A stretch of 64,000 nt of DNA from a phage. Below the pieces are notes generated by a model. That model made no database searches. It was not told the origin of the DNA and worked only from the letters and a program-made list of their open reading frames with translations. The stretch is taken from sequence record PZ496580.1; one strand, given 5' to 3'. Made by a program: the position numbers and the translations under genes. Position 1 is the first letter of the stretch. Each line of letters opens with the position of its first letter. Positions 1 through 64,000 of this stretch are shown here, one piece after another.

Positions 1-2126
1 ATACCCGCGCTATTACTCCTAAGAAATTAGAAGAACGTCGAGCGTCCGAGGATCTTGCTGGTATTGCTGAAATTGTTCAGGTTGGCGGTCGTGCTGCCGC
101 TCGACGTGGCGAAGCTGGTACAGGGATCTATAACATCAACGACCATGCTAAAATTGTTACGCCACAAAACATCAACGAAGTTAAGGCGACAGAAACTTCC
201 CGTGGTGTTGGCTATCTGGCAACTGACGCGGAAGTGCAAGGGGCTACAGAATCAACCCCGCAAGATGCTTTACTAATCACGACTCGCACGCTAACGAAAC
301 GTACTGCTACCGAATCGCGTACTGGTATCGCTGAAATTGCAACTCAGGAAGAAACAAACTTAGGTCAAAGTGATAACCATATCATCACGCCTAAAAAGCT
401 GCATACTCGCCGCGCAACGGAAACTTTACACGGTTTAGCAGAAATTGCAACTCAGCCGGAATTTGACGCAGGTCGTGACGATGCTCGCATTTCTACCCCA
501 TTGAAGATTAAAACCTTCTTTGAGAATGCACAGCGCTTGAAAGTAGATCCGACTCAGGGGCTTAACCTTACTGGTGATTTGTGGCAAGGTATCATGATCA
601 GCGGTCTGGATGCAACCGAAGACACAAAAGGTGTCGCTAAAGTTGCTACTACTCAGCTTACGGATGCTGGTCAAGATGATACTACAATCATTACTCCTAA
701 AAAGCTGCAAGGCAAAAAGGCAACCGAAGGTAAAGAAGGTATTATCCGAGTTGGTACTCAAGCCGAAACCGTGGCTGGTACACTGGCTAATGTAGCAATT
801 TCTCCGAAGAACTTCAAATATGTTGTTCAGACAGAGGATACATGGAAAGCAACCGAAGCGCGTCGTGGTTTCTTGAAAGTTGCTACTCAGGAAAACTGTT
901 TTGTTGGTGACAATCTGCAAGGTTCTACTCAAGAACTAGTAAACTACCCGCATGACGGAATTGCTGTTACCCCGAAAGGATTAAACTATGCACTTGCTAA
1001 TTTCTTACCTAAGATGGCAACCGCTCAGAATAGTTTGAAATTGGGTAACGTAGAGGCCGCTAAATGGGCGCGTAGAGACATTGACCAGACCATTGAGAGC
1101 AATTACACGTTTAATAAAAACGTTAACGTGAAGGGCGATTTAGAGTGCTTAAAATCAGGTTCCTTTGAAACTCTGTATGTGACTAAGAACTCTACTGATG
1201 ATCCGAGTAATGGTCATCTGGTGTTGGGTGAGCGTGGAGTTGACGGTCACACCGGAATTACTCTGCATGGCACAACAGAATCGGAAGGTATGGAAAACTC
1301 ATGGTCTATTATCGTTGGTGGTACTGGTACGGCGCAAGTAGTTGATGGTGATGCGATCGCTTTCGGTAAAATTAATGATGGTGGATTCGTCGAGCATTAC
1401 GCCTTTGCTATGGAACACAATGGCGACGCGGCAGCATATCGAGACTTTATTGCAGGTCGTAACCTGTATGCGAAACAAGGCGGTTTATACATTGTTGACC
1501 AGTCTAATCCGGCAATGACTCGTTCCCCGGATGGTATGCTGAATATCGGTCACGGTGGAAGTGTTAACATCAAGGCAGGTTATCAAACGTTAACTACAGA
1601 GATCGCCGGACAGAAATATCAGATCGTACACGCAGGAAACGCTGACGAAGTTCTTAACCGTCAGTTTGTTAAGAATGCTGGCGATACAATGGTCGGTAAG
1701 CTGATTATGGATAATGCGCCTATTGTTTCTGTTAAGCATGAAGCTAGCGCAGCAACCGCTCCGGCAATCGGTAACATCGGTTTCTGGAATATGCGCGTTA
1801 CTACCCAGAACATCAAAGAAACTTATCCAGAGAAGAAAAACGGTACTCTGATGCAATGGGGTACTGACGAGGACGGGCTTACCCAGCTTTGGTCCCCTGA
1901 TGGTACTCATAAACATTATATCCGTTCCGGTACTGGTGGTCAATGGACCGCATGGGGTGAAATTTACACCAAACAGAATAAGCCTACCGCTCAGGAAATC
2001 GGGGCAGTAGTTGCAGAAGGTGGTTTAATGAACTCTATGACGGTTCGTGATTGGATCAAAGTTGGTAATGTTAAAATCATCGCCAATAATCTGACTCGTA
2101 CCGTAGACTTTATCTGGGAAGACTAA
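1..2126 (+). CDS. 34: Long tail fiber proximal subunit gp34, C-terminal ~700 codons (5' end outside window)
   Basis: Frame open from nt 3 to stop at 2126. Repeated ITPKKL..TE..G.AEIATQ motifs and C-terminus ...VGNVKIIANNLTRTVDFIWED match remembered T4 gp34. Followed by 35-36-37. Confidence 0.85.
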   Translation, partial: TRAITPKKLEERRASEDLAGIAEIVQVGGRAAARRGEAGTGIYNINDHAKIVTPQNINEVKATETSRGVGYLATDAEVQGATESTPQDALLITTRTLTKRTATESRTGIAEIATQEETNLGQSDNHIITPKKLHTRRATETLHGLAEIATQPEFDAGRDDARISTPLKIKTFFENAQRLKVDPTQGLNLTGDLWQGIMISGLDATEDTKGVAKVATTQLTDAGQDDTTIITPKKLQGKKATEGKEGIIRVGTQAETVAGTLANVAISPKNFKYVVQTEDTWKATEARRGFLKVATQENCFVGDNLQGSTQELVNYPHDGIAVTPKGLNYALANFLPKMATAQNSLKLGNVEAAKWARRDIDQTIESNYTFNKNVNVKGDLECLKSGSFETLYVTKNSTDDPSNGHLVLGERGVDGHTGITLHGTTESEGMENSWSIIVGGTGTAQVVDGDAIAFGKINDGGFVEHYAFAMEHNGDAAAYRDFIAGRNLYAKQGGLYIVDQSNPAMTRSPDGMLNIGHGGSVNIKAGYQTLTTEIAGQKYQIVHAGNADEVLNRQFVKNAGDTMVGKLIMDNAPIVSVKHEASAATAPAIGNIGFWNMRVTTQNIKETYPEKKNGTLMQWGTDEDGLTQLWSPDGTHKHYIRSGTGGQWTAWGEIYTKQNKPTAQEIGAVVAEGGLMNSMTVRDWIKVGNVKIIANNLTRTVDFIWED

Positions 2127-2131
2127 TTAAA

Positions 2132-2148
2132 GGGGGGCGAAAGCCCCC
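2132..2148 (+). other. GC-rich stem-loop (GGGGGGCGAAAGCCCCC) between 34 and 35, no U-tract
   Basis: Perfect 6-7 bp inverted repeat with GAAA loop, 12 nt before the gp35 ATG. Confidence 0.3.
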
Positions 2149-2160
2149 TATGGGGTTATT

Positions 2161-3300
2161 ATGACACAAGAGATAGAATTACGCAATACTGGAATTAAGT
2201 TTGCGCATTTCGATGAGGACTCCGCGACATTTACCAGCATTTCAGAAAATAACTCTGTAATGTATAAACTTGAGGTTAGAGGATCTAATGCGGATTCTAC
2301 CAAACCAGCAAGGATTAGATTTAATGGAGTGGAGATCGTTGGCACTGGTTATGAAAATGGCCTAAATTTTAAAGTTCTTACTCCAACTGGACAATTACAC
2401 GAAGAAAAGGTATTCTATGGTCGAGGTGCTGTTTTGGCAATGCGTGATTATCTTTCTTTGCTGAAAGGTGATTATATCATTGCGATGGCAACGCATGGAG
2501 AATTGTTTGCAGATCCGGTAAGTGATGATGTATTTTCTAAGCTGGGATCGGTATCATTCCCGAATCACATTTTGCTACAGCAAATGCCTCGTGTATCATA
2601 TGCAGCAATTTATTCTACGAAAATGGGTAAAATTGTTTGTGAAGGTATGCAAGCGACCCACGGGGAAGGACAAGATTCATCTATACAAATTGAGAAGGTT
2701 TATGATACTATAGATGATCTTGCTATAACAGGAACACCACAACGATTTTTAGATTATCCGGTTGAATATGTTAGCGAAGATGCCGAACATTTCGAGCTAG
2801 TACAATGGCCTCATGATGAGATCAGCGCACCACTTGAATATTTTAACATAAAGGCAGGTGACAAACTATCAATATCTTTTGAATTGTTCCGTGATAGTGC
2901 CGCAGCCGCAGCCAACGTAACAGCGCGTTTCTATCACAACTACTTCACCGATGGACAATATAAAACTGGTGTTCGATACAATGCCAGCAAAAAAGATCAA
3001 TGGGAAAAGTTTGAAGCCGTCTATACCGTACCGGAAGGAGTTGATAGTGTAGTAACTGGTTGCGTTAGATATCCAACCAACTCCAATGAAGGTATTGTTA
3101 AAGTTAGAAACATACTAATAACGCCGATCAGTGGAGTCGTCAAAACTACTGGTCCTACTTCATTTGGTGTTAATGGTGTTAGAACAACTCATATTCAGGA
3201 TAACGGTGATTTTACTAACCCTGTAATGAGTCTTCTTAAACTACCCAGAGACAATAAACATATCACATCCAACAACTTTAAAGAGTTCGATGTTGATTAA
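2161..3300 (+). CDS. 35: Long tail fiber hinge connector gp35 (379 aa)
   Basis: Position between 34 and 36; size close to T4 gp35 (372 aa). Assignment mainly by synteny. Confidence 0.7.
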   Translation: MTQEIELRNTGIKFAHFDEDSATFTSISENNSVMYKLEVRGSNADSTKPARIRFNGVEIVGTGYENGLNFKVLTPTGQLHEEKVFYGRGAVLAMRDYLSLLKGDYIIAMATHGELFADPVSDDVFSKLGSVSFPNHILLQQMPRVSYAAIYSTKMGKIVCEGMQATHGEGQDSSIQIEKVYDTIDDLAITGTPQRFLDYPVEYVSEDAEHFELVQWPHDEISAPLEYFNIKAGDKLSISFELFRDSAAAAANVTARFYHNYFTDGQYKTGVRYNASKKDQWEKFEAVYTVPEGVDSVVTGCVRYPTNSNEGIVKVRNILITPISGVVKTTGPTSFGVNGVRTTHIQDNGDFTNPVMSLLKLPRDNKHITSNNFKEFDVD

Positions 3301-3311
3301 CATTTTTAACA

Positions 3312-3340
3312 AGCCGATCCATGTGGTCGGCTTTATTTTT
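3312..3340 (+). terminator. Rho-independent terminator after gene 35
   Basis: Hairpin AGCCGA-N9-TCGGCT followed by TTTATTTTTAT. Confidence 0.6.
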
Positions 3341-3462
3341 ATACAGTTGGTTAAATTATAACCAAAACGAAGAAAGATCTTTAGAATATAGAAAAGTTTG
3401 TTTCGGTTAAAAATTAGTCAGTGCCTACGGCACGTCGCGAAGCGATATTTTGTTAACATTCT

Positions 3463-3470
3463 ATAAATAC
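3463..3470 (+). promoter_or_regulatory. T4-type late promoter TATAAATA upstream of gene 36
   Basis: Exact TATAAATA 33 nt upstream of the gp36 ATG. Confidence 0.6.
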
Positions 3471-3502
3471 TCGGAACTATAACTAATTTTTGAGGTTACT
3501 TT

Positions 3503-4993
3503 ATGGCAGATTTGAAACATGGATCTACTGTAGGCGGATCTCCCATTTGGACGCAAGGAAACTTGACGATCCAGCCAGCGGGAGATCAGCTTTTCTACAA
3601 AGGTCATAAAATCTATACCGCTTTTGATAGACCTTCGGCTACCGATTTTGATGCTGTTAGTGCATCCGAAGGTGGCACATTTCAAAAGCAAGTTCATTTC
3701 GAGGAAGGTTTAAGCGTAGGTAGCGCATCGGCTGGAGAAACCAAAAAGAATGGTATCTTTAAAGGCCAGAGTGATGCTGCTAATTTTGACGGCGTAAGCT
3801 GGGGTTTGCATTCATGGAAGTCAATCGGCTTTGTTAATGCCCGTGATGGCGTTATCATGGCGTATATTGACACCACAACGGGCGAATTTAAGTCTAAAGG
3901 GACTATCGAAGGGACAACCATTAAAGACACAGGTCAACGCGTCTACAGCCCTGTTAATAAACCGACGAATAATGATTTGGATTTGGTTTCCCGTCGCGGT
4001 GATACTCTCACAGGAACATATAATTTAAACACTGTCACTGTTAAACTATCGGTTGATTCGAAATTAATTGCAAGGGAACGTGATTTAATTAATTTTGATG
4101 CGACTAAGATCTATTATGGTAACGTTCTTGATACGTTGGTCTTCCGAAGTAAAGATGAGCCTACCATTTTTGTTAATGGCAAAGAAGGTCGTTTTTATCA
4201 CACCAACAATAAACCAACTAAAGCCGATGTTGGACTAGGCAATGTCACCAATGATGCACAGGTTAAACGTGCTGGTGATATTATGGAAGGTAACTTGCAA
4301 GCGCCTAGAATGTTGGCGACAAACGATCCTGCTGGTCCTAATGAATTGGTTCGTTTGAGCTACTTTGAGAAAAAATCAATGGTAGCAAATCCAACCATCA
4401 TTGGAAACGTTGATTGGAACACTCTTATTAATCGCGGTATCTATCGTGTGGAAAATGCTGGGTCAGGTACTAACAAACCGTCTGATAGCTATTATAACGG
4501 CGTTTTGATGGTATATCGCCCAGAAGATGCGGTCGGTACTCGTCGAATTGTTCAGGTTTATTATCCTGAATCTATTGACCATCCGATGTGCTGGCGTTCT
4601 TGTTCTAATGAATCATGGACTGCATGGAACTATGTAGATCACCGTAAATTAGCCGATATTCGCTATGTTAACGTAACTGGCGATACCATGACAGGACAGT
4701 TAACTGTTCCGGCTGCAAATGGCGTTAAAACGGCTAGAGGTGCATATAATGGTGATAACTACTATGCTGGGTTAAATAGTGCTGATGGCACGGCTATGAT
4801 TCACCGTATCAGCGATATTAAAGCCACCGAAAAATTGGGTATTACGCACGATTCTAAAGCTGTTTTCATTAAAGCGCGTGGAAATACTCAAGACACAGAC
4901 CGCTATGAACTTTACCACGAAGGCCATAAACCGACACCCGCAGAGGTTGGCGCGGTTCCACTTAATGCGGTGATTGATTTTGGTACTTTCTAA
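3503..4993 (+). CDS. 36: Long tail fiber distal-half connector gp36, enlarged (496 aa vs 221 aa in T4)
   Basis: N-terminus MADLKHGSTVGGSPIWTQGN...PAGD matches remembered T4 gp36 N-terminus MADLKVGSTTGGSVIWHQGN. SD GAGG before ATG. Confidence 0.85.
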   Translation: MADLKHGSTVGGSPIWTQGNLTIQPAGDQLFYKGHKIYTAFDRPSATDFDAVSASEGGTFQKQVHFEEGLSVGSASAGETKKNGIFKGQSDAANFDGVSWGLHSWKSIGFVNARDGVIMAYIDTTTGEFKSKGTIEGTTIKDTGQRVYSPVNKPTNNDLDLVSRRGDTLTGTYNLNTVTVKLSVDSKLIARERDLINFDATKIYYGNVLDTLVFRSKDEPTIFVNGKEGRFYHTNNKPTKADVGLGNVTNDAQVKRAGDIMEGNLQAPRMLATNDPAGPNELVRLSYFEKKSMVANPTIIGNVDWNTLINRGIYRVENAGSGTNKPSDSYYNGVLMVYRPEDAVGTRRIVQVYYPESIDHPMCWRSCSNESWTAWNYVDHRKLADIRYVNVTGDTMTGQLTVPAANGVKTARGAYNGDNYYAGLNSADGTAMIHRISDIKATEKLGITHDSKAVFIKARGNTQDTDRYELYHEGHKPTPAEVGAVPLNAVIDFGTF

Positions 4994-4997
4994 TTTT

Positions 4998-5022
4998 AGC
5001 GGGGAGATAATCCCCGCTTTTC
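4998..5022 (+). terminator. Rho-independent terminator after gene 36
   Basis: AGCGGGGA-GATAA-TCCCCGCT hairpin followed by TTTT. Confidence 0.6.
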
Positions 5023-5063
5023 TAAATAATATTATTCTAATAACCGTTTAAGGATTTTATAAA

Positions 5064-7976
5064 ATGGCAGATTTAAGCAGAATCCAATTTAAACGCACTA
5101 GCACTAAAGGTCGTCGACCTGATGCTGGTACGATGAATCCGGGGGAATTGGCAATCAACCTTGCGGATCAATATCTTCTTACTAAAAATGATTCCGGTGC
5201 TATTATCAATTTAAGTTGTCCTCCGGTTTATGACCGCGATGTTACAATGGCTGGTAAAGTTAAAGGTAATAATTATATCTTAAGTAAAACCGCTAACTAT
5301 TTGGAAGACCAGACAGCGAGAGACCTTAACTACTTTGGTGCTTTCCGTACCAATGGTCTTGATGGCTTTCTCGAACTCACGCTAAACGTTCCTCATTCTT
5401 CTGGTGTTCAGCATGGTCGAGGATTTACTTTCCAGTATGGACACACTGGATCACGAGTAGAAACCTATGGCTATAATAGAGAAGGTCAAAAAGCATTTAG
5501 CTATAAAATGTATCACGAAGGTGATAAACCAACTCCTGGAGAATTGAACGTTTACAGCAAACAAGAAGTTGACCGTATGTTTGTTAAAAACGTTAAACTT
5601 GCTACAGTTCCTGTTGATACCGTTGAAGGCTATTTTAAATTAGCAACTGCAATGATTCCACAAAACGGTCGTAGCGTATTTTTCCGTATTCATGGCGGCA
5701 ACGGATATAATGTTACTGCATACGATCAAGTTGATATTGTAGAAATTGTTATTCGCAGTGGAAATAATCGCCCTAAAAGTGTTAACGTTATTGCATATCG
5801 CCGAAATACAAACAAATCATTTGATGTTTTGGCTGTTAATACTTCTGGTGATAACTATGATATCTATGTGAAATATCAGCGTTACACTGATAACGTTATT
5901 GTTGAATTTGGTAAAAGTGTTGATGTTAATCTGGTAGTTCATGACGTTCCAGACTTTGTTGCTGACCGTCCTGCTGGCGATAATGTTATTGGCGGTCGCG
6001 CGGTAACTCTTTTCAACACCGAAAACAAACGCGGTGTATTGAGTTTTGACGATAACACACAAAATAGTTATGATATTGTTCACTTGAGTAATGATAAAGG
6101 TACTGGACGAAAATATATTCGTAAATTCCGTAGCAACTATAACGAAATGATCTGGCATGAGACTGTTCAAGGTAATACATATCGATTGGCAACCGGAACG
6201 ACTGATGCATCGGAAGTTTTTAGAATTACTAGTCGCACCATGTTTACTGGTAAAGGTGTATTTGATGCCGGACAAAACGTTCTTAGATTAGAGCGTCCTA
6301 GTAACCAATCAAACTATATTGAATGGCAAGATCGCCGAAATGGTGCTGATGCTCGTCAAGGTTGGATCGGTTTTGGTAGTGCTGAAACAAATAACTTCCA
6401 ATGGTATAGCGATCACGGAAAAAACTCATTCCAGTTGGATGCTAATGGTCAATGCTCTATTACTACTGGTGCGACCAAAATTGTATATACCAACGGACAA
6501 TATTATTCCGCTAACTCTGATGCATATCGTATGATCTATGGCAATTACGGTGCATTCTGGCGCAATGACGGGACTAAAGTTTATCTTCTTTCCACCAAAG
6601 AAAATGACCGTTTTGGTGGATGGAACGGCAACCGACCATTCATTTACGATTTGACGACTGGTAAAGTTACTTTAGGTGGTGACGGTAACGAAGGTGCATT
6701 AGTTCTTGAAAGAGATAGCCGTGCGGCTAGATTTGCTGGCGACATTTACGTTGGCAAAGGGATGTTAACATTTGATGCCGGACGATTAAATTCTCGTGAT
6801 TACTTCCGGTTTAACCATTGGGGCGATAGCAATAACGCGCGTGATAACATCCTACAGCTTGACGATAGCAAAGGTGCACACTTCACCACTGAACGTACTT
6901 TAGCAACTGGTGCGATTAAAACTAAATTCTTCGGTGATTTGGAATCTGCTGGTCAGATTAAATGGGGTAAAGGGACCGCCACATCTACGTTTACTATACG
7001 TGTTTGGGGTGCTGATGCTCGTAAACAAATATTTGAATGCGGCGATGAAAGCGGGTGGCATTGGTATACACAGCGTGCTGGTGGACCGGGAACTCCCGCA
7101 ATTGATTTTAGTATTAACGGTACTGTAAGGCCGCAAACTATGGATTGTGGCGGTAATATCACCCTTCGTGGTGCTGATATTGAATTTAAACGAAGCGGTA
7201 ACAAGCATTTATGGTTTAGAGATCCAAACGGATTAGAATTGGGTTTGATTTATTGTGATGATGCTGGTGTTATTCGTGTCCGTGGTGAGAAGTCGACCGA
7301 AGTATGGAAATTCTCGGCAAAACAGATTCATTTAGAAACGGGTACTGCCGGAAATGGTGTAGGCTTGCTTCGTGGTGCTGTAGGTGGTGGCGCATGGACT
7401 CAATGGAGAGATCGTGGTACTGGTTTGCAGGTTGACTGTCAGCAATCAGAAAACTCAGCACACAACATATGGCGAGCGACTCATCAAGGCAAATACCATC
7501 TTGCAGCAATGGGTGTTCATGCATCCGGTGGTAGTGTTGCTAATACCGTTGTTAGATTACATGTCCATGACTCAAACTATGATTTCACTGCGGTTGGTGA
7601 CTTCACCGCAGGTCGTAACGGTTCGTTTAACGATGTGTACATTCGTTCTGATGCTCGCCTTAAAATCAACAAGGAAGAGTATAAGGAGAATGCCACCGAT
7701 AAAGTTAATCGCTTGACGGTATATACCTATGACAAGGTTAAATCTTTAACCGACCGTACTGTCATTGCTCATGAAGTTGGTATTATTGCTCAGGATCTTG
7801 AGAAAGAATTGCCAGAAGCAGTAACAACCTCGAAGATCGGCGACGGTGATACACCAGAAGAGATCTTAACAATTTCTAACTCTGCTGTCAACGCTCTTTT
7901 AATTAAGGCGTTTCAGGAAATGAGCGAAGAATTGAAAGCCGTTAAAGCTGAACTAGCGGAACTTAAAAAGAATTAA
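5064..7976 (+). CDS. 37: Long tail fiber distal subunit gp37 (970 aa) with C-terminal intramolecular chaperone domain
   Basis: N-terminus MADLSRIQFKRTSTKGRRPDAGTMNPGELAINL resembles remembered T4 gp37 [28 protein letters not shown]. C-terminus has S-D-A-R-L-K motif and helical tail typical of S74-type auto-chaperones. Confidence 0.9.
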   Translation: MADLSRIQFKRTSTKGRRPDAGTMNPGELAINLADQYLLTKNDSGAIINLSCPPVYDRDVTMAGKVKGNNYILSKTANYLEDQTARDLNYFGAFRTNGLDGFLELTLNVPHSSGVQHGRGFTFQYGHTGSRVETYGYNREGQKAFSYKMYHEGDKPTPGELNVYSKQEVDRMFVKNVKLATVPVDTVEGYFKLATAMIPQNGRSVFFRIHGGNGYNVTAYDQVDIVEIVIRSGNNRPKSVNVIAYRRNTNKSFDVLAVNTSGDNYDIYVKYQRYTDNVIVEFGKSVDVNLVVHDVPDFVADRPAGDNVIGGRAVTLFNTENKRGVLSFDDNTQNSYDIVHLSNDKGTGRKYIRKFRSNYNEMIWHETVQGNTYRLATGTTDASEVFRITSRTMFTGKGVFDAGQNVLRLERPSNQSNYIEWQDRRNGADARQGWIGFGSAETNNFQWYSDHGKNSFQLDANGQCSITTGATKIVYTNGQYYSANSDAYRMIYGNYGAFWRNDGTKVYLLSTKENDRFGGWNGNRPFIYDLTTGKVTLGGDGNEGALVLERDSRAARFAGDIYVGKGMLTFDAGRLNSRDYFRFNHWGDSNNARDNILQLDDSKGAHFTTERTLATGAIKTKFFGDLESAGQIKWGKGTATSTFTIRVWGADARKQIFECGDESGWHWYTQRAGGPGTPAIDFSINGTVRPQTMDCGGNITLRGADIEFKRSGNKHLWFRDPNGLELGLIYCDDAGVIRVRGEKSTEVWKFSAKQIHLETGTAGNGVGLLRGAVGGGAWTQWRDRGTGLQVDCQQSENSAHNIWRATHQGKYHLAAMGVHASGGSVANTVVRLHVHDSNYDFTAVGDFTAGRNGSFNDVYIRSDARLKINKEEYKENATDKVNRLTVYTYDKVKSLTDRTVIAHEVGIIAQDLEKELPEAVTTSKIGDGDTPEEILTISNSAVNALLIKAFQEMSEELKAVKAELAELKKN
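7647..7976 (+). other. Intramolecular chaperone (peptidase S74-like) domain of gp37; predicted autocleavage at Ser of SDARLK
   Basis: ...YIRSDARLKINKEEY...GIIAQDLEKELPEAV...ALLIKAFQEMSEELKAVKAELAELKKN, the pattern of endosialidase/T5 L-fiber C-terminal chaperone domains. Confidence 0.7.
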
Positions 7977-8018
7977 GGAAAACTCCCAGGGAAGGGAAAC
8001 TACTAAGGAGAAACGGCT

Positions 8019-8258
8019 ATGGTCTATAATATCGTCATTGGTGCTTTGTCTAGTTTCGGAATGAAACTATTGTCAAAGTTAATTAGTGAAAAGATGCTCA
8101 CTAAAATTTTCTTCTATTGCGCTCGTCGTCTTGCGGCTTATACCAATACGCCAATTGATGATCGTTTTGTGGAAGAACTTTATAAGGAGTTTAATAAAGA
8201 TCAGTCAGAAGATAGTAACGAGCAAGATAAACCTAGTGATAGTCAACTACCTAAATAA
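8019..8258 (+). CDS. Hypothetical 79-aa protein between 37 and t (hydrophobic N-terminus, acidic C-terminus)
   Basis: Strong SD AAGGAG 7 nt before ATG; occupies the slot where T4 has gene 38. Confidence 0.6.
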   Translation: MVYNIVIGALSSFGMKLLSKLISEKMLTKIFFYCARRLAAYTNTPIDDRFVEELYKEFNKDQSEDSNEQDKPSDSQLPK

Positions 8259-8291
8259 GAGTACACTGTCATAGTTATCTTAGGGCATTAT

Positions 8292-8948
8292 ATGCAAGTT
8301 TCTGAAAAAGAGAAAGACTTTGCTATCTCAAATGTCCTGCGCGCTATTTTCACAACTAAAAGCACGGAGTTGCTCGTACTTCGTGTTTTTGCTGCCGTCG
8401 TGTTGTCCATATTAGCATTTGTCGTTTATAGTAAAAACGAGTTATTTGCGCTTTATAAAGAGACTCGTTATGAGACTTATGCTCACGTTCTCCAGGTAGA
8501 GAAAGACCGCAATTTTGATAATGCAGCACAGGAGCAGTTACAGATAGTTCATGTGTCGGCTGATGCCGATTTTTCTGCTGTTTTTAGTTTTCGTCCGAAA
8601 AACCTAAACTATTTTGTTGATTTGGTGGCATATGAAGGAAAGCTACCGCATACGATCGATGAAAAGAATTTAGGCGGATTCCCTATCAATAAAACGAGTG
8701 AAGAATATCGTAGGCATCTTTTAGGTAAATCCTATTTTACTGATAAAGATTTCCAGTATATTCCATCGAGGGAGAAAAAATTAGAGAATATCGATATAGG
8801 ATTCATGTATTCTTGTCCTATATTCAATCTCGATAATGTCTATTCTGGTAGTATCGCCATTGCATGGAAGAATAAACCGGATATTGACATTGAGAATTTA
8901 GATACTCTTTGCAATCAATCTGCCAGAATCCTCGGAAGGATTAGATAA
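8292..8948 (+). CDS. t: Holin t (218 aa)
   Basis: Same length as T4 holin t; EQLQIVHVSADADFSAVFSFRPKNLNYFVDLVAYEGKLP and C-terminal ARILGR match remembered T4 T. Confidence 0.9.
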   Translation: MQVSEKEKDFAISNVLRAIFTTKSTELLVLRVFAAVVLSILAFVVYSKNELFALYKETRYETYAHVLQVEKDRNFDNAAQEQLQIVHVSADADFSAVFSFRPKNLNYFVDLVAYEGKLPHTIDEKNLGGFPINKTSEEYRRHLLGKSYFTDKDFQYIPSREKKLENIDIGFMYSCPIFNLDNVYSGSIAIAWKNKPDIDIENLDTLCNQSARILGRIR

Positions 8949-8952
8949 CTTA

Positions 8953-8988
8953 AAGGGGAAGCCTTTCGGCCTCCCCTTCTTTTTTATT
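8953..8988. terminator. Convergent terminator separating plus-strand late module from minus-strand early array
   Basis: AAAGGGGAAGCC-TTTC-GGCCTCCCCTT hairpin followed by CTTTTTTATT. Confidence 0.6.
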
Positions 8989-9232
8989 GGTGCATAGAAG
9001 CCCCTGAATCACATTTTGACGCTGTATGATGAAAACAGGTAGCGTACCAGTCATCGGCTTGTTTGTCTTCGTCAGAAAACGCGTAATTTCGTTGTATACC
9101 GTTTTCTACTTTGACCAGTGCAATAGCTGTTTCTGGAAGATCAATCAATCGAACAAAATCACCATCTTCCCACTCTACACGAGCAATATCATAGCCCATC
9201 TCAAAATAAACAATCGCTTGTTCTAATTTCAT
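8984..9232 (-). CDS. Hypothetical protein (82 aa)
   Basis: Last ORF of the minus-strand array; start overlaps the stop of the upstream ORF. Confidence 0.5.
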   Translation of the reverse strand: MKLEQAIVYFEMGYDIARVEWEDGDFVRLIDLPETAIALVKVENGIQRNYAFSDEDKQADDWYATCFHHTASKCDSGASMHQ

Positions 9233-9576
9233 TCTGGAAACTTCCCGTAAATGTTCTCTGCCAGCTTACGTGCATCGCTAATAATATCTTTCATGTGATG
9301 GTCGTATTGCTTTGCCATAATAAGAATACAATCAATGAAGAATGAATAACGTCTAGAATTTACTAAAAAGTTTTTACCTAGTGAATCAAACGGATCTAGA
9401 TCATCAAGTTCGATAGATTCTCTAACTTTAGACAATTCTTTCATTACAAGGTTTACATCGTTTATAATATCTTTTGATTTATATGCGCCTTTCTTTAACA
9501 ATATGGCGGTCAATTCTGACGCAGTTTCTTGAAATTCTTTCTGATAAGCTGAGTTTACATCATCGATATTAAACAT
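9229..9576 (-). CDS. Hypothetical protein (115 aa), tandem paralog of the next ORF
   Basis: MFNIDD... start and ...ENIYGKF end mirror the adjacent ORF (MFNFDQ...ENIYGNI). Confidence 0.55.
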   Translation of the reverse strand: MFNIDDVNSAYQKEFQETASELTAILLKKGAYKSKDIINDVNLVMKELSKVRESIELDDLDPFDSLGKNFLVNSRRYSFFIDCILIMAKQYDHHMKDIISDARKLAENIYGKFPE

Positions 9577-9585
9577 AATCGCCTC

Positions 9586-9918
9586 TCAAATATTGCCGTA
9601 AATGTTTTCAGTCATGGTTCTTGCTTCTTCCAGCATTTTGGTCATGCTCATGGTGTAGTTGTTATCTCGTACAGACTTAATAACGACAAGCAAGGAATCT
9701 AGGAAAACTTTATATACTCTCCATTTTACGCTATTGTTGAATAGTTTTATATCTTCTACTTTATCGATCAGATAACCTAAAACAGATAGCGCCTCGTTCA
9801 CTTCTTCCGTTACTTTACTGCCACTAAACCAGATGGGGTAAAGCTGGATTGACAGCGACCGTGCTGCCTCTTTCAGTTCGGTCGCCTTCCATGATTCATA
9901 TTGATCAAAGTTAAACAT
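9586..9918 (-). CDS. Hypothetical protein (110 aa), tandem paralog
   Basis: Shared N- and C-terminal motifs with 9229..9576. Confidence 0.55.
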   Translation of the reverse strand: MFNFDQYESWKATELKEAARSLSIQLYPIWFSGSKVTEEVNEALSVLGYLIDKVEDIKLFNNSVKWRVYKVFLDSLLVVIKSVRDNNYTMSMTKMLEEARTMTENIYGNI

Positions 9919-9930
9919 TATAGAATACCC

Positions 9931-10263
9931 TTACAGATGAAAACCTGTTACGATCACCGCGTCGATCATACCGCTAGGGATAAACGGTTCACCCTCTTTT
10001 ATCTCAACTTTGAATTGATGCCATTTCGCTAATACTTCTTCCGGTACACCCAGCGATTCGGCATCTGCTTTAGTTTCATCCATAATCCAACTAGGCTGCA
10101 TGAGAGCATAGTTTACATAGTCCATTTCTGGGGTCATGTCATCAATGTTAATATATTTGCAGTTGACGCGTTTCAGAATTTCAAATTCTTTATCATCAAC
10201 CTGTACCATGTACAATTCGGTAGTTTCTGGAATCAGTTCCCATACAATCAGTACATTTTTCAT
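9931..10263 (-). CDS. Hypothetical protein (110 aa)
   Basis: ORF in tightly packed minus-strand array. Confidence 0.5.
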   Translation of the reverse strand: MKNVLIVWELIPETTELYMVQVDDKEFEILKRVNCKYINIDDMTPEMDYVNYALMQPSWIMDETKADAESLGVPEEVLAKWHQFKVEIKEGEPFIPSGMIDAVIVTGFHL

Positions 10264-10271
10264 AGGTCACC

Positions 10272-10640
10272 TCACTTAACAAAGATTTTCTTTAATGCTT
10301 TCAGGATCGTTGCTTCCGGCGCTTCTTCCGGTGGAGGAAGCAATTCTACCACTTCCTCTTCCAACTCGATATAGTCTACCAGATATTCTACATAGAATGC
10401 AAGTGCTTCCATGAAATTAAATGCTACATCCGATTCACCACACGCTCCTACATGCATTGTATAAACATCACTGCGATCAAGTTTGTGGATACTGCCTAGA
10501 TAGTTCCGGTTATACCAGACTTCCCACACTTTCAGCTTTCCGGTTTTGGTTGCTGTTTTATAATCGGTTTCGTAGTGGTGCAATTGACGTTGCAGATCAT
10601 TGATAATAACACATTTTTCGTAATTGTTTTGAATTTCCAT
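10272..10640 (-). CDS. Hypothetical protein (122 aa)
   Basis: ORF in minus-strand array. Confidence 0.5.
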   Translation of the reverse strand: MEIQNNYEKCVIINDLQRQLHHYETDYKTATKTGKLKVWEVWYNRNYLGSIHKLDRSDVYTMHVGACGESDVAFNFMEALAFYVEYLVDYIELEEEVVELLPPPEEAPEATILKALKKIFVK

Positions 10641-10650
10641 GATGTAATCC

Positions 10651-10842
10651 TCACTTATCGTTAAGAAGTTCTAAAACTTTCTGTCGTACTTTGTCAATAT
10701 TAGTTGATTCAAAAACTGTACGGTATCCCCAGCTTTGACCGTATGACCGCGAGCAATCCCCATATCCCCATTGTTCAACCTGATAGTATTCAAGGAATGG
10801 ATGTTGCCGAACTATTATACCATCGCGATTAAAAATTACCAT
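10651..10842 (-). CDS. Hypothetical protein (63 aa)
   Basis: ORF in minus-strand array. Confidence 0.45.
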   Translation of the reverse strand: MVIFNRDGIIVRQHPFLEYYQVEQWGYGDCSRSYGQSWGYRTVFESTNIDKVRQKVLELLNDK

Positions 10843-10864
10843 AATATAATCCTCACGTCAAAAC

Positions 10865-11164
10865 TTATTTTCGGTTGTGGTCACGATATGTTTTAAAATA
10901 TCCCTCGTACCACGGTAAAACATCTGGATTTTTACCACTATACAGACTTTTAACCATCATGTCAATAAGACCGTCCGGTGTTTGATAATTACCAGCTTTT
11001 ATAAGCTCTCTGATTAAAATCTCTCTGTATATGTCTTTAGGATCTTCGTAATCAACTTGTATTGTGGTTGTTGTCTCGCTTAATTTGGTTTCTGGGGTAT
11101 CTTGCATCGCCTTCCACCAATCTTTTGTAATCTTCATGCTGTTGAATTTCATAATTATCTGCAC
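10865..11164 (-). CDS. Hypothetical protein (95-99 aa; start ambiguous, internal ATG at 11152)
   Basis: Track start at 11164 is GTG; ATG at 11152 lies 2 nt after the upstream stop. Confidence 0.5.
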   Translation of the reverse strand: MQIIMKFNSMKITKDWWKAMQDTPETKLSETTTTIQVDYEDPKDIYREILIRELIKAGNYQTPDGLIDMMVKSLYSGKNPDVLPWYEGYFKTYRDHNRK

Positions 11165-11925
11165 CCGTACTGGTCAACATAGATTTTAGAGTATCCTTGT
11201 TCGCGGACTTCTAAGCGAATGATATCGCTATCCTGTTCACGCCACACATAATACTTTTTATTTTCTTTCCAGCCGCTAAAAACGATCATTCCGTTGTCAT
11301 CAACTACTCGTTTTGTGTTTGCCTTATGCACATCATTATTGTCGATGTATGTAAAATGGATAATCTGACCATCTTTTACTTTCAGAGTCAATTCACCTGG
11401 ATTGTACTCTTTATAAAATGGCTGTGCTTTCGGCTTAGTGTTTGCTCCGTCGATATTTTTCCATTTAAAGTGAGATTCACATTGCAAGGTAAACTCGCTG
11501 GTTTGTGGTTTCTTTTCTTTCTTCGGTTGCTCTACCACTTTTTCTTCCTGTTTCGGTTGTTGTTCTTCGTCAACCTTAACGGAAGTCTCTGAATCGCTTT
11601 CTGACGCGGTTTCTTCTTTAGGTAATACATTCATCAAGTTTTGAATTTGAGCGTTATATACAGCCTCCAGTGGCTGAATCTGCCCGATATTGATCATAGT
11701 ATCACGAACAGTTTTATTCCAGTTGCGTTGCTCTTGTTTCAGAGACGGATCAATCTTAACAGCCTTAACATACACCTCATGAAGTTTCGAATCCAGTGCG
11801 GAGATTGACTCATTAGCACAAATAAACTTCTCTGATTTGGTAGTAGCTTTAGCGCAATCAAAGGACGCAGCATTGGCACCGAAAGCAGTAGCGGAAAGAA
11901 CGATAGCAGCGATAATGTTTTTCAT
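11155..11925 (-). CDS. Secreted DUF1311/LprI-like protein (256 aa) with signal peptide
   Basis: N-terminal MKNIIAAIVLSATAFGANA signal peptide, then FDCAKATTKSEKFICANESISALDSKLHEVY...QRNWNKTVRD, the pattern of the DUF1311 lysozyme-inhibitor LprI N-domain. Confidence 0.6.
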   Translation of the reverse strand: MKNIIAAIVLSATAFGANAASFDCAKATTKSEKFICANESISALDSKLHEVYVKAVKIDPSLKQEQRNWNKTVRDTMINIGQIQPLEAVYNAQIQNLMNVLPKEETASESDSETSVKVDEEQQPKQEEKVVEQPKKEKKPQTSEFTLQCESHFKWKNIDGANTKPKAQPFYKEYNPGELTLKVKDGQIIHFTYIDNNDVHKANTKRVVDDNGMIVFSGWKENKKYYVWREQDSDIIRLEVREQGYSKIYVDQYGCR

Positions 11926-11959
11926 AATATATTCCTCAATGTTTTGTCTTGATGGGAGT

Positions 11960-11988
11960 ATCTTACTACTCCCTTAATCCGGTGTCAA
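11960..11988 (-). promoter_or_regulatory. sigma70-type early promoter cassette (TTGACA-N17-TAAGAT) with inverted repeat GGGAGTA-N6-TACTCCC over the -10
   Basis: Plus-strand tgtcaa at 11983-11988; palindrome at 11954-11973. Confidence 0.6.
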
Positions 11989-11995
11989 CTACTTT

Positions 11996-12151
11996 TTAAA
12001 TTTCTTCTACAGTAAAGTCTTCAATGTTGTTGTGCTCTGCGAACGTTGCCAGACCAGCATCCCACGCATCATCCTCAGAGAAGAATACACCGTAACGTTC
12101 ATATCCTTTAGCGCCTTCAAATTTAACCATTAATTTGTGAGTATGTTTCAT
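11996..12151 (-). CDS. Hypothetical protein (51 aa from ATG at 12151; track start 12211 is an upstream alternative)
   Basis: ATG at 12151 preceded by AGGAG. Confidence 0.5.
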   Translation of the reverse strand: MKHTHKLMVKFEGAKGYERYGVFFSEDDAWDAGLATFAEHNNIEDFTVEEI

Positions 12152-12220
12152 TTTGATTCTCCTTCGTTGTCTTGATGAGTTCATTATAGGGGATCTGCGA
12201 TCCCCTGTCAATAACTATTT

Positions 12221-12433
12221 TTAATTTTTACCCGCTCGTGCATTAATACGCATTTTCTGCATAGCCATGATCTGGCTTACTGCTTCTTCTTTACGTTCTT
12301 GCGTGATAACGTGACCAGATTCCGCAAACTCTCCCGCAACTTCTTCTACGATCTCGCGAACTTGAGAACGTCCAAAGATGCGGTTTCCTTCGTAGCTCAT
12401 AAACTCTGTTACTACTTGCTCGATAGATTTCAT
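12221..12433 (-). CDS. Hypothetical protein (70 aa)
   Basis: ORF with SD AAGGAGAAT upstream. Confidence 0.5.
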   Translation of the reverse strand: MKSIEQVVTEFMSYEGNRIFGRSQVREIVEEVAGEFAESGHVITQERKEEAVSQIMAMQKMRINARAGKN

Positions 12434-12462
12434 GTGATTCTCCTTTTGTTTGGTATGGGAGT

Positions 12463-12491
12463 ATGTTACTACTCCCTTATCTTTACGTCAA
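12463..12491 (-). promoter_or_regulatory. Early promoter cassette (TTGACG-N17-TAACAT) with GGGAGTA-N6-TACTCCC palindrome
   Basis: Same module as 11960..11988; palindrome at 12457-12476. Confidence 0.55.
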
Positions 12492-12498
12492 CTAGTTT

Positions 12499-12741
12499 TT
12501 AGAAATTTTTCGCTTCTTCTTCGGTCATCATAACCGCGCATTCGTGCATAACTTTGAAAACCGGATCAATCATGTCGAATGCTTCGCGAGACAATTTACG
12601 AGAAGCGATTTTGATTGCTTCATCGTCTTCGACTACAGGAACAAAAACAGTTTTCAGTTCATCGAGAATGGCAGCTTCTTTTTCATTCAGGAAGATACCA
12701 GCGTCATACAGTGCAACTTCGATAACATTAACTTTAACCAT
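12499..12741 (-). CDS. Hypothetical protein (80 aa)
   Basis: ORF in minus-strand array. Confidence 0.5.
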   Translation of the reverse strand: MVKVNVIEVALYDAGIFLNEKEAAILDELKTVFVPVVEDDEAIKIASRKLSREAFDMIDPVFKVMHECAVMMTEEEAKNF

Positions 12742-12774
12742 TTTAATTCCTCCAGTTCGTTTCGGTATGGGAGT

Positions 12775-12803
12775 ATAATACTACCGATGACCTTTGGCGT
12801 CAA
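12775..12803 (-). promoter_or_regulatory. Early promoter cassette (TTGACG-N17-TATTAT), degenerate palindrome
   Basis: Plus cgtcaa at 12798-12803; GGGAGTATAATACTACC at 12759-12775. Confidence 0.45.
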
Positions 12804-13005
12804 CTGCTTTTTTATTATTTTCGTGAAAATTTTTCGTCGCCTCATGTGCTTTTCGCTGGGCTTCTTGTTGTGCTTGCTGGCGTGCTGCCTCTTGCGATGC
12901 CATAACAGACGCATTTGCAGCAGTTACAGCCGCGACCATCGCTGCGGTATTGGCATTTACAGTACATGCGCTCGCCAACAAAGCAATCGCAATCATTTTC
13001 TTCAT
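12781..13005 (-). CDS. Small secreted Ala/Gln-rich protein (74 aa) with signal peptide
   Basis: MKKMIAIALLASACTVNA signal-peptide-like N-terminus. Confidence 0.5.
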   Translation of the reverse strand: MKKMIAIALLASACTVNANTAAMVAAVTAANASVMASQEAARQQAQQEAQRKAHEATKNFHENNKKAVDAKGHR

Positions 13006-13241
13006 AGTTTCCCCTTTATGTTATCTTCGACCTTCATCCATTCCGCGTATTCTTGCGCGGCTACTTTCGGATTTAGTCCGTCTTCGTACATTGCTTCAAG
13101 TAATTCTTCGTCGGTGGGCTTATACCCTAGATAAGCCTCCACCTGATTTTTCCAAATTTTATACCAGTTCATATTATCACCAGTCAAGAGCGCGTGTCTC
13201 TGCGTCTTCCCATGCTTGATCCATAACAGCCTTAAAAACAT
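13002..13241 (-). CDS. Hypothetical protein (79 aa)
   Basis: ORF; ATGA start/stop overlap with downstream ORF. Confidence 0.5.
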   Translation of the reverse strand: MFLRLLWIKHGKTQRHALLTGDNMNWYKIWKNQVEAYLGYKPTDEELLEAMYEDGLNPKVAAQEYAEWMKVEDNIKGKL

Positions 13242-13449
13242 ATTCTAAGGTATCATCTTTCGAGAATCCGAAGACCTTAGACGGAATATCTTCAATTGCT
13301 ACTCCAGCAACTTCCGCATTACGAGCCTGACAATAATGCAACTCTAAGTTATCGAGATAGCGACCGCCTAATTTCTCCATATCATCCCAACATTTCCAGT
13401 AACCTACTTTATCGGCAATTGCTAACACTTTGCTGTTTTCGTTGCTCAT
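13177..13449 (-). CDS. Hypothetical protein (90 aa from ATG at 13449; track start 13509)
   Basis: ATG at 13449 preceded by AGGAG; the track start would overlap the promoter cassette. Confidence 0.5.
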   Translation of the reverse strand: MSNENSKVLAIADKVGYWKCWDDMEKLGGRYLDNLELHYCQARNAEVAGVAIEDIPSKVFGFSKDDTLEYVFKAVMDQAWEDAETRALDW

Positions 13450-13480
13450 CTTTGATTCTCCTTTCGTTTGGTGTGGGAGT

Positions 13481-13509
13481 ATGTTACTACTCCCATTATT
13501 CAGTGTCAA
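13481..13509 (-). promoter_or_regulatory. Early promoter cassette (TTGACA-N17-TAACAT) with GGGAGTA-N6-TACTCCC palindrome
   Basis: Plus tgtcaa at 13504-13509; palindrome at 13475-13494. Confidence 0.55.
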
Positions 13510-13515
13510 TAGATT

Positions 13516-13722
13516 TTATTCGATTATTTCAAATTTTGCTACCGGATCACCGTTTCGTTTGGTTGCGGTAAGTTGTTGTTTGTCAAAGTAAAACCAAATA
13601 TAGTCACCATGAACTACATCAAATGTGTTTCCGTTATTGTTCGTGAATACATCAACATCATAATCACACCCGACACTAAAGCTATAATTGATGTGATCGG
13701 TTTCAATGCAACGTACTTTCAT
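13516..13722 (-). CDS. Hypothetical protein (68 aa from ATG at 13722; track start 13785)
   Basis: ATG at 13722 preceded by AGGAG. Confidence 0.5.
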   Translation of the reverse strand: MKVRCIETDHINYSFSVGCDYDVDVFTNNNGNTFDVVHGDYIWFYFDKQQLTATKRNGDPVAKFEIIE

Positions 13723-13753
13723 TTTTGAATCTCCTTTTTGTTTCACTGTGTGT

Positions 13754-13782
13754 ATTATGCGGTGCTGGATTATGGAAGTCAA
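13754..13782 (-). promoter_or_regulatory. sigma70-type promoter (TTGACT-N17-CATAAT)
   Basis: Immediately downstream of the terminator at 13791..13822. Confidence 0.45.
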
Positions 13783-13790
13783 CAACTTTT

Positions 13791-13822
13791 TAAAATAAAA
13801 AAGCCGACCACAAGGATCGGCT
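13791..13822 (-). terminator. Rho-independent terminator after ORF 13833..14228
   Basis: Minus strand GCCGATCC-TTGTG-GTCGGC hairpin followed by TTTTTTATTTT. Confidence 0.65.
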
Positions 13823-13832
13823 TAATAATCAG

Positions 13833-14228
13833 TTACTTACTAAATTTCTTTTTGGCTTCGTCTACTGCATGAGATGCCAGTACCGCCGCCGCATGTGCAT
13901 TTTTATCTGTGTTGCAGAGAACACCCAGATAAACATCACGCCAAAGTTTAATCATCTCGTAGATCATATCAATATCATTTTCTTGTTTGTTGGCGATGCT
14001 ATTCGTCGTTATCTGGTAAGGTAACGGCTTGATCTGTACTGGTTCCGCCATCGGGCTAATAGGTTTCGGATCGGTCATAATAGGTGCTGTTGTCGGTGAT
14101 GTTTTCCATACGTCATTATTCCACGGTTTAACGGTTGTACCGTATATTTTATAAGGATTTTTGTCTGGATCAACCATCCATGTATGATGAATACCTAAAC
14201 CATTTGAAGTAATGCGTCGCTCAGTCAT
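13833..14228 (-). CDS. Hypothetical protein (131 aa)
   Basis: ORF in minus-strand array. Confidence 0.5.
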   Translation of the reverse strand: MTERRITSNGLGIHHTWMVDPDKNPYKIYGTTVKPWNNDVWKTSPTTAPIMTDPKPISPMAEPVQIKPLPYQITTNSIANKQENDIDMIYEMIKLWRDVYLGVLCNTDKNAHAAAVLASHAVDEAKKKFSK

Positions 14229-14433
14229 GTTTTACCCCCTCTGATAATTCTTTCATCCAATAATCTATCGTTGCTCTGTGTTCTGGTGTGTTTGTTATCC
14301 CTGCGAACTTGTTCAGAGATTCAATATTGATCCGGTTGGCTTCTTCCATAGTCTCAACGACCATTGGTACAATCTTTTCATTGTTGTACACGAAAGCCAC
14401 ATAACCACCTACGGGATATTCTTTCATAATCAA
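14221..14433 (-). CDS. Hypothetical protein (70 aa)
   Basis: ORF overlapping the gp52 stop. Confidence 0.5.
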   Translation of the reverse strand: MIMKEYPVGGYVAFVYNNEKIVPMVVETMEEANRINIESLNKFAGITNTPEHRATIDYWMKELSEGVKHD

Positions 14434-15791
14434 CCCTTCTTAAGTTCTTTAAGATCCTTCTTATATTCCTTCATTGCGGTCGTCTTTGTCCAATACTCAT
14501 ATTCACTATGATGTTTATCGGCATCTTTGACCAGTCGATCATACTCTTCTTGAGTAACGCTATACAATGGCATAGAAACGAGCTTATCGGCGTATGAACG
14601 CAGTTTTTCATGTCCATTGATGGATTGCATTACCTCGGCCTTTTTCTTTCCCTGTAGCTCGATTTCGCCCTTAATTACGCGATCGATAAATTCGGCTTTA
14701 GCCATTGCATAATTGTATGCTTCCAGCGTTTCCGCTTGCATCAATTCAATGCGTTTATCGACATACCATAAGCGGATTTCGACGAATCGACGAATCAGGT
14801 CGCTAGCTTTCTCGAATACTTCAACTAAACCACGTTCATTAACCACTACGATATTCTGGGCTACTAACTGCGTTAGTTTAAAATCCTTCATGATTTGCTC
14901 ATGTCGAGCGGATTCATCTTCGCTTTTGAAATAATCGCGTTTCAGTGTTACTTCAAATCTAAATCCATCCTTAGAGCAACGGTCATTATATGAGACAATC
15001 AGATCTTTTTCTTCCAGTGCATCCAGTACCGCTACATATTCTTCACGGTCGAACTTATAAGGAACTTCTGATATTGTCAGTTTAGTCTTGCCGTTTAGTT
15101 CATATGTACCCTCAAGAATGACACCATCGCGGTCATCACGCGGGATAACTTTACCGGTGAATTTTGGGAATTGAACACTAGGTTCTTTATCCAGTTTTCC
15201 GGCAAGTGCTAGCTCTGTGCATTCAATGAGGCTTTCCAGTGAATGCGGTAAAATGTCAGTTTTATACCCTGTAGCAATACCACTAATACCATTAGCCAAT
15301 ACCATTGGCACAACTGGCAAGTAGAACGCTGGCGGGATGTGTTCCAGATCTTCGTGCTTAGGTGCGCAATTCATATCTTTATAGATTTTAAAGAAGTTTT
15401 CATGCACACGAGCAAAGATATAACGTGCCGCGCCTGCTTTCTGGACTAAACGCGAACCGAAGTTACCTTGACCGTCAAGCAGTGGAGTATTATTGCTCCA
15501 TGTATTCGCCATGAGTGATCCGGCTTCTACGGCATTAGTTTCGCCGTGGTGATACCCCAATTCAGCAACACCAGATCCAATATCTGCCATCTTACGGAAT
15601 TTCTTACGGTCGCCTTTACTCTTTTGCAAAGCACATTCCATAACAAAGCGTTGCACTGGTTTAAGCCCATCCACTAATTGAGGAATCCCGCGTTCCTCGG
15701 CAGAATAGATCGCATATTCCTTAGCTTCATTATGTACAATGCTTTCAAGGCTGCGGTAAGTAACTGATTTATTCATCTTCACCTCATACAC
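14430..15791 (-). CDS. 52: DNA topoisomerase II medium subunit gp52 (GyrA-like)
   Basis: GLKPVQRFV, GYHHGE and LLDGQGNFGSR motifs match remembered T4 gp52; 453 aa vs 442 aa. Confidence 0.9.
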   Translation of the reverse strand: MYEVKMNKSVTYRSLESIVHNEAKEYAIYSAEERGIPQLVDGLKPVQRFVMECALQKSKGDRKKFRKMADIGSGVAELGYHHGETNAVEAGSLMANTWSNNTPLLDGQGNFGSRLVQKAGAARYIFARVHENFFKIYKDMNCAPKHEDLEHIPPAFYLPVVPMVLANGISGIATGYKTDILPHSLESLIECTELALAGKLDKEPSVQFPKFTGKVIPRDDRDGVILEGTYELNGKTKLTISEVPYKFDREEYVAVLDALEEKDLIVSYNDRCSKDGFRFEVTLKRDYFKSEDESARHEQIMKDFKLTQLVAQNIVVVNERGLVEVFEKASDLIRRFVEIRLWYVDKRIELMQAETLEAYNYAMAKAEFIDRVIKGEIELQGKKKAEVMQSINGHEKLRSYADKLVSMPLYSVTQEEYDRLVKDADKHHSEYEYWTKTTAMKEYKKDLKELKKG

Positions 15792-16146
15792 GCTTACAAA
15801 TCACATTCTTTACTTTATCAGATTTATCAGCCCAATCCAATAGCCATTTTAACGGAAGGATTGAAACAATAAACGGGGTAGCAATCAAAGCAAACATGAT
15901 ACACCGGATAATCAGGAAAGCGCAAGTAACAAAGCTAGCGATAGCGATCCCGACAAAACAAAATACCATAGAAAACAGAGTAATGATATAGAAAGGCCAA
16001 AATACCCACTCCCGCATCTTAACGCCTTTGTATTCTCTGAATTGCTTAAAATCTACAAACAACTCTCGGATAGACGCGTACAGGACCGAAAAATCATCTT
16101 TCATTGCTCTGAATGAGCAATCTTCTATTTTAGAATGACCTAGCAT
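15784..16146 (-). CDS. Hypothetical membrane protein (120 aa, 2-3 TM helices)
   Basis: Long hydrophobic stretches (WVFWPFYIITLFSMVFCFVGIAIASFV...). Sits where T4 has ac/stp. Confidence 0.5.
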   Translation of the reverse strand: MLGHSKIEDCSFRAMKDDFSVLYASIRELFVDFKQFREYKGVKMREWVFWPFYIITLFSMVFCFVGIAIASFVTCAFLIIRCIMFALIATPFIVSILPLKWLLDWADKSDKVKNVICKRV

Positions 16147-16148
16147 TA

Positions 16149-16442
16149 TTAACCGCCTTTCATCATTGATACTGGAATTGTTTTCTGATTTGTGTATAAT
16201 TGGCCTACTTCAATTTTTTCTTGAATCACCACAACGTTACAATAACCACTGTCTTTAAGTTTTCTGATAATGACTCTCTTTTGTTCGTCGGTGATAGGAT
16301 TGACTGTTCTCACCAATTCACCGCAAATAATAGCACCATCTTTACAATTACCAGTAACTTTCATGCTACGACCGTGAACAACAACCACATCACCGTAAAT
16401 CACATTTTCGTCGTCGTATTTGGTAATAATCGTGACCGTCAT
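16149..16442 (-). CDS. Hypothetical protein (97 aa)
   Basis: ORF with SD GAGGGAA before ATG. Confidence 0.5.
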   Translation of the reverse strand: MTVTIITKYDDENVIYGDVVVVHGRSMKVTGNCKDGAIICGELVRTVNPITDEQKRVIIRKLKDSGYCNVVVIQEKIEVGQLYTNQKTIPVSMMKGG

Positions 16443-16487
16443 AATGTATTCCCTCTAAGAAAGGCCGCGCAAAGCGGCCTATGTTGA

Positions 16488-16814
16488 TTATTGTTCTACA
16501 GTATAACCGTTGTTTTCAAGCCATGCAATAACAATCTTTTCGCCAATTTCATCGAGCATTTCATCAGAGCCATATTCTTTGATGAAAATCGATGGGTCAT
16601 TATTGCTTACTACGTGCTGGATCACAACATGTTCAGGAATTGCGTCTAGCAGTTCGCTATGATCATACTCATTAACGATATCTTCAACACTAACATTATT
16701 AACCAAATCAACATCATCCATAGTCACAGTAACGCGACCGGACGGACGCAATGAATATTGGCTACTTTCAACTTCAACATGTGCACTTTCGCAAGTAACT
16801 TTCATATCAACCAT
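16488..16814 (-). CDS. Hypothetical acidic protein (108 aa)
   Basis: ORF immediately downstream of rIIB. Confidence 0.5.
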   Translation of the reverse strand: MVDMKVTCESAHVEVESSQYSLRPSGRVTVTMDDVDLVNNVSVEDIVNEYDHSELLDAIPEHVVIQHVVSNNDPSIFIKEYGSDEMLDEIGEKIVIAWLENNGYTVEQ

Positions 16815-16828
16815 AATTAATTCCTCTG

Positions 16829-17830
16829 TTAGTAATGGCTAAAACCTTCGGTTACATCTTCAACCACATAGTAACGATGACAGCGCATTTTGGCATTCGC
16901 ATAATCTTTCGGGATACTTACAACGTGACGCGGATCAACTTTACATTTAATGATTCGGCCTCGTCCACCGCCATAGTGCGGAATATAGTGTTTCGCTGCA
17001 ACGTGGAGGCCATTAGAGCAAGTACGGTCATCATCGGGGTCCACGTCTTTACGCTTCATTTTAACCGTGCGCCCTGGGCTATTATCAAACGTATGCGTAA
17101 AGAAATCTTTATAATCAACATCAACACGTTTCCATGCATAGAAACAACCATCTTCCCCGATCTCAATGTCGTTGTGCTCTAAGAAGTCAAACAGACGATC
17201 TACCGCCTTACGGCTAGGGTTTTTCTTGCACTTCTCAAAGAAGTTCAGATAGTGCGTATATGGCTTATTCTCTTTAATCGACTCCACAACTCGACGAGTC
17301 AGATTATTATCAAGAACAATATTATGATAATACACAATACCATTTTCGATACGGAAAGCGCCGTGATAATATACTTCAACCGCTTTCTTAATGTCAATCA
17401 GCGTAATTGCTTTAATGAAATCATTCTGCTTAACTGCCTCCAGTGCTTCATTAAAGTTAACATGCGACGGATCAGCAGTATAAACAATGTCACCACATGT
17501 AATAGTAATAAATTTAGATGAGGCTATTGCTACGATTTTTGAGGAAGTAGTCACGGGCTTTTTTGCGCGTTCACCGCCTTTTCCTTTACTGGTTTTACGT
17601 CGTGCTTTACGTTTTTCTAGTGCCTTGCGACCTTCCGCTACTGCGTCTTTCTGAATCAGTAATACACGGGAGGCAGTACGACGAGATACACCAAATGCTG
17701 CCGCAAGTGCTTCGCGGGTAGTAAACTTACCCTCACCCCACTGTTTAGCCAGTTTGATTTGTTTTGCAGAGTCCAGACATTGAACGTTACGGTCAGAGAC
17801 GGTGATTTTTGCTTTAGTCATAGTATTCAT
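16829..17830 (-). CDS. rIIB: rIIB protein (333 aa)
   Basis: C-terminal RLFDFLEHNDIEIGEDGCFYAWK...SIPKDYANAKMRCHRYYVVEDVTEGF matches remembered T4 rIIB; N-terminal HTH TTREALAAAFGVSRRTASRVL. Confidence 0.85.
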   Translation of the reverse strand: MNTMTKAKITVSDRNVQCLDSAKQIKLAKQWGEGKFTTREALAAAFGVSRRTASRVLLIQKDAVAEGRKALEKRKARRKTSKGKGGERAKKPVTTSSKIVAIASSKFITITCGDIVYTADPSHVNFNEALEAVKQNDFIKAITLIDIKKAVEVYYHGAFRIENGIVYYHNIVLDNNLTRRVVESIKENKPYTHYLNFFEKCKKNPSRKAVDRLFDFLEHNDIEIGEDGCFYAWKRVDVDYKDFFTHTFDNSPGRTVKMKRKDVDPDDDRTCSNGLHVAAKHYIPHYGGGRGRIIKCKVDPRHVVSIPKDYANAKMRCHRYYVVEDVTEGFSHY

Positions 17831-17870
17831 TCCTCTATTAGTGGGCGACTCTCGCCGCCCGATTCACATC

Positions 17871-17880
17871 ATTATACCAG
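17871..17880 (-). promoter_or_regulatory. Extended -10 promoter (TGgTATAAT) in front of rIIB, followed by a short stem-loop (17843-17860)
   Basis: Minus strand cTGgTATAATg directly after the stop of the small HTH ORF; GGCGA-CTC-TCGCC hairpin; then SD AGAGGAA. Confidence 0.4.
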
Positions 17881-17882
17881 AA

Positions 17883-18014
17883 TTATTTTGCTTCTACAAC
17901 CTTGCGGATTGTGCGGTCTGATACATTATAGATTCGTGCCAGTTCGCCTTTAGTCAAGCCGCGAGCGTATTGTTTACGGATGGTTTCTTTCTGGATAGCG
18001 GTCAGTTTAGTCAT
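17883..18014 (-). CDS. Small HTH protein (43 aa) resembling the N-terminal HTH of T4 rIIB
   Basis: Not in ORF track (<60 aa). ATG at 18014 preceded by GAGGTGA 11 nt after the rIIA stop. MTKLTAIQKETIRKQYARGLTKGELARIYNVSDRTIRKVVEAK aligns with remembered T4 rIIB N-terminus ...YTQQELADWQGVSVDTIRRVLKNAEEAK. Confidence 0.55.
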   Translation of the reverse strand: MTKLTAIQKETIRKQYARGLTKGELARIYNVSDRTIRKVVEAK

Positions 18015-18025
18015 AATATCACCTC

Positions 18026-20134
18026 TTAAAATTTAACATTCTTAACCAGTTTCATAAAGTCTTGTGCGCGTTTGTCGTTATGCAGAATACGATACCAGTT
18101 ATCTACAATATCATACAGTAACGGGCTATTCTCTTTAAACTTCGCACAAACTGCTTTAATTCGTTCGTTTGCTGCCGTGAATTTTTCGTCACAGATCTTT
18201 TTAGTTTCTTCGTCCATAATCCAACGAGTACGAAGGAGTAACTTGGAAACCTCTTTATTATAATGACGACCGTACAGTCTGTCAACAAATTCTGGAATAC
18301 AGCGTTCTAATTCATCGTCATGATACAACATAGTGATCACACCCAGATATTCGCCATACCCCAGATGATTGGTCTTAACCTTCTTAGCCAGACCAGCCAG
18401 CTTACCGCGAACAAATTCTAGCGCACATTCCAATTGTTCGTCAACGAGATATTTTTGTGTCTCATTACGGGTAATAATATACTTTGTTACCCCGAAGTAG
18501 TCAAGCGCCGTGTGTAATGTATTTTCATTATAGATCGATTGACGGCTACGGCTTTCGAATGCATCACCCACGCGGAACATGTGCAAGCCTGATAACTCGC
18601 GAATCTCTGCCGCTTTCATGTGATGGCTGGTTTTATGCCAACTGTCACCAATCTTTTCCATAATATACACGTTAGGTAGCTTAGGAGTCGCTTCACGCTG
18701 TGTACGTTCGGTCTTCTCCGGTTTAACTGCTTTAGCACGCAGATCATCGGCCTCAGATACCTTAATCACGGTCATTTCAGATTCATCATAATACTGTTTG
18801 ATGTACTCGAAAGTCTCCATATGTTTTTCGTTGCGCTGACGGAACACCAGTACCTTTTTATTGATGCCGTATTCCTGGACCATGCCGTTAAGAGTCAGTG
18901 CACGCAGTTTCGGTTTATCGGTATCATCAATAAGACACGTAATATCTTCTTTATGCATCCATACAAAATGCGTAATGTTGTATTGACTGCTAACGAAAGC
19001 AGGGCGCAATTTACTGATTGTGTGTCGAGTACGATACAGAGTATACACTTGACCTTCTACGTCATTAGGCGAATCTTTACCAGCATTAACAAACTTATTA
19101 TAGATTTCTACCGGATCATCCCATTGTCCGATCTTACCCATCTTGCTAATAATATTGCGTTGAGTCGATGAATACTCGCTCATAAATTGCGCAAGTTTAC
19201 GCTCTGTTTTAATGTTGGCGATCTTCTCTTTGACCTTTTCCAACATCATTTCATTGATTTCTGCAATACGTTTTTCGATGTTCGCTTTAGTCTCAATTGA
19301 CAAGTGAACTTCTTCACGCGATGGCATCAGGTCCAGATCACCCAAATCAAAATTAATGTAAATGGTCTGGTGCTGACGGTTTACAGCTTCTAACCATGTT
19401 CCGCGAACGTATTCATACGGGATCGGATACTGGATCTTACCCATGATTGCATATACTACATAGGAATCGTTATCACGCCCATTACAAACATAATAATTAT
19501 CAAAGCTAGGGAAATAATTAATTTCGATTGCATTGATATTAGGTTTGTGTTCCCCAAAATGACGCAGTACAAATTGTGCTTCTCTATGCCATGTCTGAAT
19601 ATCTTTCTCTTTCACTGGAATAGTGATTTTCAGACCATTGTCTTCATAGGTCGGTTCGTCGAAAATCTGCACCATTTTCGGCATAGAGTTTTGCACAAAT
19701 GCCGTAAAGCCATAAGCGCGACCATTGTAATAGTTTACGATTGTAAAGGTGTCGGTATAGCTATAAGCAGACTTCGCACCCAAACCAAAAGATCCGATAT
19801 AATCATTAGTTTGGTCTTTTGTTGATTCAAAGTAAACCGTAAACAGTTGTTCTAATTCTTTCTTAGACGGAATACCAGTACCATAATCACGCACAGAAAA
19901 ATACGGTTCGATTGCAGTCGGTAAATGAATATCAAACGGACGATCTAAGGTTCCGGCTTCTTTGTGGGTGTCGGTAGCATTACATGAATACTCACGGACG
20001 CAAGCACGCTCACAATATTGATAAGTGTTCTTAGAAAGCACCATAAAAGCCTTGCTACTTGCTTTCAGAGAAAAATCAACCGCACCGCTCAAGTCACTGC
20101 CAAATACTTCTTCATTATCAATATGCATTTTCAT
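18026..20134 (-). CDS. rIIA: rIIA protein (702 aa), GHKL/HATPase-like N-domain
   Basis: RDYGTGIP and GSFGLGAKS ATPase motifs; size close to T4 rIIA (725 aa); directly upstream of rIIB. Confidence 0.9.
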   Translation of the reverse strand: MKMHIDNEEVFGSDLSGAVDFSLKASSKAFMVLSKNTYQYCERACVREYSCNATDTHKEAGTLDRPFDIHLPTAIEPYFSVRDYGTGIPSKKELEQLFTVYFESTKDQTNDYIGSFGLGAKSAYSYTDTFTIVNYYNGRAYGFTAFVQNSMPKMVQIFDEPTYEDNGLKITIPVKEKDIQTWHREAQFVLRHFGEHKPNINAIEINYFPSFDNYYVCNGRDNDSYVVYAIMGKIQYPIPYEYVRGTWLEAVNRQHQTIYINFDLGDLDLMPSREEVHLSIETKANIEKRIAEINEMMLEKVKEKIANIKTERKLAQFMSEYSSTQRNIISKMGKIGQWDDPVEIYNKFVNAGKDSPNDVEGQVYTLYRTRHTISKLRPAFVSSQYNITHFVWMHKEDITCLIDDTDKPKLRALTLNGMVQEYGINKKVLVFRQRNEKHMETFEYIKQYYDESEMTVIKVSEADDLRAKAVKPEKTERTQREATPKLPNVYIMEKIGDSWHKTSHHMKAAEIRELSGLHMFRVGDAFESRSRQSIYNENTLHTALDYFGVTKYIITRNETQKYLVDEQLECALEFVRGKLAGLAKKVKTNHLGYGEYLGVITMLYHDDELERCIPEFVDRLYGRHYNKEVSKLLLRTRWIMDEETKKICDEKFTAANERIKAVCAKFKENSPLLYDIVDNWYRILHNDKRAQDFMKLVKNVKF

Positions 20135-20148
20135 AATATAATCCTCAC

Positions 20149-20406
20149 TTAATTAAAATCTTCTTTTTCCATCTCTGCGTAGATTACATCCCACGCCCAT
20201 AAATCAATAAACGCATTATATGTTATGGTGCAATCGTTATCAATCACTTCTTTCGCATATTTCTTGATGTTTTCGTAGGAAACTTGCGGATTAATTTTGT
20301 TCTTCCGAAGGTGCGCATATTCATACCTCAAACATTTCATAAACAGGTCCATCGATTTCTTTTCTCGATGACACTTGGCGATCATAAAATCAAAACTTCG
20401 ACTCAT
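20149..20406 (-). CDS. Hypothetical protein (85 aa), rIIA.1 position
   Basis: ORF between rIIA and gene 39. Confidence 0.5.
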   Translation of the reverse strand: MSRSFDFMIAKCHREKKSMDLFMKCLRYEYAHLRKNKINPQVSYENIKKYAKEVIDNDCTITYNAFIDLWAWDVIYAEMEKEDFN

Positions 20407-20417
20407 TTTTCTACTCC

Positions 20418-20612
20418 TTATACATTTTCAATTACCCATTGCAGATGGGCTTCTGCGTCAACCAGTTCAGCGCGGCTTTTCTCTAAGCACTTGCTGTATT
20501 CTTTACGTTCCCAATCAGCAATTTCGTTTTTCAGGACTTCTTCATAGTAAGCAATTACGCCTTTCAGGTCTGAAACTTTACGGCTTGCCAATTCGATGTA
20601 ATGGTTACGCAT
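20418..20612 (-). CDS. Hypothetical protein (64 aa)
   Basis: ORF with promoter cassette upstream. Confidence 0.45.
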   Translation of the reverse strand: MRNHYIELASRKVSDLKGVIAYYEEVLKNEIADWERKEYSKCLEKSRAELVDAEAHLQWVIENV

Positions 20613-20650
20613 TTTGATTCTCCTAAGTGGTATCTCGTTTCGATGGGGAC

Positions 20651-20679
20651 ATTATGATATATCCCCGATCCAGTGTCAA
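20651..20679 (-). promoter_or_regulatory. sigma70-type early promoter (TTGACA-N17-CATAAT)
   Basis: Plus tgtcaa at 20674-20679; GGGGA..TCCCC inverted repeat spans the spacer. Confidence 0.5.
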
Positions 20680-20687
20680 CAACTTTT

Positions 20688-20987
20688 TTAATCTTTTTTC
20701 AGTGCGTCCATTACTCGCTCTGCGATCAGTTCTCGTAAGCACTGATAACCATGATATTTGATGGCAATGTCACGCAGATCATTAACCAGTTCCCGTACTT
20801 CATGGTCTTTCAGATCGTCTCTGTATTTCGATTTAATCGTATCTTTAGGTTGATTGCGGATAACCTGAAAACCTTGTTCTGCAATCACTGCGGCTTCTCG
20901 CTGGCGTTCATGCTGTACTGTATTTTTGATCAGGTTTGCTTCCATGAACTTTGCCATACTCATCATCATGTTATTCTTTTTGCTCAT
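20688..20987 (-). CDS. Hypothetical protein (99 aa)
   Basis: ORF downstream of gene 39. Confidence 0.5.
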   Translation of the reverse strand: MSKKNNMMMSMAKFMEANLIKNTVQHERQREAAVIAEQGFQVIRNQPKDTIKSKYRDDLKDHEVRELVNDLRDIAIKYHGYQCLRELIAERVMDALKKD

Positions 20988-21022
20988 CGTTAAATCCTCA
21001 TAAAAAGAAAAGGGAGACTCCC

Positions 21023-21050
21023 ATTATAGAGAATCTCCCTTGTATGTCAA
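21023..21050 (-). promoter_or_regulatory. sigma70-type early promoter (TTGACA-N16-TATAAT) flanked by GGGAGA..TCTCCC inverted repeat
   Basis: Minus cacTTGACAtacaagggagattctcTATAATgggagtctccc. Confidence 0.55.
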
Positions 21051-21053
21051 GTG

Positions 21054-22877
21054 TTATGATTGCATCCAAATTTTGCGTTGATCTGCATCTTCACTATAGA
21101 GCAAATCGAATAGCTCTTTATAGTTTTCCGGCAACGTGATGATCTCCATTACAGGATCGTTGATCACGCGATGATAGTCTGATTCTGTGAGCGATGCTAA
21201 ACCTTTGATATATCGAATGTTGTAACCTTTGATATTATCGCGATCGTTCTCAAAATCTTCTAGGTCATAATACCATCGAACATCATCACCTTTCTTTGGT
21301 TCCGCAATGATAATAGGTGTTTTGATAAACCGGATTCGACCATCTTCGAACAATTCAGGCCAACGTGCAAAGAAAGAGATCAGACTAGGCTTAATAGACC
21401 CGATCCCGTCAGTATCAGCGTCTGTCATAATCGCAATATTTTTGTATTGCATAACTTCCAATGCATCAACACCAAATTGCAAGCCAGTGATCGCCATGAT
21501 GTTAAAAATTTCGGCGTTCTTAACGATCTTTGCCTCCGGTTGTTCCCACGTTGTAAGAGTTTTGCCTCGCAACGGGAAACCGCCATGTAAATCTTGATCA
21601 CGTACAGAGATCAGATAGTTGATCGCGGAATCACCTTCCGTCAAAAACAGGGTAGTTTCTGCGTCAGTTCCAATAAGGTTAGCTTTAACGTGCTTTGCTA
21701 CCTTAGCCCGTTTTGCTGCCTTTGCTGCCTTAGTCGCTGCCGCTTTATCTGCTGCCTCTTTGCGTGCCAGGACTACAGCAATAATAGGCATGATAATGTT
21801 TTCTTTCTTCGCAATGATTTTAGCCAGTTTTTTAAAATCCAGATCAATGTGTCGCTTGATATCACCAGTTGGATTAGTCAAGCGTTCTTTTGTCTGTGAA
21901 TCAAAACGAAGGTTAGGCAATTCACGAACAATAAGAATACAGGTCAATCCAGACTTAACCGCAGCTTTAGTAACATCAACCTTATATTCTTTCTTGATTC
22001 GTTTTACAATCTCTTCACAAAGATCATCTGTCACGTAGTCTACGTGTGTTCCCCCGTTTTTGGTAAACAGACCATTAGCAAAGGATACTGATTTAAAACC
22101 TTCTCCCTCGACCGCAGGAACTAGGGCAAGTGAAAAGTTTTTATCTTCAATGACAAACGGATCATCATTGTATAGTTTAGCATAATCCTTGAACTTACTA
22201 ACAATACGTTTACCATTAAACTTAAACGTGATCTTAGGAAAGATTACGCTCAATGATTGCAGACGATCATGAACAATATCTAAAACAGAGTTGTCCATCA
22301 TATAACCTTCGAAGTGGTCGAAGTCTGGGCAAAATGTAACCTTTGTTCCCTTCAATTTTGATGGTTTCGATGACCATGTGATATTTTCAGCACCATTTGT
22401 ACACTGTACGGTCATTTCTGTTTCACCGTCACATGTCACACCAGTAAACCAATCGCTAAAGAAATTTGACAACGACGACCCTACACCGTTCATCCCTTGC
22501 GTTAATCGATTGGTATCATCAAAGTTAGACCCTGCTTTTGTTCGTGTCCATGCGGCTACAGGTTGCGGAATCTGCGTACCCTCTGGGGTAGTGACCATAT
22601 GTTGAGGAATACCGCGACCATTGTCTGTTACCGTAACAATATTGTTTTGGATATCGACGCTAATCACATTGGCAAATTCAAAATTAGTGCGAATCGCCTC
22701 GTCTACAGAGTTGTCGATGATCTCATCAATGATTTTAACCAGTCCGGGAACGTATGAAATTTTTGTCCACTTACCGAACAGGAAACGTTGATGTTCTTCG
22801 TATGTAGTTGACCCTATGTACATCCCAGCACGCTTAAGGACATGTTCACGATCAGATAAAATGCGGAACTCACTCAT
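21054..22877 (-). CDS. 39: DNA topoisomerase II large subunit, fused gp39+gp60 form (GyrB-like, 607 aa)
   Basis: N-terminal GMYIGST...DEIIDNSVDEA...DNGRGIP ATPase motifs and TOPRIM region; length equals fused 39/60 of T2-type phages (T4 has split 39 + 60). Confidence 0.9.
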   Translation of the reverse strand: MSEFRILSDREHVLKRAGMYIGSTTYEEHQRFLFGKWTKISYVPGLVKIIDEIIDNSVDEAIRTNFEFANVISVDIQNNIVTVTDNGRGIPQHMVTTPEGTQIPQPVAAWTRTKAGSNFDDTNRLTQGMNGVGSSLSNFFSDWFTGVTCDGETEMTVQCTNGAENITWSSKPSKLKGTKVTFCPDFDHFEGYMMDNSVLDIVHDRLQSLSVIFPKITFKFNGKRIVSKFKDYAKLYNDDPFVIEDKNFSLALVPAVEGEGFKSVSFANGLFTKNGGTHVDYVTDDLCEEIVKRIKKEYKVDVTKAAVKSGLTCILIVRELPNLRFDSQTKERLTNPTGDIKRHIDLDFKKLAKIIAKKENIIMPIIAVVLARKEAADKAAATKAAKAAKRAKVAKHVKANLIGTDAETTLFLTEGDSAINYLISVRDQDLHGGFPLRGKTLTTWEQPEAKIVKNAEIFNIMAITGLQFGVDALEVMQYKNIAIMTDADTDGIGSIKPSLISFFARWPELFEDGRIRFIKTPIIIAEPKKGDDVRWYYDLEDFENDRDNIKGYNIRYIKGLASLTESDYHRVINDPVMEIITLPENYKELFDLLYSEDADQRKIWMQS

Positions 22878-22980
22878 TATTAAACCTCTTCATAACATAA
22901 CCATAACTTACTGCAACCGCCACAAAGACGGCTGCAACAATCATATTAAAAATTGAGTGATTGTCAAGTATATGACTCAT
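22870..22980 (-). CDS. Small single-TM peptide ORF (36 aa)
   Basis: Not in ORF track. ATG overlaps the upstream stop (ATGA); stop overlaps the gp39 start. MSHILDNHSIFNMIVAAVFVAVAVSYGYVMKRFNNE. Confidence 0.35.
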   Translation of the reverse strand: MSHILDNHSIFNMIVAAVFVAVAVSYGYVMKRFNNE

Positions 22981-23150
22981 GACACGCGCACATTTTTATC
23001 GTAATACCCGCCATTAATCCCGCGCGGGGCAGTCAATCCCTGTTTGCATTCTTTACCACATTCAGGGCATTCTGCCTTTTCACGCTCGGAAATTTTGCGG
23101 ATTTTCTGAAATTGACCGTGTTCTTCACAAGAATAATCATATAATGGCAT
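22977..23150 (-). CDS. FmdB-family zinc-ribbon protein (57 aa from ATG at 23150; track start 23231)
   Basis: MPLYDYSCEEHGQF...CPECG is the FmdB/CxxC-x17-CxxC zinc-ribbon signature; SD AGGGGA before 23150. Confidence 0.6.
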   Translation of the reverse strand: MPLYDYSCEEHGQFQKIRKISEREKAECPECGKECKQGLTAPRGINGGYYDKNVRVS

Positions 23151-23151
23151 A

Positions 23152-23820
23152 TTATCCCCTTTGTTTCTTAACTGAATTTGGATCTGGATTTTCTGGCAAG
23201 TCTTCCAGACCCATAGCATAACGTTGTGCATAGATTAGCATAAGAATATCGCGAGCGCAATCATGAATTGCATCATGCGCGATAAATCCGTCTAGCGTAC
23301 CCATTGGTAACGGGCATTCACACATACCACGATGCATCAATGTACGCTCAATGGCGGTGCGAACATCTCGGATGTTCCAGAATCGCACAGGTTCAAGGCT
23401 GAACGTCTCTCGTGTATTGTGTGCACGTCGAATCATATCAACTAGTAACGGAATATCAAACGCATTACCGCGTGACCACATTACGGATTTAACCGGATCT
23501 ACTCCTACGGATTCACAGAATGCGTTAAAACGCGCTAAACCTTCTTTAGTTGATACTTCCGTACCATTTGTGATTAATTGCTTTCTCATGCCTTCTGAGG
23601 CGGTATTCTTCCACCATTCAACCACACCATGATCAAACACTCTTACACCTTTCTGGGAAGGAATATCAAATTTTACCAGAAAGGAATTGTCAACCAGTTC
23701 TTTAAATGTAGGTGGATTGTGCGGATCTTCTTTAAATCCGATTGCCGCCATATTGATAACCGCCCCATCAGGCGGATAACCTAAACTTTCAAAGTCAATC
23801 ATTAAATCCACTGGAAGCAT
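23152..23820 (-). CDS. dexA: Exonuclease A DexA (DnaQ-like 3'-5' exonuclease; 222 aa from ATG at 23820)
   Basis: DFESLG exo I-type motif and HDAIHD exo III-type motif; size close to T4 DexA (227 aa); SD GGAGGA before ATG at 23820. Confidence 0.75.
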   Translation of the reverse strand: MLPVDLMIDFESLGYPPDGAVINMAAIGFKEDPHNPPTFKELVDNSFLVKFDIPSQKGVRVFDHGVVEWWKNTASEGMRKQLITNGTEVSTKEGLARFNAFCESVGVDPVKSVMWSRGNAFDIPLLVDMIRRAHNTRETFSLEPVRFWNIRDVRTAIERTLMHRGMCECPLPMGTLDGFIAHDAIHDCARDILMLIYAQRYAMGLEDLPENPDPNSVKKQRG

Positions 23821-23821
23821 T

Positions 23822-24064
23822 TTAAATATCCTCCGCGATATGCCGGAACAACTCCAGATCGTTTTTATCCAGAATGAAACCGCTACAATCAATAATCCCT
23901 TTACCGTAATTATCGGTTAACAGTCGGTCCGTTGCCATGTATGCGCGTACTTTGTTGTTAAAATTCATTACATGTTGTGCATAGTCACAATGAATCTTTT
24001 GACGGTTCCACGCGACAATTGATTGTAGATGTATTACATTAGCCATATCATTAATAACAACCAT
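23822..24064 (-). CDS. Hypothetical protein (80 aa)
   Basis: ORF between dda and dexA. Confidence 0.5.
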   Translation of the reverse strand: MVVINDMANVIHLQSIVAWNRQKIHCDYAQHVMNFNNKVRAYMATDRLLTDNYGKGIIDCSGFILDKNDLELFRHIAEDI

Positions 24065-24065
24065 A

Positions 24066-24233
24066 TCAAAACCCTCGCTTAGTGAAATGCTCGATCATTT
24101 TATTGATACATGCAGCTTCACTATCGCCGGACACATTCCAGCCATATAGACCCCATCTAAAACACATGGTAACAGTTCCATTGTGACGGCTTACCGTCAC
24201 ATCATTAAATTCTGGGATACTTCGCATAATCAT
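24066..24233 (-). CDS. Small hypothetical protein (55 aa)
   Basis: Not in ORF track. SD AGGAAA before ATG; stop abuts the next start. Confidence 0.4.
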   Translation of the reverse strand: MIMRSIPEFNDVTVSRHNGTVTMCFRWGLYGWNVSGDSEAACINKMIEHFTKRGF

Positions 24234-24243
24234 AATAATTTCC

Positions 24244-25635
24244 TCAAATATAGTCTACTCGATACCGCGCACGGGTAACACCCACATATAATAACTGCAT
24301 TGCCAATTCAAAGTCAACATTGTCTGTACACATGCAAGGAGTATACAGGAACACGCGGTCTACGCTGATCCCTTGTGACTTATGAATGGTGCAAGCTGGT
24401 AATGCTTTTACATTCAAGAACATACGTTTCATCGTCCAGAAGGAATCCCAATCTGGTTTAAATTTTGGATTCTCTTTCTTCATTTCGCGATATTGTCCGG
24501 CGACCGTATTCAGATAGATAGAGAAAATGTTCTTCTGACGTTGTTCTGTCAGAATGTTGATTTCTACTAAATCCGGTTTATCTGTAGTGATTCCGACTGC
24601 ATCTAAACCAACTTTCTGATTTAGGATTTCTTTGTCTTCGTCATCATCGACGCTTTCCACTTTCAGAGTATAGCCTAAAACTGGTTGCGGATCTACCCCC
24701 GTGCAACGTAATGTAAATTCACGCGGGATGACCTCTTTAACTCGGATCATCTCACCATTGTTAAAAATAACATTGGGAATCTTCTTCCCGCGTTCATCTC
24801 GCAGATATTCGATCAATGGTTCCTGAGTAACCAGAATTTCATCTATAATCACTGGTTCATCGGTGTTATAAACGCGCTTACGTACAATTTCATTGAGTTT
24901 TTCGACGCTCTTGTTAGTGTAGGCCAGAATACGGTTTTCTAGAAGGTCTTCCGGCGTTTTAACGGTTTCGAAATAATGCTTCATAAACTCCGGCAGAGTT
25001 GAGCTATGGAATACACCCTCGTTACCGCACTGCTTTTCGAATACCCATTTACCATTACGAACAGCGGTCGCCACATCAATGATCGGTGCATTAGATCGTT
25101 TAATTTCTGTCAACTCCACGTTTTGAAAATTTTCATCCGTGAAGAAAGGAGAAATTGACGTTGCACCACTCGGATCAACTGGTCGTAACTGGTGCGGATC
25201 GCCAACTGCAATAACAACAATTCGACCGTTGATACTCTTCATGAGAATATCAAATAGTTTCTTATCGACCATACTCGCTTCATCAACAATGATGATCTGA
25301 ACATCATCTAGTTTAGGAGTATCTTTTTGCTCAAATACTTGAGTATCTTCATAGTTGGTCGGGTTAAGACGCAATAAAGCATGTAAAGTAAATGCTTGAC
25401 GACCTACCGCTTTACTCAAAACTTTTTTAGCCTGGTGGGTAGGCGTTGCCAAAACCACACCAGTCACACCCCGGCGGACCATTTCCTGAACAATGAATTT
25501 CATCATTGCGGTTTTACCAGTACCAGCCGCACCACGGACAGTTGTATGCTTCTTTTGTTCAATGCGTTTCATTAGAACATCAAAAGCATGTTTTTGTCCG
25601 TCTGTCAACATATCGAAAGTTAATACTCTGCTCAT
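24244..25635 (-). CDS. dda: Dda SF1 DNA helicase (463 aa)
   Basis: GAAGTGKT, ATPTHQAKK and DEASM motifs; C-terminal LLYVGVTRARYRVDYI matches remembered T4 Dda (QLLYVGVTRGRYDVFYV). Confidence 0.9.
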   Translation of the reverse strand: MSRVLTFDMLTDGQKHAFDVLMKRIEQKKHTTVRGAAGTGKTAMMKFIVQEMVRRGVTGVVLATPTHQAKKVLSKAVGRQAFTLHALLRLNPTNYEDTQVFEQKDTPKLDDVQIIIVDEASMVDKKLFDILMKSINGRIVVIAVGDPHQLRPVDPSGATSISPFFTDENFQNVELTEIKRSNAPIIDVATAVRNGKWVFEKQCGNEGVFHSSTLPEFMKHYFETVKTPEDLLENRILAYTNKSVEKLNEIVRKRVYNTDEPVIIDEILVTQEPLIEYLRDERGKKIPNVIFNNGEMIRVKEVIPREFTLRCTGVDPQPVLGYTLKVESVDDDEDKEILNQKVGLDAVGITTDKPDLVEINILTEQRQKNIFSIYLNTVAGQYREMKKENPKFKPDWDSFWTMKRMFLNVKALPACTIHKSQGISVDRVFLYTPCMCTDNVDFELAMQLLYVGVTRARYRVDYI

Positions 25636-25949
25636 TATCCTAAAATCCTCACCTTGCGAACACAGATAGTATTGAGTTCTCGCCGTACCCGTTCTTTTTC
25701 ATATTCAGGAATTTTGTATTCTATACCATCCCGAACAATTTCAGAAGATCGGATTATACCAAATTTTCGTTTAGGCACAACCTTGTATTTCGGTTCACCT
25801 GCCAATAGACTCTCACAATAATCTATCTGATCACACATTGACGCTAACGCTGCATCATGTGTTTCGCAAGTTAGGACGCGACCCTTCGCGTCCACTGAGT
25901 ATTGAAAGAATCCGTCTTTATCACGATAACATACAGCAAATACATGCAT
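25635..25949 (-). CDS. Hypothetical protein (104 aa)
   Basis: ORF, ATGA overlap with dda. Confidence 0.5.
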   Translation of the reverse strand: MHVFAVCYRDKDGFFQYSVDAKGRVLTCETHDAALASMCDQIDYCESLLAGEPKYKVVPKRKFGIIRSSEIVRDGIEYKIPEYEKERVRRELNTICVRKVRILG

Positions 25950-26704
25950 TATAAACCTACCTTCGCTTTCATCAATTCAATCCACGACGCATCAATCGGA
26001 AGCCCGTATTTCACGCGTTCTTTTTGTGCTGGCGTTAAGTTCTCATACTTAGAAAGAGATTCAATCAAAACGCTGGTATATTTTAGCACGATTTCGGTAT
26101 TGTTTGCAATAGCCTTAAGTTTTTCTTCTTTCTTGTTGATTTCGCTAAGGGCTTGCTTGAGATCTGCAATTTTCTGATAACGTTCTTCCATACGGAAGAG
26201 AGTATTTTTAATCGCTCGCTCGGCTGCCTCTGCTTTCTCCGGTTCGTTGTGCTTTTTGTGGCGCTCGATTGCTAATTTCTTTTCTTCGATTGCCATTTCC
26301 TGATTTTTGATGCGATTCTCGTTAAGTTCGATCCACTCGATGTACTTCGCACGTAGGGCAATTTCATCATCAGAAAGTTTACCGTTAGTTCCTAGTTCCT
26401 GGATCTCTTTAAGAGATTCGATAGTGTGATTGCCACGGAAAGAATTGTATTTCAGTTTAACCGGAATTACATTGCCATCAACATATCCCAGATTGCAATC
26501 AATGCGCTCTAAGGAGAGTCCGTCATCACCTTCACCGAAAGCCTCACCTGAATAGGCGCAATGAGTCTGACGGTAAATGTTACGCACAGTGACTAAGCTC
26601 ATAGAGAAGTCTTTGTTGCGACGTGAAGCGCCAGCCATGATAGAGTTCAGACGGAAAACAACCAGCGCCAATTCTTCGTTAGATTTAAAAGCAAACAGTT
26701 TCAT
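25949..26704 (-). CDS. Hypothetical protein (251 aa) with coiled-coil C-terminal half; srd/mod region by position
   Basis: Located between dda and gene 56 where T4 carries srd/modA/modB; no motif recognised. Confidence 0.5.
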   Translation of the reverse strand: MKLFAFKSNEELALVVFRLNSIMAGASRRNKDFSMSLVTVRNIYRQTHCAYSGEAFGEGDDGLSLERIDCNLGYVDGNVIPVKLKYNSFRGNHTIESLKEIQELGTNGKLSDDEIALRAKYIEWIELNENRIKNQEMAIEEKKLAIERHKKHNEPEKAEAAERAIKNTLFRMEERYQKIADLKQALSEINKKEEKLKAIANNTEIVLKYTSVLIESLSKYENLTPAQKERVKYGLPIDASWIELMKAKVGL

Positions 26705-26732
26705 AATTGATTCTCCTTAGTTGGTATGTGTG

Positions 26733-26762
26733 TATTATTGTCTATCTGGTTTGTGCTGTCAA
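26733..26762 (-). promoter_or_regulatory. sigma70-type early promoter (TTGACA, weak -10) with conserved 5'UTR
   Basis: Plus tgtcaa at 26757-26762; UTR ACACATACCAACTAAGGAGAATCAATT-ATG is nearly identical to the one at 63153. Confidence 0.4.
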
Positions 26763-26765
26763 CAC

Positions 26766-27269
26766 TTAAATTAAAGAAAATTTGTAAATCTCTATCAGAT
26801 CGCCGTTACATGCGTAAACTTCCTCGATCTCATCAAGGATCATGGTCGTCCCTGTCTTGTATATGCACTCGCGCTCATCCGCCAACATAGCATACAAAGA
26901 CAGTCGAGTAGTCGGATTGTCATACTCTTTAGACACCACTCGATCAATAGCATGTTCGTAATAATTCATGCAAGGCTTGGTAGGTTTTATTGCAATAATC
27001 TTTCCTGTTGCATAAACATCGGTTGCAAAGTCCTCTGCTGTTGATTGCAGTGGCGTAAAGCTCATAGGACGCTCTACAACGAAAGAATCACCTACAATTA
27101 AGGTATCCAGCTTACGGCCTTCTCTTTTGCTCACACCGCGATACAAGGCTTCATGATGCACTAACCGTTCAGTCTTTTCAATCAATCCATTAAGGATCGA
27201 CATATCGATATTTTCTTTAGAGTTCATCACTTCATCAATGATGTTAAGTTCTTCTGGTGTAAATTGCAT
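26766..27269 (-). CDS. Hypothetical protein (167 aa)
   Basis: ORF downstream of gene 56. Confidence 0.5.
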   Translation of the reverse strand: MQFTPEELNIIDEVMNSKENIDMSILNGLIEKTERLVHHEALYRGVSKREGRKLDTLIVGDSFVVERPMSFTPLQSTAEDFATDVYATGKIIAIKPTKPCMNYYEHAIDRVVSKEYDNPTTRLSLYAMLADERECIYKTGTTMILDEIEEVYACNGDLIEIYKFSLI

Positions 27270-27302
27270 AATAAAAAAGCCTCCAATCTTTCGACGGGAG
27301 GC

Positions 27303-27331
27303 ATAATAAAACCATTATAGAGTAGTGTCAA
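27303..27331 (-). promoter_or_regulatory. Promoter (TTGACA-N17-TATTAT) overlapping a terminator-like hairpin (27273-27302)
   Basis: GCCTCC-N12-GGAGGC hairpin plus TTTTTTATT between the -10 and the downstream ATG. Confidence 0.5.
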
Positions 27332-27338
27332 CTAATTT

Positions 27339-27863
27339 TTAGTAGCCGCGTTCTTGACGGGCGAAGTTTTCAGCATTTTTCAGATAGTACAGCTTGAAGA
27401 TATCCTTAGCGGTTAAACCTAAGCCCAGCATTTTAATCAGCACAAAATGCCAGATATCGATCAATTCCATCGCAATTTCGGTTTTATCGTCATCTGACAG
27501 ATCAGCAAATTTACGCGCTCGTGCTTCGCCGTGGTTCTTCTTCCACACTTTAGTAATTGCGCTTGCATCTTTGCCATTTGACATGCCACCCAGGGCAACA
27601 TAAAGTTCTCGTGTCTCGTCGTCGATTGCGTCATCCCACAACTTCATCCAGTCAAGGATCTCCCCGCAAGTTTCCAGCTTATCAGGATGCGGCACCCACT
27701 CAAATTTATCAGCTAGTGCGACCTGTAAGCCTTTTTGCATATCTAACATTACTTGCAGCGGATCTTTGCCGCTAGTGATTGCCTCGGAATACGCAATACC
27801 AGCTTTAGACATAGTTTCGTCGCTAACCAGACCAGCACAAGAATTAAATTCTGACATATTCAC
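27339..27863 (-). CDS. 56: dCTP/dUTP pyrophosphatase gp56 (MazG-like, 174 aa)
   Basis: KDPLQVMLDMQ and C-terminal FKLYYLKNAENFARQERGY match remembered T4 gp56. Confidence 0.8.
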   Translation of the reverse strand: MNMSEFNSCAGLVSDETMSKAGIAYSEAITSGKDPLQVMLDMQKGLQVALADKFEWVPHPDKLETCGEILDWMKLWDDAIDDETRELYVALGGMSNGKDASAITKVWKKNHGEARARKFADLSDDDKTEIAMELIDIWHFVLIKMLGLGLTAKDIFKLYYLKNAENFARQERGY

Positions 27864-27871
27864 CTCATTAA

Positions 27872-28900
27872 TTAAAATTTACAATATTTCATAAACCGCA
27901 TTTTAGCCATCAGACCTTGTACGGTGTTCTCTTTGATGTATTCCATGATCTGGTCGCGTGTAGCGCCCTCGTCCTGAATCATGGCGTTAACGTCTTTAGA
28001 ATGCCACGGGCAACGATCCCACAAAACAATCTTTTCCCCTGCATTGATAAACTTTTCCAGTCGGTGCATTGTATCGGCTGACCGTGGTTCCGCATCAAGT
28101 ACAAACACTCGCTGGTCTGGGAAAGGGATTTCATCTAATCCCAAAGTACCGCCAGTAATTGCACACCCGTTATCAATAAACAATGAATCGATCGGACCTT
28201 CTAAGAAATACACTGGCTTACTCGGATCGGCGCGTTCAAGACCATAGACCTTACTCGCTAACTCATGAGTTTTAATCGTCATATATTTGGTCTTTCCGTA
28301 ATCCTTTCTCAATGCTCTCCCCTGAATGGATTCTATCTTGTTCTCGCGGTTAAAGATAGGAATCACTAAACGCGGTTCAGGTTGTGGATTCTTGAAAGTA
28401 TCAGCTTTAATATGATTTGCTACCTTTTGCCATTCTCTCGTGAAATACAGAAGATCCCATTTATCGTGGGGAATGCAACGATCACTGACATACTTTATTA
28501 TAGGATGATTAGCCGGAAGAGTATCTAATCTCTCGCAGAAAGGCAATGTTTGCACTTTCTTAATCTCCGGCTTTTCTACCTTTTTCAGTGGCTTGAACGT
28601 GGTGTTCTTGTGGTCGCCTTGTTCCTTCCGTCGTTCCATAAGCCATTCCCTGAATAGGTCCGGCTTATATTGTTTAAGAAATTCACCTAACGGCTGATTG
28701 TAGTTACAGTTGAAACACCCGGCTCGCAAACTATCCTTATAGGTATAGATACGGAATCGCGCTTGAGTATGATTTTTCTTTGAGTCACCGCAGATCGGAC
28801 AACTACAGACCAGCGTAAATGAGCTAGTATGCAACCGTTTAAAATTTCGTTCGCCGTATATGGCTTTTTCCGCTATTTCATAATCTGCGTAGTAAATCAT
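27872..28900 (-). CDS. 61: DNA primase gp61 (342 aa)
   Basis: Same length as T4 gp61; N-terminal zinc ribbon CSCPICGDSKK...CFNC and TOPRIM-like core. Confidence 0.85.
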   Translation of the reverse strand: MIYYADYEIAEKAIYGERNFKRLHTSSFTLVCSCPICGDSKKNHTQARFRIYTYKDSLRAGCFNCNYNQPLGEFLKQYKPDLFREWLMERRKEQGDHKNTTFKPLKKVEKPEIKKVQTLPFCERLDTLPANHPIIKYVSDRCIPHDKWDLLYFTREWQKVANHIKADTFKNPQPEPRLVIPIFNRENKIESIQGRALRKDYGKTKYMTIKTHELASKVYGLERADPSKPVYFLEGPIDSLFIDNGCAITGGTLGLDEIPFPDQRVFVLDAEPRSADTMHRLEKFINAGEKIVLWDRCPWHSKDVNAMIQDEGATRDQIMEYIKENTVQGLMAKMRFMKYCKF

Positions 28901-28909
28901 AATAACCTC

Positions 28910-29113
28910 TTATATCTCAAATTTCATGAAAGTTCCTACACTTTCATTTTCATTCTCTCCGTTCTCATCTAAGCCAAATTTGTAGACACTACCATCTGGC
29001 GATGTGTAAGAGAATACACGAAAACGGCCTACCGGGTCAAGTTCTGTAAATTCATATTCTTTTCCGGCTTCAAACAGTGCATATGTGCTTTTAAGACATT
29101 TCATCGTAATCAT
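28910..29113 (-). CDS. Hypothetical protein (67 aa)
   Basis: ORF downstream of 61. Confidence 0.5.
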   Translation of the reverse strand: MITMKCLKSTYALFEAGKEYEFTELDPVGRFRVFSYTSPDGSVYKFGLDENGENENESVGTFMKFEI

Positions 29114-29253
29114 TTAAGCGCCACCGACAACAGAATGAGAACTACACCAACATACATTGTGATCTCGGATAACTTTTCTGTTTTTGTTTTGTGTCCAGAT
29201 AATCCGAAAACAACAACACCGATAATAGCGGACAGCAAGCCAACGATAAACAT
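29110..29253 (-). CDS. Small two-TM membrane protein (47 aa)
   Basis: Not in ORF track. ATGA overlap with the downstream ORF; MFIVGLLSAIIGVVVFGLSGHKTKTEKLSEITMYVGVVLILLSVALK. Confidence 0.45.
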   Translation of the reverse strand: MFIVGLLSAIIGVVVFGLSGHKTKTEKLSEITMYVGVVLILLSVALK

Positions 29254-29260
29254 GATGATA

Positions 29261-29437
29261 CTAAGCACCGTCTTTCTCCTTTTTGCGTTTTTCTTTACCC
29301 GCTACACTAGGTCCACGATTGGTAATAGATCCGCTCGTTTCACCTGCTGCGATCTTCTCAGGATTGCCGCCAGCATCGCCAGCGGTCATATCTTCTTTGA
29401 GTTTATTTTCTTCAACAAACTGTTTAAAGCCAATCAT
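29261..29437 (-). CDS. Small hypothetical protein (58 aa)
   Basis: Not in ORF track. ATG overlaps the stop of the upstream ORF (TCAT at 29434-29437). Confidence 0.35.
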   Translation of the reverse strand: MIGFKQFVEENKLKEDMTAGDAGGNPEKIAAGETSGSITNRGPSVAGKEKRKKEKDGA

Positions 29438-29808
29438 AGAATAATCTCTTTCAGTAAGTCAACAATCTGGTCTTTCGTCAGTTTATCCTGATTCTCTACA
29501 ATCTTGATAACACAAGCGTTAACATCTTTTCGAGTCACGCGGGAGATCGTTTTAATACGGTTAAACGGTTCGTAGAAATACACTGCTTCATTATAGAGAG
29601 CGGATACTTTACGACGCATTTGATCTTTATCTGACAAGAAAACAAGTGCTGTTTTATGATCTACACCCGCCACGTTATATAGTTCAGCAACACCCCAGCG
29701 ACCTTCCGGTTCAATCATTCCGGCGTGTTTACCGTCGATAAAAATAAGAATATCTCCGTTGAATGCGGTTTTGAATGCTACATCTTCCGGCGTAATCATA
29801 TTTTTCAT
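29434..29808 (-). CDS. Hypothetical protein (124 aa)
   Basis: ORF with SD AGGAGACTATATT before ATG. Confidence 0.5.
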   Translation of the reverse strand: MKNMITPEDVAFKTAFNGDILIFIDGKHAGMIEPEGRWGVAELYNVAGVDHKTALVFLSDKDQMRRKVSALYNEAVYFYEPFNRIKTISRVTRKDVNACVIKIVENQDKLTKDQIVDLLKEIIL

Positions 29809-29838
29809 AATATAGTCTCCTTAGAGTTTCAATATAGG

Positions 29839-30474
29839 TCAGGCGAACGTAGAAAGCAAATGTTTCGTTTCTTTCAGTTGTCGTTCAAGATCTTTTCGTT
29901 TCTCTTTAAGTTGCATTTTAGCATTATTTCGCTGTTTTTCAACATCTTTATCAATATGCTTAGTCCAATTATCAATATCAGAATAAGTTGGCATACCCAA
30001 TTCTAGACCTAATGCGGTTGGATACAGGGTAACAGTCCATAGACCGCTAATCTTCTTAAACAGGTCTGGGTTTAGTGTACTACCTACATCTTCCGGTGTC
30101 AACTCTTTTTCTTCTTTCAGTGGTGGGATCTCGTCATATGGTTCCAGTGCATTTACTTTAATATCAGATACCTCATCAAAGAATCCGCGTACATCCGCAG
30201 GAAATACACAAGCAATTTCCCAACCGTGATCACGCAGAGAAGTAATATTTTTCACTCCCCCACCATGTGTGATGATTGATGTGACATTGCCATCAAGGTC
30301 CACCGAATTTACGAGAAATGGCTTATCGTCTGTCAGATCATTATAAAACTGTGCTTCGGCTGTAGTCATCTCCAGAAACAGATCTCGGATCGGACGACCA
30401 TCAGGTGCGTTACCTTCCTTGAGAGTATAAAAACGACTTACGATCCATTTTGGCGGTAAAGCATTAGCGATCAT
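29839..30474 (-). CDS. Hypothetical protein (211 aa)
   Basis: ORF between 41 and 61. Confidence 0.5.
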   Translation of the reverse strand: MIANALPPKWIVSRFYTLKEGNAPDGRPIRDLFLEMTTAEAQFYNDLTDDKPFLVNSVDLDGNVTSIITHGGGVKNITSLRDHGWEIACVFPADVRGFFDEVSDIKVNALEPYDEIPPLKEEKELTPEDVGSTLNPDLFKKISGLWTVTLYPTALGLELGMPTYSDIDNWTKHIDKDVEKQRNNAKMQLKEKRKDLERQLKETKHLLSTFA

Positions 30475-30524
30475 GTTATATCTCCTATCAAATCATTCAC
30501 CAGCGCCCCGCAGGGCGCATTTTA

Positions 30525-31937
30525 TTAGAAAGTCATGTTATTTGCTAGCTCGTCGAGTTTTTCTCGTTTCTCGGCTTGCTGTGCGCTTTGTGGTTTAACT
30601 TGTGCATTCTCCTGATCTGCGATCTGGTTTGGTACTTCATACCAACGCTGATTGCCTTTCTTCACACCAACGTTAAACCGTGAATAATAGTTCTTATCAC
30701 CGTAACGAGACTTGATCTGCTTCATGAGTTGAACGCCCATTTTAGCAAGGTCTTCGGTCTCGATAACACCCAACATAAAATCGGCTGTAGCCGGAAGACC
30801 TGCTGATTCAGCGGTATCACTCATGTTAAGGTCTGACGCATCCCAACCCGCGCGGGTAGTCTGTGCCGCAGTCCAACCAACAACATCCCACTTAACAAAA
30901 AAACCTCGCAGTTCTTCCGCAATCGCCTTAACTAGTGTGTAACTATTTTCAGAGTATACACGCAAGCGAGACGATGCGCAAATCCCCAGATAGTCAACAA
31001 TCACAACATCAGGTTTAAACTGTTTCTTGAGTCGCAATTCATTCATTAACGCCTCAAAGTGATTGGAGTTCGCGCCACCAGTCGGATACTGCTTGATCAT
31101 CAATTTTCCAACCGGACGATCTCCGATCTTCTTATTCTTAACACGCTTCATACGTGCGGAATATTCCGCAAAAGAAACATTACCATTATCCAATTCATCT
31201 AATGTAATGTCAAGCAAGTTTGCGTCGATACGTTTGGCTACGACATGCTCTGCCATCTCCATTGAGATATACAATACATCATAACCACATTCCATATAAT
31301 CCGCAGCAAGAGAACACAATCCAAGCGATTTACCAACATTTACACCAGCAAGCAACACATTTAGCGTTTTTCTTTCCGCACCTCCTTTCGTGATTTTATT
31401 CAACATCGGCAGCTTAAACGGGATCTTATTCGCCTTAGTCTGATATAGCAAGAATCGTTTTTCAAAGTCATTAAACCAGTCATGACCTACATCAGAATCA
31501 AACGTAATGGATAGTGCTTCCTGCATGATCTCAGGAATAGCTCCCTCGCCAGGCAATTTCTTATTCTGTTTCTCTTTTGGTAGTTGTGCGTTCGCCTGAA
31601 TCTCTAGCGCCCGTGACATTGCGTTATACATGGCACGGTCACGAATAAATTTTTCGGTTTCCTTCATTAACCAATCAAGGTCTTCCGGTGTATTCTCCAG
31701 CGAATCGAGAAGAGTTTTAGCCCCTTCATATGTTGTCTGATTGCCTCTCTCCTTGTCTAAAGCAATCTGTAATGCAGTTGGCGTAGGAATGTTGGAATAT
31801 TCGTCTACGTGCTTTTTAATCAGCTTATAAATCAGTTTTTCTTCGTCTTCGGTGAAGTAGTCCGCTTTAAGGTGAGGCCATACATTCGTAAAGAATGCGC
31901 CATTGTAAATCAACTGTGAAAAGATAGTTTTAATCAT
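30525..31937 (-). CDS. 41: Replicative DNA helicase gp41 (DnaB-like, 470 aa)
   Basis: Walker A LAGVNVGKS and RecA-like core; size close to T4 gp41 (475 aa); synteny 61-41-uvsX. Confidence 0.9.
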   Translation of the reverse strand: MIKTIFSQLIYNGAFFTNVWPHLKADYFTEDEEKLIYKLIKKHVDEYSNIPTPTALQIALDKERGNQTTYEGAKTLLDSLENTPEDLDWLMKETEKFIRDRAMYNAMSRALEIQANAQLPKEKQNKKLPGEGAIPEIMQEALSITFDSDVGHDWFNDFEKRFLLYQTKANKIPFKLPMLNKITKGGAERKTLNVLLAGVNVGKSLGLCSLAADYMECGYDVLYISMEMAEHVVAKRIDANLLDITLDELDNGNVSFAEYSARMKRVKNKKIGDRPVGKLMIKQYPTGGANSNHFEALMNELRLKKQFKPDVVIVDYLGICASSRLRVYSENSYTLVKAIAEELRGFFVKWDVVGWTAAQTTRAGWDASDLNMSDTAESAGLPATADFMLGVIETEDLAKMGVQLMKQIKSRYGDKNYYSRFNVGVKKGNQRWYEVPNQIADQENAQVKPQSAQQAEKREKLDELANNMTF

Positions 31938-32251
31938 ACATAGCCCCCAACTACACGCATAACAAAGGTCTTGAGTTTATACCAGAAAGTTTCTTTTTTC
32001 AACTTTTCTTCTGCTTCTTTGATCTGCGCGGTTAACGCCTTAATGACGTGAGGATATACCACATCACGATCTGACGGCGTGGAGTAGTCGACCACAATAC
32101 CTTTAGTGTCTGGATCGTATTCAACATTATGAATATAGACAATATGATGTTCTCCCTCTTCATCAACAATTATCAATTCCTGAATAACTGTCTTCATTGC
32201 TTCTTGAATCAAGCTGTGTGCTTCTTCTAAACTTGTTGGTTTCTTATCCAT
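31934..32251 (-). CDS. Hypothetical protein (105 aa) in the position of T4 gene 40
   Basis: Lies between 41 and uvsX as gene 40 does in T4; hydrophobic C-terminus. Positional only. Confidence 0.4.
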   Translation of the reverse strand: MDKKPTSLEEAHSLIQEAMKTVIQELIIVDEEGEHHIVYIHNVEYDPDTKGIVVDYSTPSDRDVVYPHVIKALTAQIKEAEEKLKKETFWYKLKTFVMRVVGGYV

Positions 32252-32306
32252 AATATAATCCTCTCTAGATATGAAAAAGGGGCACGTAGCCCCTTTACTA
32301 CCATTG

Positions 32307-33377
32307 TTATGCTAACATATCTTCGATTTCTTTGTCAACTGCTTCGTCGCTGATCACTTGCCCCAGCTTATAATGATCGTTGATTGCTTCGTTAAACTTA
32401 TCGTTTGTCAGAAGTGGTTTCCAGAACTCAATGCTATTGGTTTCTTTAGCACGGAACTTGCGTTCTTCGGTTTCCATCTCTCCGGTCTCAGTATTCAGGA
32501 TTGAACGAGAATACCAACCGTTTGACGGTTTCACTACCCAGCCTAACTCTACAGCCAACTCCAGCAAACCGGAATAAGGATCGATGCCACCGCTAAATGT
32601 TACGCTAATCGGGAACTTAGATTTTTCTTTAACGGTTCGTGATTTTTCCGCATTCAGGATAAAATCATAACCAGTAATTTCGGTTCCTTCTTTCTGCTGA
32701 CGACGACCAATAATGAAAACTTCATTGGCTGAATACATCGCGCCCGTGCCGCCGGACATAACGGTCTTACTAAACATTTCTTGCGTTTCGTAAGTGTGGT
32801 TAATAGCGATGCACGGGATATCATTCATAGTCAGATACGGCGTAACCATACGGAACAAGCCTTTAAGTGCTTTAGCTCGCGTCATATCCTGTGCGGATTT
32901 CTCATTAATCGCGTCTTCAACTTCTTTTTTACTTGCTAAGTTACCGATTGAGTCAATAAAGATGATCACTTTATCTTCACGGGTAATTTGCTCAAGCTGG
33001 TTCATGATTTCAAATTTAAGTTCTTCGATGTTCTTGATTGGAACATGCACCACGCGATCAGGATCTACACCCATAGATTCAAGATAAGCAGACGTAATAC
33101 CGAACTCAGAATCAAAGAACAAGCAAGCCGCATCTGGATTCTGTTTCATGTATGCACTAACGCAAGTTAATCCCATGTTTGATTTAAAGTGCTTAGACGG
33201 ACCAGCAAAGAAAATCAGACCAGATTGAAAGCCTTTTTTAAGATCACCGGAAAACGCAATATTCAGCATCGGGATCTTAGTGCGAGTATTTGTTTTTTCG
33301 TTAAAGAAGCTGGATTTAGACAGTACCGCAGTAGTTTTCAGGGTAGAGTTCTTTTTCAGTTTTTCCAGTACAGACAT
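32307..33377 (-). CDS. uvsX: UvsX recombinase (RecA-like, 356 aa)
   Basis: Extensive identity to remembered T4 UvsX (AGPSKHFKSN, FFDSEFGIT, IAINHTYETQEMFSKTVM, KSRTVKEKSKF). Confidence 0.95.
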   Translation of the reverse strand: MSVLEKLKKNSTLKTTAVLSKSSFFNEKTNTRTKIPMLNIAFSGDLKKGFQSGLIFFAGPSKHFKSNMGLTCVSAYMKQNPDAACLFFDSEFGITSAYLESMGVDPDRVVHVPIKNIEELKFEIMNQLEQITREDKVIIFIDSIGNLASKKEVEDAINEKSAQDMTRAKALKGLFRMVTPYLTMNDIPCIAINHTYETQEMFSKTVMSGGTGAMYSANEVFIIGRRQQKEGTEITGYDFILNAEKSRTVKEKSKFPISVTFSGGIDPYSGLLELAVELGWVVKPSNGWYSRSILNTETGEMETEERKFRAKETNSIEFWKPLLTNDKFNEAINDHYKLGQVISDEAVDKEIEDMLA

Positions 33378-33388
33378 TATTAATACCT

Positions 33389-33577
33389 CTATTCAGTTAA
33401 TCCGTAATACTTTAATTGCTTCATTGTTATTCGATCTTTGTAGTGCTCTTGAATTAACTTTTTCATCGCATCAACATCGATCGTCACAAATACTTCGTTG
33501 CTGTGATTTCCGTGAACTTTCTTGAAATGCTCTATGCCTTCCTCACGTTCACGTTTAATCTTTTCAATGTCTCTCAT
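33389..33577 (-). CDS. Hypothetical protein (62 aa from ATG at 33577; track start 33616 is GTG)
   Basis: Promoter at 33622..33649 puts the transcript start near 33615, favouring the internal ATG. Confidence 0.45.
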   Translation of the reverse strand: MRDIEKIKREREEGIEHFKKVHGNHSNEVFVTIDVDAMKKLIQEHYKDRITMKQLKYYGLTE

Positions 33578-33621
33578 AGTATATTTCTCACGTTGGCGGG
33601 TATCGTCACCCAACACCCGCC

Positions 33622-33649
33622 ATTATACACACTTTATCTTAAATGTCAA
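33622..33649 (-). promoter_or_regulatory. sigma70-type promoter (TTGACA-N16-TATAAT) at the 3' end of gene 43
   Basis: Plus tgtcaa at 33644-33649 and attata at 33622-33627. Confidence 0.5.
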
Positions 33650-36317
33650 ACAGGTCAGTAAGCGATGCAACTTTTTCGTATTGCAGCTTTGCAGCCGTGG
33701 TAATGTTCTCCAGTGGTTTGACGAAAGTCTTATTGAACAACAAAGGCCAGTCCAACCACTTCAACACCTCTGATTCAATTTCTGGCGGAATACGAGTACC
33801 GGACAACCAACCAAAACAGATTTCTCCAAACGGATTTCGATCTTTAAGCGGTACAATCATAACCTTCTCGCCTTCACGAATCGGATCTAGTCCGAATTTT
33901 CTGGCATTACGATTATAACACAATACACTCTTAACCGCATACGGACAACCCTTAATCGGATACCCGTTTGAATCGCTGTATTTCTGTAGGTTGTTTGCAG
34001 ATGATACAGCAGCAACCTCAAGATAATCAAGTTTTCTAAATTCTTGCTCAAAAATACCGTAGTATTCCTGCAATGACTCTTCCCCTTCCTGCAACATACG
34101 GCGAATACATTCTTTCAGTGATTTCTGACATGCTTTAGGGGTAGAGCTACGTTGCGTTTCCAAGCCCATGATTTTTAGCTTAGGTTCAGCAAAGCGTGTT
34201 CCTTCCATATCCCAAACATTAAGAGCATAACGCTTTTTACCAGTCCAGAATCCACCGATACCCGCAGATTTCAACGGAGGACCAGCAATTGCCTCACGGT
34301 CCATAAACATCAAGTGCTCATAGTTGTTCATGTACTCGCATAACTCGCGATATCCTTTGTCGATAATCGGTTCCATTCGATGTTTACCGAAATTATCAAG
34401 GAAGTCAACAAGTTTTTCGGTATCGTCGAAACGATCTTCCCCGCCAACCTTATCAACAACATTGTTAACCAGCACATAAACGGAGTCAGTATCACAATAA
34501 CGAACATATGCAAAATCGGTTGTTCCGCAAAGCTCGTTTAAGTATTCGTTAATCTTACGTTCAATCCACTGAATTGCAAGCTGACCGAACAGTGTGATCG
34601 CACTAGCGTTACGGAGATCATAAAAACGGAATTTAGGATTCCCCAACGCACCATAGAGGGAGTTGATCAAAACTTTTCGAGAAAGCTGGTTTGTATTGCA
34701 CAAGATCGACTCGTCTTTACATTCTTCCAGCAATTTCTCTAAGGCATCTTTACTTAATTCAGAAAGCATCGATTTAAACGCTTCATCGAAGTCGTGACGC
34801 ACTTCAACGCTATAGCTAATGGTTCCCCCATAAACATGATTTTCATCGTGTAGAATCGCTTTACAGAGTTCAGCATTGCGATCACACGCCAACATCATGT
34901 TTTTGTACTGCTTACGCTGATCGAATACCTTTTTAATCTCAATCGGTACGATACCATGAATATCTTTTCGATACATCCACCCGTTAGGCGAGCAAGAATA
35001 CTCATCACTCGGACGTGGTGCAGTTTTATTGATATACTCGTGCATCGGTGCAGCATCAAAAGATCCAGCGATTGTTTCAGGCGAAATATTAACCTGTCGA
35101 ATAATAGATGGGTACAGACTTGTTAAGTCAAAGCTCATCATCCAACGGTAAGCATTCGGCACAGGTTCTTTTACAAATGCGCCCGGATACGTCTGCTTAG
35201 GCTGTATCTTATTTTCCGGTACTACTTTACCCTCAGCTTTCAGAGATCCGAAGATAATAGCATCCCATACTTTCATCGGGTTATAAACATGGTTAAATTT
35301 AATCTTTGCATAGAAACATAGGCTATACACCAGATCAATAAAGCCACGCTTTTTATCAATCGCCAGCACACGGTCAACGTCGCCGATGTTATAATCGATG
35401 TAAAGTTGATGGTTATCATCACGCAATTTCTTTAACGGACCATCATAATCAACCTTACCGATTCCTGTCTCATATTCAGCAACATAATCTAACGCATATG
35501 TTGGTTGAGTCGTAAAGCTAAATTTCTTGTACAAGTCAATGTAATCAAGGCTTTCGATCCCCATGATCGTAAATGCTTCACGCTCGTTGCCAAAATCATC
35601 CTGTGAGATTCGGGATTTAATCTTACCGCACGGGCTTAGACGGTTAGCGGTTCTACTTCCGAACTTATTACTGATACGTTTAATGATATATGGAATATCG
35701 AATGTTTCTGTGTTCCAGCCAGTGAAACCAACTGGTCGGTTTTCCTCAAAGAATCGGATGTATTCTAACAGCAATTCATCTTCTGTGTCATAGACGTTAT
35801 AAACAACGCGCTCTACAATATCAGGTCGAAGAATAGACTTGCTTGATTCCCAGATTTCACCGTTTTTTCCTTTCAAATCAAATACAAAGAAACGATCATG
35901 TACGGAATCATAATGCGTAATTGCATCGATGGGATATTTCGCTTCTTCTGGTTTAGGAAATTCCGGGGCAGTGACCTCAATATCAACCCATGCTACACGG
36001 ATTTTATTTCGGTCATATCGAATCTCGCCTTTATACGTATCGGACAGATAGGAGATGATAAAATCATCCATCCCTAATGCCTCTTGCCCCATTTCTCCCA
36101 TCTTTTTACGCCATTTGTTGGCCTCGTTCATAGATGGGAATTTTTTAGCAATGCAAGGCTTGCCATAGATATCTTTATAATTCGTAACCATACTCGGTGC
36201 GGCATGATGAAATAAAGTTGGCGTATATTCAACGTAACGCTCTTGTTCTTGTCCAGCATCATCAATATAACGCTCGTAGATCTTATCACCCACTCGCTCA
36301 CATGACAGAAAATACAT
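33639..36317 (-). CDS. 43: DNA polymerase gp43 (family B, 892 aa from ATG at 36317)
   Basis: Near-collinear identity to remembered T4 gp43 (YGDTDS, DFxSLYPSII, KxxxNSxYG). ATG at 36317 preceded by AGGAG; track start 36347 is GTG. Confidence 0.95.
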   Translation of the reverse strand: MYFLSCERVGDKIYERYIDDAGQEQERYVEYTPTLFHHAAPSMVTNYKDIYGKPCIAKKFPSMNEANKWRKKMGEMGQEALGMDDFIISYLSDTYKGEIRYDRNKIRVAWVDIEVTAPEFPKPEEAKYPIDAITHYDSVHDRFFVFDLKGKNGEIWESSKSILRPDIVERVVYNVYDTEDELLLEYIRFFEENRPVGFTGWNTETFDIPYIIKRISNKFGSRTANRLSPCGKIKSRISQDDFGNEREAFTIMGIESLDYIDLYKKFSFTTQPTYALDYVAEYETGIGKVDYDGPLKKLRDDNHQLYIDYNIGDVDRVLAIDKKRGFIDLVYSLCFYAKIKFNHVYNPMKVWDAIIFGSLKAEGKVVPENKIQPKQTYPGAFVKEPVPNAYRWMMSFDLTSLYPSIIRQVNISPETIAGSFDAAPMHEYINKTAPRPSDEYSCSPNGWMYRKDIHGIVPIEIKKVFDQRKQYKNMMLACDRNAELCKAILHDENHVYGGTISYSVEVRHDFDEAFKSMLSELSKDALEKLLEECKDESILCNTNQLSRKVLINSLYGALGNPKFRFYDLRNASAITLFGQLAIQWIERKINEYLNELCGTTDFAYVRYCDTDSVYVLVNNVVDKVGGEDRFDDTEKLVDFLDNFGKHRMEPIIDKGYRELCEYMNNYEHLMFMDREAIAGPPLKSAGIGGFWTGKKRYALNVWDMEGTRFAEPKLKIMGLETQRSSTPKACQKSLKECIRRMLQEGEESLQEYYGIFEQEFRKLDYLEVAAVSSANNLQKYSDSNGYPIKGCPYAVKSVLCYNRNARKFGLDPIREGEKVMIVPLKDRNPFGEICFGWLSGTRIPPEIESEVLKWLDWPLLFNKTFVKPLENITTAAKLQYEKVASLTDLFDI

Positions 36318-36349
36318 AATATAAACTCCTTCACTTACGAAAGACACTC

Positions 36350-36378
36350 ATTATAGGGGAATCGACTTAGTTTGTCAA
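36350..36378 (-). promoter_or_regulatory. sigma70 consensus promoter (TTGACA-N17-TATAAT) for gene 43
   Basis: Perfect -35 and -10 hexamers, about 26 nt 5'UTR to the gp43 ATG. Confidence 0.65.
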
Positions 36379-36399
36379 TACCCCTATCCCATCAGTATC

Positions 36400-36762
36400 T
36401 TAGCGTCCGATCTGATACTTTTCGATCAGTGTCCATTCTTCTTTCTGTTTGAAAGACAGTACACGGAAATTATTAACTTCGGTAGTTTCAAAATCACTAT
36501 CAATCAGGGTACACAGATTCCACTGCGCAAGAAGTTTTGCAATGTTATTACGGCGTAATTCATCTTCCCACGTCATTTTAACACTACGACCATCTAATTT
36601 CAACAACTCCTTGAAATGAACGATGTAATAGCGCCCCTTCTTCTGGAGAATATGACAAGACTGATACAGTGTCTTGTCTCGATTGTTGGTAATGCCGCAG
36701 CGGGTTAAAGTCTCCTTAATTTTAAGGAAGTTTTCAGGATTAATCAAATTAATTTCAATCAT
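36400..36762 (-). CDS. regA: Translational repressor RegA (120 aa)
   Basis: MIEINLINPENFLKIKETLTRCGI...LYQSCHILQKKGRYYIVHFKE is near-identical to remembered T4 RegA. Confidence 0.95.
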   Translation of the reverse strand: MIEINLINPENFLKIKETLTRCGITNNRDKTLYQSCHILQKKGRYYIVHFKELLKLDGRSVKMTWEDELRRNNIAKLLAQWNLCTLIDSDFETTEVNNFRVLSFKQKEEWTLIEKYQIGR

Positions 36763-36763
36763 T

Positions 36764-37342
36764 TTACCACCTTTCTATAATCTTTTTAAGTCGTTTCCTT
36801 TCTGTCTGATTCTTAGTAACACCCGCCAAAAGTTCATCGGTCGCATACGGTTTAATGTGCTTCAATAACTTGTCCATATATCCCTTTTCATTAGCCAAAT
36901 CGAGATAAAACCGGGCGTCATCCATATTTACACAATATGCTTTCGCCACTGCCATTAAAACCAATTTTTGGTCCAATTCTTCTGTTAGCTTAGCCCATTT
37001 ACCGTATCGTTTCCCCTTAGAAATACTCTGTAAGAGATAATCAAAATGCATTTGATCTGGGAGGCCATGACCGATTAAATTCATCACATACGCGCTATAT
37101 AGGCAATCTGCGTGCTGGGAAAGAGCGGTGTTAATCCATCTCTGATTGTATGCAGAATTGTTCCCAACATTAACGCGCTGTTTATCTAAGGTGATATGAT
37201 CCATCAGAGCAAACAATGCATTGTCGGTTTTCTCGGTGAATGTGTCCGCTAATTCAGACACCTTTTCCCAATCACGAGAGCGCCATGCAATTTCATGCTC
37301 GTTTAATTGTGTATCATCTTCACCGAAAAATTGACCTAACAT
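36764..37342 (-). CDS. 62: Clamp loader small subunit gp62 (192 aa)
   Basis: QLNEHEIAW...KGKRYGKWAKL matches remembered T4 gp62. Confidence 0.9.
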   Translation of the reverse strand: MLGQFFGEDDTQLNEHEIAWRSRDWEKVSELADTFTEKTDNALFALMDHITLDKQRVNVGNNSAYNQRWINTALSQHADCLYSAYVMNLIGHGLPDQMHFDYLLQSISKGKRYGKWAKLTEELDQKLVLMAVAKAYCVNMDDARFYLDLANEKGYMDKLLKHIKPYATDELLAGVTKNQTERKRLKKIIERW

Positions 37343-38331
37343 TATACGAACTCCAATTCAACCATTAATTGCATTAACAAAAAGACAATGTGAATCTCTT
37401 TATCAGCCGCGTGCGCAAACATCTGATTATTTTCACCGATAATCTCGGTCAGACGGATAATCGACGCTGGCTTAACTTGAGTATACAACTCATTATAAAG
37501 TTTCTTGACAAATTGAGCGTATGTATTGGTATGGCGTGGTGCGAGTTTACGCACATTAGCAAACTGTTTAGTTTTAAGTGCTTCCACCACATCGGTTACT
37601 TCGGTATTGCTACTTTCGATAACCATGCTCAATACGCCAGCATCAATTTTACCATGTTTAGCGTAGCGGTCCAAAAGTTTCATTACGCGTCGGAAGTCTG
37701 GAAAGTTCTGCTTAACCAGTTCCGCTAATACGCGCATTTCTTCTACTGGCACACCTTCTTTATCAAGAATTGCTTTACACCGGACGATCATTTCTTTCAT
37801 CATGCGAAGCTGGTCATCTTTAGTCGGAGATCCAAACGTGATGGGGTCAAATCGAGACCGCAACGCTGGGATAATACCTTCTAGATCATTTGCTGTAATG
37901 ATGAATGTCACATTGTTTGAGTATGCCTCAGAGAAACTACGCAAGTGTCTTTGAGCATCAGCAAGCCCCGCTCGGTCATACTCATCGATAATAACAACTT
38001 TGCCTTTTTCTCGTTTTTCTTCATCAAGTGATACACTCTGCGCAAAGCGTGTAATCTCATCGCGGATAAAATCAATCTTACAATCTGCGCCGTTAACGAA
38101 CAGATAATCAACACCCACATCTTCGCAAAGCGCCTTAGCAACGGTTGTTTTACCAGTACCCGGCGATGGGCTATGCAGAATCATTGAAGGGATTCGGCCT
38201 TGCTTAACAATCTGCGCGAAGATCTTTTTATCTGCTTCCGGCAGAATACATTCAGAAATTGATTTCGGACGGTATTTCTGTTCCCACTGAAACTCATTTT
38301 CATTAACACTCAGCATATAATCACCTCTCAC
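37342..38331 (-). CDS. 44: Clamp loader large subunit gp44 (AAA+, 329 aa)
   Basis: EQKYRP...ILHSPSPGTGKTTVAKALC...DEYDR matches remembered T4 gp44. Confidence 0.9.
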   Translation of the reverse strand: MRGDYMLSVNENEFQWEQKYRPKSISECILPEADKKIFAQIVKQGRIPSMILHSPSPGTGKTTVAKALCEDVGVDYLFVNGADCKIDFIRDEITRFAQSVSLDEEKREKGKVVIIDEYDRAGLADAQRHLRSFSEAYSNNVTFIITANDLEGIIPALRSRFDPITFGSPTKDDQLRMMKEMIVRCKAILDKEGVPVEEMRVLAELVKQNFPDFRRVMKLLDRYAKHGKIDAGVLSMVIESSNTEVTDVVEALKTKQFANVRKLAPRHTNTYAQFVKKLYNELYTQVKPASIIRLTEIIGENNQMFAHAADKEIHIVFLLMQLMVELEFV

Positions 38332-38381
38332 AAATTACATCATTAAAATGGGGAGTATTTACACTCCCCGCAAATATTATA

Positions 38382-39071
38382 TTAGTCGGTGTAGCTGGAG
38401 TCAAGGTCACACGCGATCATATAAGATACGGTTTCACTTGCCAGCCATACAGCCTTACGGCGAGTGAAGCTCAGTTTGTAATCGCCGAAGTCAGTAGCAA
38501 CCAGTTTCATGTTATCTTTACGAATAAAGAAATGGAAGTCGGCGGTTCCGGCATATTCGCCCATGTCAAGACAAAACATCTCATTCGGATTATTTTTGTC
38601 AATCTCTTCCCAGCCTTTGATCATAAGACGACCATCAATCGGAAGAAATTCAAGGCGGTCCACTTTAAGCTGATTGCTCATTTTCATAAGCTGTTTCAGA
38701 TCGTCGTTGCTCAGTTCGTAATCTACATCGCTTGCAGGTGGAGTAACTCGGCCTTTCGGTGATACGATAGCAGCAGCACTAGCACCAGGATAATTAATTT
38801 TCAGACGATCGTTAGACACACGAATGTTACCAGTGCGGTTATCAACCGTAATATCTGCTTCATCACCTACCAGATTCAGAATACCCAGGAAAGAGTTAAG
38901 ATCATAGATCCCAATTTCGTGTTCCAGTTCTTGATTCAGAGTCGCTTCACCATATACAACGTTTGTCATGTTTTTGGTGATCAGGACGTTTCCTTTTTTC
39001 AGGATGATACCTGGGTTAATAGCGGAAAAGTTTTTCAGGGTAGCAATGGTTTCTTTAGTAAGTTTCATCAA
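38382..39071 (-). CDS. 45: Sliding clamp gp45 (229 aa)
   Basis: MKLTKETIATLKNFSAINPGI resembles remembered T4 gp45 MKLSKDTTALLKNFATINSGI; size 229 vs 228 aa. Confidence 0.9.
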   Translation of the reverse strand: MMKLTKETIATLKNFSAINPGIILKKGNVLITKNMTNVVYGEATLNQELEHEIGIYDLNSFLGILNLVGDEADITVDNRTGNIRVSNDRLKINYPGASAAAIVSPKGRVTPPASDVDYELSNDDLKQLMKMSNQLKVDRLEFLPIDGRLMIKGWEEIDKNNPNEMFCLDMGEYAGTADFHFFIRKDNMKLVATDFGDYKLSFTRRKAVWLASETVSYMIACDLDSSYTD

Positions 39072-39098
39072 ATCACCTTTATCATGTTAATCAATTAA

Positions 39099-39497
39099 TT
39101 ATGGGTTTACTTTGTGCTCATTTTGAATCTTTAGCATTCTTTCGATAAATTTTTTCTCGGCTTCCTTGTCGGATGAGTGAGTATACTTCAATCCAATGTA
39201 AGCTGTCAAGTATTGTTGCAGAGCATAGACAGTAACAGGATTCTTTGCGGTCTTTTTGCCGTCGAGATATACCAGATCACCACGAACATCAAACGCAAGT
39301 TTACGACGAATCACGTCATCAACAAATTTATCTAGGACAAAATACCACTCAATACATTCTATCCCGTGACGGTAGTTCATTACATCATTATCTTTGATAT
39401 AGTCAAACGGAATATGACATAATTTACGATTTTGTAGTATGAATAGCATTTGTTCTTTTAAGCTCATACGTTTCATTCTATCACTTCCCATCAGCAA
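39099..39497 (-). CDS. Hypothetical protein (132 aa) in the rpbA position
   Basis: Immediately downstream of 45 as rpbA is in T4; size similar (129 aa). Positional only. Confidence 0.4.
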   Translation of the reverse strand: MLMGSDRMKRMSLKEQMLFILQNRKLCHIPFDYIKDNDVMNYRHGIECIEWYFVLDKFVDDVIRRKLAFDVRGDLVYLDGKKTAKNPVTVYALQQYLTAYIGLKYTHSSDKEAEKKFIERMLKIQNEHKVNP

Positions 39498-39873
39498 TTG
39501 CGATCAGACGAGTTACTACTACGCTAGCGGCTTCAATCAGCAGTTCATCAGTGTCAATCTGATAACCTTTTTCGAGAATATCTTTACCACGAATAGTTTT
39601 AGCGCCTTTAGCAATTGAATCATCGTAATACTTGCGCATTGCAGCGATCCATTCTTTTTGCACCATATCATCAATATGCGCGTACAGTTCAAAGCGTGCT
39701 TGCTGCGGGATAACCTTCATTTTAGCTTTCTCGCTTTCCGGCATTTGCAGTACCCACGCTTTACGGATCTTGTTCATTGCTCGGTCAAATTCGAGGCTGG
39801 TTTTCTTGTTCTGAATGTCTGCTACAGTAATTTTAGCCAGGTTTGCGGAAGTAGTCATAATATTAATCTCCAA
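39481..39873 (-). CDS. Hypothetical protein (130 aa)
   Basis: ORF between 46 and 45. Confidence 0.5.
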   Translation of the reverse strand: MEINIMTTSANLAKITVADIQNKKTSLEFDRAMNKIRKAWVLQMPESEKAKMKVIPQQARFELYAHIDDMVQKEWIAAMRKYYDDSIAKGAKTIRGKDILEKGYQIDTDELLIEAASVVVTRLIAIADGK

Positions 39874-39888
39874 AATAAAATCAGTATA

Positions 39889-40119
39889 TCACGTTCTAAA
39901 GTTTGTTGCAACCCCAGCATCAGGGTAATCAAGTTTATCAAAGTTGGGGACCAGCATAAACTCATGATGACGACAAGACAACATTTTTGTTATGTCTTCA
40001 TCGCTGTATATGCTGTTTTTCATATCCCCCATACTAACTACATATTCTTCACCGGAATATAGATTGATTAATGTATACAATTCTAACTCCGGCTGCGTTA
40101 CTCTGTCAAATGTTAACAT
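39889..40119 (-). CDS. Hypothetical protein (76 aa)
   Basis: ORF overlapping the gp46 stop. Confidence 0.45.
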   Translation of the reverse strand: MLTFDRVTQPELELYTLINLYSGEEYVVSMGDMKNSIYSDEDITKMLSCRHHEFMLVPNFDKLDYPDAGVATNFRT

Positions 40120-41803
40120 TCATTTCAGTGAATCGCCCACGTTTAACCATCTTGAGATGACGGCTAAAATCATCAGGGTTATGGTCACGATGGCTGATAA
40201 TATACACGTTATCATCTAACTTGTCAATGATGGAATCAAGTGCTTTTACGCCTTGAACGTCCGTAGCCCCATCATAAATTTCGTCGAGTACCAACAAAGA
40301 AATATTAGTACCAGATACTTTACCAGCAACATCACGCCATGTAAAGAGCATCGCAAGGTCAATACGTGCTTTTTCGCCTTGACTGAATGATGTATACGAA
40401 AACGATTCACGCCCCCGTGATTTAATTGTCTCGTTAAACTCTTCATCTAACGTAAAGATATAATCCGCTTCCATGATATCAAGATAATACGCAATCCGAT
40501 CATTGAAATATGGAATATATTTCTTGACGATAGACGCCTTAACACCGGAATCTTTCAACATTTCTGTTACAAATCCACGATGATATTTTTCAAGAACTAG
40601 CTTTGATTTTTCATTAGTAATCTCTACCAGTTCGTGTTCCAGTTTAGCAAGTTCTTCGGAATTGTCAACCCTTTCTTTTTGTAATTCCTGAATTGCTTTC
40701 TGGATCTGTTTAGCCCGACCTACAGATGCCGTTAAATTCGCTCTCTGTGACTCTATAGCGCGTTTAATTTCCAATACCTTAGTTTGTGCTGTCTGGAAAG
40801 AATTGGCCTTCTCTGCGTATTCTACGCGTTTCTCGTCAATCAGAGACAGTTTATGTTCTGCTTGTGCTTTTTGTTCTCGTACAGCCTGATCATTACCTTG
40901 AATGATCGGTTGTGTGCACGTAGGACAGACCCCGCCTTTCTCATGCATATGAATAACACGGTCAAAGTTCTGGATCTGCGCACCAATCTGTGCGATAGCC
41001 GTATTAATTTTAGCCAATGCCGCGCTAGGATCTTCCGGCATAACAACAGCCAATAGCTCATCGGTCAAGCGCGTTTCTTCGGCTTTAAATGCTTTAGCCG
41101 ACTCTACCTCTTTATCATACATATTCTGTAAACGCTGGAGATTCTCGGCACTCGCCTTGCTAGCGTCTTCTATGTACTTTTTATGAGTGTTGATTTGTTG
41201 CTGAACGTGATTAGCTTTCATTTCCTGCATTTGGATATTCTGGGTTATCTCGCGCACATACGCTTTATTCAGTTTATCCATTTCGCCTAGCGTAGCAATA
41301 TCAAGCAAATCCTCGACCAGTTTACGGCGACCCGCTGCCGGAAGACTCATAAACGGAACATAACCAGCAGTGCCTAAAACAACGATCTGTTTGAAGCTGG
41401 CTAGGTTCATGCCTATGATACCTTCAAAATATTCCTGAAAGTCTTTGGTGCTTGCGCTCTCATCGATCTTTTGACCGTCGCGATGCACTTCGAATACTTC
41501 CGGCTTTTGTCCACGTTTAATATAAAATTCTTTCCCGTCCAGTTCAAACCAGACTTCGACCAACAGTTTCTTTTTGTTGACGCTGTTAATCAATTGGCCT
41601 TTCTTGATACTACGAAACGGTTTACCGAACAACACAAAGCAAAGCGCCTCGATCATTGTTGATTTACCAGCACCGTTAACACCAGTGATTAGTGTCTTTT
41701 TGAATCCGTCTAGCTGAATCTCTACAGGTTCAGCACCCACGCTCATTATATTTTGATAGCGCAAGGTTTTAAAATTTAACTTTGCCATTAATCCACTCCG
41801 CAA
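40106..41803 (-). CDS. 46: Recombination endonuclease subunit gp46 (Rad50/SbcC-like, 565 aa)
   Basis: Walker A GVNGAGKST, central coiled coil with CPTC zinc hook, C-terminal FSQGEKARIDLA...LVLDE; matches remembered T4 gp46. Confidence 0.9.
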   Translation of the reverse strand: MRSGLMAKLNFKTLRYQNIMSVGAEPVEIQLDGFKKTLITGVNGAGKSTMIEALCFVLFGKPFRSIKKGQLINSVNKKKLLVEVWFELDGKEFYIKRGQKPEVFEVHRDGQKIDESASTKDFQEYFEGIIGMNLASFKQIVVLGTAGYVPFMSLPAAGRRKLVEDLLDIATLGEMDKLNKAYVREITQNIQMQEMKANHVQQQINTHKKYIEDASKASAENLQRLQNMYDKEVESAKAFKAEETRLTDELLAVVMPEDPSAALAKINTAIAQIGAQIQNFDRVIHMHEKGGVCPTCTQPIIQGNDQAVREQKAQAEHKLSLIDEKRVEYAEKANSFQTAQTKVLEIKRAIESQRANLTASVGRAKQIQKAIQELQKERVDNSEELAKLEHELVEITNEKSKLVLEKYHRGFVTEMLKDSGVKASIVKKYIPYFNDRIAYYLDIMEADYIFTLDEEFNETIKSRGRESFSYTSFSQGEKARIDLAMLFTWRDVAGKVSGTNISLLVLDEIYDGATDVQGVKALDSIIDKLDDNVYIISHRDHNPDDFSRHLKMVKRGRFTEMNVNI

Positions 41804-42032
41804 TCACACATTCCATAATATTAAATGCTAACACATCTTCATCAATGTTGTAAACACTTGCCGCCTTCACTTTAACTAATGTGTCTCTGCGATCTGGCAA
41901 CATGATAACATAATCCAGTGTCGCCGGATCATATGTCATAAAGGGGTCAATATAAACCCCTTTATTCAATGCCAGATATTCGCGAAGACCTTCTATAACC
42001 CTGTGTCTAAGGTAGGTCATCGATAGAATCAT
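41769..42032 (-). CDS. Hypothetical protein (87 aa)
   Basis: ORF in the 47-46 interval. Confidence 0.5.
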   Translation of the reverse strand: MILSMTYLRHRVIEGLREYLALNKGVYIDPFMTYDPATLDYVIMLPDRRDTLVKVKAASVYNIDEDVLAFNIMECVIAEWINGKVKF

Positions 42033-42619
42033 TTTAGTTTATGTTCCTCTAAAAATTCTTCAATTTCACCTTGCAGGTCTTCCGCTTGCTGTTCCAGAAT
42101 ATCGCGAAATTCACCTACAGTCAAGCGGTAATCACATTTCACCAGTCGATGCGGGAGAATATACCCTTTATACATTGTCTCTGACGCTTCCAGGAATACC
42201 CCGCTATGCATGACGGAGATCCAACCTGTTAACGTCAATGGAGTATTCGGAAAATAATACTTGCTGGATTGTTTCCACTGGACGAAAGCACCATATACAA
42301 TCGGATTATATTCACCAACCACACTCTTAATAATGGATTCTACTTTGTCTTTTACAAATACGCCCATATCCATAGTGGTCATCAATTCTTGTGGATGAAT
42401 CACTTTAAGGTAACGACGATAGTCATCATCATAATACAGCTTAACTACTGGTTCACCCCACATAGACGAAATATTCGCTTTCAGATATCCATAAATCGGA
42501 TTCTTATCATAGGATTGTTTTAGCGTGTAGGTATGCAACAGCGTAATAAAATGTCGCATTACCAGTTTATCTGGATCAACCGCGCCCATAGTCGTATTCA
42601 TAATATGTTCCTTTCTCAA
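42029..42619 (-). CDS. Hypothetical protein (196 aa)
   Basis: ORF in the 47-46 interval. Confidence 0.5.
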   Translation of the reverse strand: MRKEHIMNTTMGAVDPDKLVMRHFITLLHTYTLKQSYDKNPIYGYLKANISSMWGEPVVKLYYDDDYRRYLKVIHPQELMTTMDMGVFVKDKVESIIKSVVGEYNPIVYGAFVQWKQSSKYYFPNTPLTLTGWISVMHSGVFLEASETMYKGYILPHRLVKCDYRLTVGEFRDILEQQAEDLQGEIEEFLEEHKLK

Positions 42620-42899
42620 TTGCTTCTTGTTTCAGGTCTTCTAACATTTCATCAATAGCTTGTTTCAGCATATGACGCAGAGTAAAGTAGTAGTGTTCAT
42701 CAAATTCTATTTCTCGACGGGGAATAGAACGGAACTTACATTTAACGACTGTATCAGTCATTCGTTTTTCGACCAACATACGCACTTCTTGATGTTCTTT
42801 AGAATACCAGACCATCACATGCATATCTTTACGGCGAGCGAACATAGGCAAAGACGCATTAAACCATATTACCTTTTGTGCAAGTGTAAGGGTTTTCAT
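42576..42899 (-). CDS. Hypothetical protein (107 aa)
   Basis: ORF in the 47-46 interval. Confidence 0.5.
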   Translation of the reverse strand: MKTLTLAQKVIWFNASLPMFARRKDMHVMVWYSKEHQEVRMLVEKRMTDTVVKCKFRSIPRREIEFDEHYYFTLRHMLKQAIDEMLEDLKQEAIEKGTYYEYDYGRG

Positions 42900-43159
42900 A
42901 GTACAGACTCCATAGATCCACGCGCAATAACATTCTGGGTGATATCAGCAATCTTACGGGATACGATGTTTGTTAGCCCTTCTTTGGTGATATTTTCACG
43001 ATCAAATGGGATTTCGTCATGAGTCCACAAACCATAGTTAGATCGAAATGATAGCATATACTGACCATCTCGCACAACCTCAAATACATGGATCTTAGTG
43101 AATTTCGATAAACCTTCGTTGATTTCTTTCAGTGCATTAGTAATCATAACAACCTCCAA
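42896..43159 (-). CDS. Hypothetical protein (87 aa)
   Basis: ORF with promoter cassette upstream. Confidence 0.5.
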   Translation of the reverse strand: MEVVMITNALKEINEGLSKFTKIHVFEVVRDGQYMLSFRSNYGLWTHDEIPFDRENITKEGLTNIVSRKIADITQNVIARGSMESVL

Positions 43160-43171
43160 TCAATTTTAGAG

Positions 43172-43200
43172 AGTATAACGGGGATTTCTCCCCGCGTCAA
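43172..43200 (-). promoter_or_regulatory. Early promoter (TTGACG-N17-TATACT) with CGGGGA-GAAA-TCCCCG hairpin in the spacer
   Basis: Plus cgtcaa at 43195-43200. Confidence 0.5.
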
Positions 43201-44235
43201 CTAACTTTTTGCGCTATTTACTTCGGCTAAAAGTTCATCAGAAATACGCTTGACCGCCGCAAGTTCTTCCGGTTCTAGGTTTTGTTCTTCCAGATATTCA
43301 TAGACCATCTGAATAGTGCTTTTAACTTCAATAACACCTGTTTCCTGTGATGCGCTACTCTCCAGTTTATGGACCACTTTTAGCTTGTGTACAACGGCCT
43401 CTAACGCGCTTTCTAACTTAGTTAACCCATTATCAGCGACCGTTGCGATAAGACGCACACTAAGCCCCTTAAAGCGTTCTACATCGATTTTATCATCTGA
43501 CGGGTAAGTGATACGCACATGATAAGTTTTGTCATTCTGAATAAACTCTTTTTTGTGTGTATCGGTATCGAATACCCAAAAACCACGCGGATCGTTTTCG
43601 TCACCCGCCGTTAGTGTGTATGGTGTACCGATATACGTTACGTTACCCCCATCACTAATAGTATGAAAATGACCAGAAAACACTTCACGGTATTTCTTGA
43701 GGAAGTCCGCGCTATAACCTTCGGATTTTAGCCCTTTATAGAAATAGTAACCGGACAATTCCCAATGGCCTACACAATATTCGCTGAATGAGTTTTGAAT
43801 AAACTCTAAAATCTCTGATTTATTGTCATCACAAAACCACGGGAACAGATCAAATGATACACCATCAAAGGTAACTGTTTCTGGTTTATCAATAACCTTA
43901 ATACAATCATACTGGCTTAACACTTCACGCGGTGCGTTAGGCTGGATCTTGTTTCGTTTAAACATATCATGATTCCCGACCGTGATATAACAAGTAATAC
44001 CAGCCTCTTCCAGTAGCGGGATGATTTTCGTTCTATTAAAACGCATAGTTGCATGTGTGATTGCTTTTCGGCAATCAAACCAGTCCCCTGTCTGAATCCA
44101 TGCCTTAATATTATGTTTTTTTGAATAATCGACTGCCTTTTTAATAGTATCAAGAATATACTCATGTATCCACGGATCATCGTTGCCGATACCAGTATGC
44201 AGATCACCCAAAAGCAAAATTTTCATATTATACAT
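43201..44235 (-). CDS. 47: Recombination endonuclease subunit gp47 (Mre11/SbcD-like, 344 aa)
   Basis: Phosphoesterase motifs GDLH, GDWFD, GNHD, GHWE, GHFH; TAGDENDPRGFW matches remembered T4 gp47. Confidence 0.9.
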   Translation of the reverse strand: MYNMKILLLGDLHTGIGNDDPWIHEYILDTIKKAVDYSKKHNIKAWIQTGDWFDCRKAITHATMRFNRTKIIPLLEEAGITCYITVGNHDMFKRNKIQPNAPREVLSQYDCIKVIDKPETVTFDGVSFDLFPWFCDDNKSEILEFIQNSFSEYCVGHWELSGYYFYKGLKSEGYSADFLKKYREVFSGHFHTISDGGNVTYIGTPYTLTAGDENDPRGFWVFDTDTHKKEFIQNDKTYHVRITYPSDDKIDVERFKGLSVRLIATVADNGLTKLESALEAVVHKLKVVHKLESSASQETGVIEVKSTIQMVYEYLEEQNLEPEELAAVKRISDELLAEVNSAKS

Positions 44236-44241
44236 AATCTC

Positions 44242-44796
44242 CTAAAAATTTTTAACACCATATTCACCAAAATAAAGATCAACCGCTTTGTCATAAGCTC
44301 TGGCCGCATCTTCTTCGTTGACATAATACCCAAGAGATATTAGTTTATCATTATTTCGTATTCTTGCAACCCATTTCTTCGTATGTTTATGCCAGCTAAC
44401 CCCTTTATACTTGCTTGCTTTATTCTTGTACTTTCCAACGTTACAAGCATTTTTCTTTGCGTCGGACTCTCTAAGATTGCGCGGTGCGTTGTTTAAAGGA
44501 TTTCGGTCTATATGATCTATAATTTCTGGTTGTGTTCCATGCTCAAGAAACCATACAATACGATGTACATATGGCTTTAAAACCCTCCCATTATCCATAA
44601 CAATTGCAATTTGGAGATGATCCTGACTTTTAAAAGTTTTTACTTTATCTCCTGCCTTATAAAACTTTCCTTCGTAATTCTTTCCTCCGGCTCGGCTATT
44701 CTTTAAATGATAAAGAATACCATCGTCGTCATGTCTATATCTTTCTCGTATAATTCGTTGCGTTTCTTCATCCCACAATTTGGAACGTCTACTCAT
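44242..44796 (-). CDS. Freestanding HNH homing endonuclease with C-terminal AP2 DNA-binding domain (184 aa)
   Basis: HRIVWFLEHG...IDHIDRNPLNN HNH motif; YKGVSWHKHTKKWVARIRNNDKLISLGYYVNEEDAARAYDKA is an AP2 domain. Confidence 0.8.
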   Translation of the reverse strand: MSRRSKLWDEETQRIIRERYRHDDDGILYHLKNSRAGGKNYEGKFYKAGDKVKTFKSQDHLQIAIVMDNGRVLKPYVHRIVWFLEHGTQPEIIDHIDRNPLNNAPRNLRESDAKKNACNVGKYKNKASKYKGVSWHKHTKKWVARIRNNDKLISLGYYVNEEDAARAYDKAVDLYFGEYGVKNF

Positions 44797-44866
44797 AGTC
44801 TCTTCCTCTCTTCGTTTTCGATGCTCTCACTATATCACAGAAAAATAAAAAGGGAAACCCCTTTCA
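44242..44866 (-). mobile_element. Homing-endonuclease insertion unit (terminator, extended -10 promoter, HNH-AP2 ORF) between genes 55 and 47
   Basis: Minus-strand AAAGGG-GTTT-CCCTTT + TTATTTTT terminator (44841-44866) and TGaTATAGT promoter (44826-44837) directly upstream of the HNH ORF. Confidence 0.55.
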
Positions 44867-44886
44867 GAGTCTCCCTTATAAAGCCA

Positions 44887-45174
44887 TTACAGCATACTTA
44901 ATACCGTTTGCCGTGTACTAACCCACATAGCAGAAAGCAGTTCTGGCGTGTGTGGCTGTTTGTAGATATCACGTAATTTTCCGATAGCGTAGATATACGC
45001 ATCACGGTTATCATCGATGATAGCTTGTTCAGCCCACCTCTTAAGGCGTGCAATCTCTCGCGAGTTCTTACGCAAGATCTTTTCCGCTTTCTTAGCGGCT
45101 TTCGCCTCTAGTTCTGCTTGTACTTTGTCTACTTCATTCACTACAATCTGGTCATGTTGTTCATCGTAAGTCAT
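44887..45174 (-). CDS. Hypothetical protein (95 aa)
   Basis: ORF downstream of 55. Confidence 0.5.
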   Translation of the reverse strand: MTYDEQHDQIVVNEVDKVQAELEAKAAKKAEKILRKNSREIARLKRWAEQAIIDDNRDAYIYAIGKLRDIYKQPHTPELLSAMWVSTRQTVLSML

Positions 45175-45175
45175 A

Positions 45176-45409
45176 TTATTTTCCTTCTGGGATATAGTCG
45201 ATGATTAAAGAAAATTCATCTTCTGATACATTATAGCTATGTGAGATTGTACCCGTAAAGACCTCAAGGTCCGGTGATTTGATATTGCACGGATCGATAA
45301 TCACCGGAACGCCGCAATCTCTCAAAAATAATTTGGCGAAATACGGCACAAGGTCAGTTTCAAACTCTGCTTCTTCCAGCAAACGGGAAATGTTAATTTT
45401 CAATCTCAT
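45176..45409 (-). CDS. Hypothetical protein (77 aa)
   Basis: ORF overlapping the gp55 stop. Confidence 0.5.
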
Positions 45410-45926
45410 AAAATTGGTCCAGGCTAGGCAATTCCTCGGTCAATACATCTTCAACCTTTGGCGCTTTCGGTTTATTGACCGATTCCTCGTAGTTGTTGAT
45501 TTTATCGTAAATGTCCTGTATGAATGCCTCATCCGCAATCTGGCACATATCAGCGTCGCGTTCGTCATATACATGATGCACAAAATATTTGTATTTTGCG
45601 GCGGTTGCTGTTCTTTCTTTTTTAATGCGCTGTACAAAGGCATTAAAGCACGCTTGCGTAATGTAAGCATGAGGATTTTTATACTTTGTCTCGTCAAAAT
45701 TAATCAAACCCTTGACCGCCGCTTCGATTCCATCGTCGATCATTTCTTCGCGCCACGTTTGACTATAGCCAGAAAAGTTAAAACGCCGTGATAGATTTTT
45801 AGAGATTTGCATAATTGCTAGGCCGATTTGGTCGCTCATTGGCACTTGTCGACCTTCGGCTGCAATTCGTTGTTTCCAACGGCAAATTTCTTCGTAAAGC
45901 TCTTTATTGTTTACATAATCAGACAC
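45393..45926 (-). CDS. 55: Late-transcription sigma factor gp55 (177 aa)
   Basis: [11 protein letters not shown]...[22 protein letters not shown]...[29 protein letters not shown] is near-identical to remembered T4 gp55. Confidence 0.95.
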
Positions 45927-45966
45927 TTCGCACCCTCGCTATTATTTAGGAAATAACCCTTTCGGG

Positions 45967-47436
45967 CTATTCCCCATTACCATTATACTTTCTTTGCTTA
46001 GTTATCCACACTCTAACCATCTCTACAGATTCGCCGTCAGACGGATCAAGAGTTTTTCCTTTTTTCTTCATGCGGTACTTAAATCCGTTAAATCTTGCAT
46101 TCTCTTGCTCGTTAAAGTCGAACATCTTTTTAAATGATTTTCGCCCTTTACGCTCACCGCATTCTAGAGGAATCATTCGGTCTGTTATTACATTGGCATT
46201 AGGTAGAAACGTTTTTAGATAATCTACCAACGCCCAATCAGGAACATATAGATTAACATTCTCCTTGCTCTCGTTGTCTCTCAGGTTACAACGCAAACAT
46301 AATTGAAATGCTGGTTCCAGATAATCAGACACATGACGCGCTTTCAAAAACTCGTTTGTTGGGAGATCGCAACTATTAGCAAGACCTTTTAAAATATCAA
46401 TCTCCCATCGTTGAGGGTTAAAGCTGAACATCACAGCAACATTTTTATGATGAATGTAAGAGTTAAGACCATAAGATCCGTAAGGTATCCGCTCACCAAT
46501 ACCATTTGTGCACGCTTCTCGGTCCCGATTCACGGTATAAATGAAGTCATCACCACATTCATTTTTAACCATATCAACAAGACGTTCAAAGGTATTGTTT
46601 GTTTCTGACTGGTGACGCGACCATCGTTCAGAGTCCGTCATAAGGATGATATTAACTCTATCTGTATTTTTATACTCTTTGAAATATAGTCTGGATTCTA
46701 GCGCACTCGGAACAAAATCACAATTTGCATAGTATCGTAGATACTTCCCACTATATGTATCAAAGAGATTTGCACATGCTATCGTAACCTTTTTAAAGTC
46801 TCCCCACGTACCGTGTTTGTTATCGTTCAAGAAAACAATTTTCGACCCATTCTTCCGGTGGCCTTCGTTATGTTTTACCATAACGTTGATTTTCTTCTCT
46901 AATAACGCCTCATAAAGCCCTCTAAGAGAAGAATCGATCATATCAGTACCATCCTTTGCACTTTCTATCTTTTCTTTGATAGCGGCCTTCTCAGAGTCTT
47001 TTAGAACTAAGTTCTGTAGGCATTCCGATTCGTCGGCGATTGGTTCGCAATGCTTCGTGATAAGTTCAAGATTAGACTTAAACGGATACTCATTAAATTC
47101 AACCAGTTGAGGAACTTCATCAATGTAAAGAGCATAATCACCAAACATTTTTGAACGTTCCATATTAGATAACGCTGTATGTGTAATGAATATCACATCA
47201 GCACCATCTTTAACTGATTGCATTATCGACGCTTGCACTGTCTTAAGGCTTCTTAGTCTTGTGCTATCAATCAAGACAGCACGACCGCCCATTCTTTTAA
47301 ACTTATTGTAAGATTGTTCACTTAAAACACGAGATGGCGAAGCAATAACCGCTTTTTCTTTTGTCTCTAGGACGTGGGAAAGTATAGCATCAGTTTTCCC
47401 CGCCGCTGGCAATGCGATTAATGTTTCAATCTTCAT
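45967..47436 (-). CDS. Unassigned P-loop NTPase (489 aa) with helicase-like motifs I, Ia, II at the N-terminus
   Basis: Walker A ALPAAGKTD (res 8-16), ASPSR (Ia-like), YIDEVP (Walker B/DExx-like); Cys-containing C-terminal half without recognisable helicase motifs III-VI. Confidence 0.6.
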   Translation of the reverse strand: MKIETLIALPAAGKTDAILSHVLETKEKAVIASPSRVLSEQSYNKFKRMGGRAVLIDSTRLRSLKTVQASIMQSVKDGADVIFITHTALSNMERSKMFGDYALYIDEVPQLVEFNEYPFKSNLELITKHCEPIADESECLQNLVLKDSEKAAIKEKIESAKDGTDMIDSSLRGLYEALLEKKINVMVKHNEGHRKNGSKIVFLNDNKHGTWGDFKKVTIACANLFDTYSGKYLRYYANCDFVPSALESRLYFKEYKNTDRVNIILMTDSERWSRHQSETNNTFERLVDMVKNECGDDFIYTVNRDREACTNGIGERIPYGSYGLNSYIHHKNVAVMFSFNPQRWEIDILKGLANSCDLPTNEFLKARHVSDYLEPAFQLCLRCNLRDNESKENVNLYVPDWALVDYLKTFLPNANVITDRMIPLECGERKGRKSFKKMFDFNEQENARFNGFKYRMKKKGKTLDPSDGESVEMVRVWITKQRKYNGNGE

Positions 47437-47723
47437 TAGAAACCCTTACGTCGTGCTTTCTGACATTTCTTGATCATTTTATCAGAAATTTCGCGCTTCG
47501 GTGCAATCTCTTTCACACCGAAAGCACTAATGCCAAATTCAGAGAGAATATATTCAACCAACAATTCACGCACACGCGCTTTACCGATATTCACGCCGTT
47601 ATTTTTCAGATATGTCTGGCCTTCGACTTGCATCAGATCTAAATCCGCGTCGGTAATATTGATTTCTTCCATGCGCCCAAATCGAGAATAAACCATGTGT
47701 GCGATTGCATTGTGTACTAACAT
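47436..47723 (-). CDS. Hypothetical protein (95 aa from ATG at 47723), co-transcribed partner of the P-loop NTPase
   Basis: Track start 47741 is TTG; ATG at 47723 preceded by GAGG; stop overlaps the NTPase start. Confidence 0.5.
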   Translation of the reverse strand: MLVHNAIAHMVYSRFGRMEEINITDADLDLMQVEGQTYLKNNGVNIGKARVRELLVEYILSEFGISAFGVKEIAPKREISDKMIKKCQKARRKGF

Positions 47724-47744
47724 AATATATTCCTCACTCAAGAA

Positions 47745-47903
47745 TTACTTAATGATACTTACTTTACCAGATCCGTGACAATGAGCGCAACACCCATCAC
47801 CACGCAATCCTGTTCCGTTACAGTGTTTACACGTCTTCAACGGTAAAGCCATTATAGCAAATAAAGCAATAATGAACACCGAAACTAAATTCTCAATAAT
47901 CAT
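47745..47903 (-). CDS. Small membrane zinc-ribbon peptide (52 aa)
   Basis: Not in ORF track. MIIENLVSVFIIALFAIMALPLKTCKHCNGTGLRGDGCCAHCHGSGKVSIIK: one TM helix plus CxxC-x8-CCxxC. Confidence 0.4.
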   Translation of the reverse strand: MIIENLVSVFIIALFAIMALPLKTCKHCNGTGLRGDGCCAHCHGSGKVSIIK

Positions 47904-48162
47904 AAATCGCCCTCAGTTCTTTATAGCCTCCAATGTGCTCGTTGTCAATGAATATCTGGGGGTATACAAATCGGAGGCTCTTTGAGTTCAGCCTCCCCGC
48001 CAGTTCTTCAATCATATCACGGTCGGGAATAATGTCAACCCCAACCTGCTTGAATACTGGTTTAAGTGTATACGGAATACCCAGATCATCCAGTAGCTTC
48101 ATTGCACTAATACAACCATAACAATGATAAGCCTCTTTCGGTATACCGTATATCTCGATCAT
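47893..48162 (-). CDS. nrdH: Glutaredoxin-like protein NrdH (89 aa)
   Basis: CYGC redox motif in glutaredoxin-like context; located between 55 and nrdG as in T4. Confidence 0.6.
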   Translation of the reverse strand: MIEIYGIPKEAYHCYGCISAMKLLDDLGIPYTLKPVFKQVGVDIIPDRDMIEELAGRLNSKSLRFVYPQIFIDNEHIGGYKELRAIYDY

Positions 48163-48665
48163 TTCTCAGCCTTTAATCTTTCTAGTTCTTCTTCCAGTTC
48201 CTTAATGCGCTTCTCGCGTTCAATATCACGTTGGATCTTAGTGGCGAATACTCGTTTAAACTGACTATAGTCATCAATTTTAAATACTTCCTCTTCACCA
48301 TATCGACGTACAGAAACTTCGTAGTTGTTGAAAAATTGTTCCAACATTGCATCAGTGGTCAGTTCTGCCGATACCACTTTAAAATGACGTTCTTCTGATT
48401 GCAAAAACCAGTTGTGCGCGTATTCCCGTACATCATCAACATTGCGGCAGGTGTATACCGTGCCATCAATTTCAATCGCAGAAACATAATCATCATCCGA
48501 TGCATGGTGATCAAATGCAATAACTTTAAATGGACGGTCGCCGATAAACTCTGCTATTGCATCATTTGCAACGCTAAAGTTTGCAAAATCTTTTCTCGTT
48601 TTCTTATCTTTCCACTGATAGGTCACGCCAGCAACAAACATATTACCATCCTCGCTCTTTACCAA
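48159..48665 (-). CDS. Paralog-family protein (168 aa): one beta-domain plus coiled-coil tail
   Basis: Shares GxTYxWKD...PFKV...IEIDGxxYT...WF motif block with ORFs at 48643-50497 and 54320-56957; C-terminal KRIKELEEELERLKAEK. Confidence 0.6.
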   Translation of the reverse strand: MVKSEDGNMFVAGVTYQWKDKKTRKDFANFSVANDAIAEFIGDRPFKVIAFDHHASDDDYVSAIEIDGTVYTCRNVDDVREYAHNWFLQSEERHFKVVSAELTTDAMLEQFFNNYEVSVRRYGEEEVFKIDDYSQFKRVFATKIQRDIEREKRIKELEEELERLKAEK

Positions 48666-49467
48666 TCAAAAATTCAACTTCACGACGTTTAATGTCTTCT
48701 TGAAGGTCTTTAATCTTCTGTCGATCTTGCATGATTTCGTCCATCTTGTCAAGTGCTGCAATGAAATCATCGAAACGTTCAAAGGTTTTACCTTCATTTG
48801 CTTCGCTAAATTTAACCATAGTCAGACCGTAACGACTACTAAACAGACGTTTCAACTGTCCAACGATCTTAGAATCAGTGGTTATAACTTCCAATTCTTC
48901 TACTTCTTGAAAGAATTTTCTATCAGAATCAATAAACCAGCTAGTTCCTTTATGGTCTCTATCTCCGGTTGCGCTCATTAGAGTATGGTCTTTACCATCA
49001 ATTTCAATTACATCAATTTGCCCACATGGACTAACATTTTTAACAGTAAAAGGTCTATAATTTATTGCTCGTGCAATAACATAATTAAGGTTAGATACGT
49101 TTTCAGCATAATGGCAGAAGTCGGTCATAGCCTTCGCATCTTTCCAAGTATAAGTTTTACCAACTTCCCATTTCTGGGGAACTTCTTCAACTTCACGAAA
49201 GAATTTTCTATCGAATGGACTAAAGAAATATGTTGCAGTCCAAATGTCTTTTCCTGTAGCAGTTTTCGCCGTATGATAAACACCGTCTAGCTCTATTGCA
49301 TTAATCCAACCGTTACCCTCGATCTCGATGATGGTAAATGGCTTGTCACCAATAGCTGCACTAATATCGCTGTTAAGTGGAGAAAGAACACCTTCTCCGT
49401 TAGTAATAAACTCAGTTTTAGCGTTTTCATCTTTCCAAGTGTAAGTTTTACCAATTTCCCATTTCAT
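48643..49467 (-). CDS. Paralog-family protein (274 aa): two tandem domains plus helical tail
   Basis: KWEIGKTYTWKD and KWEVGKTYTWKD each begin a ~95-aa repeat ending in DRKFF(R/Q)EVEE. Confidence 0.6.
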   Translation of the reverse strand: MKWEIGKTYTWKDENAKTEFITNGEGVLSPLNSDISAAIGDKPFTIIEIEGNGWINAIELDGVYHTAKTATGKDIWTATYFFSPFDRKFFREVEEVPQKWEVGKTYTWKDAKAMTDFCHYAENVSNLNYVIARAINYRPFTVKNVSPCGQIDVIEIDGKDHTLMSATGDRDHKGTSWFIDSDRKFFQEVEELEVITTDSKIVGQLKRLFSSRYGLTMVKFSEANEGKTFERFDDFIAALDKMDEIMQDRQKIKDLQEDIKRREVEFLIGKERGW

Positions 49468-49479
49468 AATATATTCCCC

Positions 49480-49959
49480 TTAACCGATTTTATCAAGTTC
49501 GTTTAATGCTTTCTCTGCTTCCTGTATAGCTTGCACCCTTTCCGGCATTTTGTCAAGAAAATCTTTCAACTCTTCAAAACTGGAGATATGACGCAAGGCA
49601 TTAGCACCGATAGCCGCATGTGATTTGCATTCAAAGCGAATTTTATAATTATCCATCGCCAACTTGAGAAGATCAATTAGTTTAGATTCTTCTGGAATAA
49701 TAATTTCTTCAAATCTGCTACGGTCGTGATCCAGAAACCAACAAGATAGACCTACATCGGTTGAACTCATATAAGTTCCATCATGAAGATATACAGATCG
49801 CACGTATCCTTTTTTCGCATCAACCGACGCAACTTTAAACGGTAATCTCAGATATTTCAAATAATCAACATCATACCATTTAAAAAATTGGTTTGCATCT
49901 TTTACATCTTTCCACGCATAGGTCTTACCAGCTTCCCATTTCATAATATCATCTCTCAT
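49480..49959 (-). CDS. Paralog-family protein (159 aa)
   Basis: KWEAGKTYAWKD...PFKV...; C-terminal LKDFLDKMP tail motif. Confidence 0.6.
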   Translation of the reverse strand: MRDDIMKWEAGKTYAWKDVKDANQFFKWYDVDYLKYLRLPFKVASVDAKKGYVRSVYLHDGTYMSSTDVGLSCWFLDHDRSRFEEIIIPEESKLIDLLKLAMDNYKIRFECKSHAAIGANALRHISSFEELKDFLDKMPERVQAIQEAEKALNELDKIG

Positions 49960-50497
49960 TTTTGATACGTGATTCTAATTGGATCATACGGTCGCGCGTT
50001 TGCTTGTATTCGCGGATAGCACCGATACGGCTAGGCATACCATTTAGAACGCTCTTAATACCTTCTAGGGTAGTAATTTTAGCAATGCTATTATGTAACC
50101 CCATCTTATCGATTAACTGAATATCGTAGGCTTCCATAAGCAGACCCAGACGTTCTAAGGTTAAATCTTGTTCTTTATCTTCTTCCTTTTCTTCCGGTTC
50201 TGGGATTTCTTTGTTAATAGTAGCTTCGGTAAAGAAACGACGCTCACCTGCCCAAAACCACACACCGGAAAAGCCAATAGGGGATTCTTTTAACGTCATA
50301 GAGTCGTAACCACTGCCGATAATAGTAATTTCTCTAACATCACCATCATCGTCAATGTCTTCTACCCTAAACGGGCGACCAGCCAACAAGTCCACAATAC
50401 ATCTGTTAATAGACGACGAAAATTTAGTCAGTTCGGCTTTCGACGCTTCGCATTCAATCTTGTAAGTTTTACCAACTTCCCATTCCATAATAATCAC
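49949..50497 (-). CDS. Paralog-family protein (182 aa)
   Basis: EWEVGKTYKIE...RPFRVEDID...; Glu/Lys-rich linker and helical tail. Confidence 0.6.
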   Translation of the reverse strand: MIIMEWEVGKTYKIECEASKAELTKFSSSINRCIVDLLAGRPFRVEDIDDDGDVREITIIGSGYDSMTLKESPIGFSGVWFWAGERRFFTEATINKEIPEPEEKEEDKEQDLTLERLGLLMEAYDIQLIDKMGLHNSIAKITTLEGIKSVLNGMPSRIGAIREYKQTRDRMIQLESRIKNER

Positions 50498-50498
50498 C

Positions 50499-51008
50499 TC
50501 AAATAATTTTCACTGGAATACTATTAACAATCTTGTATTGTACTTGATTGTCGGACCCCCGCCACGGCTTCTTCGTTGGCATATCTTTAATATAACGCCC
50601 ATCGATGAACATGTCAACCGATTCTACAATTTTTCTTTGCTCATCATTCAATTGGTCAAGGGTATAACCAGACCATAGCCAAATATCTTTATTTGGCATC
50701 CATGATTTTACTTCATCGATGATCCGCTGTACACCCTTTAAATTGCGTTTATACAGTGGATCGCCACCTAAGAATGTTAGCCCCTGAATAAAATCAGGTC
50801 TAAGCAGATCCAGAATCAATCCCATTGTATCATCAGTGAATGGTTCCCCGTTCTTAGGATTGAGTAGGCTAGCATTAAAGCAACCATCACATGCGTGTGA
50901 ACATCCGGTAACGTAAAGGGAGACTCTCACTCCCTCACCGTTAACCATATCACAATCTTTAATATCGGCATAGCGTAGTTTGCCGTATGTATCAGAACTC
51001 ATATTCAA
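50499..51008 (-). CDS. nrdG: Anaerobic ribonucleotide reductase activating protein NrdG (radical SAM, 169 aa)
   Basis: CSHACDGC (Cx3Cx2C) cluster motif, GGDP, C-terminal KKPWRGSDNQ similar to remembered T4 NrdG. Confidence 0.85.
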   Translation of the reverse strand: MNMSSDTYGKLRYADIKDCDMVNGEGVRVSLYVTGCSHACDGCFNASLLNPKNGEPFTDDTMGLILDLLRPDFIQGLTFLGGDPLYKRNLKGVQRIIDEVKSWMPNKDIWLWSGYTLDQLNDEQRKIVESVDMFIDGRYIKDMPTKKPWRGSDNQVQYKIVNSIPVKII

Positions 51009-51144
51009 TTACCCCAAACTCGTTTACAATCTGCGCTTTATAGTATCCACCGCGAGATGCTAATAGATAAGCCGGGCTTAGGTATTCGTATTCACGGATT
51101 TCTACTTGTGCGTTTTCAGTTTCCCAAATCAGTAAAGTCCACAT
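50992..51144 (-). CDS. Small hypothetical protein (50 aa from ATG at 51144; track start 51219)
   Basis: ATG at 51144 preceded by AGGAG; the track start would overlap the promoter at 51187..51215. Confidence 0.4.
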   Translation of the reverse strand: MWTLLIWETENAQVEIREYEYLSPAYLLASRGGYYKAQIVNEFGVIEYEF

Positions 51145-51186
51145 ATTTGATTCTCCTGTAAAGTTGTATCTCGTCTTGATGAATAT

Positions 51187-51215
51187 AGTATAGGGGATCT
51201 CTCGATCCCCGTCAA
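51187..51215 (-). promoter_or_regulatory. Early promoter (TTGACG-N17-TATACT) with GGGGATC-TCTC-GATCCCC palindrome filling the spacer
   Basis: Plus cgtcaa at 51210-51215; palindrome at 51193-51210. Confidence 0.55.
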
Positions 51216-51219
51216 GCAT

Positions 51220-51540
51220 TTATTTTAAATTTTTTCGAATGTATTCAGACCATTCCTTCCCTGTCAGTTCGGTCCCATTCTGGAAACTGAAATATTCATA
51301 CGGCATAGAGTCAAGATAAAACAGGATCATACATCGCGCCATATAATACCAATCACGATTAAAGTAAACTACGTTATCACCAGTACCATCAGCACCTTTA
51401 TCATAACCATCGCGGGTACGGGCGACCCATTGAATAGTATCATTTTTCTCACGGATAGTAACAGGTTCCCAATATCCAGCACCATCCAGCATGACCACAC
51501 GAACAAGTAAGGAAATATTGGCCTTTTGATTTGTTGTCAT
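51220..51540 (-). CDS. Hypothetical protein (106 aa from ATG at 51540), possibly the 3' part of a frameshifted gene
   Basis: Overlaps the upstream ORF by ~90 nt in another frame; no SD before any candidate ATG. Confidence 0.4.
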   Translation of the reverse strand: MTTNQKANISLLVRVVMLDGAGYWEPVTIREKNDTIQWVARTRDGYDKGADGTGDNVVYFNRDWYYMARCMILFYLDSMPYEYFSFQNGTELTGKEWSEYIRKNLK

Positions 51541-51769
51541 CCCATTCACGATGGATTGGTTCGATCTCGTGAAACAGTGCTAAACAATCATGATTATGCA
51601 ACACTGGCTTACCATCAATCAATGCATGGAATGTATACAAACGACCAGTAGACAAATAGCTGTCCTCACGCTCAACCAGTTCAATAGCAATCTTTTTAGC
51701 TCGTTCCTTGTGTCGTTGTGCTTTACGCTTACGGTTTAATGATTTCATATTCACCTCACACATTATCAA
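51449..51769 (-). CDS. Hypothetical basic protein (106 aa), possibly the 5' part of a frameshifted gene
   Basis: C-terminal 20 codons (CSCGHAGWCWILGTCYYP) look like out-of-frame read-through; 10-bp tandem repeat at 51474-51493. Confidence 0.4.
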   Translation of the reverse strand: MIMCEVNMKSLNRKRKAQRHKERAKKIAIELVEREDSYLSTGRLYTFHALIDGKPVLHNHDCLALFHEIEPIHREWDDNKSKGQYFLTCSCGHAGWCWILGTCYYP

Positions 51770-52311
51770 AGGTCGCGATATAGTACATTATGAAAATGAG
51801 AACTTGCATTACCAATATTGTAGATAATAAATTCTTCATCCGGCGCTTGCGCTACAAATTGAGTATGAGCAACCGCTACAACCTTAAAAATACGATCCGT
51901 GATCTTGTGTTTAATTTCTGTTCCTACTTCCATAGGAACATATTCATGTGTTTCTGTTTCAGTCGCAAAACAGCCATCTTCTTCATAAGCACGAACAAAT
52001 CGATCGCAATCAGTACGCTTAACAAATTCAAGAGTATATAATTCTCGTGAATTGTCGGTATAAACCAACACAGAATTATTCTGATAGCGAATCACATACA
52101 GGTTATTATCATCGTCAATTACGCAAAAGCTACGGATTTGTGTTCCTTCGCCTTTACTCCAGCAGATATTAACCACCGTTCCTCTAATAAAAAAACTTTC
52201 CTTTAAATTAAAACTAGCCAATGTGCTAGCGTGCATTTTAACAACAACACCATCGCCAATTTCCAGTTTACGAAGTTTAACTTCTTTGCTCAGCACACAA
52301 AACATCATCAT
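51766..52311 (-). CDS. Hypothetical protein (181 aa)
   Basis: ORF downstream of the nrdD terminator/promoter. Confidence 0.5.
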   Translation of the reverse strand: MMMFCVLSKEVKLRKLEIGDGVVVKMHASTLASFNLKESFFIRGTVVNICWSKGEGTQIRSFCVIDDDNNLYVIRYQNNSVLVYTDNSRELYTLEFVKRTDCDRFVRAYEEDGCFATETETHEYVPMEVGTEIKHKITDRIFKVVAVAHTQFVAQAPDEEFIIYNIGNASSHFHNVLYRDL

Positions 52312-52340
52312 GTTGTCCTCTCGTTGTTTTCGATGTGAGC

Positions 52341-52368
52341 ATTATACATTAGCTAATCAGGTTGTCAA
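52341..52368 (-). promoter_or_regulatory. sigma70 consensus promoter (TTGACA-N16-TATAAT)
   Basis: Plus tgtcaa at 52363-52368 and attata at 52341-52346. Confidence 0.6.
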
Positions 52369-52373
52369 CACCT

Positions 52374-52406
52374 AAAAACGAAAAAGCCGACCCTTTCGGA
52401 TCGGCT
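52374..52406 (-). terminator. Rho-independent terminator after nrdD
   Basis: Minus AGCCGATCC-GAAA-GGGTCGGCT hairpin followed by TTTTTCGTTTTT. Confidence 0.7.
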
Positions 52407-52411
52407 GAAAA

Positions 52412-54274
52412 TTACATGTGCTTAACGCGGTTTACCATCTCGGAATGTTTCCCGTGGTTAAATGGACGCAGATCAACAGATCCAAGATATCCACTAACGC
52501 GACGGATAACATTCATTTTTTCCAGATTATCATTTCCGCAATCAGGGCAAACAAAACCAGACTCGGTCGCTCTCATTTCCTTAGTAGATCCGCATACATG
52601 ACACACATCAGAAGGGGTATTAACACCGAAGTAGTGCAATTTATCCATTGCATAGTCTACTACAGTTTCAAGCCCTTTAATGTTGTTTTTCATGTCTGGA
52701 AACTCAACATAAGAGATCATGCCACCGGACGCCAGCCAGTGATAGTCTTTCTCAAAGTCGATTTTCTCAAACGGTGTGACTTTCCGGTCTACGTCAAGGT
52801 GGAATGAGTTGGTGTACCAGTCTTTATCGGTAGCACCCTTAACAATACCAAATTGCTCTCGGTCCAGTCGATTAAATCGATAGCAAAGGCTTTCGGCTGG
52901 CGTACCGTAAAGACTAAACCCAAGTCCGGTTTCGTCCTTCCATTTTTCAGTATAATGACGCAAGATCTTAAGAATATGTTTACCGTATCGCTGCGCATCT
53001 TCCGAATCAAACGGATGAACACCAAACAGGACGCTCAATACCTCATGTAAACCAATATACCCAAGAGAGATACTAGCGCGACCATCTTTCAACACTTCCA
53101 AAATTTCATCGTTTTGATGAATACGGAAAAATGCACCTTCGGTATACAGTACAGGAGCAACATTGGCTTTAGCGCCTTTTAAAGCGTCTACGCGACTCAT
53201 GAGCGCATCAAAACAAATAGGCATACGATTAGCTAGCTCTTGTTCGAATAGCTCAATTCTGCGCATTACAGACGCTTTACCAGCACGACGCGCGGCAATA
53301 AGGGCAATACGCGGAAGATTCAGAGTAACAACACCTAAGTTATTACGTCCGTCTAATACTTCTTCGCCTTTCTCATTATGCCACACACCCAGGAAGCTAC
53401 GACAACCCATCGGGCTAACCGGAACACTAGATCCAGTGATACTACGGTTATTCTTCGCAGAGATATAATCAGGGTAAAGACGCTTACTAGAACATTCCAA
53501 TGCAAGTTGTTTAATGTCGTAGTTCGGATCTTCCGGTTTAAGGTTTAATCCTTCTTCTAAGAACATCACCAGCTTAGGAAACACCGGAGTTATACCATCT
53601 TTACCTAAACCTTTAGTTCGAACTTTCAGGATCGCTTTCTGAATCAGTTTTTCTTCCCAGCTAGTACCCATACCAAATGTTAAAGTCACAAAAGGTGTTT
53701 GACCGTTGGTGGAGAACAAAGTGTTGATTTCATATTCCAACGCCTGATACCCGTCTAGCGTTTCTTTTTCTGTCTTCTCTTGTGCATAGAGAGTATCAGC
53801 TTTGATTCCGTAGGTTTCGGCATCAGCAAGGTGTTTATGATATGTTTTCTCAACATACGGTGCTAACACCTGATCGATGTTTGCAATTGTGGTCCCGCCA
53901 TATTGATGACTTGCCACCTGTGCGATAATTTGAGCGGTTACAGCACAAGCAACGCCGATTGATTTCGGACTTTCGATTTGTGCGCTACCCAATTTAAAAC
54001 CATTCTCTAGCATGTCTTTTAGATTAACAAGACAGCAGTTAGTAAACGGCATAGCGGGTGCATAATCCATATCATGATAATGAATATCACCGTCTACATG
54101 CGCTTTATAGATGTGCTCAGGTAACACGGTTTTAGCAATCTGTTTAGACACAGCGCCAGCAATCAGATCTCGACGTGTCGGGAATGTTCGCGCGTCTTTG
54201 TTCGCGTTCTCTTTGCTTACTTCGTTTTCTTTACCCGTTGCGATCTCTGTAATGTCTTTGATTAGTTTTTCCAT
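52412..54274 (-). CDS. nrdD: Anaerobic ribonucleoside-triphosphate reductase NrdD (620 aa), uninterrupted
   Basis: Class III RNR size; C-terminal zinc ribbon CHVCGSTKEMRATESGFVCPDCG and glycyl-radical segment RVSGYLGS. Confidence 0.9.
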   Translation of the reverse strand: MEKLIKDITEIATGKENEVSKENANKDARTFPTRRDLIAGAVSKQIAKTVLPEHIYKAHVDGDIHYHDMDYAPAMPFTNCCLVNLKDMLENGFKLGSAQIESPKSIGVACAVTAQIIAQVASHQYGGTTIANIDQVLAPYVEKTYHKHLADAETYGIKADTLYAQEKTEKETLDGYQALEYEINTLFSTNGQTPFVTLTFGMGTSWEEKLIQKAILKVRTKGLGKDGITPVFPKLVMFLEEGLNLKPEDPNYDIKQLALECSSKRLYPDYISAKNNRSITGSSVPVSPMGCRSFLGVWHNEKGEEVLDGRNNLGVVTLNLPRIALIAARRAGKASVMRRIELFEQELANRMPICFDALMSRVDALKGAKANVAPVLYTEGAFFRIHQNDEILEVLKDGRASISLGYIGLHEVLSVLFGVHPFDSEDAQRYGKHILKILRHYTEKWKDETGLGFSLYGTPAESLCYRFNRLDREQFGIVKGATDKDWYTNSFHLDVDRKVTPFEKIDFEKDYHWLASGGMISYVEFPDMKNNIKGLETVVDYAMDKLHYFGVNTPSDVCHVCGSTKEMRATESGFVCPDCGNDNLEKMNVIRRVSGYLGSVDLRPFNHGKHSEMVNRVKHM

Positions 54275-54284
54275 TGTATCACCT

Positions 54285-54310
54285 ATGAAAAAGCGGGATT
54301 TTCTCCCGCT
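54285..54310 (-). terminator. Terminator-like hairpin 11 nt upstream of the nrdD start codon
   Basis: Minus AGCGGGAGAAAATCCCGCT followed by TTTTTCA, then SD AGGTGA. Confidence 0.5.
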
Positions 54311-54319
54311 CGTTGATAG

Positions 54320-54814
54320 TTATTTTACCAGTTCTGCTAATTCTTTTTCTTTAGCTTCTAGTTCAGCTTTAAGCTGTTTAATCTCTTGTCGCTTCTTATT
54401 AGCGGCTTCTTGCTTACTATTTCGGATAACCTGATCTAGATACAACTCCCAATCCTGAATATTTTTGATAATGTAACCGTCAACATTAATTGGTCGGAGA
54501 TTCAGTACAGCTTCCAGTTTAGTTGCAAAAACTTTAATTGCTGGGGTGAAGTATTCATATTCGTTATCTTCAAACCAATAACCTAGACTTGCATTATCAA
54601 TACGAAGACGAAGTTCAAGATCAAGGTCTTTATCTTCGGTGTATAGGTCTTTTACACCCCCCATCGAACCAACAACAACTTTAAAACGAATTTTATCAAC
54701 ACCACCAAACACATCAGTAAGGATACCAGCAATTGAGCTATTAGCGCAAGATTGGTCGCTGAATGCGTCAAGGTTTTCTTTAGTTACAGTATACCAAACA
54801 TCTTGTTTCCACAT
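54320..54814 (-). CDS. Paralog-family protein (164 aa)
   Basis: IRFKVVVGSMGGVKDLYTED... beta-domain and C-terminal coiled coil (KQLKAELEAKEKELAELVK). Confidence 0.55.
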   Translation of the reverse strand: MWKQDVWYTVTKENLDAFSDQSCANSSIAGILTDVFGGVDKIRFKVVVGSMGGVKDLYTEDKDLDLELRLRIDNASLGYWFEDNEYEYFTPAIKVFATKLEAVLNLRPINVDGYIIKNIQDWELYLDQVIRNSKQEAANKKRQEIKQLKAELEAKEKELAELVK

Positions 54815-54844
54815 AATATAATCCTCTCGTTGTTAAGTGGGAGT

Positions 54845-54872
54845 ATTATAGCATACTCCCTTTGCATGTCAA
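54845..54872 (-). promoter_or_regulatory. Early promoter cassette (TTGACA-N16-TATAAT) with GGGAGTAT-N6-ATACTCCC palindrome
   Basis: Palindrome at 54838-54859 overlaps the -10. Confidence 0.6.
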
Positions 54873-56047
54873 GCACGAACTTTTTTCTTTACTGCTTTCA
54901 CCTTCTGGCGAATTGCTCGAATCTCTTCGATCTCTTTTTCAGTCTCTTTAACAATTTCTTTGCGATTCTGAATATCTGTATCGAGATTATCATCAAGTTT
55001 AGGCAGCATGTCAATCAAGAACTTTTTAAAGTCTTTCAGGTTTCGGATAACAGCACCTTCACCCATTACCGCCACCCCTACACCATCCGGTAGATCACCA
55101 AACAGTTTAACCAGTTCAGACAGATGATCATGATCTTCTAGTGCTTCTTCCGGTTCAGATGGTAGTTCAACAAAGTAATAGCGTTCATCATTGCTGATCA
55201 GGTGATACCAGCAAAGCCCAAAAGATTTAGGAGTATATTCTACACCATCAACTTCAACCGCGTCAACACTTCCGAAAGAATCTACTTTAGTTACCTTAAA
55301 TCCGTGTTCCAGCTTTTGAACAATTTCAATAACATGACTGGATACGGTTTCAGTGTTAAACCAATGAGGCAAATTATGTGGATTTGGTTTGTAGCGTTCG
55401 CCCACTTTAAATCTCTGACCACGCTCTTGCATACGGACATATTCAACTCGCGTTATTTCCGCGAAGTATTCAAATTCGCTACCGTCAAACACACAAGCCC
55501 ATTGATCACAAAAACGATCCGCCTTAACAGTTTCACCTTTCGCGGTGATCATGGTAGCCGATCCGTGAAATTCTTCTTCAACTAAAAAGCCATATTCGAC
55601 AAAATCAACAAGTTTCATGGCTTCTTTGTGCTCTGGATCATGCTCTCCCCAGAATCGCTTAAATTCTTGCAAACCTTCCGGGGTAAACGAATAACATTTA
55701 CCTTTTTCAAAGTAAGTCGGCATTGCATCCTCTTTCTTGTTCATCGCTTCGTATGTCTCTTTTGAGATACGTTTAAAGTATTTGCGCTCATTGTGCATAA
55801 TCATAGTAGCCCAATAATCCACAATATCATTAGCGGAATAAACTACATCTCCAGCTTCAATAGTAATAACATGACCGTGGTCATCTTTTTCTAATACTTT
55901 AAAGCCCTTTTCTACGATTTCAGCAACCCGAATATGACCACGGCGCGAAGCATCAGTCAGAATAATTGAATAGCGAGAAAAGTCTAGAAACTCATCTTTA
56001 CCGCCTTCACGGAATGCATAGTAATGCCCTTCAAAGAATTTAGCCAT
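54869..56047 (-). CDS. Paralog-family protein (392 aa): three tandem domains plus LKDFKKFL helical tail
   Basis: Three repeats each containing GF(K/L)V...G.V..IE..G..Y motif and ERKYFKRI-type end. Confidence 0.6.
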   Translation of the reverse strand: MAKFFEGHYYAFREGGKDEFLDFSRYSIILTDASRRGHIRVAEIVEKGFKVLEKDDHGHVITIEAGDVVYSANDIVDYWATMIMHNERKYFKRISKETYEAMNKKEDAMPTYFEKGKCYSFTPEGLQEFKRFWGEHDPEHKEAMKLVDFVEYGFLVEEEFHGSATMITAKGETVKADRFCDQWACVFDGSEFEYFAEITRVEYVRMQERGQRFKVGERYKPNPHNLPHWFNTETVSSHVIEIVQKLEHGFKVTKVDSFGSVDAVEVDGVEYTPKSFGLCWYHLISNDERYYFVELPSEPEEALEDHDHLSELVKLFGDLPDGVGVAVMGEGAVIRNLKDFKKFLIDMLPKLDDNLDTDIQNRKEIVKETEKEIEEIRAIRQKVKAVKKKVRA

Positions 56048-56078
56048 AATATAATCCTCTCGTTGTTTAGATGGGAGT

Positions 56079-56107
56079 ATCTTACTACTCCCGTTTCATC
56101 ATGTCAA
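56079..56107 (-). promoter_or_regulatory. Early promoter cassette (TTGACA-N17-TAAGAT) with GGGAGTA-N6-TACTCCC palindrome
   Basis: Plus tgtcaa at 56102-56107; palindrome at 56074-56093. Confidence 0.6.
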
Positions 56108-56688
56108 GCGTTAAATGACTTTTGGATCTCTTTCAGTTCAGCTACTTTATCGGCGCTATACTTTGCTTGATGTTCCATGCGCTTAAGCTCACCTTTGATA
56201 TAGGTTTCTAGCTTAGGTTTATTCTCAATCAGAAAATCTTTCAAGTCATCGGCATTTTTAAAGTATAGCTGATTATCAAAGCTAAAATCTTCCAGCGTCA
56301 ATGATACCAAAGAAGACTTCGCAAACAAGTTAATCAGATCTTCCAGAGATTCTTCTTTCTTAACTGGTTTCATTTCTTCAAACTGCTTTTTAGTGATGCG
56401 TTTAAAGTATTTGCGCTCGCTTGCATCAATCAGAATCGATGCACCCTCATAATCATGAGTTTCTACCAAATACACATTACCCATAACATTAACGGTCAGA
56501 ACTTTAAAGCCATTGCGAAGCACATCATGCAGGAATTTGTTATGTTGCGGGTATAGTTTAACAAATTCAACAGCAGCATTAGCACTACGGAAAGTGTAGT
56601 AACGGCCTCTTTCAAAAACAGCATCATTGGAAGATTTAGCCGGATATACTTTGTATGTTTTCTGCACCATAATATAATCCTCTATCAT
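56104..56688 (-). CDS. Paralog-family protein (194 aa)
   Basis: NGFKVLTVNVMGNVYLVETHDYEG...ERKYFKRITKKQFEEM; tail LKDFLIENKPKLE. Confidence 0.6.
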   Translation of the reverse strand: MIEDYIMVQKTYKVYPAKSSNDAVFERGRYYTFRSANAAVEFVKLYPQHNKFLHDVLRNGFKVLTVNVMGNVYLVETHDYEGASILIDASERKYFKRITKKQFEEMKPVKKEESLEDLINLFAKSSLVSLTLEDFSFDNQLYFKNADDLKDFLIENKPKLETYIKGELKRMEHQAKYSADKVAELKEIQKSFNA

Positions 56689-56957
56689 TTCACTAATTGA
56701 ACAGCACGGAACAGAATGCGATCACATGGAAGTAGCATAAAGTTCCAGCTCGGATCAAAGTCTTTAGCGGTGTAGGGTTTCCCATCAACAGAGATTTCAC
56801 TTACATAACCAATGGGCGACACTTTAAGAACAGTAAATCCATTCTTGATGACTTCGTAGGTATCTTTCAGACCTTCGTAGTCGTCCTCTAAGAAGTCTTT
56901 ACGTGCTTGCTCAGATTTAAAAACATAGGCCACACCAGCTTTAAACATCTTACGCAT
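56685..56957 (-). CDS. Paralog-family protein (90 aa, single domain)
   Basis: NGFTVLKVSPIGYVSEISVDGKPYTAKDF. Confidence 0.55.
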   Translation of the reverse strand: MRKMFKAGVAYVFKSEQARKDFLEDDYEGLKDTYEVIKNGFTVLKVSPIGYVSEISVDGKPYTAKDFDPSWNFMLLPCDRILFRAVQLVK

Positions 56958-56988
56958 TGTTGATTCTCCTTCTTGATTAGATGGGAGT

Positions 56989-57017
56989 ATTTTACTACTC
57001 CCATTTCATGTTGTCAA
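56989..57017 (-). promoter_or_regulatory. Early promoter cassette (TTGACA-N17-TAAAAT) with GGGAGTA-N6-TACTCCC palindrome
   Basis: Plus tgtcaa at 57012-57017; palindrome at 56984-57003. Confidence 0.6.
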
Positions 57018-57023
57018 CTACTA

Positions 57024-57497
57024 CTATCTTAATTTTTGTATGAATTGTTTCTTATACTTCTTCGTGATTTCTTCTCGTGTATCAGCGTCGCAGTAATCGA
57101 AACCTTCTGCGTCCATAATAGCAACCATCTCCGCGCGTGTCAAGCGTGAAAATCGTTTTACTTTATCAACAGCATATTGAGGATGTAAATGATTGTTGGT
57201 GTAGTCTCCTTTGATGTAATTAACATAGTTTGTAGCCCAAACAACGAAATCAGCACCTAAAGCACCAACCCCAAACCGCTTAAAGTCTCCGGTCAGCGAT
57301 CCTTCTAGGCGGTTGCAACACGAATGAAGCAATCCCCTTACGCGGCCTTGCCCTTTCCCATCTAGATCGTGATCATGGTCAAGATGGTTTTTGCTCATAT
57401 CCTCAAAAAGTGGCAATTGACAAAGGGGGCAAATGCCCCCCTGTTTTTCGAATAGTTCTTGTTTGTACTCTTTAGCACTCTTAGCAGTCAGTAACAT
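57024..57497 (-). CDS. 49: Endonuclease VII gp49 (Holliday junction resolvase; 157 aa from ATG at 57497)
   Basis: MLLTAKSAKEYKQELFEKQGGICPLCQ...NHLDHDHDLDG...GRVRGLL matches remembered T4 gp49; same length as T4 (157 aa); SD GGAGGGTG. Confidence 0.9.
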   Translation of the reverse strand: MLLTAKSAKEYKQELFEKQGGICPLCQLPLFEDMSKNHLDHDHDLDGKGQGRVRGLLHSCCNRLEGSLTGDFKRFGVGALGADFVVWATNYVNYIKGDYTNNHLHPQYAVDKVKRFSRLTRAEMVAIMDAEGFDYCDADTREEITKKYKKQFIQKLR

Positions 57498-57521
57498 AAA
57501 TTCACCCTCCAAAGAAGGTAT

Positions 57522-57803
57522 TTAACCATTAATCTTGTTTTTGACTACAAAGGACCGGAACTCATCAAAGCCACCGATATAATCACCATTATAGAAAATC
57601 TGCGGCATGGTGGCAATAACTTCTACCCCTGCGCGATCCTGAATATCGGCAATGATAGAATCAATCTTTACCGGGCGACCGTTTTCGTCAACACCATCAT
57701 TAACCGGAATGTAGATGTAAGGGATCTTACGCGCTTCACAAAGGCGCTTTGCATTCTGGCAATACTTACAGTTGTAACCTTCAAAACCAAAAATTTCTAC
57801 CAT
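57522..57803 (-). CDS. nrdC: NrdC thioredoxin/glutaredoxin (93 aa from ATG at 57803)
   Basis: CKYC redox motif, MPQIFYNGDYIGGFDEF similar to remembered T4 NrdC (MPQVFAPDGSHIGGFDQL). Confidence 0.75.
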   Translation of the reverse strand: MVEIFGFEGYNCKYCQNAKRLCEARKIPYIYIPVNDGVDENGRPVKIDSIIADIQDRAGVEVIATMPQIFYNGDYIGGFDEFRSFVVKNKING

Positions 57804-57811
57804 GTTATACC

Positions 57812-58624
57812 TCAATCTACGTTAGTTACATAAACTTCTTGCGTATCAGAAGACTTGCCACCTGAACGATCTAGGCAATAGGTCTTATTCAACAGGACGC
57901 AGTTTAAATCGTTCCGCTTGATAAAGTCAAGAAGATGATCATTTACCTTTCCCTTATGATGTGTGACATTACTGATACCAAACTGAAAACCACGCGCCAT
58001 AATAGATTCTACCCACTGATAGAATTTAATCTCTTCCTCGTCACTCCAGAACTTATTATATTCCGCAGAAGTGATAAGGTACGGCGGGTCCAAATAAACG
58101 AAATCACCTGGCAAGATCTCGATCTCGTCATATCGTCCAGAAGTAAAATTGATTCGACCGTCTTTGTTTTCTTCTTTAAAATTCAGGACACGCTCTACCG
58201 CGTTTTCGTTAAAAGTCCGGCGACCAAAGTTAGCATTAAATTCGCCCTTCCGGTTATGGCGGTTAATGTTGCTAAAACTATGCTGAATCAACACAAACAG
58301 AGATAGCGGATCTGGATTCTCGTTATACTTCTTGCGGAATGCCATATAAGAATCTTTATCATCACGAGACAAACCATTCTCGGCAATAATCCGCTTGATC
58401 GTAGAAACCGGATCAGGACACTCGTCAATCGCTTTGTACGCGTCAATTAAGCGGTGATCATAGTCATTAGCCAGCACATCCCCTTCGACGTACAGAGACA
58501 CGCTCAAGCCGCCACAAAAGGCATCAACAAAGCGGTTATAGTGCTTAGGGAAATACTTACTAACACCAGGCAATAACTTTTCCTTATTGCCCGTATAGGG
58601 AATTAAACCTAATGCTTTCTTCAT
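57812..58624 (-). CDS. dam: DNA adenine methyltransferase Dam (270 aa)
   Basis: IPYTGNKEKLLP, FVDAFCGGLSVSL and DPPYLIT motifs match remembered T4 Dam. Confidence 0.9.
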   Translation of the reverse strand: MKKALGLIPYTGNKEKLLPGVSKYFPKHYNRFVDAFCGGLSVSLYVEGDVLANDYDHRLIDAYKAIDECPDPVSTIKRIIAENGLSRDDKDSYMAFRKKYNENPDPLSLFVLIQHSFSNINRHNRKGEFNANFGRRTFNENAVERVLNFKEENKDGRINFTSGRYDEIEILPGDFVYLDPPYLITSAEYNKFWSDEEEIKFYQWVESIMARGFQFGISNVTHHKGKVNDHLLDFIKRNDLNCVLLNKTYCLDRSGGKSSDTQEVYVTNVD

Positions 58625-59055
58625 TATCCCTTCCTCAAATAAGTTCGCTCAATCTCTACCAGTTCGAAAAAATCTTGCCAACCGCAAGGAAAATTGCAGT
58701 TTCCGAAATGATCCTCTTTGTAAAGTTCTTTACCGGATGGCAGCTTAATATCTGTTACGCTGTAGTATCCGCAACAATCGCAATCACCCTCTGTATATTC
58801 TGTTTTAGTCGGAATATCCATCATTGCCAGATACAAAGGTACATCGTCTTGCTCAAAGTTCATGTAACCTTCATGGTCAAACGAAACAAAATTGTCATCA
58901 CCACCGAAAGGGATATAATGGTCATAGTCGGTTACAGGTTGACCGTGTAATTCCCATTCTACAATTTTAATATTACCGCTAAAATTGATACCCATAATTT
59001 CAACAAGAAAATGAGTATCGTCAATGTAAATCTTACTAGGAGTTGGATAAACCAT
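58624..59055 (-). CDS. Hypothetical Cys-rich protein (143 aa)
   Basis: ORF; C-terminal CDCCGYY...CNFPCGW cysteine cluster. Confidence 0.5.
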   Translation of the reverse strand: MVYPTPSKIYIDDTHFLVEIMGINFSGNIKIVEWELHGQPVTDYDHYIPFGGDDNFVSFDHEGYMNFEQDDVPLYLAMMDIPTKTEYTEGDCDCCGYYSVTDIKLPSGKELYKEDHFGNCNFPCGWQDFFELVEIERTYLRKG

Positions 59056-59065
59056 TATATAATCC

Positions 59066-59362
59066 TCATATCTCAGAGAATAGAATCTCTGTTAGCTTCA
59101 CTGACTGCTCTCTGAATGTTAGCGTATACTCGAAAGGAAAGTCAACACCTAATTTCAGAAGAGAATAGCCTACCGCCTCTTTATGCTTATCGGTTAGGGC
59201 AATCCTAACCAATTCCCGTTGAATCTCTTTAGGCGGTGAATGGATAGTAACACTGGTATCATGCAATGTCCAGTCACCATTACGAATCAAGATTAACGGT
59301 TTATCGTCATTGAAGATCACCGACCCCTTTCCGGTCGGTGAGTGTTTTATACTAATCATCAA
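59066..59362 (-). CDS. Hypothetical protein (98 aa)
   Basis: ORF in minus-strand array. Confidence 0.5.
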   Translation of the reverse strand: MMISIKHSPTGKGSVIFNDDKPLILIRNGDWTLHDTSVTIHSPPKEIQRELVRIALTDKHKEAVGYSLLKLGVDFPFEYTLTFREQSVKLTEILFSEI

Positions 59363-59573
59363 ATTCTAAGAAATATTCTGGAACGATATAACCGTTAAAG
59401 TCATTGCACTTATAAAAATGTGGTGCATTTAATGCTGGATGAGCGTTTGTAAACCTCACGTCAGCCAGAAACAGAACGTAATTAACAGGTCTGATACCGA
59501 CAGAATCAGGATCTAATCCCTTTTCTCTCAGTTCAGCCAGCGTTAAAACTCGTCCAGATCGTAACTTAGCCAT
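59352..59573 (-). CDS. Hypothetical protein (73 aa)
   Basis: ORF in minus-strand array. Confidence 0.45.
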   Translation of the reverse strand: MAKLRSGRVLTLAELREKGLDPDSVGIRPVNYVLFLADVRFTNAHPALNAPHFYKCNDFNGYIVPEYFLEFDD

Positions 59574-59859
59574 GATTTACCCCCAATTCATCAAGATTAT
59601 GTCGCAGCATTTCAGAGTATTTTTCTACTTCCTTGATCTTAGTGTGGATCTCCACGATCTCATCTTCACTATCAGAAAGTTTAATGGCAATAGCGGTGCT
59701 GCTTTTACCCGCCTTGATCGCTTCTTTCAGTTCAACCAACATGTCCGCGTGTTTCAATAGTAATTCTTCACGTTGAACATAAGCGACGGTCAAAGCCTCA
59801 TCAGCGATTTCTAAAGCATTTTCAGCGACACCAACAACCATTTTACGAGTAGACAGCAT
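59566..59859 (-). CDS. Hypothetical coiled-coil protein (97 aa)
   Basis: ORF in minus-strand array. Confidence 0.5.
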   Translation of the reverse strand: MLSTRKMVVGVAENALEIADEALTVAYVQREELLLKHADMLVELKEAIKAGKSSTAIAIKLSDSEDEIVEIHTKIKEVEKYSEMLRHNLDELGVNHG

Positions 59860-59873
59860 AAATTCACCTCACA

Positions 59874-60182
59874 TTATTTCACGTTAACGCCGTCATCAAT
59901 CCAGCCGACGCTATTTGGTTTAACAGTTTTACCATAGGATGCATACTTAATCAAGCATGGTTTAACATCATTATCAAATCTTCCTAAACGTACTCCAAAA
60001 TCAGGAATATCCATGTATGCGGCTTTATATCCCCATGTACCGTATTCAGAATCAATCTCAACCGGACGGCCTTTAAAAGCATACACGACACCGTGACGGT
60101 CAACGATAACATAGCAATAGCCAGCCGGAAGATACACAGTTTCGCCGTAAACTTTAACTGGAGTAGCAGAAGAGATAAACAT
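59874..60182 (-). CDS. Hypothetical protein (102 aa)
   Basis: ORF preceded by GAGGATTATATT-ATG module. Confidence 0.5.
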   Translation of the reverse strand: MFISSATPVKVYGETVYLPAGYCYVIVDRHGVVYAFKGRPVEIDSEYGTWGYKAAYMDIPDFGVRLGRFDNDVKPCLIKYASYGKTVKPNSVGWIDDGVNVK

Positions 60183-60216
60183 AATATAATCCTCACATCG
60201 TTCATTTGATGCGGTT

Positions 60217-60245
60217 ATTATATGATAACCGCATTTTCATGTCAA
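60217..60245 (-). promoter_or_regulatory. Early promoter cassette (TTGACA-N17-TATAAT) with GCGGTTAT-N6-ATAACCGC palindrome over the -10
   Basis: Plus tgtcaa at 60240-60245; palindrome at 60211-60232. Confidence 0.6.
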
Positions 60246-60251
60246 CAGTTT

Positions 60252-60626
60252 TTAAAAATCTTCTTCCGGTTTATATCGACCGTCGTCTTCTTGTTTTGGA
60301 GTAAATCCTTTATGCGTGCGCGGCTTCGCTTCCGGTTTACCAGCAATCATCAAACCAAAACATTTCAGCCCTTTATAACACATAACAATATTAACCACGG
60401 TCCACGTTATAGGCCATATAATAGAACAAATGGCATATGCTCCAGTATCGACCTCTTTGGTGTCCTTGTCGAATCTAGCATACAAGCAAATTATAAGATA
60501 GGTGATCATTGCACCAGTAGGCCAGATATAAAGTACATTAACAATATCTTGTGACGTCACGTTATCCTCCTTACATGTCTTGCAGTGCATAAAAGCATTT
60601 TTCTTCATAGTCATAGAAAATGTCAA
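60252..60626 (-). CDS. Hypothetical membrane protein (up to 124 aa; start ambiguous)
   Basis: Two hydrophobic helices; track start overlaps the upstream ORF by 55 nt. Confidence 0.45.
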   Translation of the reverse strand: MTFSMTMKKNAFMHCKTCKEDNVTSQDIVNVLYIWPTGAMITYLIICLYARFDKDTKEVDTGAYAICSIIWPITWTVVNIVMCYKGLKCFGLMIAGKPEAKPRTHKGFTPKQEDDGRYKPEEDF

Positions 60627-60849
60627 AGTATGCTTTTTCTACATACTCGCCATTGATCCAAGCGGCAGTAACAATCAGAGTGGTCCAGTTAGATCCGCTC
60701 TCAACCGTAAAGGTTTTAATACCCAGCTTCGCTGCTAAGTCGAACGCAAACCGGACGCAACCACGGCAGGAAGTGATATTGGAAGTTTTGATTTTGATGC
60801 CACCGCGAGTTTTAGAAATTTCTACTTTAGCGAAAGACAGGTTGCTCAT
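60571..60849 (-). CDS. Hypothetical protein (92 aa)
   Basis: ORF with SD AAGGAGAATCAAA before ATG. Confidence 0.5.
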   Translation of the reverse strand: MSNLSFAKVEISKTRGGIKIKTSNITSCRGCVRFAFDLAAKLGIKTFTVESGSNWTTLIVTAAWINGEYVEKAYFDIFYDYEEKCFYALQDM

Positions 60850-60891
60850 TTTGATTCTCCTTAAGAAAGTGTGTTTCGTTTTGATGTGTTT

Positions 60892-60920
60892 AGTATAGGG
60901 GATACGTGATCCCCTGTCAA
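60892..60920 (-). promoter_or_regulatory. Early promoter (TTGACA-N17-TATACT) with GGGGAT-CACGT-ATCCCC palindrome filling the spacer
   Basis: Plus tgtcaa at 60915-60920. Confidence 0.55.
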
Positions 60921-60936
60921 CAACTTTTTTATGATT

Positions 60937-61257
60937 TTAGTGAATTAACTCTACACCAAAATGAGGCACAGAGAACGCCTTACGAAACACATATTCATCA
61001 TGTTTAGGGATCGCCCCTAACCTCTCTATTTCGCTCGCTAACACGATAAACTGTTTATCTGGTGCATATGCCTTGTGTGCTTCAACAACGCACGGAAAAC
61101 GCGTTTTAGAGAGTTCTGGATAGTTTTCTGAATCCAGAAGGACGATGAATACCCTATTACATTGATTGTAGAATCCTGTTTTTGATTTCATCAAGTTTTT
61201 TTCTATGTACATTTCGTGCAATCTTCCTTTCATGATTTCGTTGGTTCTTGTCTTCAC
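60937..61257 (-). CDS. Hypothetical protein (up to 106 aa; start ambiguous)
   Basis: Track start overlaps the upstream ORF by 100 nt. Confidence 0.45.
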   Translation of the reverse strand: MKTRTNEIMKGRLHEMYIEKNLMKSKTGFYNQCNRVFIVLLDSENYPELSKTRFPCVVEAHKAYAPDKQFIVLASEIERLGAIPKHDEYVFRKAFSVPHFGVELIH

Positions 61258-61498
61258 AGTTTACCCACTCAACAAGATCTTTACCTAACTCGAAAGCCCA
61301 TTCTCGGTCCTGCTTTACGTTTTGTAGGTATGGACTTTCCGACACTCTACGAAGTGATGTTGTCGTAACAAGAATGATCCCAGGAATGGTCGGATGTTCC
61401 TTGCCATAAACAATAGGACGCGAGTCACTATCAATACCTTGTAAGAAGGTGTATCCTGAATCACTTAGAATCATATACATTTTCATTTCACACATCAC
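61157..61498 (-). CDS. Hypothetical protein (113 aa)
   Basis: ORF in minus-strand array. Confidence 0.5.
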   Translation of the reverse strand: MMCEMKMYMILSDSGYTFLQGIDSDSRPIVYGKEHPTIPGIILVTTTSLRRVSESPYLQNVKQDREWAFELGKDLVEWVNCEDKNQRNHERKIARNVHRKKLDEIKNRILQSM

Positions 61499-61752
61499 AG
61501 TTTCCTCAACCAGTTATTAAAGCGAGCAAACCATGATGCTTTTCGTGCTTCTTTTACTTTATGTGCACGAAAACCACTGAAACACCATTCATAATCATCA
61601 CCGAAACATGATTCAACAGGAACACCCGCATTTCGTAGTTCTCTGGTCTTTATCATGAATCCTTGACATAAGGGGCGACCTTCAACAATGATAGGAAGTT
61701 TAACTTTTTCCATGAAAGTATACCCAGCACGGTCAATAATTTCAATCTTCAT
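61495..61752 (-). CDS. Hypothetical protein (85 aa), tandem paralog of 61771..61968
   Basis: MKIEIIDRAGYTFMEKVKLPIIVEGR vs MKIEIIDDGGFSFMNGVKLPIIVEGR. Confidence 0.55.
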   Translation of the reverse strand: MKIEIIDRAGYTFMEKVKLPIIVEGRPLCQGFMIKTRELRNAGVPVESCFGDDYEWCFSGFRAHKVKEARKASWFARFNNWLRKL

Positions 61753-61770
61753 AATATAATCCTCAATTAG

Positions 61771-61968
61771 TTATACTGCCCATGCTTCATTTGCACGAAA
61801 ACACCATTCATACTCAGGAAAATAACCTTTAATTGGTACGCCAGCTTTTTGTAGTTCCTGCGTTTCTACAAGATAATCAAGCCCATAACGACGACCTTCC
61901 ACAATAATAGGAAGTTTAACGCCATTCATGAAAGAAAATCCACCATCATCAATAATTTCAATTTTCAT
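61771..61968 (-). CDS. Hypothetical protein (65 aa), tandem paralog
   Basis: See 61495..61752. Confidence 0.55.
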   Translation of the reverse strand: MKIEIIDDGGFSFMNGVKLPIIVEGRRYGLDYLVETQELQKAGVPIKGYFPEYEWCFRANEAWAV

Positions 61969-62213
61969 TTTACATTGTCTCCATAGATCTTTCCATCAAT
62001 ACCAATTTCACCAGCACGAACATCTAGGATAAGATGCGGTAGGTGTATGCAGTTTTCCCACCCTACGCGCTTCATTTCTGAAACAGTGACGTAAGCCCAT
62101 CCGTTCGCTGTAATAAAGTCTACTTCAACCTTGAGAGGAAAGCAAGACTTTTCTATGTTTTCAAATCCGACAATGTGTTTTGTCGTTGAATATGGAATAT
62201 ATCCGGTGATCAT
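61965..62213 (-). CDS. Hypothetical protein (82 aa)
   Basis: ORF, ATGA overlap with downstream ORF. Confidence 0.5.
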   Translation of the reverse strand: MITGYIPYSTTKHIVGFENIEKSCFPLKVEVDFITANGWAYVTVSEMKRVGWENCIHLPHLILDVRAGEIGIDGKIYGDNVK

Positions 62214-62671
62214 TTTGTGATCTCCTTATACTCAACACACCATAAACGGGTCGCCCATGATAAACGCTCATAACGCTGGCAGAAATCAGACCATAGATAT
62301 TGTGTACCGTCTTGCATAGTTGAAATATGCGTTTTCTCTCCTACTTTCACGAATGAAGTATTCGATTTTGTGATCTCGACCGGAGTATATCCGAAAGCTG
62401 GTTCCAAGTCAACATCTGAACTAAATGCTAATTTAACAGAATTTGTTTTTCTGACCGCTGTCCGGTTTCCTTCTGGGTATAGCACAGCAGGTTTAGCGCC
62501 TAAGCGGATAAACTCAGTGTTTTTAATGAACAGAATATCATGATAACCGTCATATTCCGACACTTCCATAGTAACAGGAAAATCGACATGTTCTAAACCT
62601 GGTAGATCTCGCATATCATGAAATGTAGCCATCAACTTTTTCATCTTGTATTCCTCACTCTTCTGTTTCAT
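62210..62671 (-). CDS. Hypothetical protein (153 aa)
   Basis: ORF in minus-strand array. Confidence 0.5.
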   Translation of the reverse strand: MKQKSEEYKMKKLMATFHDMRDLPGLEHVDFPVTMEVSEYDGYHDILFIKNTEFIRLGAKPAVLYPEGNRTAVRKTNSVKLAFSSDVDLEPAFGYTPVEITKSNTSFVKVGEKTHISTMQDGTQYLWSDFCQRYERLSWATRLWCVEYKEITK

Positions 62672-62852
62672 TTCTTTTATATGGTACTATAACAGGATTA
62701 ATACAGCAAGCACCAATTACGTTATGAGCACCACAATTTAAGCATTTATAATCATGGAACTTATTAAGGAATCGACCAAACTCATAGCCGACTAACGCCG
62801 CGTGTACTTGAGTCTCGATCTCATCCATATCAGCCAATGTTTTAACCTTCAT
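62655..62852 (-). CDS. Small zinc-finger protein (65 aa from ATG at 62852; track start 62891)
   Basis: ATG at 62852 preceded by GAGGATTATATT; CLNCGAHNVIGACC motif. Confidence 0.45.
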   Translation of the reverse strand: MKVKTLADMDEIETQVHAALVGYEFGRFLNKFHDYKCLNCGAHNVIGACCINPVIVPYKRNETEE

Positions 62853-62862
62853 AATATAATCC

Positions 62863-63153
62863 TCAAATGGTAGTTTTGCGAAGATGGTCATTACATGCTT
62901 TTAATGCATCAGTCGCGGTGTCATAGCGAGTATTATCATAGCACCAGTAACCATCTGTCAACTGATAAATCAATCCGTCCCTTTTAGCTTCGATGAAAGA
63001 TAACTCTTTGAAAGTTTCTACTTTCTTTGCTGATACTCCACGGTCACGGCGCTTATAGAGTTTAGCTAAAATGCGTTCAGCTTGTTCCTCTTTATCACCA
63101 GACAGATCCCAAATAATGTTGCGGATATGTTTGATTAATTGTTCAGTGGTCAT
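62863..63153 (-). CDS. Hypothetical protein (96 aa)
   Basis: ORF with conserved UTR/SD AAGGAGAATCAAAG before ATG. Confidence 0.5.
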   Translation of the reverse strand: MTTEQLIKHIRNIIWDLSGDKEEQAERILAKLYKRRDRGVSAKKVETFKELSFIEAKRDGLIYQLTDGYWCYDNTRYDTATDALKACNDHLRKTTI

Positions 63154-63182
63154 CTTTGATTCTCCTTAGTTGGTATGTGTGC

Positions 63183-63210
63183 ATTATAGCATTGTGATTA
63201 TCTTTGTCAA
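63183..63210 (-). promoter_or_regulatory. sigma70 consensus promoter (TTGACA-N16-TATAAT)
   Basis: Plus tgtcaa at 63205-63210 and attata at 63183-63188. Confidence 0.6.
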
Positions 63211-63215
63211 CACCC

Positions 63216-63247
63216 AAAAACAAAAAGGCTACCCCGAAGGATAGCCC
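63216..63247 (-). terminator. Rho-independent terminator after the gp38-like gene
   Basis: Minus GGGCTATCC-TTCG-GGGTAGCC hairpin followed by TTTTTGTTTTT. Confidence 0.7.
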
Positions 63248-63253
63248 ATAAAA

Positions 63254-64000
63254 TTACACGCGAGCACCGTAGATCGTGCCTACTTTATCCCAGCGAGGGG
63301 CATTGCCAGTAACAGCCTTACCAGCTGCGCCACCCGAGTGAACAGTTCCTCCAGTACCACCTTGAATATATGAAGATTTGCCAGCAGACCCCAAATCTCC
63401 ACCATTTCCTCCATAGTGAACCCCAGAAACAGTGCCTTTACCTGGGGCAGAAATTGTACCAGCAGATGCTGCCGCTGCGCCGCCTCCTGCCTTACCAGCA
63501 GCACCAAATGGACGGCCTCCGCCGCCTCCAAATATCATATCCATTTGAGGGAAAGGATGGTATCTAGCACCAGCACCGCCACCACCGCCACCACCAATAA
63601 TACCATTATTGTTTATTCTTAAACGAGTTCCAATTCCGTTATTTATTGCATTTCCTCCTGCTCCACCAGCAGAGTTACTTCCGCCATTTCCTCCCCGACC
63701 TAATACATGAACACCAGAGTTAATGATTAGTGTCACATATTCATTTGTTAGTGAGCTAGGGAAATCAAGACAAGGAACGCCAGTAGATTGGGAAACAATA
63801 TTACCTGTGATAGTAATTACTACCGGAGTAGATCCTTGTGCTTTCATCCAGTTAATAAGAGTGTCTTTATTGTAAGAGTTACTAGCGCCAATGCTATAAT
63901 GAATCTCTTTAGAACGTCCGACCATCGCTGACATATACGCCGGACGACCTAAGCGTACAGCTTGCATTGCGGCGCTCATCCACCGTTGACCAGTCTCAGA
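63254..64000 (-). CDS. gp38-like glycine-rich receptor-binding adhesin, C-terminal ~248 codons (5' end outside window)
   Basis: Frame open to window edge; ...SETGQRWMSAAMQAVRLG...GRSKEIHYSIGA... resembles the conserved N-domain of T2-type gp38 as remembered; multiple glycine-rich tracts (GRGGNGGSNSAGGAGG, GGGGGGGAG, FGGGGGRPFGAAGKAGGG). Confidence 0.55.
   Translation of the reverse strand, partial: SETGQRWMSAAMQAVRLGRPAYMSAMVGRSKEIHYSIGASNSYNKDTLINWMKAQGSTPVVITITGNIVSQSTGVPCLDFPSSLTNEYVTLIINSGVHVLGRGGNGGSNSAGGAGGNAINNGIGTRLRINNNGIIGGGGGGGAGARYHPFPQMDMIFGGGGGRPFGAAGKAGGGAAAASAGTISAPGKGTVSGVHYGGNGGDLGSAGKSSYIQGGTGGTVHSGGAAGKAVTGNAPRWDKVGTIYGARV

Follow-up and report, generated by a model that had tools for sequence, protein, structure and literature searches.

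The long tail fibers of phages T2, T6, and S16 are completed by cleavage of the distal subunit, gp37, which is then capped by gp38, as described for S16 (PMC7917993). Autocleavage has been reported for the fiber proteins of T2, S16, and T5. In T5 pb1, the S74 domain cleaves Thr1263-Ser1264, i.e., the bond preceding the serine; the site in S16 gp37 is DLNVS^SDRRIKK (the caret marks the cut), and the aligned site in fPS phages is DVYIR^SDGRLKI (PMC7917993). The T4 fiber differs in that the C terminus of its gp37 has Collar and Phage_fiber domains (PF07484 and PF03335) and no S74 domain, and its needle tip binds the receptor. T4 gp38 is also a different protein, an assembly chaperone unrelated to the gp38 adhesin, and the T4 fiber uses both gp38 and gp57A as chaperones. 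The closest described system is that of RB49, for which both the gene arrangement and the cleavage and capping of the fiber considered below have already been published. A passage in Trojet et al. (2011; PMC3157838), citing Desplats 2002, states that gene 38 (g38) of RB49 is displaced and that a small open reading frame (ORF) lies where g38 usually sits. Efimov et al. (2022; PMC9569957) describe a self-cleaving chaperone on RB49 gp37, with gp38 attaching afterward, and map the RB49 host-range mutations E230K and Y231S to gp38.

The DNA analyzed here (64,000 nucleotides, referred to as the window) can be assigned by its sequence to an RB49-like coliphage of the genus Krischvirus, family Straboviridae. 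A megablast search with positions 3400 to 9000 returned 86 records, and the Krischvirus phages RB49, Phi1, JSE, W115, and Brandy were among the matches listed, with 88 to 94% identity over 5.6 kb and an identical annotated gene order. The fiber-locus DNA is ~91 to 94% identical to that of the nearest records, which marks this phage as a separate isolate. All genes of the locus lie on the plus strand, in the order 34-35-36-37-79-aa ORF-t found in RB49, Phi1, JSE, W115, and Brandy49, and gp36 has 496 aa in each; relative to RB49, the differences consist of sequence variation only, with a mosaic gp37 shaft. Gene 34, which is syntenic with RB49 gene 34 and encodes the proximal half-fiber subunit, runs off the window start, so that its C-terminal part is present (positions 1 to 2126, frame open from base 3); the product matches phrog_972, "tail fiber protein proximal subunit" (E = 2e-184, profile positions 622 to 1246). 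Gene 35, encoding the hinge or proximal connector (2161 to 3300, 379 aa; phrog_1154, E = 7e-126), has the same size in RB49, W115, and FL15. At the other end of the locus, the holin gene t (8292 to 8948) matches PF11031, Phage_holin_T (E = 4.9e-61), and phrog_860 (E = 3.2e-88). We put the probability at about 0.92 that this RB49-like phage builds a T2/T6-type fiber from a cleaved gp37 and a gp38 adhesin whose gene has been displaced.

The full gene 37 ORF (5064 to 7976) encodes 970 aa and is assigned to phrog_1699, "long tail fiber distal subunit" (E = 3.6e-183). The product is 75% identical to RB49 gp37 and, over aa 451 to 964, 41% identical to T6 gp37, and its residues 427 to 528 form a Gp34_trimer domain (PF21446, E = 2.3e-27). 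In the last part of the protein, PF13884 (Peptidase_S74) is matched over its entire length (positions 1 to 58 of 58) by aa 862 to 921, with E = 1.4e-11 and a score of 45 bits, where the curated Pfam cutoff is 22 bits. The original prediction had read an S74-type intramolecular chaperone from the sequence and had proposed a profile search with residues 860 to 970, and this match bears it out. The interval that it gave for the domain, 7647 to 7976, corresponds exactly to aa 862 to 970 plus the stop codon, Ser862 being encoded at window position 7647. The domain had further been called a helical one of ~110 aa, and here the extent stands but the description as simply helical does not. An AlphaFold2 model of aa 712 to 970 (mean pLDDT, 81.8) has a mixed alpha/beta chaperone with one 31-residue C-terminal helix (fragment residues 228 to 258). 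Foldseek matched this model to MyRF ICA (7DC3; E = 7e-5, target TM of 0.65 to 0.70), GA-1 (3GUD; probability of 1.0), and endosialidase NF (3GW6; probability of 0.9). The profile, the fold, the Ser-Lys(+5) pair, and the C-terminal position after a trimeric fiber are all shared with K1F endosialidase, T5 pb1, the GA-1 neck appendage, and MyRF ICA. The K1F endosialidase and T5 pb1 group differs in that the mature protein itself binds the receptor or is an enzyme, whereas the cleaved tip here, as in T2, T6, and S16, would be expected to receive a separate adhesin as its cap.

The motif S862-D-A-R-L-K867, near the junction ...NDVYIR-SDARLKINKEE..., places a lysine five residues after the serine, the same spacing as Ser1264 and Lys1269 of T5 pb1, and agrees with the SDxRxK site of S74 domains. 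Arg861, Ser862, Asp863, Leu866, and Lys867 are invariant in all 40 sequences of an alignment of the window gp37 fragment with 39 homologues. We predict Ser862 and Lys867 to be the catalytic pair and Arg861-Ser862 to be the scissile bond, because S74 domains cut before the serine, as in T5 pb1 and also in S16; cleavage had previously been placed after the serine of SDARLK, which is thus one bond too late. The mature distal half-fiber subunit would then comprise aa 1 to 861 (5064 to 7646), with Arg861 as its predicted end.

Similarity to structures in the PDB depends on the query. Full-length gp37 yielded only T4 gp34 and Mu fiber similarities in the shaft (phmmer), and the crystallized S16 gp37 construct 6F45_A aligned over the window chaperone (E = 1.4e-4) only when the query was restricted to the C-terminal 259 aa. 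The comparison with T6 is more direct: T6 gp37 matches PF13884 at aa 882 to 940 (E = 6.6e-10), and the cleavage contexts are NGSFNDVYIR^SDARLKINKEE in the window and NGSFSDVYIR^SDSRLKINKEE in T6. Over the chaperone domain, identity is 64% with T6 and 96 to 98% with RB49 and W115. T4 gp37 has no PF13884 match, while window gp37 matched neither PF07484 nor PF03335 in Pfam. Likeness to T4 lies in the overall 34-35-36-37...t locus and in homologous N termini (37% identity over gp36 aa 1 to 171 and 46% over gp37 aa 1 to 69). In T2/T6-type fibers, gp37 as a rule ends in an S74 chaperone; T4, without S74, is the exception.

Gene 37 had been said to be followed by no g38, and this is true locally. An adhesin gene of the T2/T6 type nevertheless lies in the same window, ~55 kb from gene 37, on the minus strand among small early-type ORFs (63254 to 64000, running beyond the window). 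Its product matches PF05268, GP38 (E = 1.6e-70), over the full length of the profile and S16 gp38 (6F45_D; E = 2.5e-41), which overturns the picture of a fiber lacking a gp38 adhesin. It contains 23.7% glycine and is 50 to 54% identical to T6 gp38; no second gp38-like sequence was found in the window by tblastn. The window stops short of the first ~13 codons, among them that for the first conserved Trp, and with this N-terminally cut protein Gp38_N (PF21721) is matched at profile positions 21 to 40 only (E = 0.014). The W115 orthologue, of 261 aa, has the full N terminus, MAISSGWVGSSAVSETGQRW. A homologue of the T4 gp38 assembly chaperone is absent from the window (tblastn, best E = 1.2). A 37-38 separation of ~53 to 55 kb also occurs in Brandy, W115, Sf20, Delraymugoa, MIZ6, FL37, SSG23, and ECD7. 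RB49, Phi1, JSE, W115, and Brandy49 share the placement of g38 on the strand opposite to g37, at a distance of ~55 kb.

With these genes, the long tail fiber can be classed as T2/T6 type, and the earlier statement that it differs from T2-type assembly does not hold: the chaperone is shared with T6 gp37, and a T2/T6-type gp38 gene is present. The likeness to T2, T6, and S16 covers the S74 chaperone, the cleavage motif, and a homologous gp38 with a glycine-rich receptor-binding domain and a presumed N-terminal attachment region; the differences are that g38 is not adjacent to g37 and, relative to T6, that gp36 is longer. Only the separation of g38 from g37 is unusual, and it concerns gene order rather than mechanism. 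By the route that these homologies suggest, gp37 would first be made as a 970-aa precursor in which the last 109 residues (862 to 970) serve as the S74 chaperone and template trimerization of the beta-structured fiber tip. Once the trimer has folded, Ser862/Lys867 would cut Arg861-Ser862 and the chaperone trimer would leave. The exposed tip would be capped by gp38, by analogy with S16 as one monomer held through its N-terminal domain, and the glycine-rich C-terminal domain of gp38 would bind the host receptor. Docking of gp38 on this particular tip is assumed from S16. The ~60 residues of the gp37 tip that precede the conserved last ~12 differ wholly between the RB49 and T6 types, and the gp38 N termini are alike; the same divergence of the gp37 tip has been described for other phages (PMC7917993).

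What lies between gene 37 and t is, as originally predicted, a single ORF and no gp38 gene: the 79-aa ORF (8019 to 8258), a homologue of RB49ORF251w/dc5 that belongs to phrog_402 (unknown function; E = 5.5e-20). A comparison of this interval in relatives had been proposed; RB49 and W115 have the same content, and in FL15 g38 is present as well, next to g37, with the small ORF between g38 and t. Since the small ORF sits at the g38 position, and since its Felixounavirus homologue lies directly 3' of a tail-fiber gene, it might be proposed to take the place of gp38 here as a new small fiber chaperone or adhesin. We rejected it as a gp38 substitute because the two genes are neighbors in FL15, and we regard such a replacement as very unlikely on other grounds too. 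The protein has no gp38 similarity and no Pfam or NCBIfam family (the NCBIfam scan, which also covered gp36, gp37, and gp38, returned no families), the fiber gene preceding the Felixounavirus homologue encodes a T4 gp37_C-type protein without an S74 domain, and the Vibrio phage homologue comes after a GH108 endolysin. Beside holin t, a role in lysis or at the membrane would fit at least as well as a fiber role, and the family, as found in Krischvirus, Felixounavirus, and Vibrio phages, could be an uncharacterized lysis- or fiber-associated small protein. The ORF after the Felixounavirus homologue was also considered as a spanin, but its N-terminal hydrophobic segment, coiled coil, and overlapping out-of-frame LLGC were too weak to identify it as one.

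A third mode of assembly, with gp37 folded by its intramolecular chaperone alone and the receptor bound by the mature tip without gp38, draws on the local absence of g38 after gene 37 and on the ability of S74-bearing fibers such as T5 pb1 to bind a receptor directly once cleaved. We consider it highly improbable, because T2/T6-type gp37 proteins have the same S74 chaperone, that of T6 alongside a gp38 in use, and because the window itself holds a gp38 adhesin gene with an intact frame. The location of the RB49 host-range mutations in gp38 and the retention of exactly one g38, at either site, in FL15 and W115, the two Krischvirus genomes for which both loci were inspected, argue in the same direction. 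That the distant g38 is a nonfunctional relic and the fiber works without gp38 is scarcely credible: its opposite-strand position amid small early-type ORFs and the lack of an exact late-promoter motif ahead of the W115 orthologue are outweighed by a frame intact for all 248 codons within the window, 100% identity to Brandy49 gp38 in a 241-aa comparison, 97.6% identity to W115 gp38 (248 aa, W115 residues 14 to 261), the full-length profile match, and the selected RB49 host-range mutations that fall in g38. The preferred reading, a T2/T6-type fiber with a displaced adhesin gene, raises no new question about fiber assembly, and its value is mainly that of a correction. In RB49-like phages, a missing g38 beside g37 must not be taken as a missing adhesin, and host-range prediction for these popular therapy candidates depends on locating the displaced gene.

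The size of gp36, the distal connector (3503 to 4993; phrog_16472 matched over 1 to 496 of 496), had been given correctly as 496 aa versus 221 aa in T4; T6 gp36 has 216 aa. The length had also been taken as a sign of a different assembly pathway, for which it is no evidence. The RB49 and FL15 proteins likewise have 496 aa and are 95 to 96% identical to that of the window. BLASTP aligned the window protein with T4 gp36 at 37% identity (E = 2e-29), its residues 1 to 171 and 251 to 294 corresponding to T4 residues 1 to 184 and 172 to 215; the remainder consists of an ~80-aa insertion and an ~200-aa C-terminal extension. A search of PDB sequences with gp36 gave no match at E ≤ 0.1. The long gp36 can be described as T4-like gp36 sequence with extra fiber modules and as a Krischvirus feature, judged by the three genomes compared. 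Neither it nor the gene 37 chaperone and the 79-aa ORF are chance features, all three being conserved in RB49, W115, and FL15. Upstream of gene 36, a terminator-like hairpin 3' of gene 35 (3311 to 3333, plus strand; a nine-pair stem and then a T-run, identified by consensus match only) is followed by a T4-type late-promoter motif, TATAAATA (3462 to 3469, plus strand), 33 nt before the gene 36 ATG. The exact motif occurs once in the 64-kb window, versus 5.6 occurrences expected by chance, and probably marks the start of a late transcription unit of 36, 37, the 79-aa ORF, and t.

Just downstream of g38, at approximately 63188 to 63249 on the minus strand (coordinates counted by hand from the printed sequence), are a stem-loop, GGGCTATCC-TTCG-GGGTAGCC, with a T-run and a promoter-like site, TTGACA-N16-TATAAT. 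W115 has the same elements, with a 12/12 promoter match and a nine-pair hairpin, and they belong to a g38 cassette that FL15 lacks. In RB49, W115, and the window, stem-loops and a sigma-70-type promoter delimit the cassette, which lies in the hyperplastic early region. Neither an exact TATAAATA motif upstream of the displaced W115 g38 nor a one-mismatch site in the 60 nt before it was found. In FL15, g38 adjoins g37 and the distant cassette is missing; W115 shows the reverse, and the window, as far as it reaches, has the W115 placement. Tentatively, g38 may be a mobile adhesin cassette with two alternative Krischvirus sites, exchangeable independently of gp37 and, in the RB49-type layout, perhaps expressed from early or middle rather than late promoters, a view that we hold with considerable doubt. 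Arbiol et al. (2010), writing on PeSL cassettes, do not mention g38; the alternative placements within one genus, which illustrate modular shuffling neatly, have been published before. Insertion or deletion is clean at both sites, and the sequence downstream of the FL15 g38 may include a remnant of the RB49-type g37 3' end, AAAAAGAATTAA.

A T4-like long-tail-fiber locus occupies the left end of the window on the plus strand. It starts within gene 34, whose C-terminal portion occupies 1-2126 in a frame open from base 3, and continues with gene 35 (2161-3300), gene 36 (3503-4993; 496 aa), gene 37 (5064-7976; 970 aa), a 79-aa ORF (8019-8258), and the holin gene t (8292-8948). A megablast search of positions 3400-9000 against GenBank phages matched 86 records at 88 to 94% identity, and the records listed include RB49, Phi1, JSE, W115, and Brandy, whose annotated gene order is that of the window. 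This identity and common gene order mark the phage as an RB49-like "pseudo-T-even" coliphage (Straboviridae, genus Krischvirus).

The original prediction that gp37 ends in an S74-type intramolecular chaperone was borne out, including the profile match proposed as its check. Pfam places Peptidase_S74 (PF13884) on residues 862-921, covering all 58 profile positions (E = 1.4e-11; 45 bits against a 22-bit cut-off), and the codon for Ser862 falls at 7647, exactly where the domain had been predicted to start. The C-terminal sequence reads ...GRNGSFNDVYIR-SDARLKINKEE..., in which R861, S862, D863, L866, and K867 never vary when the window fragment is aligned with 39 homologs from a protein database (40 sequences in all). 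An AlphaFold2 model of residues 712-970 (pLDDT 81.8) has a small alpha/beta unit followed by a terminal 31-residue helix, and Foldseek matched it to the MyRF ICA domain (7DC3; E = 7e-5) and to the chaperones of GA-1 (3GUD) and endosialidase NF (3GW6). The SDARLK motif is present as predicted, but the cut, which had been placed after the serine, is better placed before it. T5 pb1 is cut between Thr1263 and Ser1264, with Lys1269 taking part, and S16 gp37 is cut at S^S (PMC7917993). Because the serine is residue 1 of the released domain in both, cleavage would be expected between Arg861 and Ser862, with predicted products of 861 aa (mature gp37) and 109 aa (chaperone).

Gene 38 was predicted not to follow gene 37, and locally this holds, the 79-aa ORF being alone between genes 37 and t; gene 38 is nonetheless present in the window, from 63254 to beyond 64000 on the minus strand. 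Its ORF (63254-63979) was picked out by its 23.7% glycine content in a scan of all window ORFs of at least 120 aa, and it matches Pfam GP38 (PF05268; E = 1.6e-70) and S16 gp38 (6F45_D; E = 2.5e-41). Its frame is open to base 64000, so that the first 13 codons fall beyond the window end; the W115 ortholog has 261 aa. It is the only gp38-like sequence within the window, in which no homolog of the T4 gp38 chaperone, a protein unrelated to the adhesin, was found. Match coordinates give the same separation of ~53 to 55 kb between fiber locus and gene 38 in Brandy, W115, Sf20, Delraymugoa, MIZ6, FL37, SSG23, and ECD7. RB49 was previously described as having a displaced gene 38 with a small ORF in its usual place (Trojet et al., PMC3157838), and its gp37 self-cleaves before gp38 attaches, with host-range mutants selected in gp38 (E230K and Y231S) (Efimov et al., PMC9569957).

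These results contradict the proposal that the fiber assembles unlike both T4- and T2-type fibers, since T2/T6 gp37 carries the same chaperone and gene 38 is present in the window. T6 gp37 (994 aa) also matches PF13884 (residues 882-940; E = 6.6e-10), whereas T4 gp37 has no such match and carries Collar and Phage_fiber domains instead. Residues 451-964 of the window gp37 are 41% identical to T6 gp37, the chaperones are 64% identical, and the T6 cleavage-site context, NGSFSDVYIR|SDSRLKINKEE, is nearly that of the window. The crystallized S16 gp37 construct (6F45_A) aligns over the S74 domain, and S16 gp37 is reported to shed a 113-residue intramolecular chaperone, exposing the gp38 docking surface (PMC7917993). 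Judged by these sequences, a T2/T6-type gp37 ordinarily carries the chaperone domain, and the fiber is of T2/T6 type with a displaced gene 38, an arrangement already known from RB49.

By analogy with these homologs, the C-terminal chaperone would serve as a template for gp37 trimerization, after which the Ser862/Lys867 pair would cut before Ser862 and the chaperone would depart. The gp38 encoded at the distant site would then dock on the exposed gp37 tip and supply receptor binding; receptors reported for RB49-like phages are OmpA and certain O antigens (PMC9569957). While the parts and their domain identities are observed directly, cleavage, docking, and timing are drawn from homologs. Docking in particular rests on analogy because, although the last ~12 residues before the cut are alike, the preceding ~60 differ wholly between the RB49-type and T6-type tips.

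As predicted, gp36 is more than twice the T4 size (496 aa; the T4 and T6 proteins have 221 and 216 aa). This long form is 95 to 96% identical in RB49 and FL15. Residues 1-171 correspond to T4 gp36 1-184 (37% identity) and residues 251-294 to T4 gp36 172-215. What remains is an insertion of ~80 aa and an extension of ~200 aa at the C-terminus, and the protein contains three copies of a GD(T/I)(L/M)(T/E)G motif. The length of gp36 reflects modular growth of a fiber protein and does not point to another mode of assembly.

The 37-t interval divides the relatives: it is free of gene 38 in W115 and RB49, as in the window, but gene 38 is adjacent in FL15. In W115, RB49, and the window the order is 37-ORF79-t with a distant gene 38 cassette, while FL15 has 37-38-ORF79-t and an empty distant site. 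When FL15 is set against W115 and the window, a clean insertion/deletion is seen at both sites. At the distant site, W115 has a 917-nt segment (L002:3679-4595) consisting of a stem-loop, gene 38, a second stem-loop, and a TTGACA-N16-TATAAT site, in place of which FL15 has 37 nt (L009:6443-6479) that include a promoter whose spacer contains a stem-loop. At the fiber locus, FL15 has an 889-nt segment absent from the window (L008:5838-6726), made up of a T6-like gene 37 end, a stem-loop, TATAAATT, and gene 38. Downstream of the FL15 gene 38, AAAAAGAATTAAGG is identical to the final codons (KKN, stop) of an RB49-type gene 37 (window 7939-7976) and may be a recombination scar; this match may mean that FL15 gained its layout by importing a T6-like module of gene 37 end plus gene 38, a reading that is suggestive only. 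A 2025 paper reports gene 38 near the holin gene in FL04, FL15, and FL20, unlike in FL37 and FL38 (PMC12032242).

That the 79-aa ORF replaces gene 38 is ruled out by FL15, in which the two coexist. The ORF (family phrog_402) is 95 to 100% identical across Krischvirus. Felixounavirus homologs (31 to 52% identity) follow a tail-fiber gene of the T4 gp37_C type, without an S74 domain, and Vibrio phage homologs follow a GH108 endolysin (homolog loci examined, L007:2492-2686 and L006:2504-2713). Family members have in common a moderately hydrophobic N-terminus and the motif T-x-T-P-I-D-D-x-F, and a lysis or membrane function is no less plausible than a fiber function.

Genes 36, 37, the 79-aa ORF, and t probably form a single late transcription unit. 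The exact late-promoter motif TATAAATA occurs once in the 64 kb, against 5.6 copies expected from shuffles, and this copy (3462-3469) sits 33 nt in front of gene 36, past the terminator-like hairpin downstream of gene 35. Variants with one mismatch are depleted across the window as well (70 versus 126), which together with the single copy fits selection against spurious late promoters in the mostly minus-strand 9- to 64-kb block. Between genes 36 and 37 (4998-5028), a GC-rich stem-loop, AGCGGGGAGATAATCCCCGCT, precedes a one-mismatch late-promoter-like motif, TCTAAATA, and the two may be an internal terminator/promoter pair. The displaced gene 38 lies on the "early" strand, and at the orthologous W115 locus no TATAAATA motif was found within 60 nt upstream of it. 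A GC-rich stem-loop, GCCCCTTAAATGGGGC, and a T-run lie upstream (W115 ortholog, L002:4542-4600), and a stem-loop and a perfect TTGACA-N16-TATAAT site lie downstream (window 63154-63253); these flanking elements are similar to PeSL cassettes known from RB49 and phi1.

The gene 38 region (62000-64000) is 98.7% identical to that of Brandy49, with gp38 100% identical over the 241 aa compared, whereas the best record for the fiber locus (3400-9000) reaches at most ~94% and the Brandy match spans only 87% of its length, making the window mosaic relative to sequenced Krischvirus isolates. Residues 427-528 of gp37 (6342-6647) form a Gp34_trimer domain (PF21446; E = 2.3e-27) that aligns with T4 gp34 residues 1018-1107 and 965-1030, and this module is thus common to proximal and distal half-fiber proteins. 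In one database protein of 303 aa (P0022), found on one contig only, the first ~155 aa of a gp38 adhesin are fused to a gp37 tip and S74 chaperone; the protein is a natural recombinant or else an assembly/annotation chimera.

Follow-up and report, generated by a model that had tools for sequence, protein, structure and literature searches.

Early in infection, phage T4 produces Sp (spackle), an exported and soluble periplasmic protein that consists of a single 75-residue helical bundle with one disulfide and inhibits the gp5 tail lysozyme. Proteins of the DUF1311 family (PF07007, now LprI) characteristically display a four-cysteine pattern. Conserved cysteines have been described for PF07007, which in the M. 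tuberculosis lipoprotein LprI (Rv1541c) is combined with an MliC domain that is regarded as sufficient for lysozyme inhibition (PMC7933661). ScwA of Salmonella, a soluble periplasmic protein with structural disulfides whose only recognised domain is a C-terminal PF07007, regulates the levels of MltD and confers no resistance to lysozyme (PMC7933661). Other DUF1311 proteins neutralise, or are predicted to neutralise, wall-degrading effectors in the periplasm: Etsi4 rescues the toxicity of Etse4, a wall-directed T6SS effector of EHEC (PMC12981562), and in Pantoea homologues of orphan LprI-domain genes adjoin genes coding for lysozyme-like effectors, a neighbourhood from which immunity was inferred (PMC9796082). 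These genes reside in T6SS islands beside their effectors, and orphans occur.

Barrels of the MliC/PliC fold provide the second point of comparison. In Brucella PhiA (7dpy), which has this fold, a Cys76-Cys154 disulfide stabilises the barrel, the SGxxY motif is absent and no inhibition of SagA was seen in vitro. Neisseria ACP, a lysozyme inhibitor of the same fold, has a disulfide joining its first and last strands and no MliC motifs. E. coli MliC likewise places a cysteine in its first (..YQC..) and last (..NNC..) strands.

Krischviruses are widely isolated and are considered for phage therapy; since neither Sp nor Imm can be recognised in them, their way of coping with superinfection and lysis from without is of interest. 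We analysed a 64,000-nucleotide stretch of phage DNA (referred to as the window) that by its sequence belongs to a Krischvirus, an RB49-like relative of T4; with a nucleotide identity of 90-99%, its positions 10000-14000 align to 59 phage records, almost all of them from Escherichia/Shigella Krischviruses. One of its genes, which codes for a DUF1311/LprI-type exported protein, is a concrete candidate for the handling of superinfection and lysis from without. The DUF1311 label of this gene is already public: RB49ORF260c was given a weak DUF1311 match in 2006 (PMC1524935), the RB49 protein appears in UniProt as 'Lysozyme inhibitor LprI-like N-terminal domain-containing protein', and the E. coli copies are listed by NCBI as 'lysozyme inhibitor LprI family protein'. 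Such names rest on the wrong domain and should not be taken as a function. The original prediction for this gene reasoned in the same manner from LprI-family proteins being known lysozyme inhibitors, a transfer of name that fails as stated because inhibition is attributed to the MliC domain of LprI and ScwA does not protect against lysozyme (PMC7933661). New here are the modular cassette structure of the gene, the finding that virulent and temperate phages share it, and the parallel with the two-domain plan of LprI. Our literature search returned no paper linking RB49 and spackle and no description of a phage LprI-like exclusion protein.

The gene, its export signal and the DUF1311 head

The predicted 256-aa ORF (11155..11925, minus strand) is real, begins with ATG and is the orthologue of RB49p262; the motif originally quoted from its product (FDCAKATTKSEKFICANESISALDSKL...QRNW) is present in the protein. 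Its place, like that of RB49p262, is in the early cluster, with gene 52 (topoisomerase) on one side and holin t, about 2 kb away, on the other. Upstream of the gene we found a sigma-70-type promoter, TTGACA-N17-TAAGAT (11960..11988, minus strand), with 10 of 12 consensus matches, followed by a ribosome-binding site read from the sequence, GAGGAA (11932..11937, minus strand), 6 nt upstream of the ATG. A similar promoter layout recurs ahead of each small ORF nearby, at 12211, 12491 and 12803. Promoter-like sites are no more numerous in the region as a whole than in shuffled sequence, and support for the promoter comes from its position and from the recurring layout, not from statistics. On the basis of promoter type and position, the gene is predicted to be early, in agreement with its initial placement among early genes.

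The protein begins with a Sec signal peptide, MKNIIAAIVLSATAFGANA (residues 1-19; 11869..11925, minus strand), which we called by rule from its hydrophobic core, its A-x-A site and a lipobox check. It has a lysine at position 2, a core that reaches a Kyte-Doolittle value of 2.9 over nine residues and the sequence A-N-A ending at residue 19, so that cleavage is predicted between ANA and the first alanine of the following ASF. Inspection of the 256-aa protein with the same rules revealed neither a lipobox nor any further hydrophobic or membrane segment, and residues 1-20 have a pLDDT below 50 in the AF2 model, which was built on 21 homologues. The export signal that had been claimed for the protein thus has the features of the Sec type, and a mature form that is soluble in the periplasm would be the expected product.

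The N-domain (residues 20-106; 11608..11868, minus strand) was assigned to the DUF1311/LprI type by Pfam and AF2. As originally proposed, it matches PF07007 above the gathering cut-off (25.3 bits against 22, E = 2e-5), over profile positions 1-71 of 106 only, and the homologues of the protein score between 22.4 and 26.4 bits. AF2 models it as four helices (residues 30-37, 39-58, 62-80 and 83-98) with a pLDDT of 63-81 over residues 30-98, and a compact helical fold is also seen in the AF2 model of a prophage homologue. The fold was assessed from the AF2 model, the sequence search having recovered no solved DUF1311 structure for superposition. Four cysteines are invariant in 21 of 21 homologues, two in the head (Cys24 and Cys36) and two near the ends of the C-terminal barrel (Cys149 and Cys255). 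The pair in the head would correspond to the first cysteine pair of the family pattern; the later pair is absent, the sequence RDTMINIG standing at that place, where the distant homologue P0021 carries extra cysteines (RNKCPDAEC). PHROG 14799, which has no functional annotation, matches the whole protein. NCBIfam and PADLOC searches returned nothing significant, and sequence searches of the PDB, run with the whole protein and with profiles of the C-domain and the N-domain, yielded no meaningful match.

Linker and C-terminal barrel

The head is joined to the C-terminal domain by a linker (residues 107-145; 11491..11607, minus strand) that is rich in E, K, S, Q, V and P (E9 K7 S5 Q5) and is predicted to be disordered, with a pLDDT below 50 over residues 104-137; its length and sequence vary among the homologues. 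The C-domain (residues 146-256; 11158..11490, minus strand) is modelled by AF2 as an all-beta barrel of eight to nine strands, with a pLDDT of about 90 over residues 142-255. Cys149 at the start of the barrel and Cys255 at the C-terminus bracket it and may form a disulfide. While the original prediction rightly recognised the DUF1311 N-domain, it overlooked this second domain, which by its structure resembles a lysozyme-inhibitor barrel.

Because its C-domain is modelled as an eight-stranded barrel with a cysteine near each end, the protein repeats the LprI plan of DUF1311 plus barrel. As modelled, the phage protein presents the same order of export signal, DUF1311-type helical domain and small eight-stranded beta-barrel as M. 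tuberculosis LprI. They differ in that LprI is a lipoprotein, whereas the phage protein has no lipobox, and in that the barrel of LprI is recognisable by sequence as MliC, whereas that of the phage protein is not. The disordered linker of 35-45 residues and the swappable barrel set the phage protein further apart. Relative to MliC, PhiA and ACP, which have cysteines in their first and last strands, the phage barrel has Cys149 and Cys255 near its ends.

A structure search with the barrel yielded solved structures that include PhiA and PliC and, with comparable scores, generic eight-stranded barrels (a designed barrel, outer-membrane proteins, TbpB and NHBA). Foldseek against the PDB turned up nothing beyond weak matches to lipocalins and FABPs (E about 1e-2), and a BFVD search nothing beyond the RB49 orthologue and uncharacterised small phage barrels and lipoproteins. 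PF09864 (MliC/PliC) gave no match at E≤1 with the whole protein or at E≤10 with ten C-domains. In hhalign against an E. coli-type MliC alignment, whose members differ little from one another (74-88% identity), the window-class and JSE/prophage-class profiles (see below) reached probabilities of 2.2% and 0.8%, respectively. The MliC motifs SxSGAxY and YxxxTKG are absent from the window sequence and from the other barrel classes, and the sole SG of the barrel (VFSGWKE) is not conserved between classes. A window-class barrel profile run against 1.84 billion representative proteins recovered nothing outside its own cluster except spurious summed matches to PKD-repeat proteins. The barrel is thus an orphan as judged by sequence searches, its membership of the MliC/PliC family was not borne out, and a kinship to MliC/PliC/PhiA-type barrels at the level of the modelled fold is possible.

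Exchange of the barrel cassette between virulent and temperate phages

Among the 21 homologues, mean pairwise identity falls from 97.5% in the N-domain to 67% in the linker and 33% in the barrel (minimum 7%). The barrels form at least four classes: that of the window, with a subclass 54-60% identical to it; that of RB49; that of Phi1, with a related prophage form; and a JSE/prophage class. The JSE/prophage class has no detectable similarity to the others (2% probability in hhalign against the window class), and its homology to the window class is not demonstrable from sequence. AF2 models its prophage form on the same plan and gives it, less confidently, an all-beta tail of about eight strands. 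Such a natural series, in which a single constant head bears at least four barrel classes, amounts to a ready-made experiment on specificity.

At the DNA level, the coding region of the C-domain behaves as an exchangeable cassette (11157..11508, minus strand) with conserved DNA on both sides. Nucleotide identity to RB49, JSE, Phi1 and PHB13 is about 95% through the promoter, the head and most of the linker and ends at 11508-11521, which places the upstream recombination breakpoint, as read from the alignments, inside the linker. Homology to the same four phages returns at 11152-11156, that is, at the stop codon. Phage UPWr_E1 differs from the window at none of the 333 nt of codons 146-256 and at 16 of the adjoining 318 nt that code for the signal peptide and N-domain; since the barrel DNA is identical while the adjoining head differs, the cassette was transferred recently.

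Both domains are under purifying selection. Comparisons of the head gave 7-16 synonymous against 0-5.5 non-synonymous differences (dS 0.11-0.28, dN 0-0.02, dN/dS 0-0.12); the head is therefore constrained and not merely young, as synonymous differences far outnumber non-synonymous ones. Within a class, the dN/dS of the barrel is 0.13-0.26, which rules out positive selection at that level; between classes dS is saturated. Judging from these sequences, the barrels are old, discrete alleles shuffled by recombination, not products of hypermutation, and by analogy discrete, recombining and purified classes are typical of specificity or immunity determinants.

A constant N-terminal part, a linker and a variable C-terminus are also reminiscent of polymorphic toxins, in which the constant part would deliver a variable effector, and the proximity of holin t could point instead to a periplasmic holin/antiholin protein involved in lysis control. 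The gene downstream of the cassette is 86-94% identical across classes, except in Phi1 (70%), and PHB13 shares the barrel class of Phi1 without its downstream divergence. There is thus no strict co-variation between barrel class and downstream gene. The next gene is not exchanged with the cassette, homology being restored at the stop codon, and this speaks against a toxin, as does the small disulfide-clamped barrel, which is no known toxin fold. We also found no link to the holin or to RI. A toxin or a lysis-control protein therefore seems highly improbable, well behind the neutralisation of incoming proteins that we propose below.

The variable barrel was also compared with the proteins that meet the host envelope. 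T5 Llp, which binds FhuA from the periplasmic side, is the closest precedent for a protein that masks a receptor. By the same principle, the barrel might bind a host envelope component from the periplasm and block the adsorption or DNA entry of competitors, or spare progeny from being lost on cell debris, each class matching a different host component. An exported early protein encoded near tail-fibre and holin genes, carried at prophage edges (see below) and diversified into discrete, specificity-like classes would suit such a role. However, barrel class and gp37 tip do not co-vary: FL37 and W115 have gp37 tips 89-93% identical to that of the window, yet carry an RB49-class barrel, while UPWr_E1, whose barrel is identical to the window's, has a gp37 tip that is not among the close matches. 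The lack of a lipid anchor is a further argument against masking, which we consider unlikely and a weaker explanation than neutralisation. Neither does barrel class co-vary with the gp5 lysozyme, whose domain is 99-100% identical in all Krischviruses whatever their barrel. Because gp5 is invariant, the tail lysozyme of the phage itself does not account for the variability of the barrel.

The gene is present in all deposited Krischviruses (about 58 genomes). The RB49 barrel class accounts for about 44 of them and the Phi1 class for about 11, JSE has its own class, and the window shares its class with UPWr_E1 only. That all of the roughly 58 genomes keep the gene, with its head under purifying selection, argues for a function in lytic infection. 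We also found the gene in 26 of 5,426 complete E. coli genomes, with head DNA 92-95% identical to that of the window. These copies lie at the edge of a prophage of about 35 kb inserted in hicB, adjoining the truncated hicB. Similarly, 9 of 11 IMG/VR loci are contigs of 23-36 kb with the gene at one end, and their barrels belong to the window-related subclass, the Phi1-related form or the JSE/prophage class. The RB49 class was found only in Krischviruses; the other classes are common to virulent and temperate phages. A location at the prophage edge, next to the hicB attachment site, is typical of cargo that benefits the lysogen, on the assumption that the gene is expressed there. Since the same gene and the same classes occur at E. 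coli prophage edges, the locus bears on the benefits conferred by prophages and on gene flow between virulent and temperate phages.

Carriage at prophage edges in gut and clinical E. coli, the parallel with M. tuberculosis LprI and the NCBI name of the E. coli copies could all be accommodated by a lysogenic-conversion or host-fitness factor directed against animal c-type lysozyme or another host-derived stress, its presence in Krischviruses being incidental. The barrel has neither the motifs nor a profile match of MliC, E. coli already possesses MliC, and incidental carriage does not sit well with retention of the gene by every Krischvirus under strong purifying selection on the N-domain. We therefore regard a defence against animal lysozyme as improbable and as a weaker explanation than the neutralisation of incoming proteins.

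Proteins with the same signal, a head of 36-43% identity and a charged linker are encoded by T4-like Klebsiella and Aeromonas phages; no similarity to the Krischvirus barrels was detected in their C-terminal parts.

Candidate targets in the periplasm

We hypothesize that the protein acts as a periplasmic neutraliser of incoming proteins that attack the envelope, with peptidoglycan hydrolases as the leading class of targets, an explanation that we hold to be the best available and put forward tentatively. The protein would be made early in infection and exported in soluble form to the periplasm, where a flexible acidic tether would connect its two binding modules, the constant helical DUF1311 domain and the swappable beta-barrel with its putative disulfide clamp. 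With these it would bind and neutralise hostile proteins reaching the periplasm from outside, such as the tail-spike lysozymes of superinfecting phages or the muramidase and amidase effectors or bacteriocins of competitors, and thereby keep the wall of the infected or lysogenic cell from being attacked. The constant module may recognise a partner that is conserved, or an enzyme that does not vary, for instance the gp5 lysozyme of Krischviruses, while the barrel cassette would set a second specificity that varies in the population. The signal peptide with neither lipobox nor anchor, the precedent of DUF1311 domains as immunity proteins, the LprI-like plan of the protein, the shuffled barrel classes, the lack of Sp and Imm homologues in RB49 and the carriage at prophage edges are consistent with such a neutraliser. 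Against it speak the barrel's failure to match MliC/PliC by sequence, the lack of lysozyme resistance with ScwA and of SagA inhibition with PhiA, the invariance of gp5, and the presence of Sp in Marfa and of other exported proteins in RB49 (see below).

Among described proteins, the DUF1311 immunity proteins Etsi4 and those of Pantoea are among the closest to this proposal. Unlike their genes, which are found in T6SS islands beside effectors, the phage gene occupies early regions or prophage edges and codes for an additional variable barrel; neither a cognate effector gene nor a T6SS island adjoins it, its neighbours being phage early genes, or the truncated hicB and prophage genes. The protein would also resemble ScwA, if its predicted periplasmic location and disulfides are correct, but its DUF1311 domain is N-terminal, whereas that of ScwA is C-terminal.

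A narrow case within the neutraliser hypothesis is that of a specific Sp analogue, as put forward in the original prediction, in which the protein would inhibit the gp5 of superinfecting Krischviruses or T-even phages and so confer superinfection exclusion and resistance to lysis from without. Part of this proposal stood. When T4 Sp was searched by tblastn against the whole RB49 genome and the window, the best hit (E = 0.069) fell inside gene 41, and T4 Imm gave no match in either. RB49 gp5 carries a Phage_lysozyme domain, and no recognisable homologue takes an Sp-like role in RB49. Moreover, the RB49 endolysin is an M15 peptidase, so inhibiting lysozyme in the periplasm would leave lysis by the phage itself unimpeded. 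Like T4 Sp, the protein is encoded by a T4-type phage behind an early promoter and is predicted to be exported and soluble in the periplasm; its invariant helical head with a cysteine pair parallels the general form of Sp as well as the invariance of the gp5 lysozyme, and inhibition of gp5 would be, by analogy, the role proposed here. The two proteins share no sequence similarity, as had been stated from the outset.

Other observations go against an Sp analogue. Klebsiella phage Marfa has an Sp gene and, six genes away, a gene for a protein of this architecture. With gp5 as the only target, the variable barrel remains unexplained and does not co-vary with the lysozyme; if gp5 is a target, the invariant head is therefore the better candidate for binding it, and the barrel needs a second, variable specificity. 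Prophage carriage suggests a benefit wider than the exclusion of T-even phages, and other exported proteins of RB49 (p192, vs, vs.1, the lipoprotein p182 and rI) are equally eligible for the role. Taken in this narrow form, the Sp-like function is on balance unlikely.

The neutraliser hypothesis can also be carried further than we would readily defend, to a modular periplasmic immunity factor of a novel type in which each barrel class, on its constant DUF1311 module, neutralises a different incoming weapon; this bolder version is speculative and rather doubtful. If true, the weapons would be tail lysozymes or ejection proteins that rival phages bring in, or wall hydrolases delivered by T6SS or as bacteriocins, lytic and lysogenic phages that swap cassettes would make up a shared, frequency-dependent arsenal, and the protein would be the missing superinfection-exclusion system of the Krischviruses, which have neither Sp nor Imm.

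The second small secreted protein announced for this region corresponds to an existing ORF of 74 aa (12781..13005, minus strand) whose product has no family match and begins with an N-terminal hydrophobic signal. Its putative processing would take place at a lipobox-like site, between LLASA and C, or between VNA and N. This ORF is an accessory gene, present in 12 of about 58 Krischvirus genomes.

Relatives of the LprI-like gene in other phages and in E. coli prophages

Proteins with the same plan as the LprI-like protein are encoded by T4-like phages of other hosts, namely the Klebsiella phage Marfa, whose two loci (L014 144-425 and 2501-3259) carry the LprI-plan gene and, near it, a gene for Sp, and the Aeromonas phage AS-sw (L015 1974-2693). 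The Marfa and AS-sw proteins share the signal peptide, the DUF1311 head and the charged linker with the window protein. Their C-terminal parts show no detectable similarity to the Krischvirus barrels, and that of the Marfa protein contains two cysteines.

Copies of the LprI-like gene were also found in E. coli prophages at two chromosomal loci (L001 11925-12777 and L002 12001-12373), in both of which the gene directly adjoins a truncated hicB that marks the prophage insertion site. In E. coli EC416, the alignment to the window (80% identity) extends about 75 nt beyond the LprI-like stop codon and takes in the first part (window 11080-11155) of the gene that lies downstream in Krischviruses. 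Because the alignment continues past the stop codon into that gene, it hints at a transfer of the LprI-like gene from a Krischvirus-like phage to a prophage.

Small early ORFs flanking the LprI-like gene

The downstream gene itself (window 10865..11164, minus strand) codes for 99 aa from a GTG start overlapping the 3' end of the LprI-like ORF, and has no match among the PADLOC families. Its sequence varies more than the DNA around it, with a nucleotide identity of about 70% in Phi1 compared to 86-94% in other Krischviruses, and this variation does not correspond strictly to the barrel class.

The second small secreted protein of the original prediction was recovered as a 74-aa ORF (window 12781..13005, minus strand). 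Its predicted N-terminal signal has either a lipobox-like site (LLASA|C) or a cleavage site at VNA|N, and a tail rich in A, Q and E comes after the signal. Profile searches of Pfam, PHROG, NCBIfam and PADLOC returned no family match. Since only 12 of the approximately 58 Krischvirus genomes have a copy (97-100% identity), and RB49, JSE, Phi1 and UPWr_E1 lack it, this is an accessory gene.

Every small early ORF on the minus strand of window 11950-13520 is preceded by a similar intergenic stretch containing a TTGACR-N17-TAnnAT promoter motif and an inverted repeat of the GGGAGTA...TACTCCC type, and these stretches match each other by blastn. Such repeated promoter cassettes could be recombination sites for the gain and loss of small genes.

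Lysis, exclusion and possible anti-defence genes

In a comparison that covered T4 loci L008 and L031 and the RB49 genome (L009-L012), tblastn detected no RB49 homologue of T4 Sp or Imm. The endolysin of RB49 is a Peptidase_M15_4 protein rather than a T4 e-type lysozyme, and RB49 gp5 retains a Phage_lysozyme domain.

Adjoining holin t (window 8292..8948, plus strand) is an ORF of 82 aa on the minus strand (window 8984..9232). Its orthologue in a metagenomic locus (L016 5756-6004) has a weak match to PF11195 (Tad2-like) in precomputed Pfam annotation, and the window ORF may be a Krischvirus relative of the Thoeris anti-defence protein Tad2.

Follow-up and report, generated by a model that had tools for sequence, protein, structure and literature searches.

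The stretch of phage DNA considered here (64,000 nucleotides of record PZ496580.1, referred to as the window) carries, on its minus strand between ~9 and 64 kb, 23 intergenic promoter cassettes of the sigma-70 consensus type and one probable extra, upstream of rIIB; the earlier note's estimate of about 20 was therefore right. The cassettes lie in the gaps between successive minus-strand genes, after one stop codon and before the following start codon. They are made up of an A/T-rich UP-like tract, a near-consensus TTGACA-N16/17-TATAAT-like promoter, a GC-rich stem-loop and a short leader, itself conserved, that contains a Shine-Dalgarno sequence, the distance from -10 to ATG being 24-62 nt. 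In 22 of the 23 the stem-loop has a fixed position relative to the promoter: over the -10 (class A), in the spacer (class B), upstream of the -35 (class C) or downstream of the -10 (class D), with a few singular arrangements. Cassettes, all on the minus strand, are named by the first coordinate of the -35 (60920, for example).

11926-11995, minus: class A, upstream of the RB49 ORF260c orthologue; TTGACA 11988-11983, TAAGAT 11965-11960, GGGAGTA-N6-TACTCCC 11954-11973 over the -10
12434-12498, minus: class A, upstream of the ORF262c orthologue; TTGACG 12491-12486, TAACAT 12468-12463, stem 12457-12476
12742-12803, minus: degenerate class A; TTGACG 12803-12798 (inside the upstream ORF), TATTAT 12780-12775, TACTCCC arm only (plus-strand GGGAGTA at 12769)
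13450-13515, minus: class A, upstream of the ORF264c orthologue; TTGACA 13509-13504, TAACAT 13486-13481, stem 13474-13495
20613-20687, minus: class A, upstream of the ORF003c orthologue; TTGACA 20679-20674, CATAAT 20656-20651, stem GGGGATAT-N6-ATGTCCCC 20645-20666
54815-54872, minus: class A, upstream of the ORF057c orthologue; TTGACA 54872-54867 (overlapping the frd.2 stop codon), TATAAT 54850-54845, stem GGGAGTAT-N6-ATACTCCC 54839-54860
56048-56107, minus: class A, upstream of frd.2; TTGACA 56107-56102, TAAGAT 56084-56079, stem 56073-56092
56958-57023, minus: class A, after gene 49 and ahead of the ORF060c orthologue; TTGACA 57017-57012, TAAAAT 56994-56989, stem 56981-57004
60183-60251, minus: class A, upstream of the ORF068c orthologue; TTGACA 60245-60240, TATAAT 60222-60217, stem ATGCGGTTAT-N6-ATAACCGCAT 60209-60234
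12152-12220, minus: class B, upstream of the ORF261c orthologue; TTGACA 12211-12206, TATAAT 12188-12183, stem AGGGGATC-GCA-GATCCCCT 12188-12206 filling the spacer
43148-43200, minus: class B, upstream of the ORF038c orthologue; TTGACG 43200-43195, TATACT 43177-43172, stem GCGGGGA-GAAA-TCCCCGT 43178-43195
51145-51219, minus: class B, upstream of the ORF053c orthologue; TTGACG 51215-51210, TATACT 51192-51187, stem GGGGATC-GAGA-GATCCCC 51193-51210
60850-60936, minus: class B, upstream of the ORF070c orthologue; TTGACA 60920-60915, TATACT 60897-60892, stem AGGGGAT-CACGT-ATCCCCT 60897-60915
13723-13832, minus: class C, upstream of ORF 13516-13722; putative terminator hairpin 13801-13823, T-run, then TTGACT 13782-13777, CATAAT 13759-13754
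52312-52411, minus: class C, downstream of nrdD; putative terminator hairpin 52385-52406, T-run, then TTGACA 52368-52363, TATAAT 52346-52341
63154-63253, minus: class C, downstream of gene 38; putative terminator hairpin 63226-63247, T-run, then TTGACA 63210-63205, TATAAT 63188-63183
22878-22976, minus: class D, upstream of gene 39; TTGACA 22967-22962, TATGAT 22945-22940, 13-14-bp stem 22908-22940 just downstream of the -10
27270-27338, minus: class D, upstream of modB; TTGACA 27331-27326, TATTAT 27308-27303, imperfect stem then T-run at about 27275-27302
33578-33649, minus: class D, after gene 43 and ahead of ORF025c and uvsX; TTGACA 33649-33644, TATAAT 33627-33622, 12-bp stem 33594-33622
38317-38404, minus: class D, upstream of gene 44; TTGACT 38404-38399, TATAAT 38381-38376, stem GGGGAGTG-TAAA-TACTCCCC 38350-38369
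20988-21053, minus: upstream of the ORF005c orthologue; TTGACA 21050-21045, 13-bp stem 21010-21041 whose loop holds TATAAT 21028-21023, then T-run
36318-36399, minus: upstream of gene 43 (DNA polymerase); TTGACA 36378-36373, TATAAT 36355-36350, GGGG...CCCC stem enclosing the -35 and spacer
26705-26765, minus: promoter only, without stem-loop, upstream of srd; TTGACA 26762-26757, AATAAT 26739-26734
17822-17899, minus: probable extra cassette upstream of rIIB; weak -35 TTGTAG 17899-17894, extended -10 TGgTATAAT 17876-17871, hairpin 17843-17860 downstream of the -10

This array is not a product of chance. The pattern TTGACN-N16-18-TAnnnT occurs at 46 minus-strand and 4 plus-strand sites, against 5.1±2.1 (maximum 13) in 200 dinucleotide shuffles; joined to a perfect hairpin (6 bp or longer, three or more of the pairs being GC) it occurs at 14 minus-strand sites and none on the plus strand, against 0.18±0.39. 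Both the earlier description of minus-strand TTGAC-type promoters with a 16-18 bp spacer and a GC-rich inverted repeat and the expectation that a motif search would find the combination in excess are thus borne out. GGGAGTA-N6-TACTCCC is present in five exact copies (11954, 12457, 13475, 56073 and 56983). The expected number is 0.05, and not one of 100 shuffles contained as many as five; all eight plus-strand occurrences of GGGAGTA in the window are inside cassettes. Seven such sites had been claimed: beyond the five exact ones, that placed at 54838 is GGGAGTAT-N6-ATACTCCC, starting at 54839, and the degenerate copy lies at 12769, not 12759, and has one arm. The other palindromes (51193, 60898, 60211 and 43178/9) were located within 1 nt of the positions given for them. 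In an unbiased repeat search the direct-repeat families that rank highest (D1, D2, D5 and D6) are the cassettes, and the leader of cassette 26762 is 92% identical to that of 63210 (family D20). Folding z-scores of the stems run from -1.9 to -4.7. Covariation is seen in the class A paralogues: for pairs 2-8, all 77 of 77 cells hold a pair, and each position shows 2-4 types of pair.

RB49 and Phi1 share ~95.5% nucleotide identity with the window over 24 kb and likewise across the 11-14 kb region, which identifies its source as an RB49-like T4-type coliphage of the genus Krischvirus. The definition of promoter-early stem-loop (PeSL) elements is based on these two phages (Arbiol et al. 2010, Genome Biol Evol 2:140, PMC2839356; see also Comeau et al. 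2014, PMC4122927), and the repeated cassettes are very probably those elements, as the earlier note had surmised: since the phage is RB49-like and its elements were already published, they are real and were rightly read, but are not new. Every sequence-level feature of the published definition (PMC2839356, PMC4122927) is found in them. PeSLs of RB49 and Phi1 likewise have a near-perfect TTGACA-N17-TATAAT promoter, an AT-rich upstream tract and a Gn-loop-Cn stem in the same four positional classes, lie between genes ahead of a Shine-Dalgarno sequence and ATG, are linked to indels, and flank gene 43 on each side (PMC2839356), as in the window. Differing from them in nothing of kind, the window has its own combination of cassette-flanked ORFs and shows small patches of difference in loops. 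The PeSL-type elements of T4/PST and KVP40/nt-1 (PMC4122927) are also composites of promoter and stem-loop between small hyperplastic-region genes, beside indels; their promoters, however, are TTTACW...TAYWAT and TTGYVH...TAWWAT and their stems AT-richer (AGnA...TCnT and A3-4G3...C3T3-4), in contrast to the RB49-type sigma-70 consensus and G-rich stems of the window.

Several window cassettes are orthologous or near-identical to PeSLs that have been put to experiment. Cassette 12211 is close to RB49 PeSL206/205, the one cassette for which promoter activity has been shown, and 60920 has the same stem-loop sequence as, and is near-identical over ~85 nt to, PeSL211/210, a class B element and the sole stem-loop assayed for termination; in a plasmid reporter it had terminator-like activity, lowering expression as strongly as rrnB T1 (PMC2839356). 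PCR evidence for excised mini-circles comes from the same work. The RB49 GenBank record annotates early promoters at sites orthologous to 33649 (labelled 'hypothetical early promoter'), 36378 and 38404, and the RB49 early-promoter consensus, reported to be consistent with 5'-end mapping and to include C at -3 to -1 (PMC1524935), fits the window's ...TACTCCC followed by A at +1. The individual window cassettes are probably active, and the class A stems may also terminate transcription.

The predicted +1 of classes A and B coincides with the 3' end of the stem or follows it, and the class C hairpin precedes the -35; because the cassette's own transcript lacks the complete hairpin, class A, B and C hairpins would form only in read-through RNA from the upstream gene. 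A GC-rich stem with 6-7 T among the 8 nt behind it, as in rho-independent terminators, is present in class C (13782, 52368 and 63210), in 21050 and 27331, and also in several intergenic hairpins that stand alone. On sequence, the hairpins with T-runs of classes C and D and of cassette 21050 are ordinary terminators, 21050 being an intrinsic terminator and a promoter superimposed. The stems of classes A and B, the earlier note's main families, are unlike terminators in being embedded in the promoter itself and in lacking a proper U-tract (of the 8 nt that follow, at most 2 are T in nine class A stems and at most 4 in four class B stems); they are not canonical intrinsic terminators.

That missing U-tract speaks for a role in RNA processing, as was suggested earlier, or in RNA stability: read-through RNA would be cut or trimmed to the hairpin, which would protect the upstream 3' end, the promoter part of the reading being unchanged. 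Such a role would concern upstream messages, given that class A and B transcripts lack the full hairpin, and it is compatible with a reporter experiment that read lacZ output, by which termination and RNA destabilisation are indistinguishable (PMC2839356). Against it, the one tested stem-loop matched rrnB T1, classes C and D and cassette 21050 have the hairpin and T-run of ordinary terminators, and no particular nuclease is indicated; for RNase III, a stem of 7-10 bp is short. We consider such a role rather unlikely, though least so where the U-tract is missing.

Comparing the strands of whole intervals gives no significant preference for the transcript sense (minus more stable in 12 of 22; Wilcoxon p=0.21 for energy, 0.085 for z-score), so what supports an RNA-level reading is the long imperfect stems and not the perfect palindromes. 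The latter (GGGAGTA-N6-TACTCCC and GGGGATC-N3-5-GATCCCC) might instead be double-stranded DNA sites for a phage-encoded dimeric protein, an early-promoter repressor or a recombination-targeting factor; a protein binding the GGGG...CCCC motif was speculated on by Arbiol et al. (PMC2839356). The absence of a strand preference in the perfect palindromes suits such a site, as do arms that are 100% identical in five class A paralogues beside a 9-nt spacer 37% and a leader 51% identical, and palindromes overlapping the -10 or filling the spacer, so placed that RNA polymerase would be blocked by a protein bound there. Yet at least six unrelated arms occupy the same positions (GGGAGTA, GGGGATAT, GGGTGTAT, GCGGTTAT, GGGGATC, CGGGGA, GGGGAG), complementarity alone being kept; half-sites are 6 or 8 nt apart in GGGAGTA palindromes and 3, 4 or 5 nt apart in those of the GGGGATC type; and the palindrome moves relative to the promoter. 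These three points disfavour the phage-repressor operators of the earlier note. Moreover, asymmetric stems with G·U pairs elsewhere fold well in the transcript sense only (4-13 kcal/mol difference), A-to-G substitutions among the orthologue changes retain a G·U pair while breaking DNA symmetry, and no candidate protein is known. A DNA site is thus highly improbable.

The PeSL reading also makes the cassettes places of gene shuffling, and that published link holds in this phage. Of the 25 indel breakpoints that a comparison with six relatives gives, ten are located in cassettes, whose share of the region is 4.1% (P=2.6e-8 under a uniform null, P=0.007 under a gene-boundary null); seven of the ten come from a single hyperplastic region (11.9-13.8 kb), and cassettes 43200 to 60920 (n=9) have no indel in the six relatives compared. 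A cassette is involved in 7 of the 15 indel events, the other 8 including homing endonucleases, intragenic replacements and tandem paralogues. The junctions have the appearance of simple homologous crossovers inside shared stretches of 14-36 nt. In MIZ4 a crossover between two cassettes, in their AT-rich/-35 part, has removed ORF 11996-12151, and there is a ~770-nt insertion at the 22967 site; the MIZ4 alignment with the window, like that of an IMG/VR relative, stops at 63177, within the leader of 63210. RB49 lacks ORFs 12499-13005 and 13516-13722 and has a chimeric cassette in place of the latter, which is missing together with cassette 13509 from RB49, MIZ4 and kaaroe; conversely, cassette 20679 marks the site where RB49 ORF004c is missing from the window. 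The predicted presence/absence polymorphism of cassette-flanked genes is there: three such segments are present in 36, 32 and 14 of 59 Krischvirus records, against 59 of 59 for a neighbouring control gene.

Could these be ordinary early promoters and terminators packed by genome economy, alike through sigma-70, UP-element and Shine-Dalgarno convergence, with incidental crossovers and no special evolutionary role? Most of the conserved positions belong to the promoter and the ribosome-binding site, the start-region string GAGGATTATATTATG is present at cassette-less genes as well, more than half of the indel events involve no cassette, and short homology suffices for T4-type recombination (PMC2839356). 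But the similarity goes beyond functional consensus to identical stem arms, the ~85-nt near-identical copies (60920 and PeSL211/210) stand at two unrelated loci, orthologous cassettes differ by multi-nucleotide patches equal to the sequence of other paralogues, and the breakpoint enrichment survives the gene-boundary null. Economy as the whole explanation seems distinctly unlikely.

Small, singly mobile genes with short imperfect palindromes on either side and a promoter brought or received also characterise integron gene cassettes (attC sites) and phage morons; to our knowledge, morons are not thought to move via their own regulatory sequences. The comparison was made by Arbiol et al., and RB49 and Phi1, unlike integrons, have no known integrase or dedicated recombinase (PMC2839356). 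We hold with considerable confidence to the whole PeSL reading, of early promoter, read-through stem and recombination site in one. Just after infection, unmodified host RNA polymerase would initiate at each cassette and express the early gene that follows it, in most cases a small ORF without known function. The hairpins formed in read-through RNA would end transcription or weaken it, or else protect the 3' end, making each small gene its own insulated transcription unit. As a side effect or second function, the ~70-100 nt of similarity among many cassettes would offer crossover places to the efficient homologous recombination of the phage, so that flanked genes may be deleted, inserted or swapped with neighbouring genes left unbroken.

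About 60 records of Krischvirus coliphages (RB49-like, T4-type) match 3-kb and 24-kb pieces of the window at 90-99% identity; RB49 and Phi1 are ~95.5% identical to it across 97-99% of the 24-kb query. By the RB49 annotation, the plus strand of positions 1-8950 holds late genes (the tail-fibre genes 34-37 and holin t), and from ~8980 to 64000 the genes are on the minus strand only. This minus-strand block opens with a hyperplastic region of small ORFs (ORF253c-266c), runs through 52, rIIB, rIIA, 39, dexA, dda, srd, modB, 56, 61, 41 and 40, then through uvsX, 43, regA, 62, 44, 45, rpbA, 46, 47 and 55, and closes with the nrd genes, frd.2, 49, dam, further small ORFs and gene 38. Divergence from relatives is greatest over 5064-7976 and 63177-64000, in the host-range genes 37 (distal tail fibre) and 38 (adhesin): gene 37 of the IMG/VR relative is 72-79% identical or does not align, and the alignment of the window with MIZ4 and with the IMG/VR relative ends at 63177, within the leader of the promoter cassette at 63210. 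The 256-aa ORF at 11155-11925, orthologous to RB49 ORF260c, has relatives of 57-80% identity on IMG/VR contigs of 24-36 kb. Most of these contigs derive from isolate-genome projects and are not of Krischvirus, a hint that the accessory gene has been exchanged with other phages, possibly temperate ones. Small ORFs also occur as tandem paralogues with conserved N-terminal coding repeats (two families, D4 and D11, among 48643-50497, 61495-61968 and 54869-56670), and frd.2 and its neighbour ORF are likewise paralogues (family D14), both annotated in some records as goF-like mRNA metabolism modulators.

Folding every minus-strand intergenic gap, and then anchoring promoters, yields 23 intergenic cassettes, each a sigma-70 promoter named here by the first base of its -35 element; 22 of them have a GC-rich stem-loop. 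The earlier note's estimate of about 20 is thus right. A probable extra cassette is found upstream of rIIB. All are placed in minus-strand intergenic gaps or overlap the final codons of the upstream gene, 17 of the 23 preceding hypothetical ORFs and six preceding named genes (39, srd, modB, 43, 44 and frd.2); the plus-strand tail-fibre block (1-8950) contains none. The stem takes one of several positions relative to the promoter, as follows.

Stem-loop cassettes of the minus strand, by first base of the -35 element
11988, 12491, 13509, 20679, 21050, 54872, 56107, 57017, 60245 and, degenerate, 12803; minus; class A, stem over the -10 (ten)
12211, 43200, 51215, 60920; minus; class B, stem taking up exactly the whole spacer, last -35 base to -10 (four)
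13782, 52368, 63210; minus; class C, hairpin and T-run 37-41 nt upstream of the -35 (three)
22967, 27331, 33649, 38404; minus; class D, stem just downstream of the -10 (four)
36378; minus; stem enclosing the promoter (one)
Upstream of rIIB; probable extra cassette with a weak -35 and an extended -10

The -35 is TTGACA or a one-mismatch variant, with at least five of six consensus matches at all 23 sites, the spacer is 16-17 nt and the -10 is TAnnnT, CATAAT or AATAAT; three of the 23 promoters match the consensus at 12/12 positions. The 20 nt upstream of the -35 have an A+T fraction of 0.5-0.9 (0.8-0.9 in most cassettes of the hyperplastic regions), the tract often being AAAAAGTTG, so that AAAAAGTTG-TTGACA recurs. 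Stems are of 7-14 bp and -9 to -21 kcal/mol, and folding z-scores of the isolated stems are -1.9 to -4.7. The loop of a class A stem (for example, GGGAGTAGTAAGATACTCCC) contains most of the -10, and the 3' end of the stem is at most 1 nt from the predicted +1, except at 21050 (6 nt beyond). The ATG follows the -10 at a distance of 24-62 nt, with a GGAG or GAGG Shine-Dalgarno sequence, and two leader types recur, ...AAGGAGAATCAAnnATG and ...GAGAGGATTATATTATG.

A conserved translation-initiation string, GAGGATTATATTATG (plus strand CATAATATAATCCTC), is found at 12 or more minus-strand gene starts, with or without a cassette:

10633-10657, 10835-10859, 20127-20151, 47716-47740, 54807-54831, 56040-56064; minus; examples of the string
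59048-59072, 60175-60199, 61745-61769, 32237-32264, 56656-56683, 62838-62865; minus; further examples

A second leader type, ...ACACATACCAACTAAGGAGAATCAAnnATG, is represented at 26701-26738 and 63150-63187, which are 92% identical. The Shine-Dalgarno sequence is GAGG in the first type and GGAG in the second, and the two might therefore differ in sensitivity to the RegB nuclease. Upstream of gene 43 (~36325-36345, minus) lies the hairpin CUUUC-GUAAGU-GAAGG, the RB49 counterpart of which is CUUUC-GUAAAU-GAAGG; the loop of the RB49 gp43 translational operator is UAAA, with its AA bases mattering for binding (reviewed in PMC3014915), whereas that of the window is UAAG. Strong sigma-70-like promoters without stem-loops are also located inside coding sequence on the minus strand (18285, 57143, 40227, 39209 and 31213); that within rIIA (18285-18257) matches the consensus at 12/12 positions, and those at 39209 and 31213 correspond to hypothetical early promoters annotated in RB49.

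The cassette motif is commoner than chance allows. TTGACN-N16-18-TAnnnT occurs 46 times on the minus strand and four times on the plus strand, against 5.1±2.1 in 200 dinucleotide shuffles, and when a perfect hairpin of 6 bp or more is required close by, 14 sites are left on the minus strand and none on the plus strand (0.18±0.39 in the shuffles). A promoter-blind repeat search returns the cassettes as the top direct-repeat families. The main class A palindrome, GGGAGTA-N6-TACTCCC, is present in five exact copies (11954, 12457, 13475, 56073 and 56983) where 0.05 are expected, and all eight plus-strand GGGAGTA heptamers are inside cassettes. Seven such sites had been listed in the earlier note; the two others require adjustment, the degenerate copy being at 12769 rather than 12759, and the palindrome that had been put at 54838 being present but starting at 54839 and having the 8-bp form GGGAGTAT-N6-ATACTCCC. 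The remaining palindromes quoted there were located to within 1 nt.

Promoter-early stem-loops (PeSLs) were defined in RB49 and Phi1 by Arbiol et al. (2010; PMC2839356). In a PeSL, an E. coli sigma-70 consensus promoter is preceded by an AT-rich tract and combined with a polyG/polyC stem-loop, for which there are five positions; the element occupies the gap between the stop codon of one gene and the Shine-Dalgarno sequence and ATG of the gene that follows. Most stand before ORFans of the hyperplastic regions, and 51-52 were counted per genome. The cassettes of the window match these elements, a likeness that the earlier note had proposed, in every sequence-level feature: promoter, AT tract, stem, placement, ORF context, association with indels, and homology. 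Gene 43 has a cassette on each side, just as RB49 gene 43 is bordered by PeSLs on both sides (PMC2839356). In alignments of the cassettes with RB49, Phi1 and other Krischvirus genomes, the stems hardly vary. The 60920 cassette has the sequence of RB49 PeSL211/210 over ~85 nt, despite its different genome location, that at 12211 is nearly PeSL206/205, and the orthologues of 33649, 36378 and 38404 are annotated as hypothetical early promoters in the RB49 GenBank record. In the lacZ fusions of the same paper, PeSL206/205 gave high expression, other clones gained -35 or -10 mutations, and the class B stem-loop of PeSL211/210 cut expression comparably to rrnB T1. Nolan et al. (2006; PMC1524935) report that the early consensus of RB49, with C at -3 to -1, is borne out by mapped 5' ends (those of RB49 early transcripts: Desplats et al., 2002, as cited there), and TACTCCC followed by A at +1 fits that consensus. 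On sequence criteria, then, the cassettes of the window belong to the family that was described from this phage genus in 2010 and are already known; Comeau et al. (2014; PMC4122927) have extended the PeSL idea to T4/PST and KVP40/nt-1.

A link of these elements to gene shuffling, which the earlier note had also mentioned as a proposal for RB49-type phages, can be followed in the genomes of relatives. The window was compared with RB49, Phi1 (part), MIZ4, kaaroe, ECD7 (part) and one IMG/VR Krischvirus contig, the survey being limited to these six because IMG/VR scans gave only two near-complete Krischvirus contigs. In 15 indel or replacement events there are 25 distinct breakpoints. Cassettes make up 4.1% of the region and contain ten of these breakpoints (P=2.6e-8, uniform null); with gene boundaries as the null, ten of 20 breakpoints compare with 23 of 101 boundaries (P=0.007). 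The genomes compared are few, their events are not independent by descent, and seven of the ten cassette breakpoints fall within one 2-kb region. Some of the junctions are clean. MIZ4 has lost the ORF at 11996-12151 by a crossover between cassettes 12211 and 11988, within their AT-rich/-35 part; 13483-13718 is absent from RB49, MIZ4 and kaaroe, which have a chimeric cassette that joins the promoter of 13782 to the leader of 13509; and 12465-13725 is missing from ECD7, where the junction has 29 nt of shared leader. At cassette 20679 the window is missing RB49 ORF004c, and at cassette 22967 MIZ4 has an extra gene. Presence and absence across 59 Krischvirus records tells the same story, cassette-flanked segments being found in 36 (ORF 11996-12151), 32 (segment 12520-13000) and 14 (ORF 13516-13722) and a control gene (13833-14228) in all 59.

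Cassettes are involved in seven of the 15 events. The other eight have other causes: HNH endonuclease genes (one at 44242-44796, one inserted in gene 43 of MIZ4 and ECD7), replacements within genes, and tandem paralogues. The HNH endonuclease ORF at 44242-44796, orthologous to RB49 ORF040c, is shared by the window and RB49 but missing from Phi1 and kaaroe; the ~1.1-kb HNH endonuclease insertion of MIZ4 and ECD7 splits gene 43 at a position equivalent to 35115-35127, and gene 43 of the window is intact. A deflationary account, in which the cassettes are ordinary promoters and terminators and recombination at them is incidental, explains much of this. However, it leaves unaccounted for the identical stem arms, the 85-nt copy at unrelated loci and the excess of breakpoints over other gene boundaries. 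In the 2010 paper, the excision of mini-circles is backed by PCR evidence for RB49 ORF192 and ORF210 only. The idea that the family consists of integron attC sites was rejected: the RB49/Phi1 authors reported no integrase (PMC2839356), and the junctions look like plain homologous crossovers.

What is it about the stems that is conserved? Among class A paralogues from the window and the other hyperplastic region of RB49, all 77 cells of pairs 2-8 are paired, with two to four pair types per position, when counted directly on loop-anchored sequences. (A MAFFT alignment of class A was set aside, as it anchored on the -10 hexamer and put the stems out of structural register.) The arms include GGGAGTA, GGGGATAT, GGGTGTAT, GCGGTTAT and GATTCTC; it is thus complementarity, and not one sequence, that the family keeps. 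Owing to G·U pairs, nine long imperfect stems are 4-13 kcal/mol more stable when folded in the transcript sense:

17822, 20613, 20988, 22878, 33578, 36318, 43148, 52312, 63154; minus; long imperfect stems, more stable in the transcript sense

This asymmetry points to RNA, or to single-stranded DNA of the transcript-sense strand. A stem-level count of G·U pairs (17 in the transcript sense versus one in the opposite sense) was rejected as proof of a role in RNA, the stems having been preselected on the minus strand. An unbiased whole-interval strand test shows a trend only (12 of 22 intervals; p=0.21 for energy, 0.085 for z-score), and the G·U argument is therefore confined to the nine stems listed; perfect palindromes, in classes A and B, show no strand preference and say nothing on this point. 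Orthologous stems are near-invariant, with few substitutions at ~95% genome identity; roughly half of these keep the pair (as G·U or A·U) and half break it. Multi-base loop patches that differ between orthologues match other paralogues (ACGT versus GGTG at 60920, for example), which suggests short-patch conversion among cassettes.

As to function, the class C hairpins and that of 21050 are followed by 6-7 T in 8 nt and, together with that at 27331, have the form of intrinsic terminators. Class A stems other than 21050 have no U-tract (at most two T in the next 8 nt), nor do class B stems (at most four T, contributed by the -10 itself), and the cassette family as a whole therefore cannot be filed as intrinsic terminators. 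Termination by class A stems, the main family of the earlier note, would be an extrapolation from one class B stem-loop; attenuation, pausing and 3'-end protection are as compatible with the class A and B sequences as is termination. The geometry bears on this too. Class A and B stems have their 3' ends at or before the predicted +1 (21050 runs 6 nt past it) and the class C hairpin is upstream of the -35, so that the cassette's own transcript would be without the complete hairpin; if class A, B and C stems act in RNA, they would do so on read-through from upstream. Class A and B stems may instead serve RNA processing or stabilisation; GGGAGTA places a GGAG motif within the stem, which was considered as a RegB cleavage site.

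Stand-alone GC-rich hairpins are found in minus-strand gaps without a sigma-70 promoter (16443-16487, 30475-30524, 32252-32306, 44797-44886, 54275-54319 and 59321-59351), and several stand-alone hairpins with T-runs look like plain terminators, for example after 41, uvsX and nrdD. An Rfam scan of the whole window gave no family at the gathering threshold. GATC is in excess, with 349 sites where base composition predicts 229; the GGGGATC...GATCCCC stems of class B (12188-12206, 51193-51210 and 60897-60915) place one or two Dam sites in the promoter spacer, and the phage has a Dam methylase gene (dam, 57812-58624).

That the palindromes are operators of a single repressor, a further proposal of the earlier note, is disfavoured. 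In place of one shared recognition sequence there are at least six unrelated arms, half-site spacing varies within each set (6 or 8 nt; 3, 4 or 5 nt), the position of the palindrome relative to the promoter varies, and stems elsewhere are asymmetric, with G·U pairs in the transcript sense only. An operator might serve the GGGAGTA subset taken alone. Five same-register copies of GGGAGTA have arms that are 100% identical beside 9-nt upstream spacers that are 37% and leaders that are 51% identical. GGGAGTA-N6-TACTCCC and GGGGATC-N3-5-GATCCCC might even be more than read-through terminators and act as sequence-specific sites for a putative phage protein that targets recombination, integron-like, or switches off early promoters. 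We think this improbable, but it would account for invariant arms beside randomised spacers, for the lack of U-tracts and for the lack of strand preference.

The point of research value is that the most abundant stem type of the window, GGGAGTA-N6-TACTCCC, a class A type with invariant arms and no U-tract, does not look terminator-like. In the published model, PeSLs let large lytic phages shuffle accessory genes with no dedicated recombinase, and they show how dozens of tiny early genes can each have an insulated transcription unit. The window provides another genome that fits this pattern and a few clean recombination junctions, and leaves the picture unchanged.
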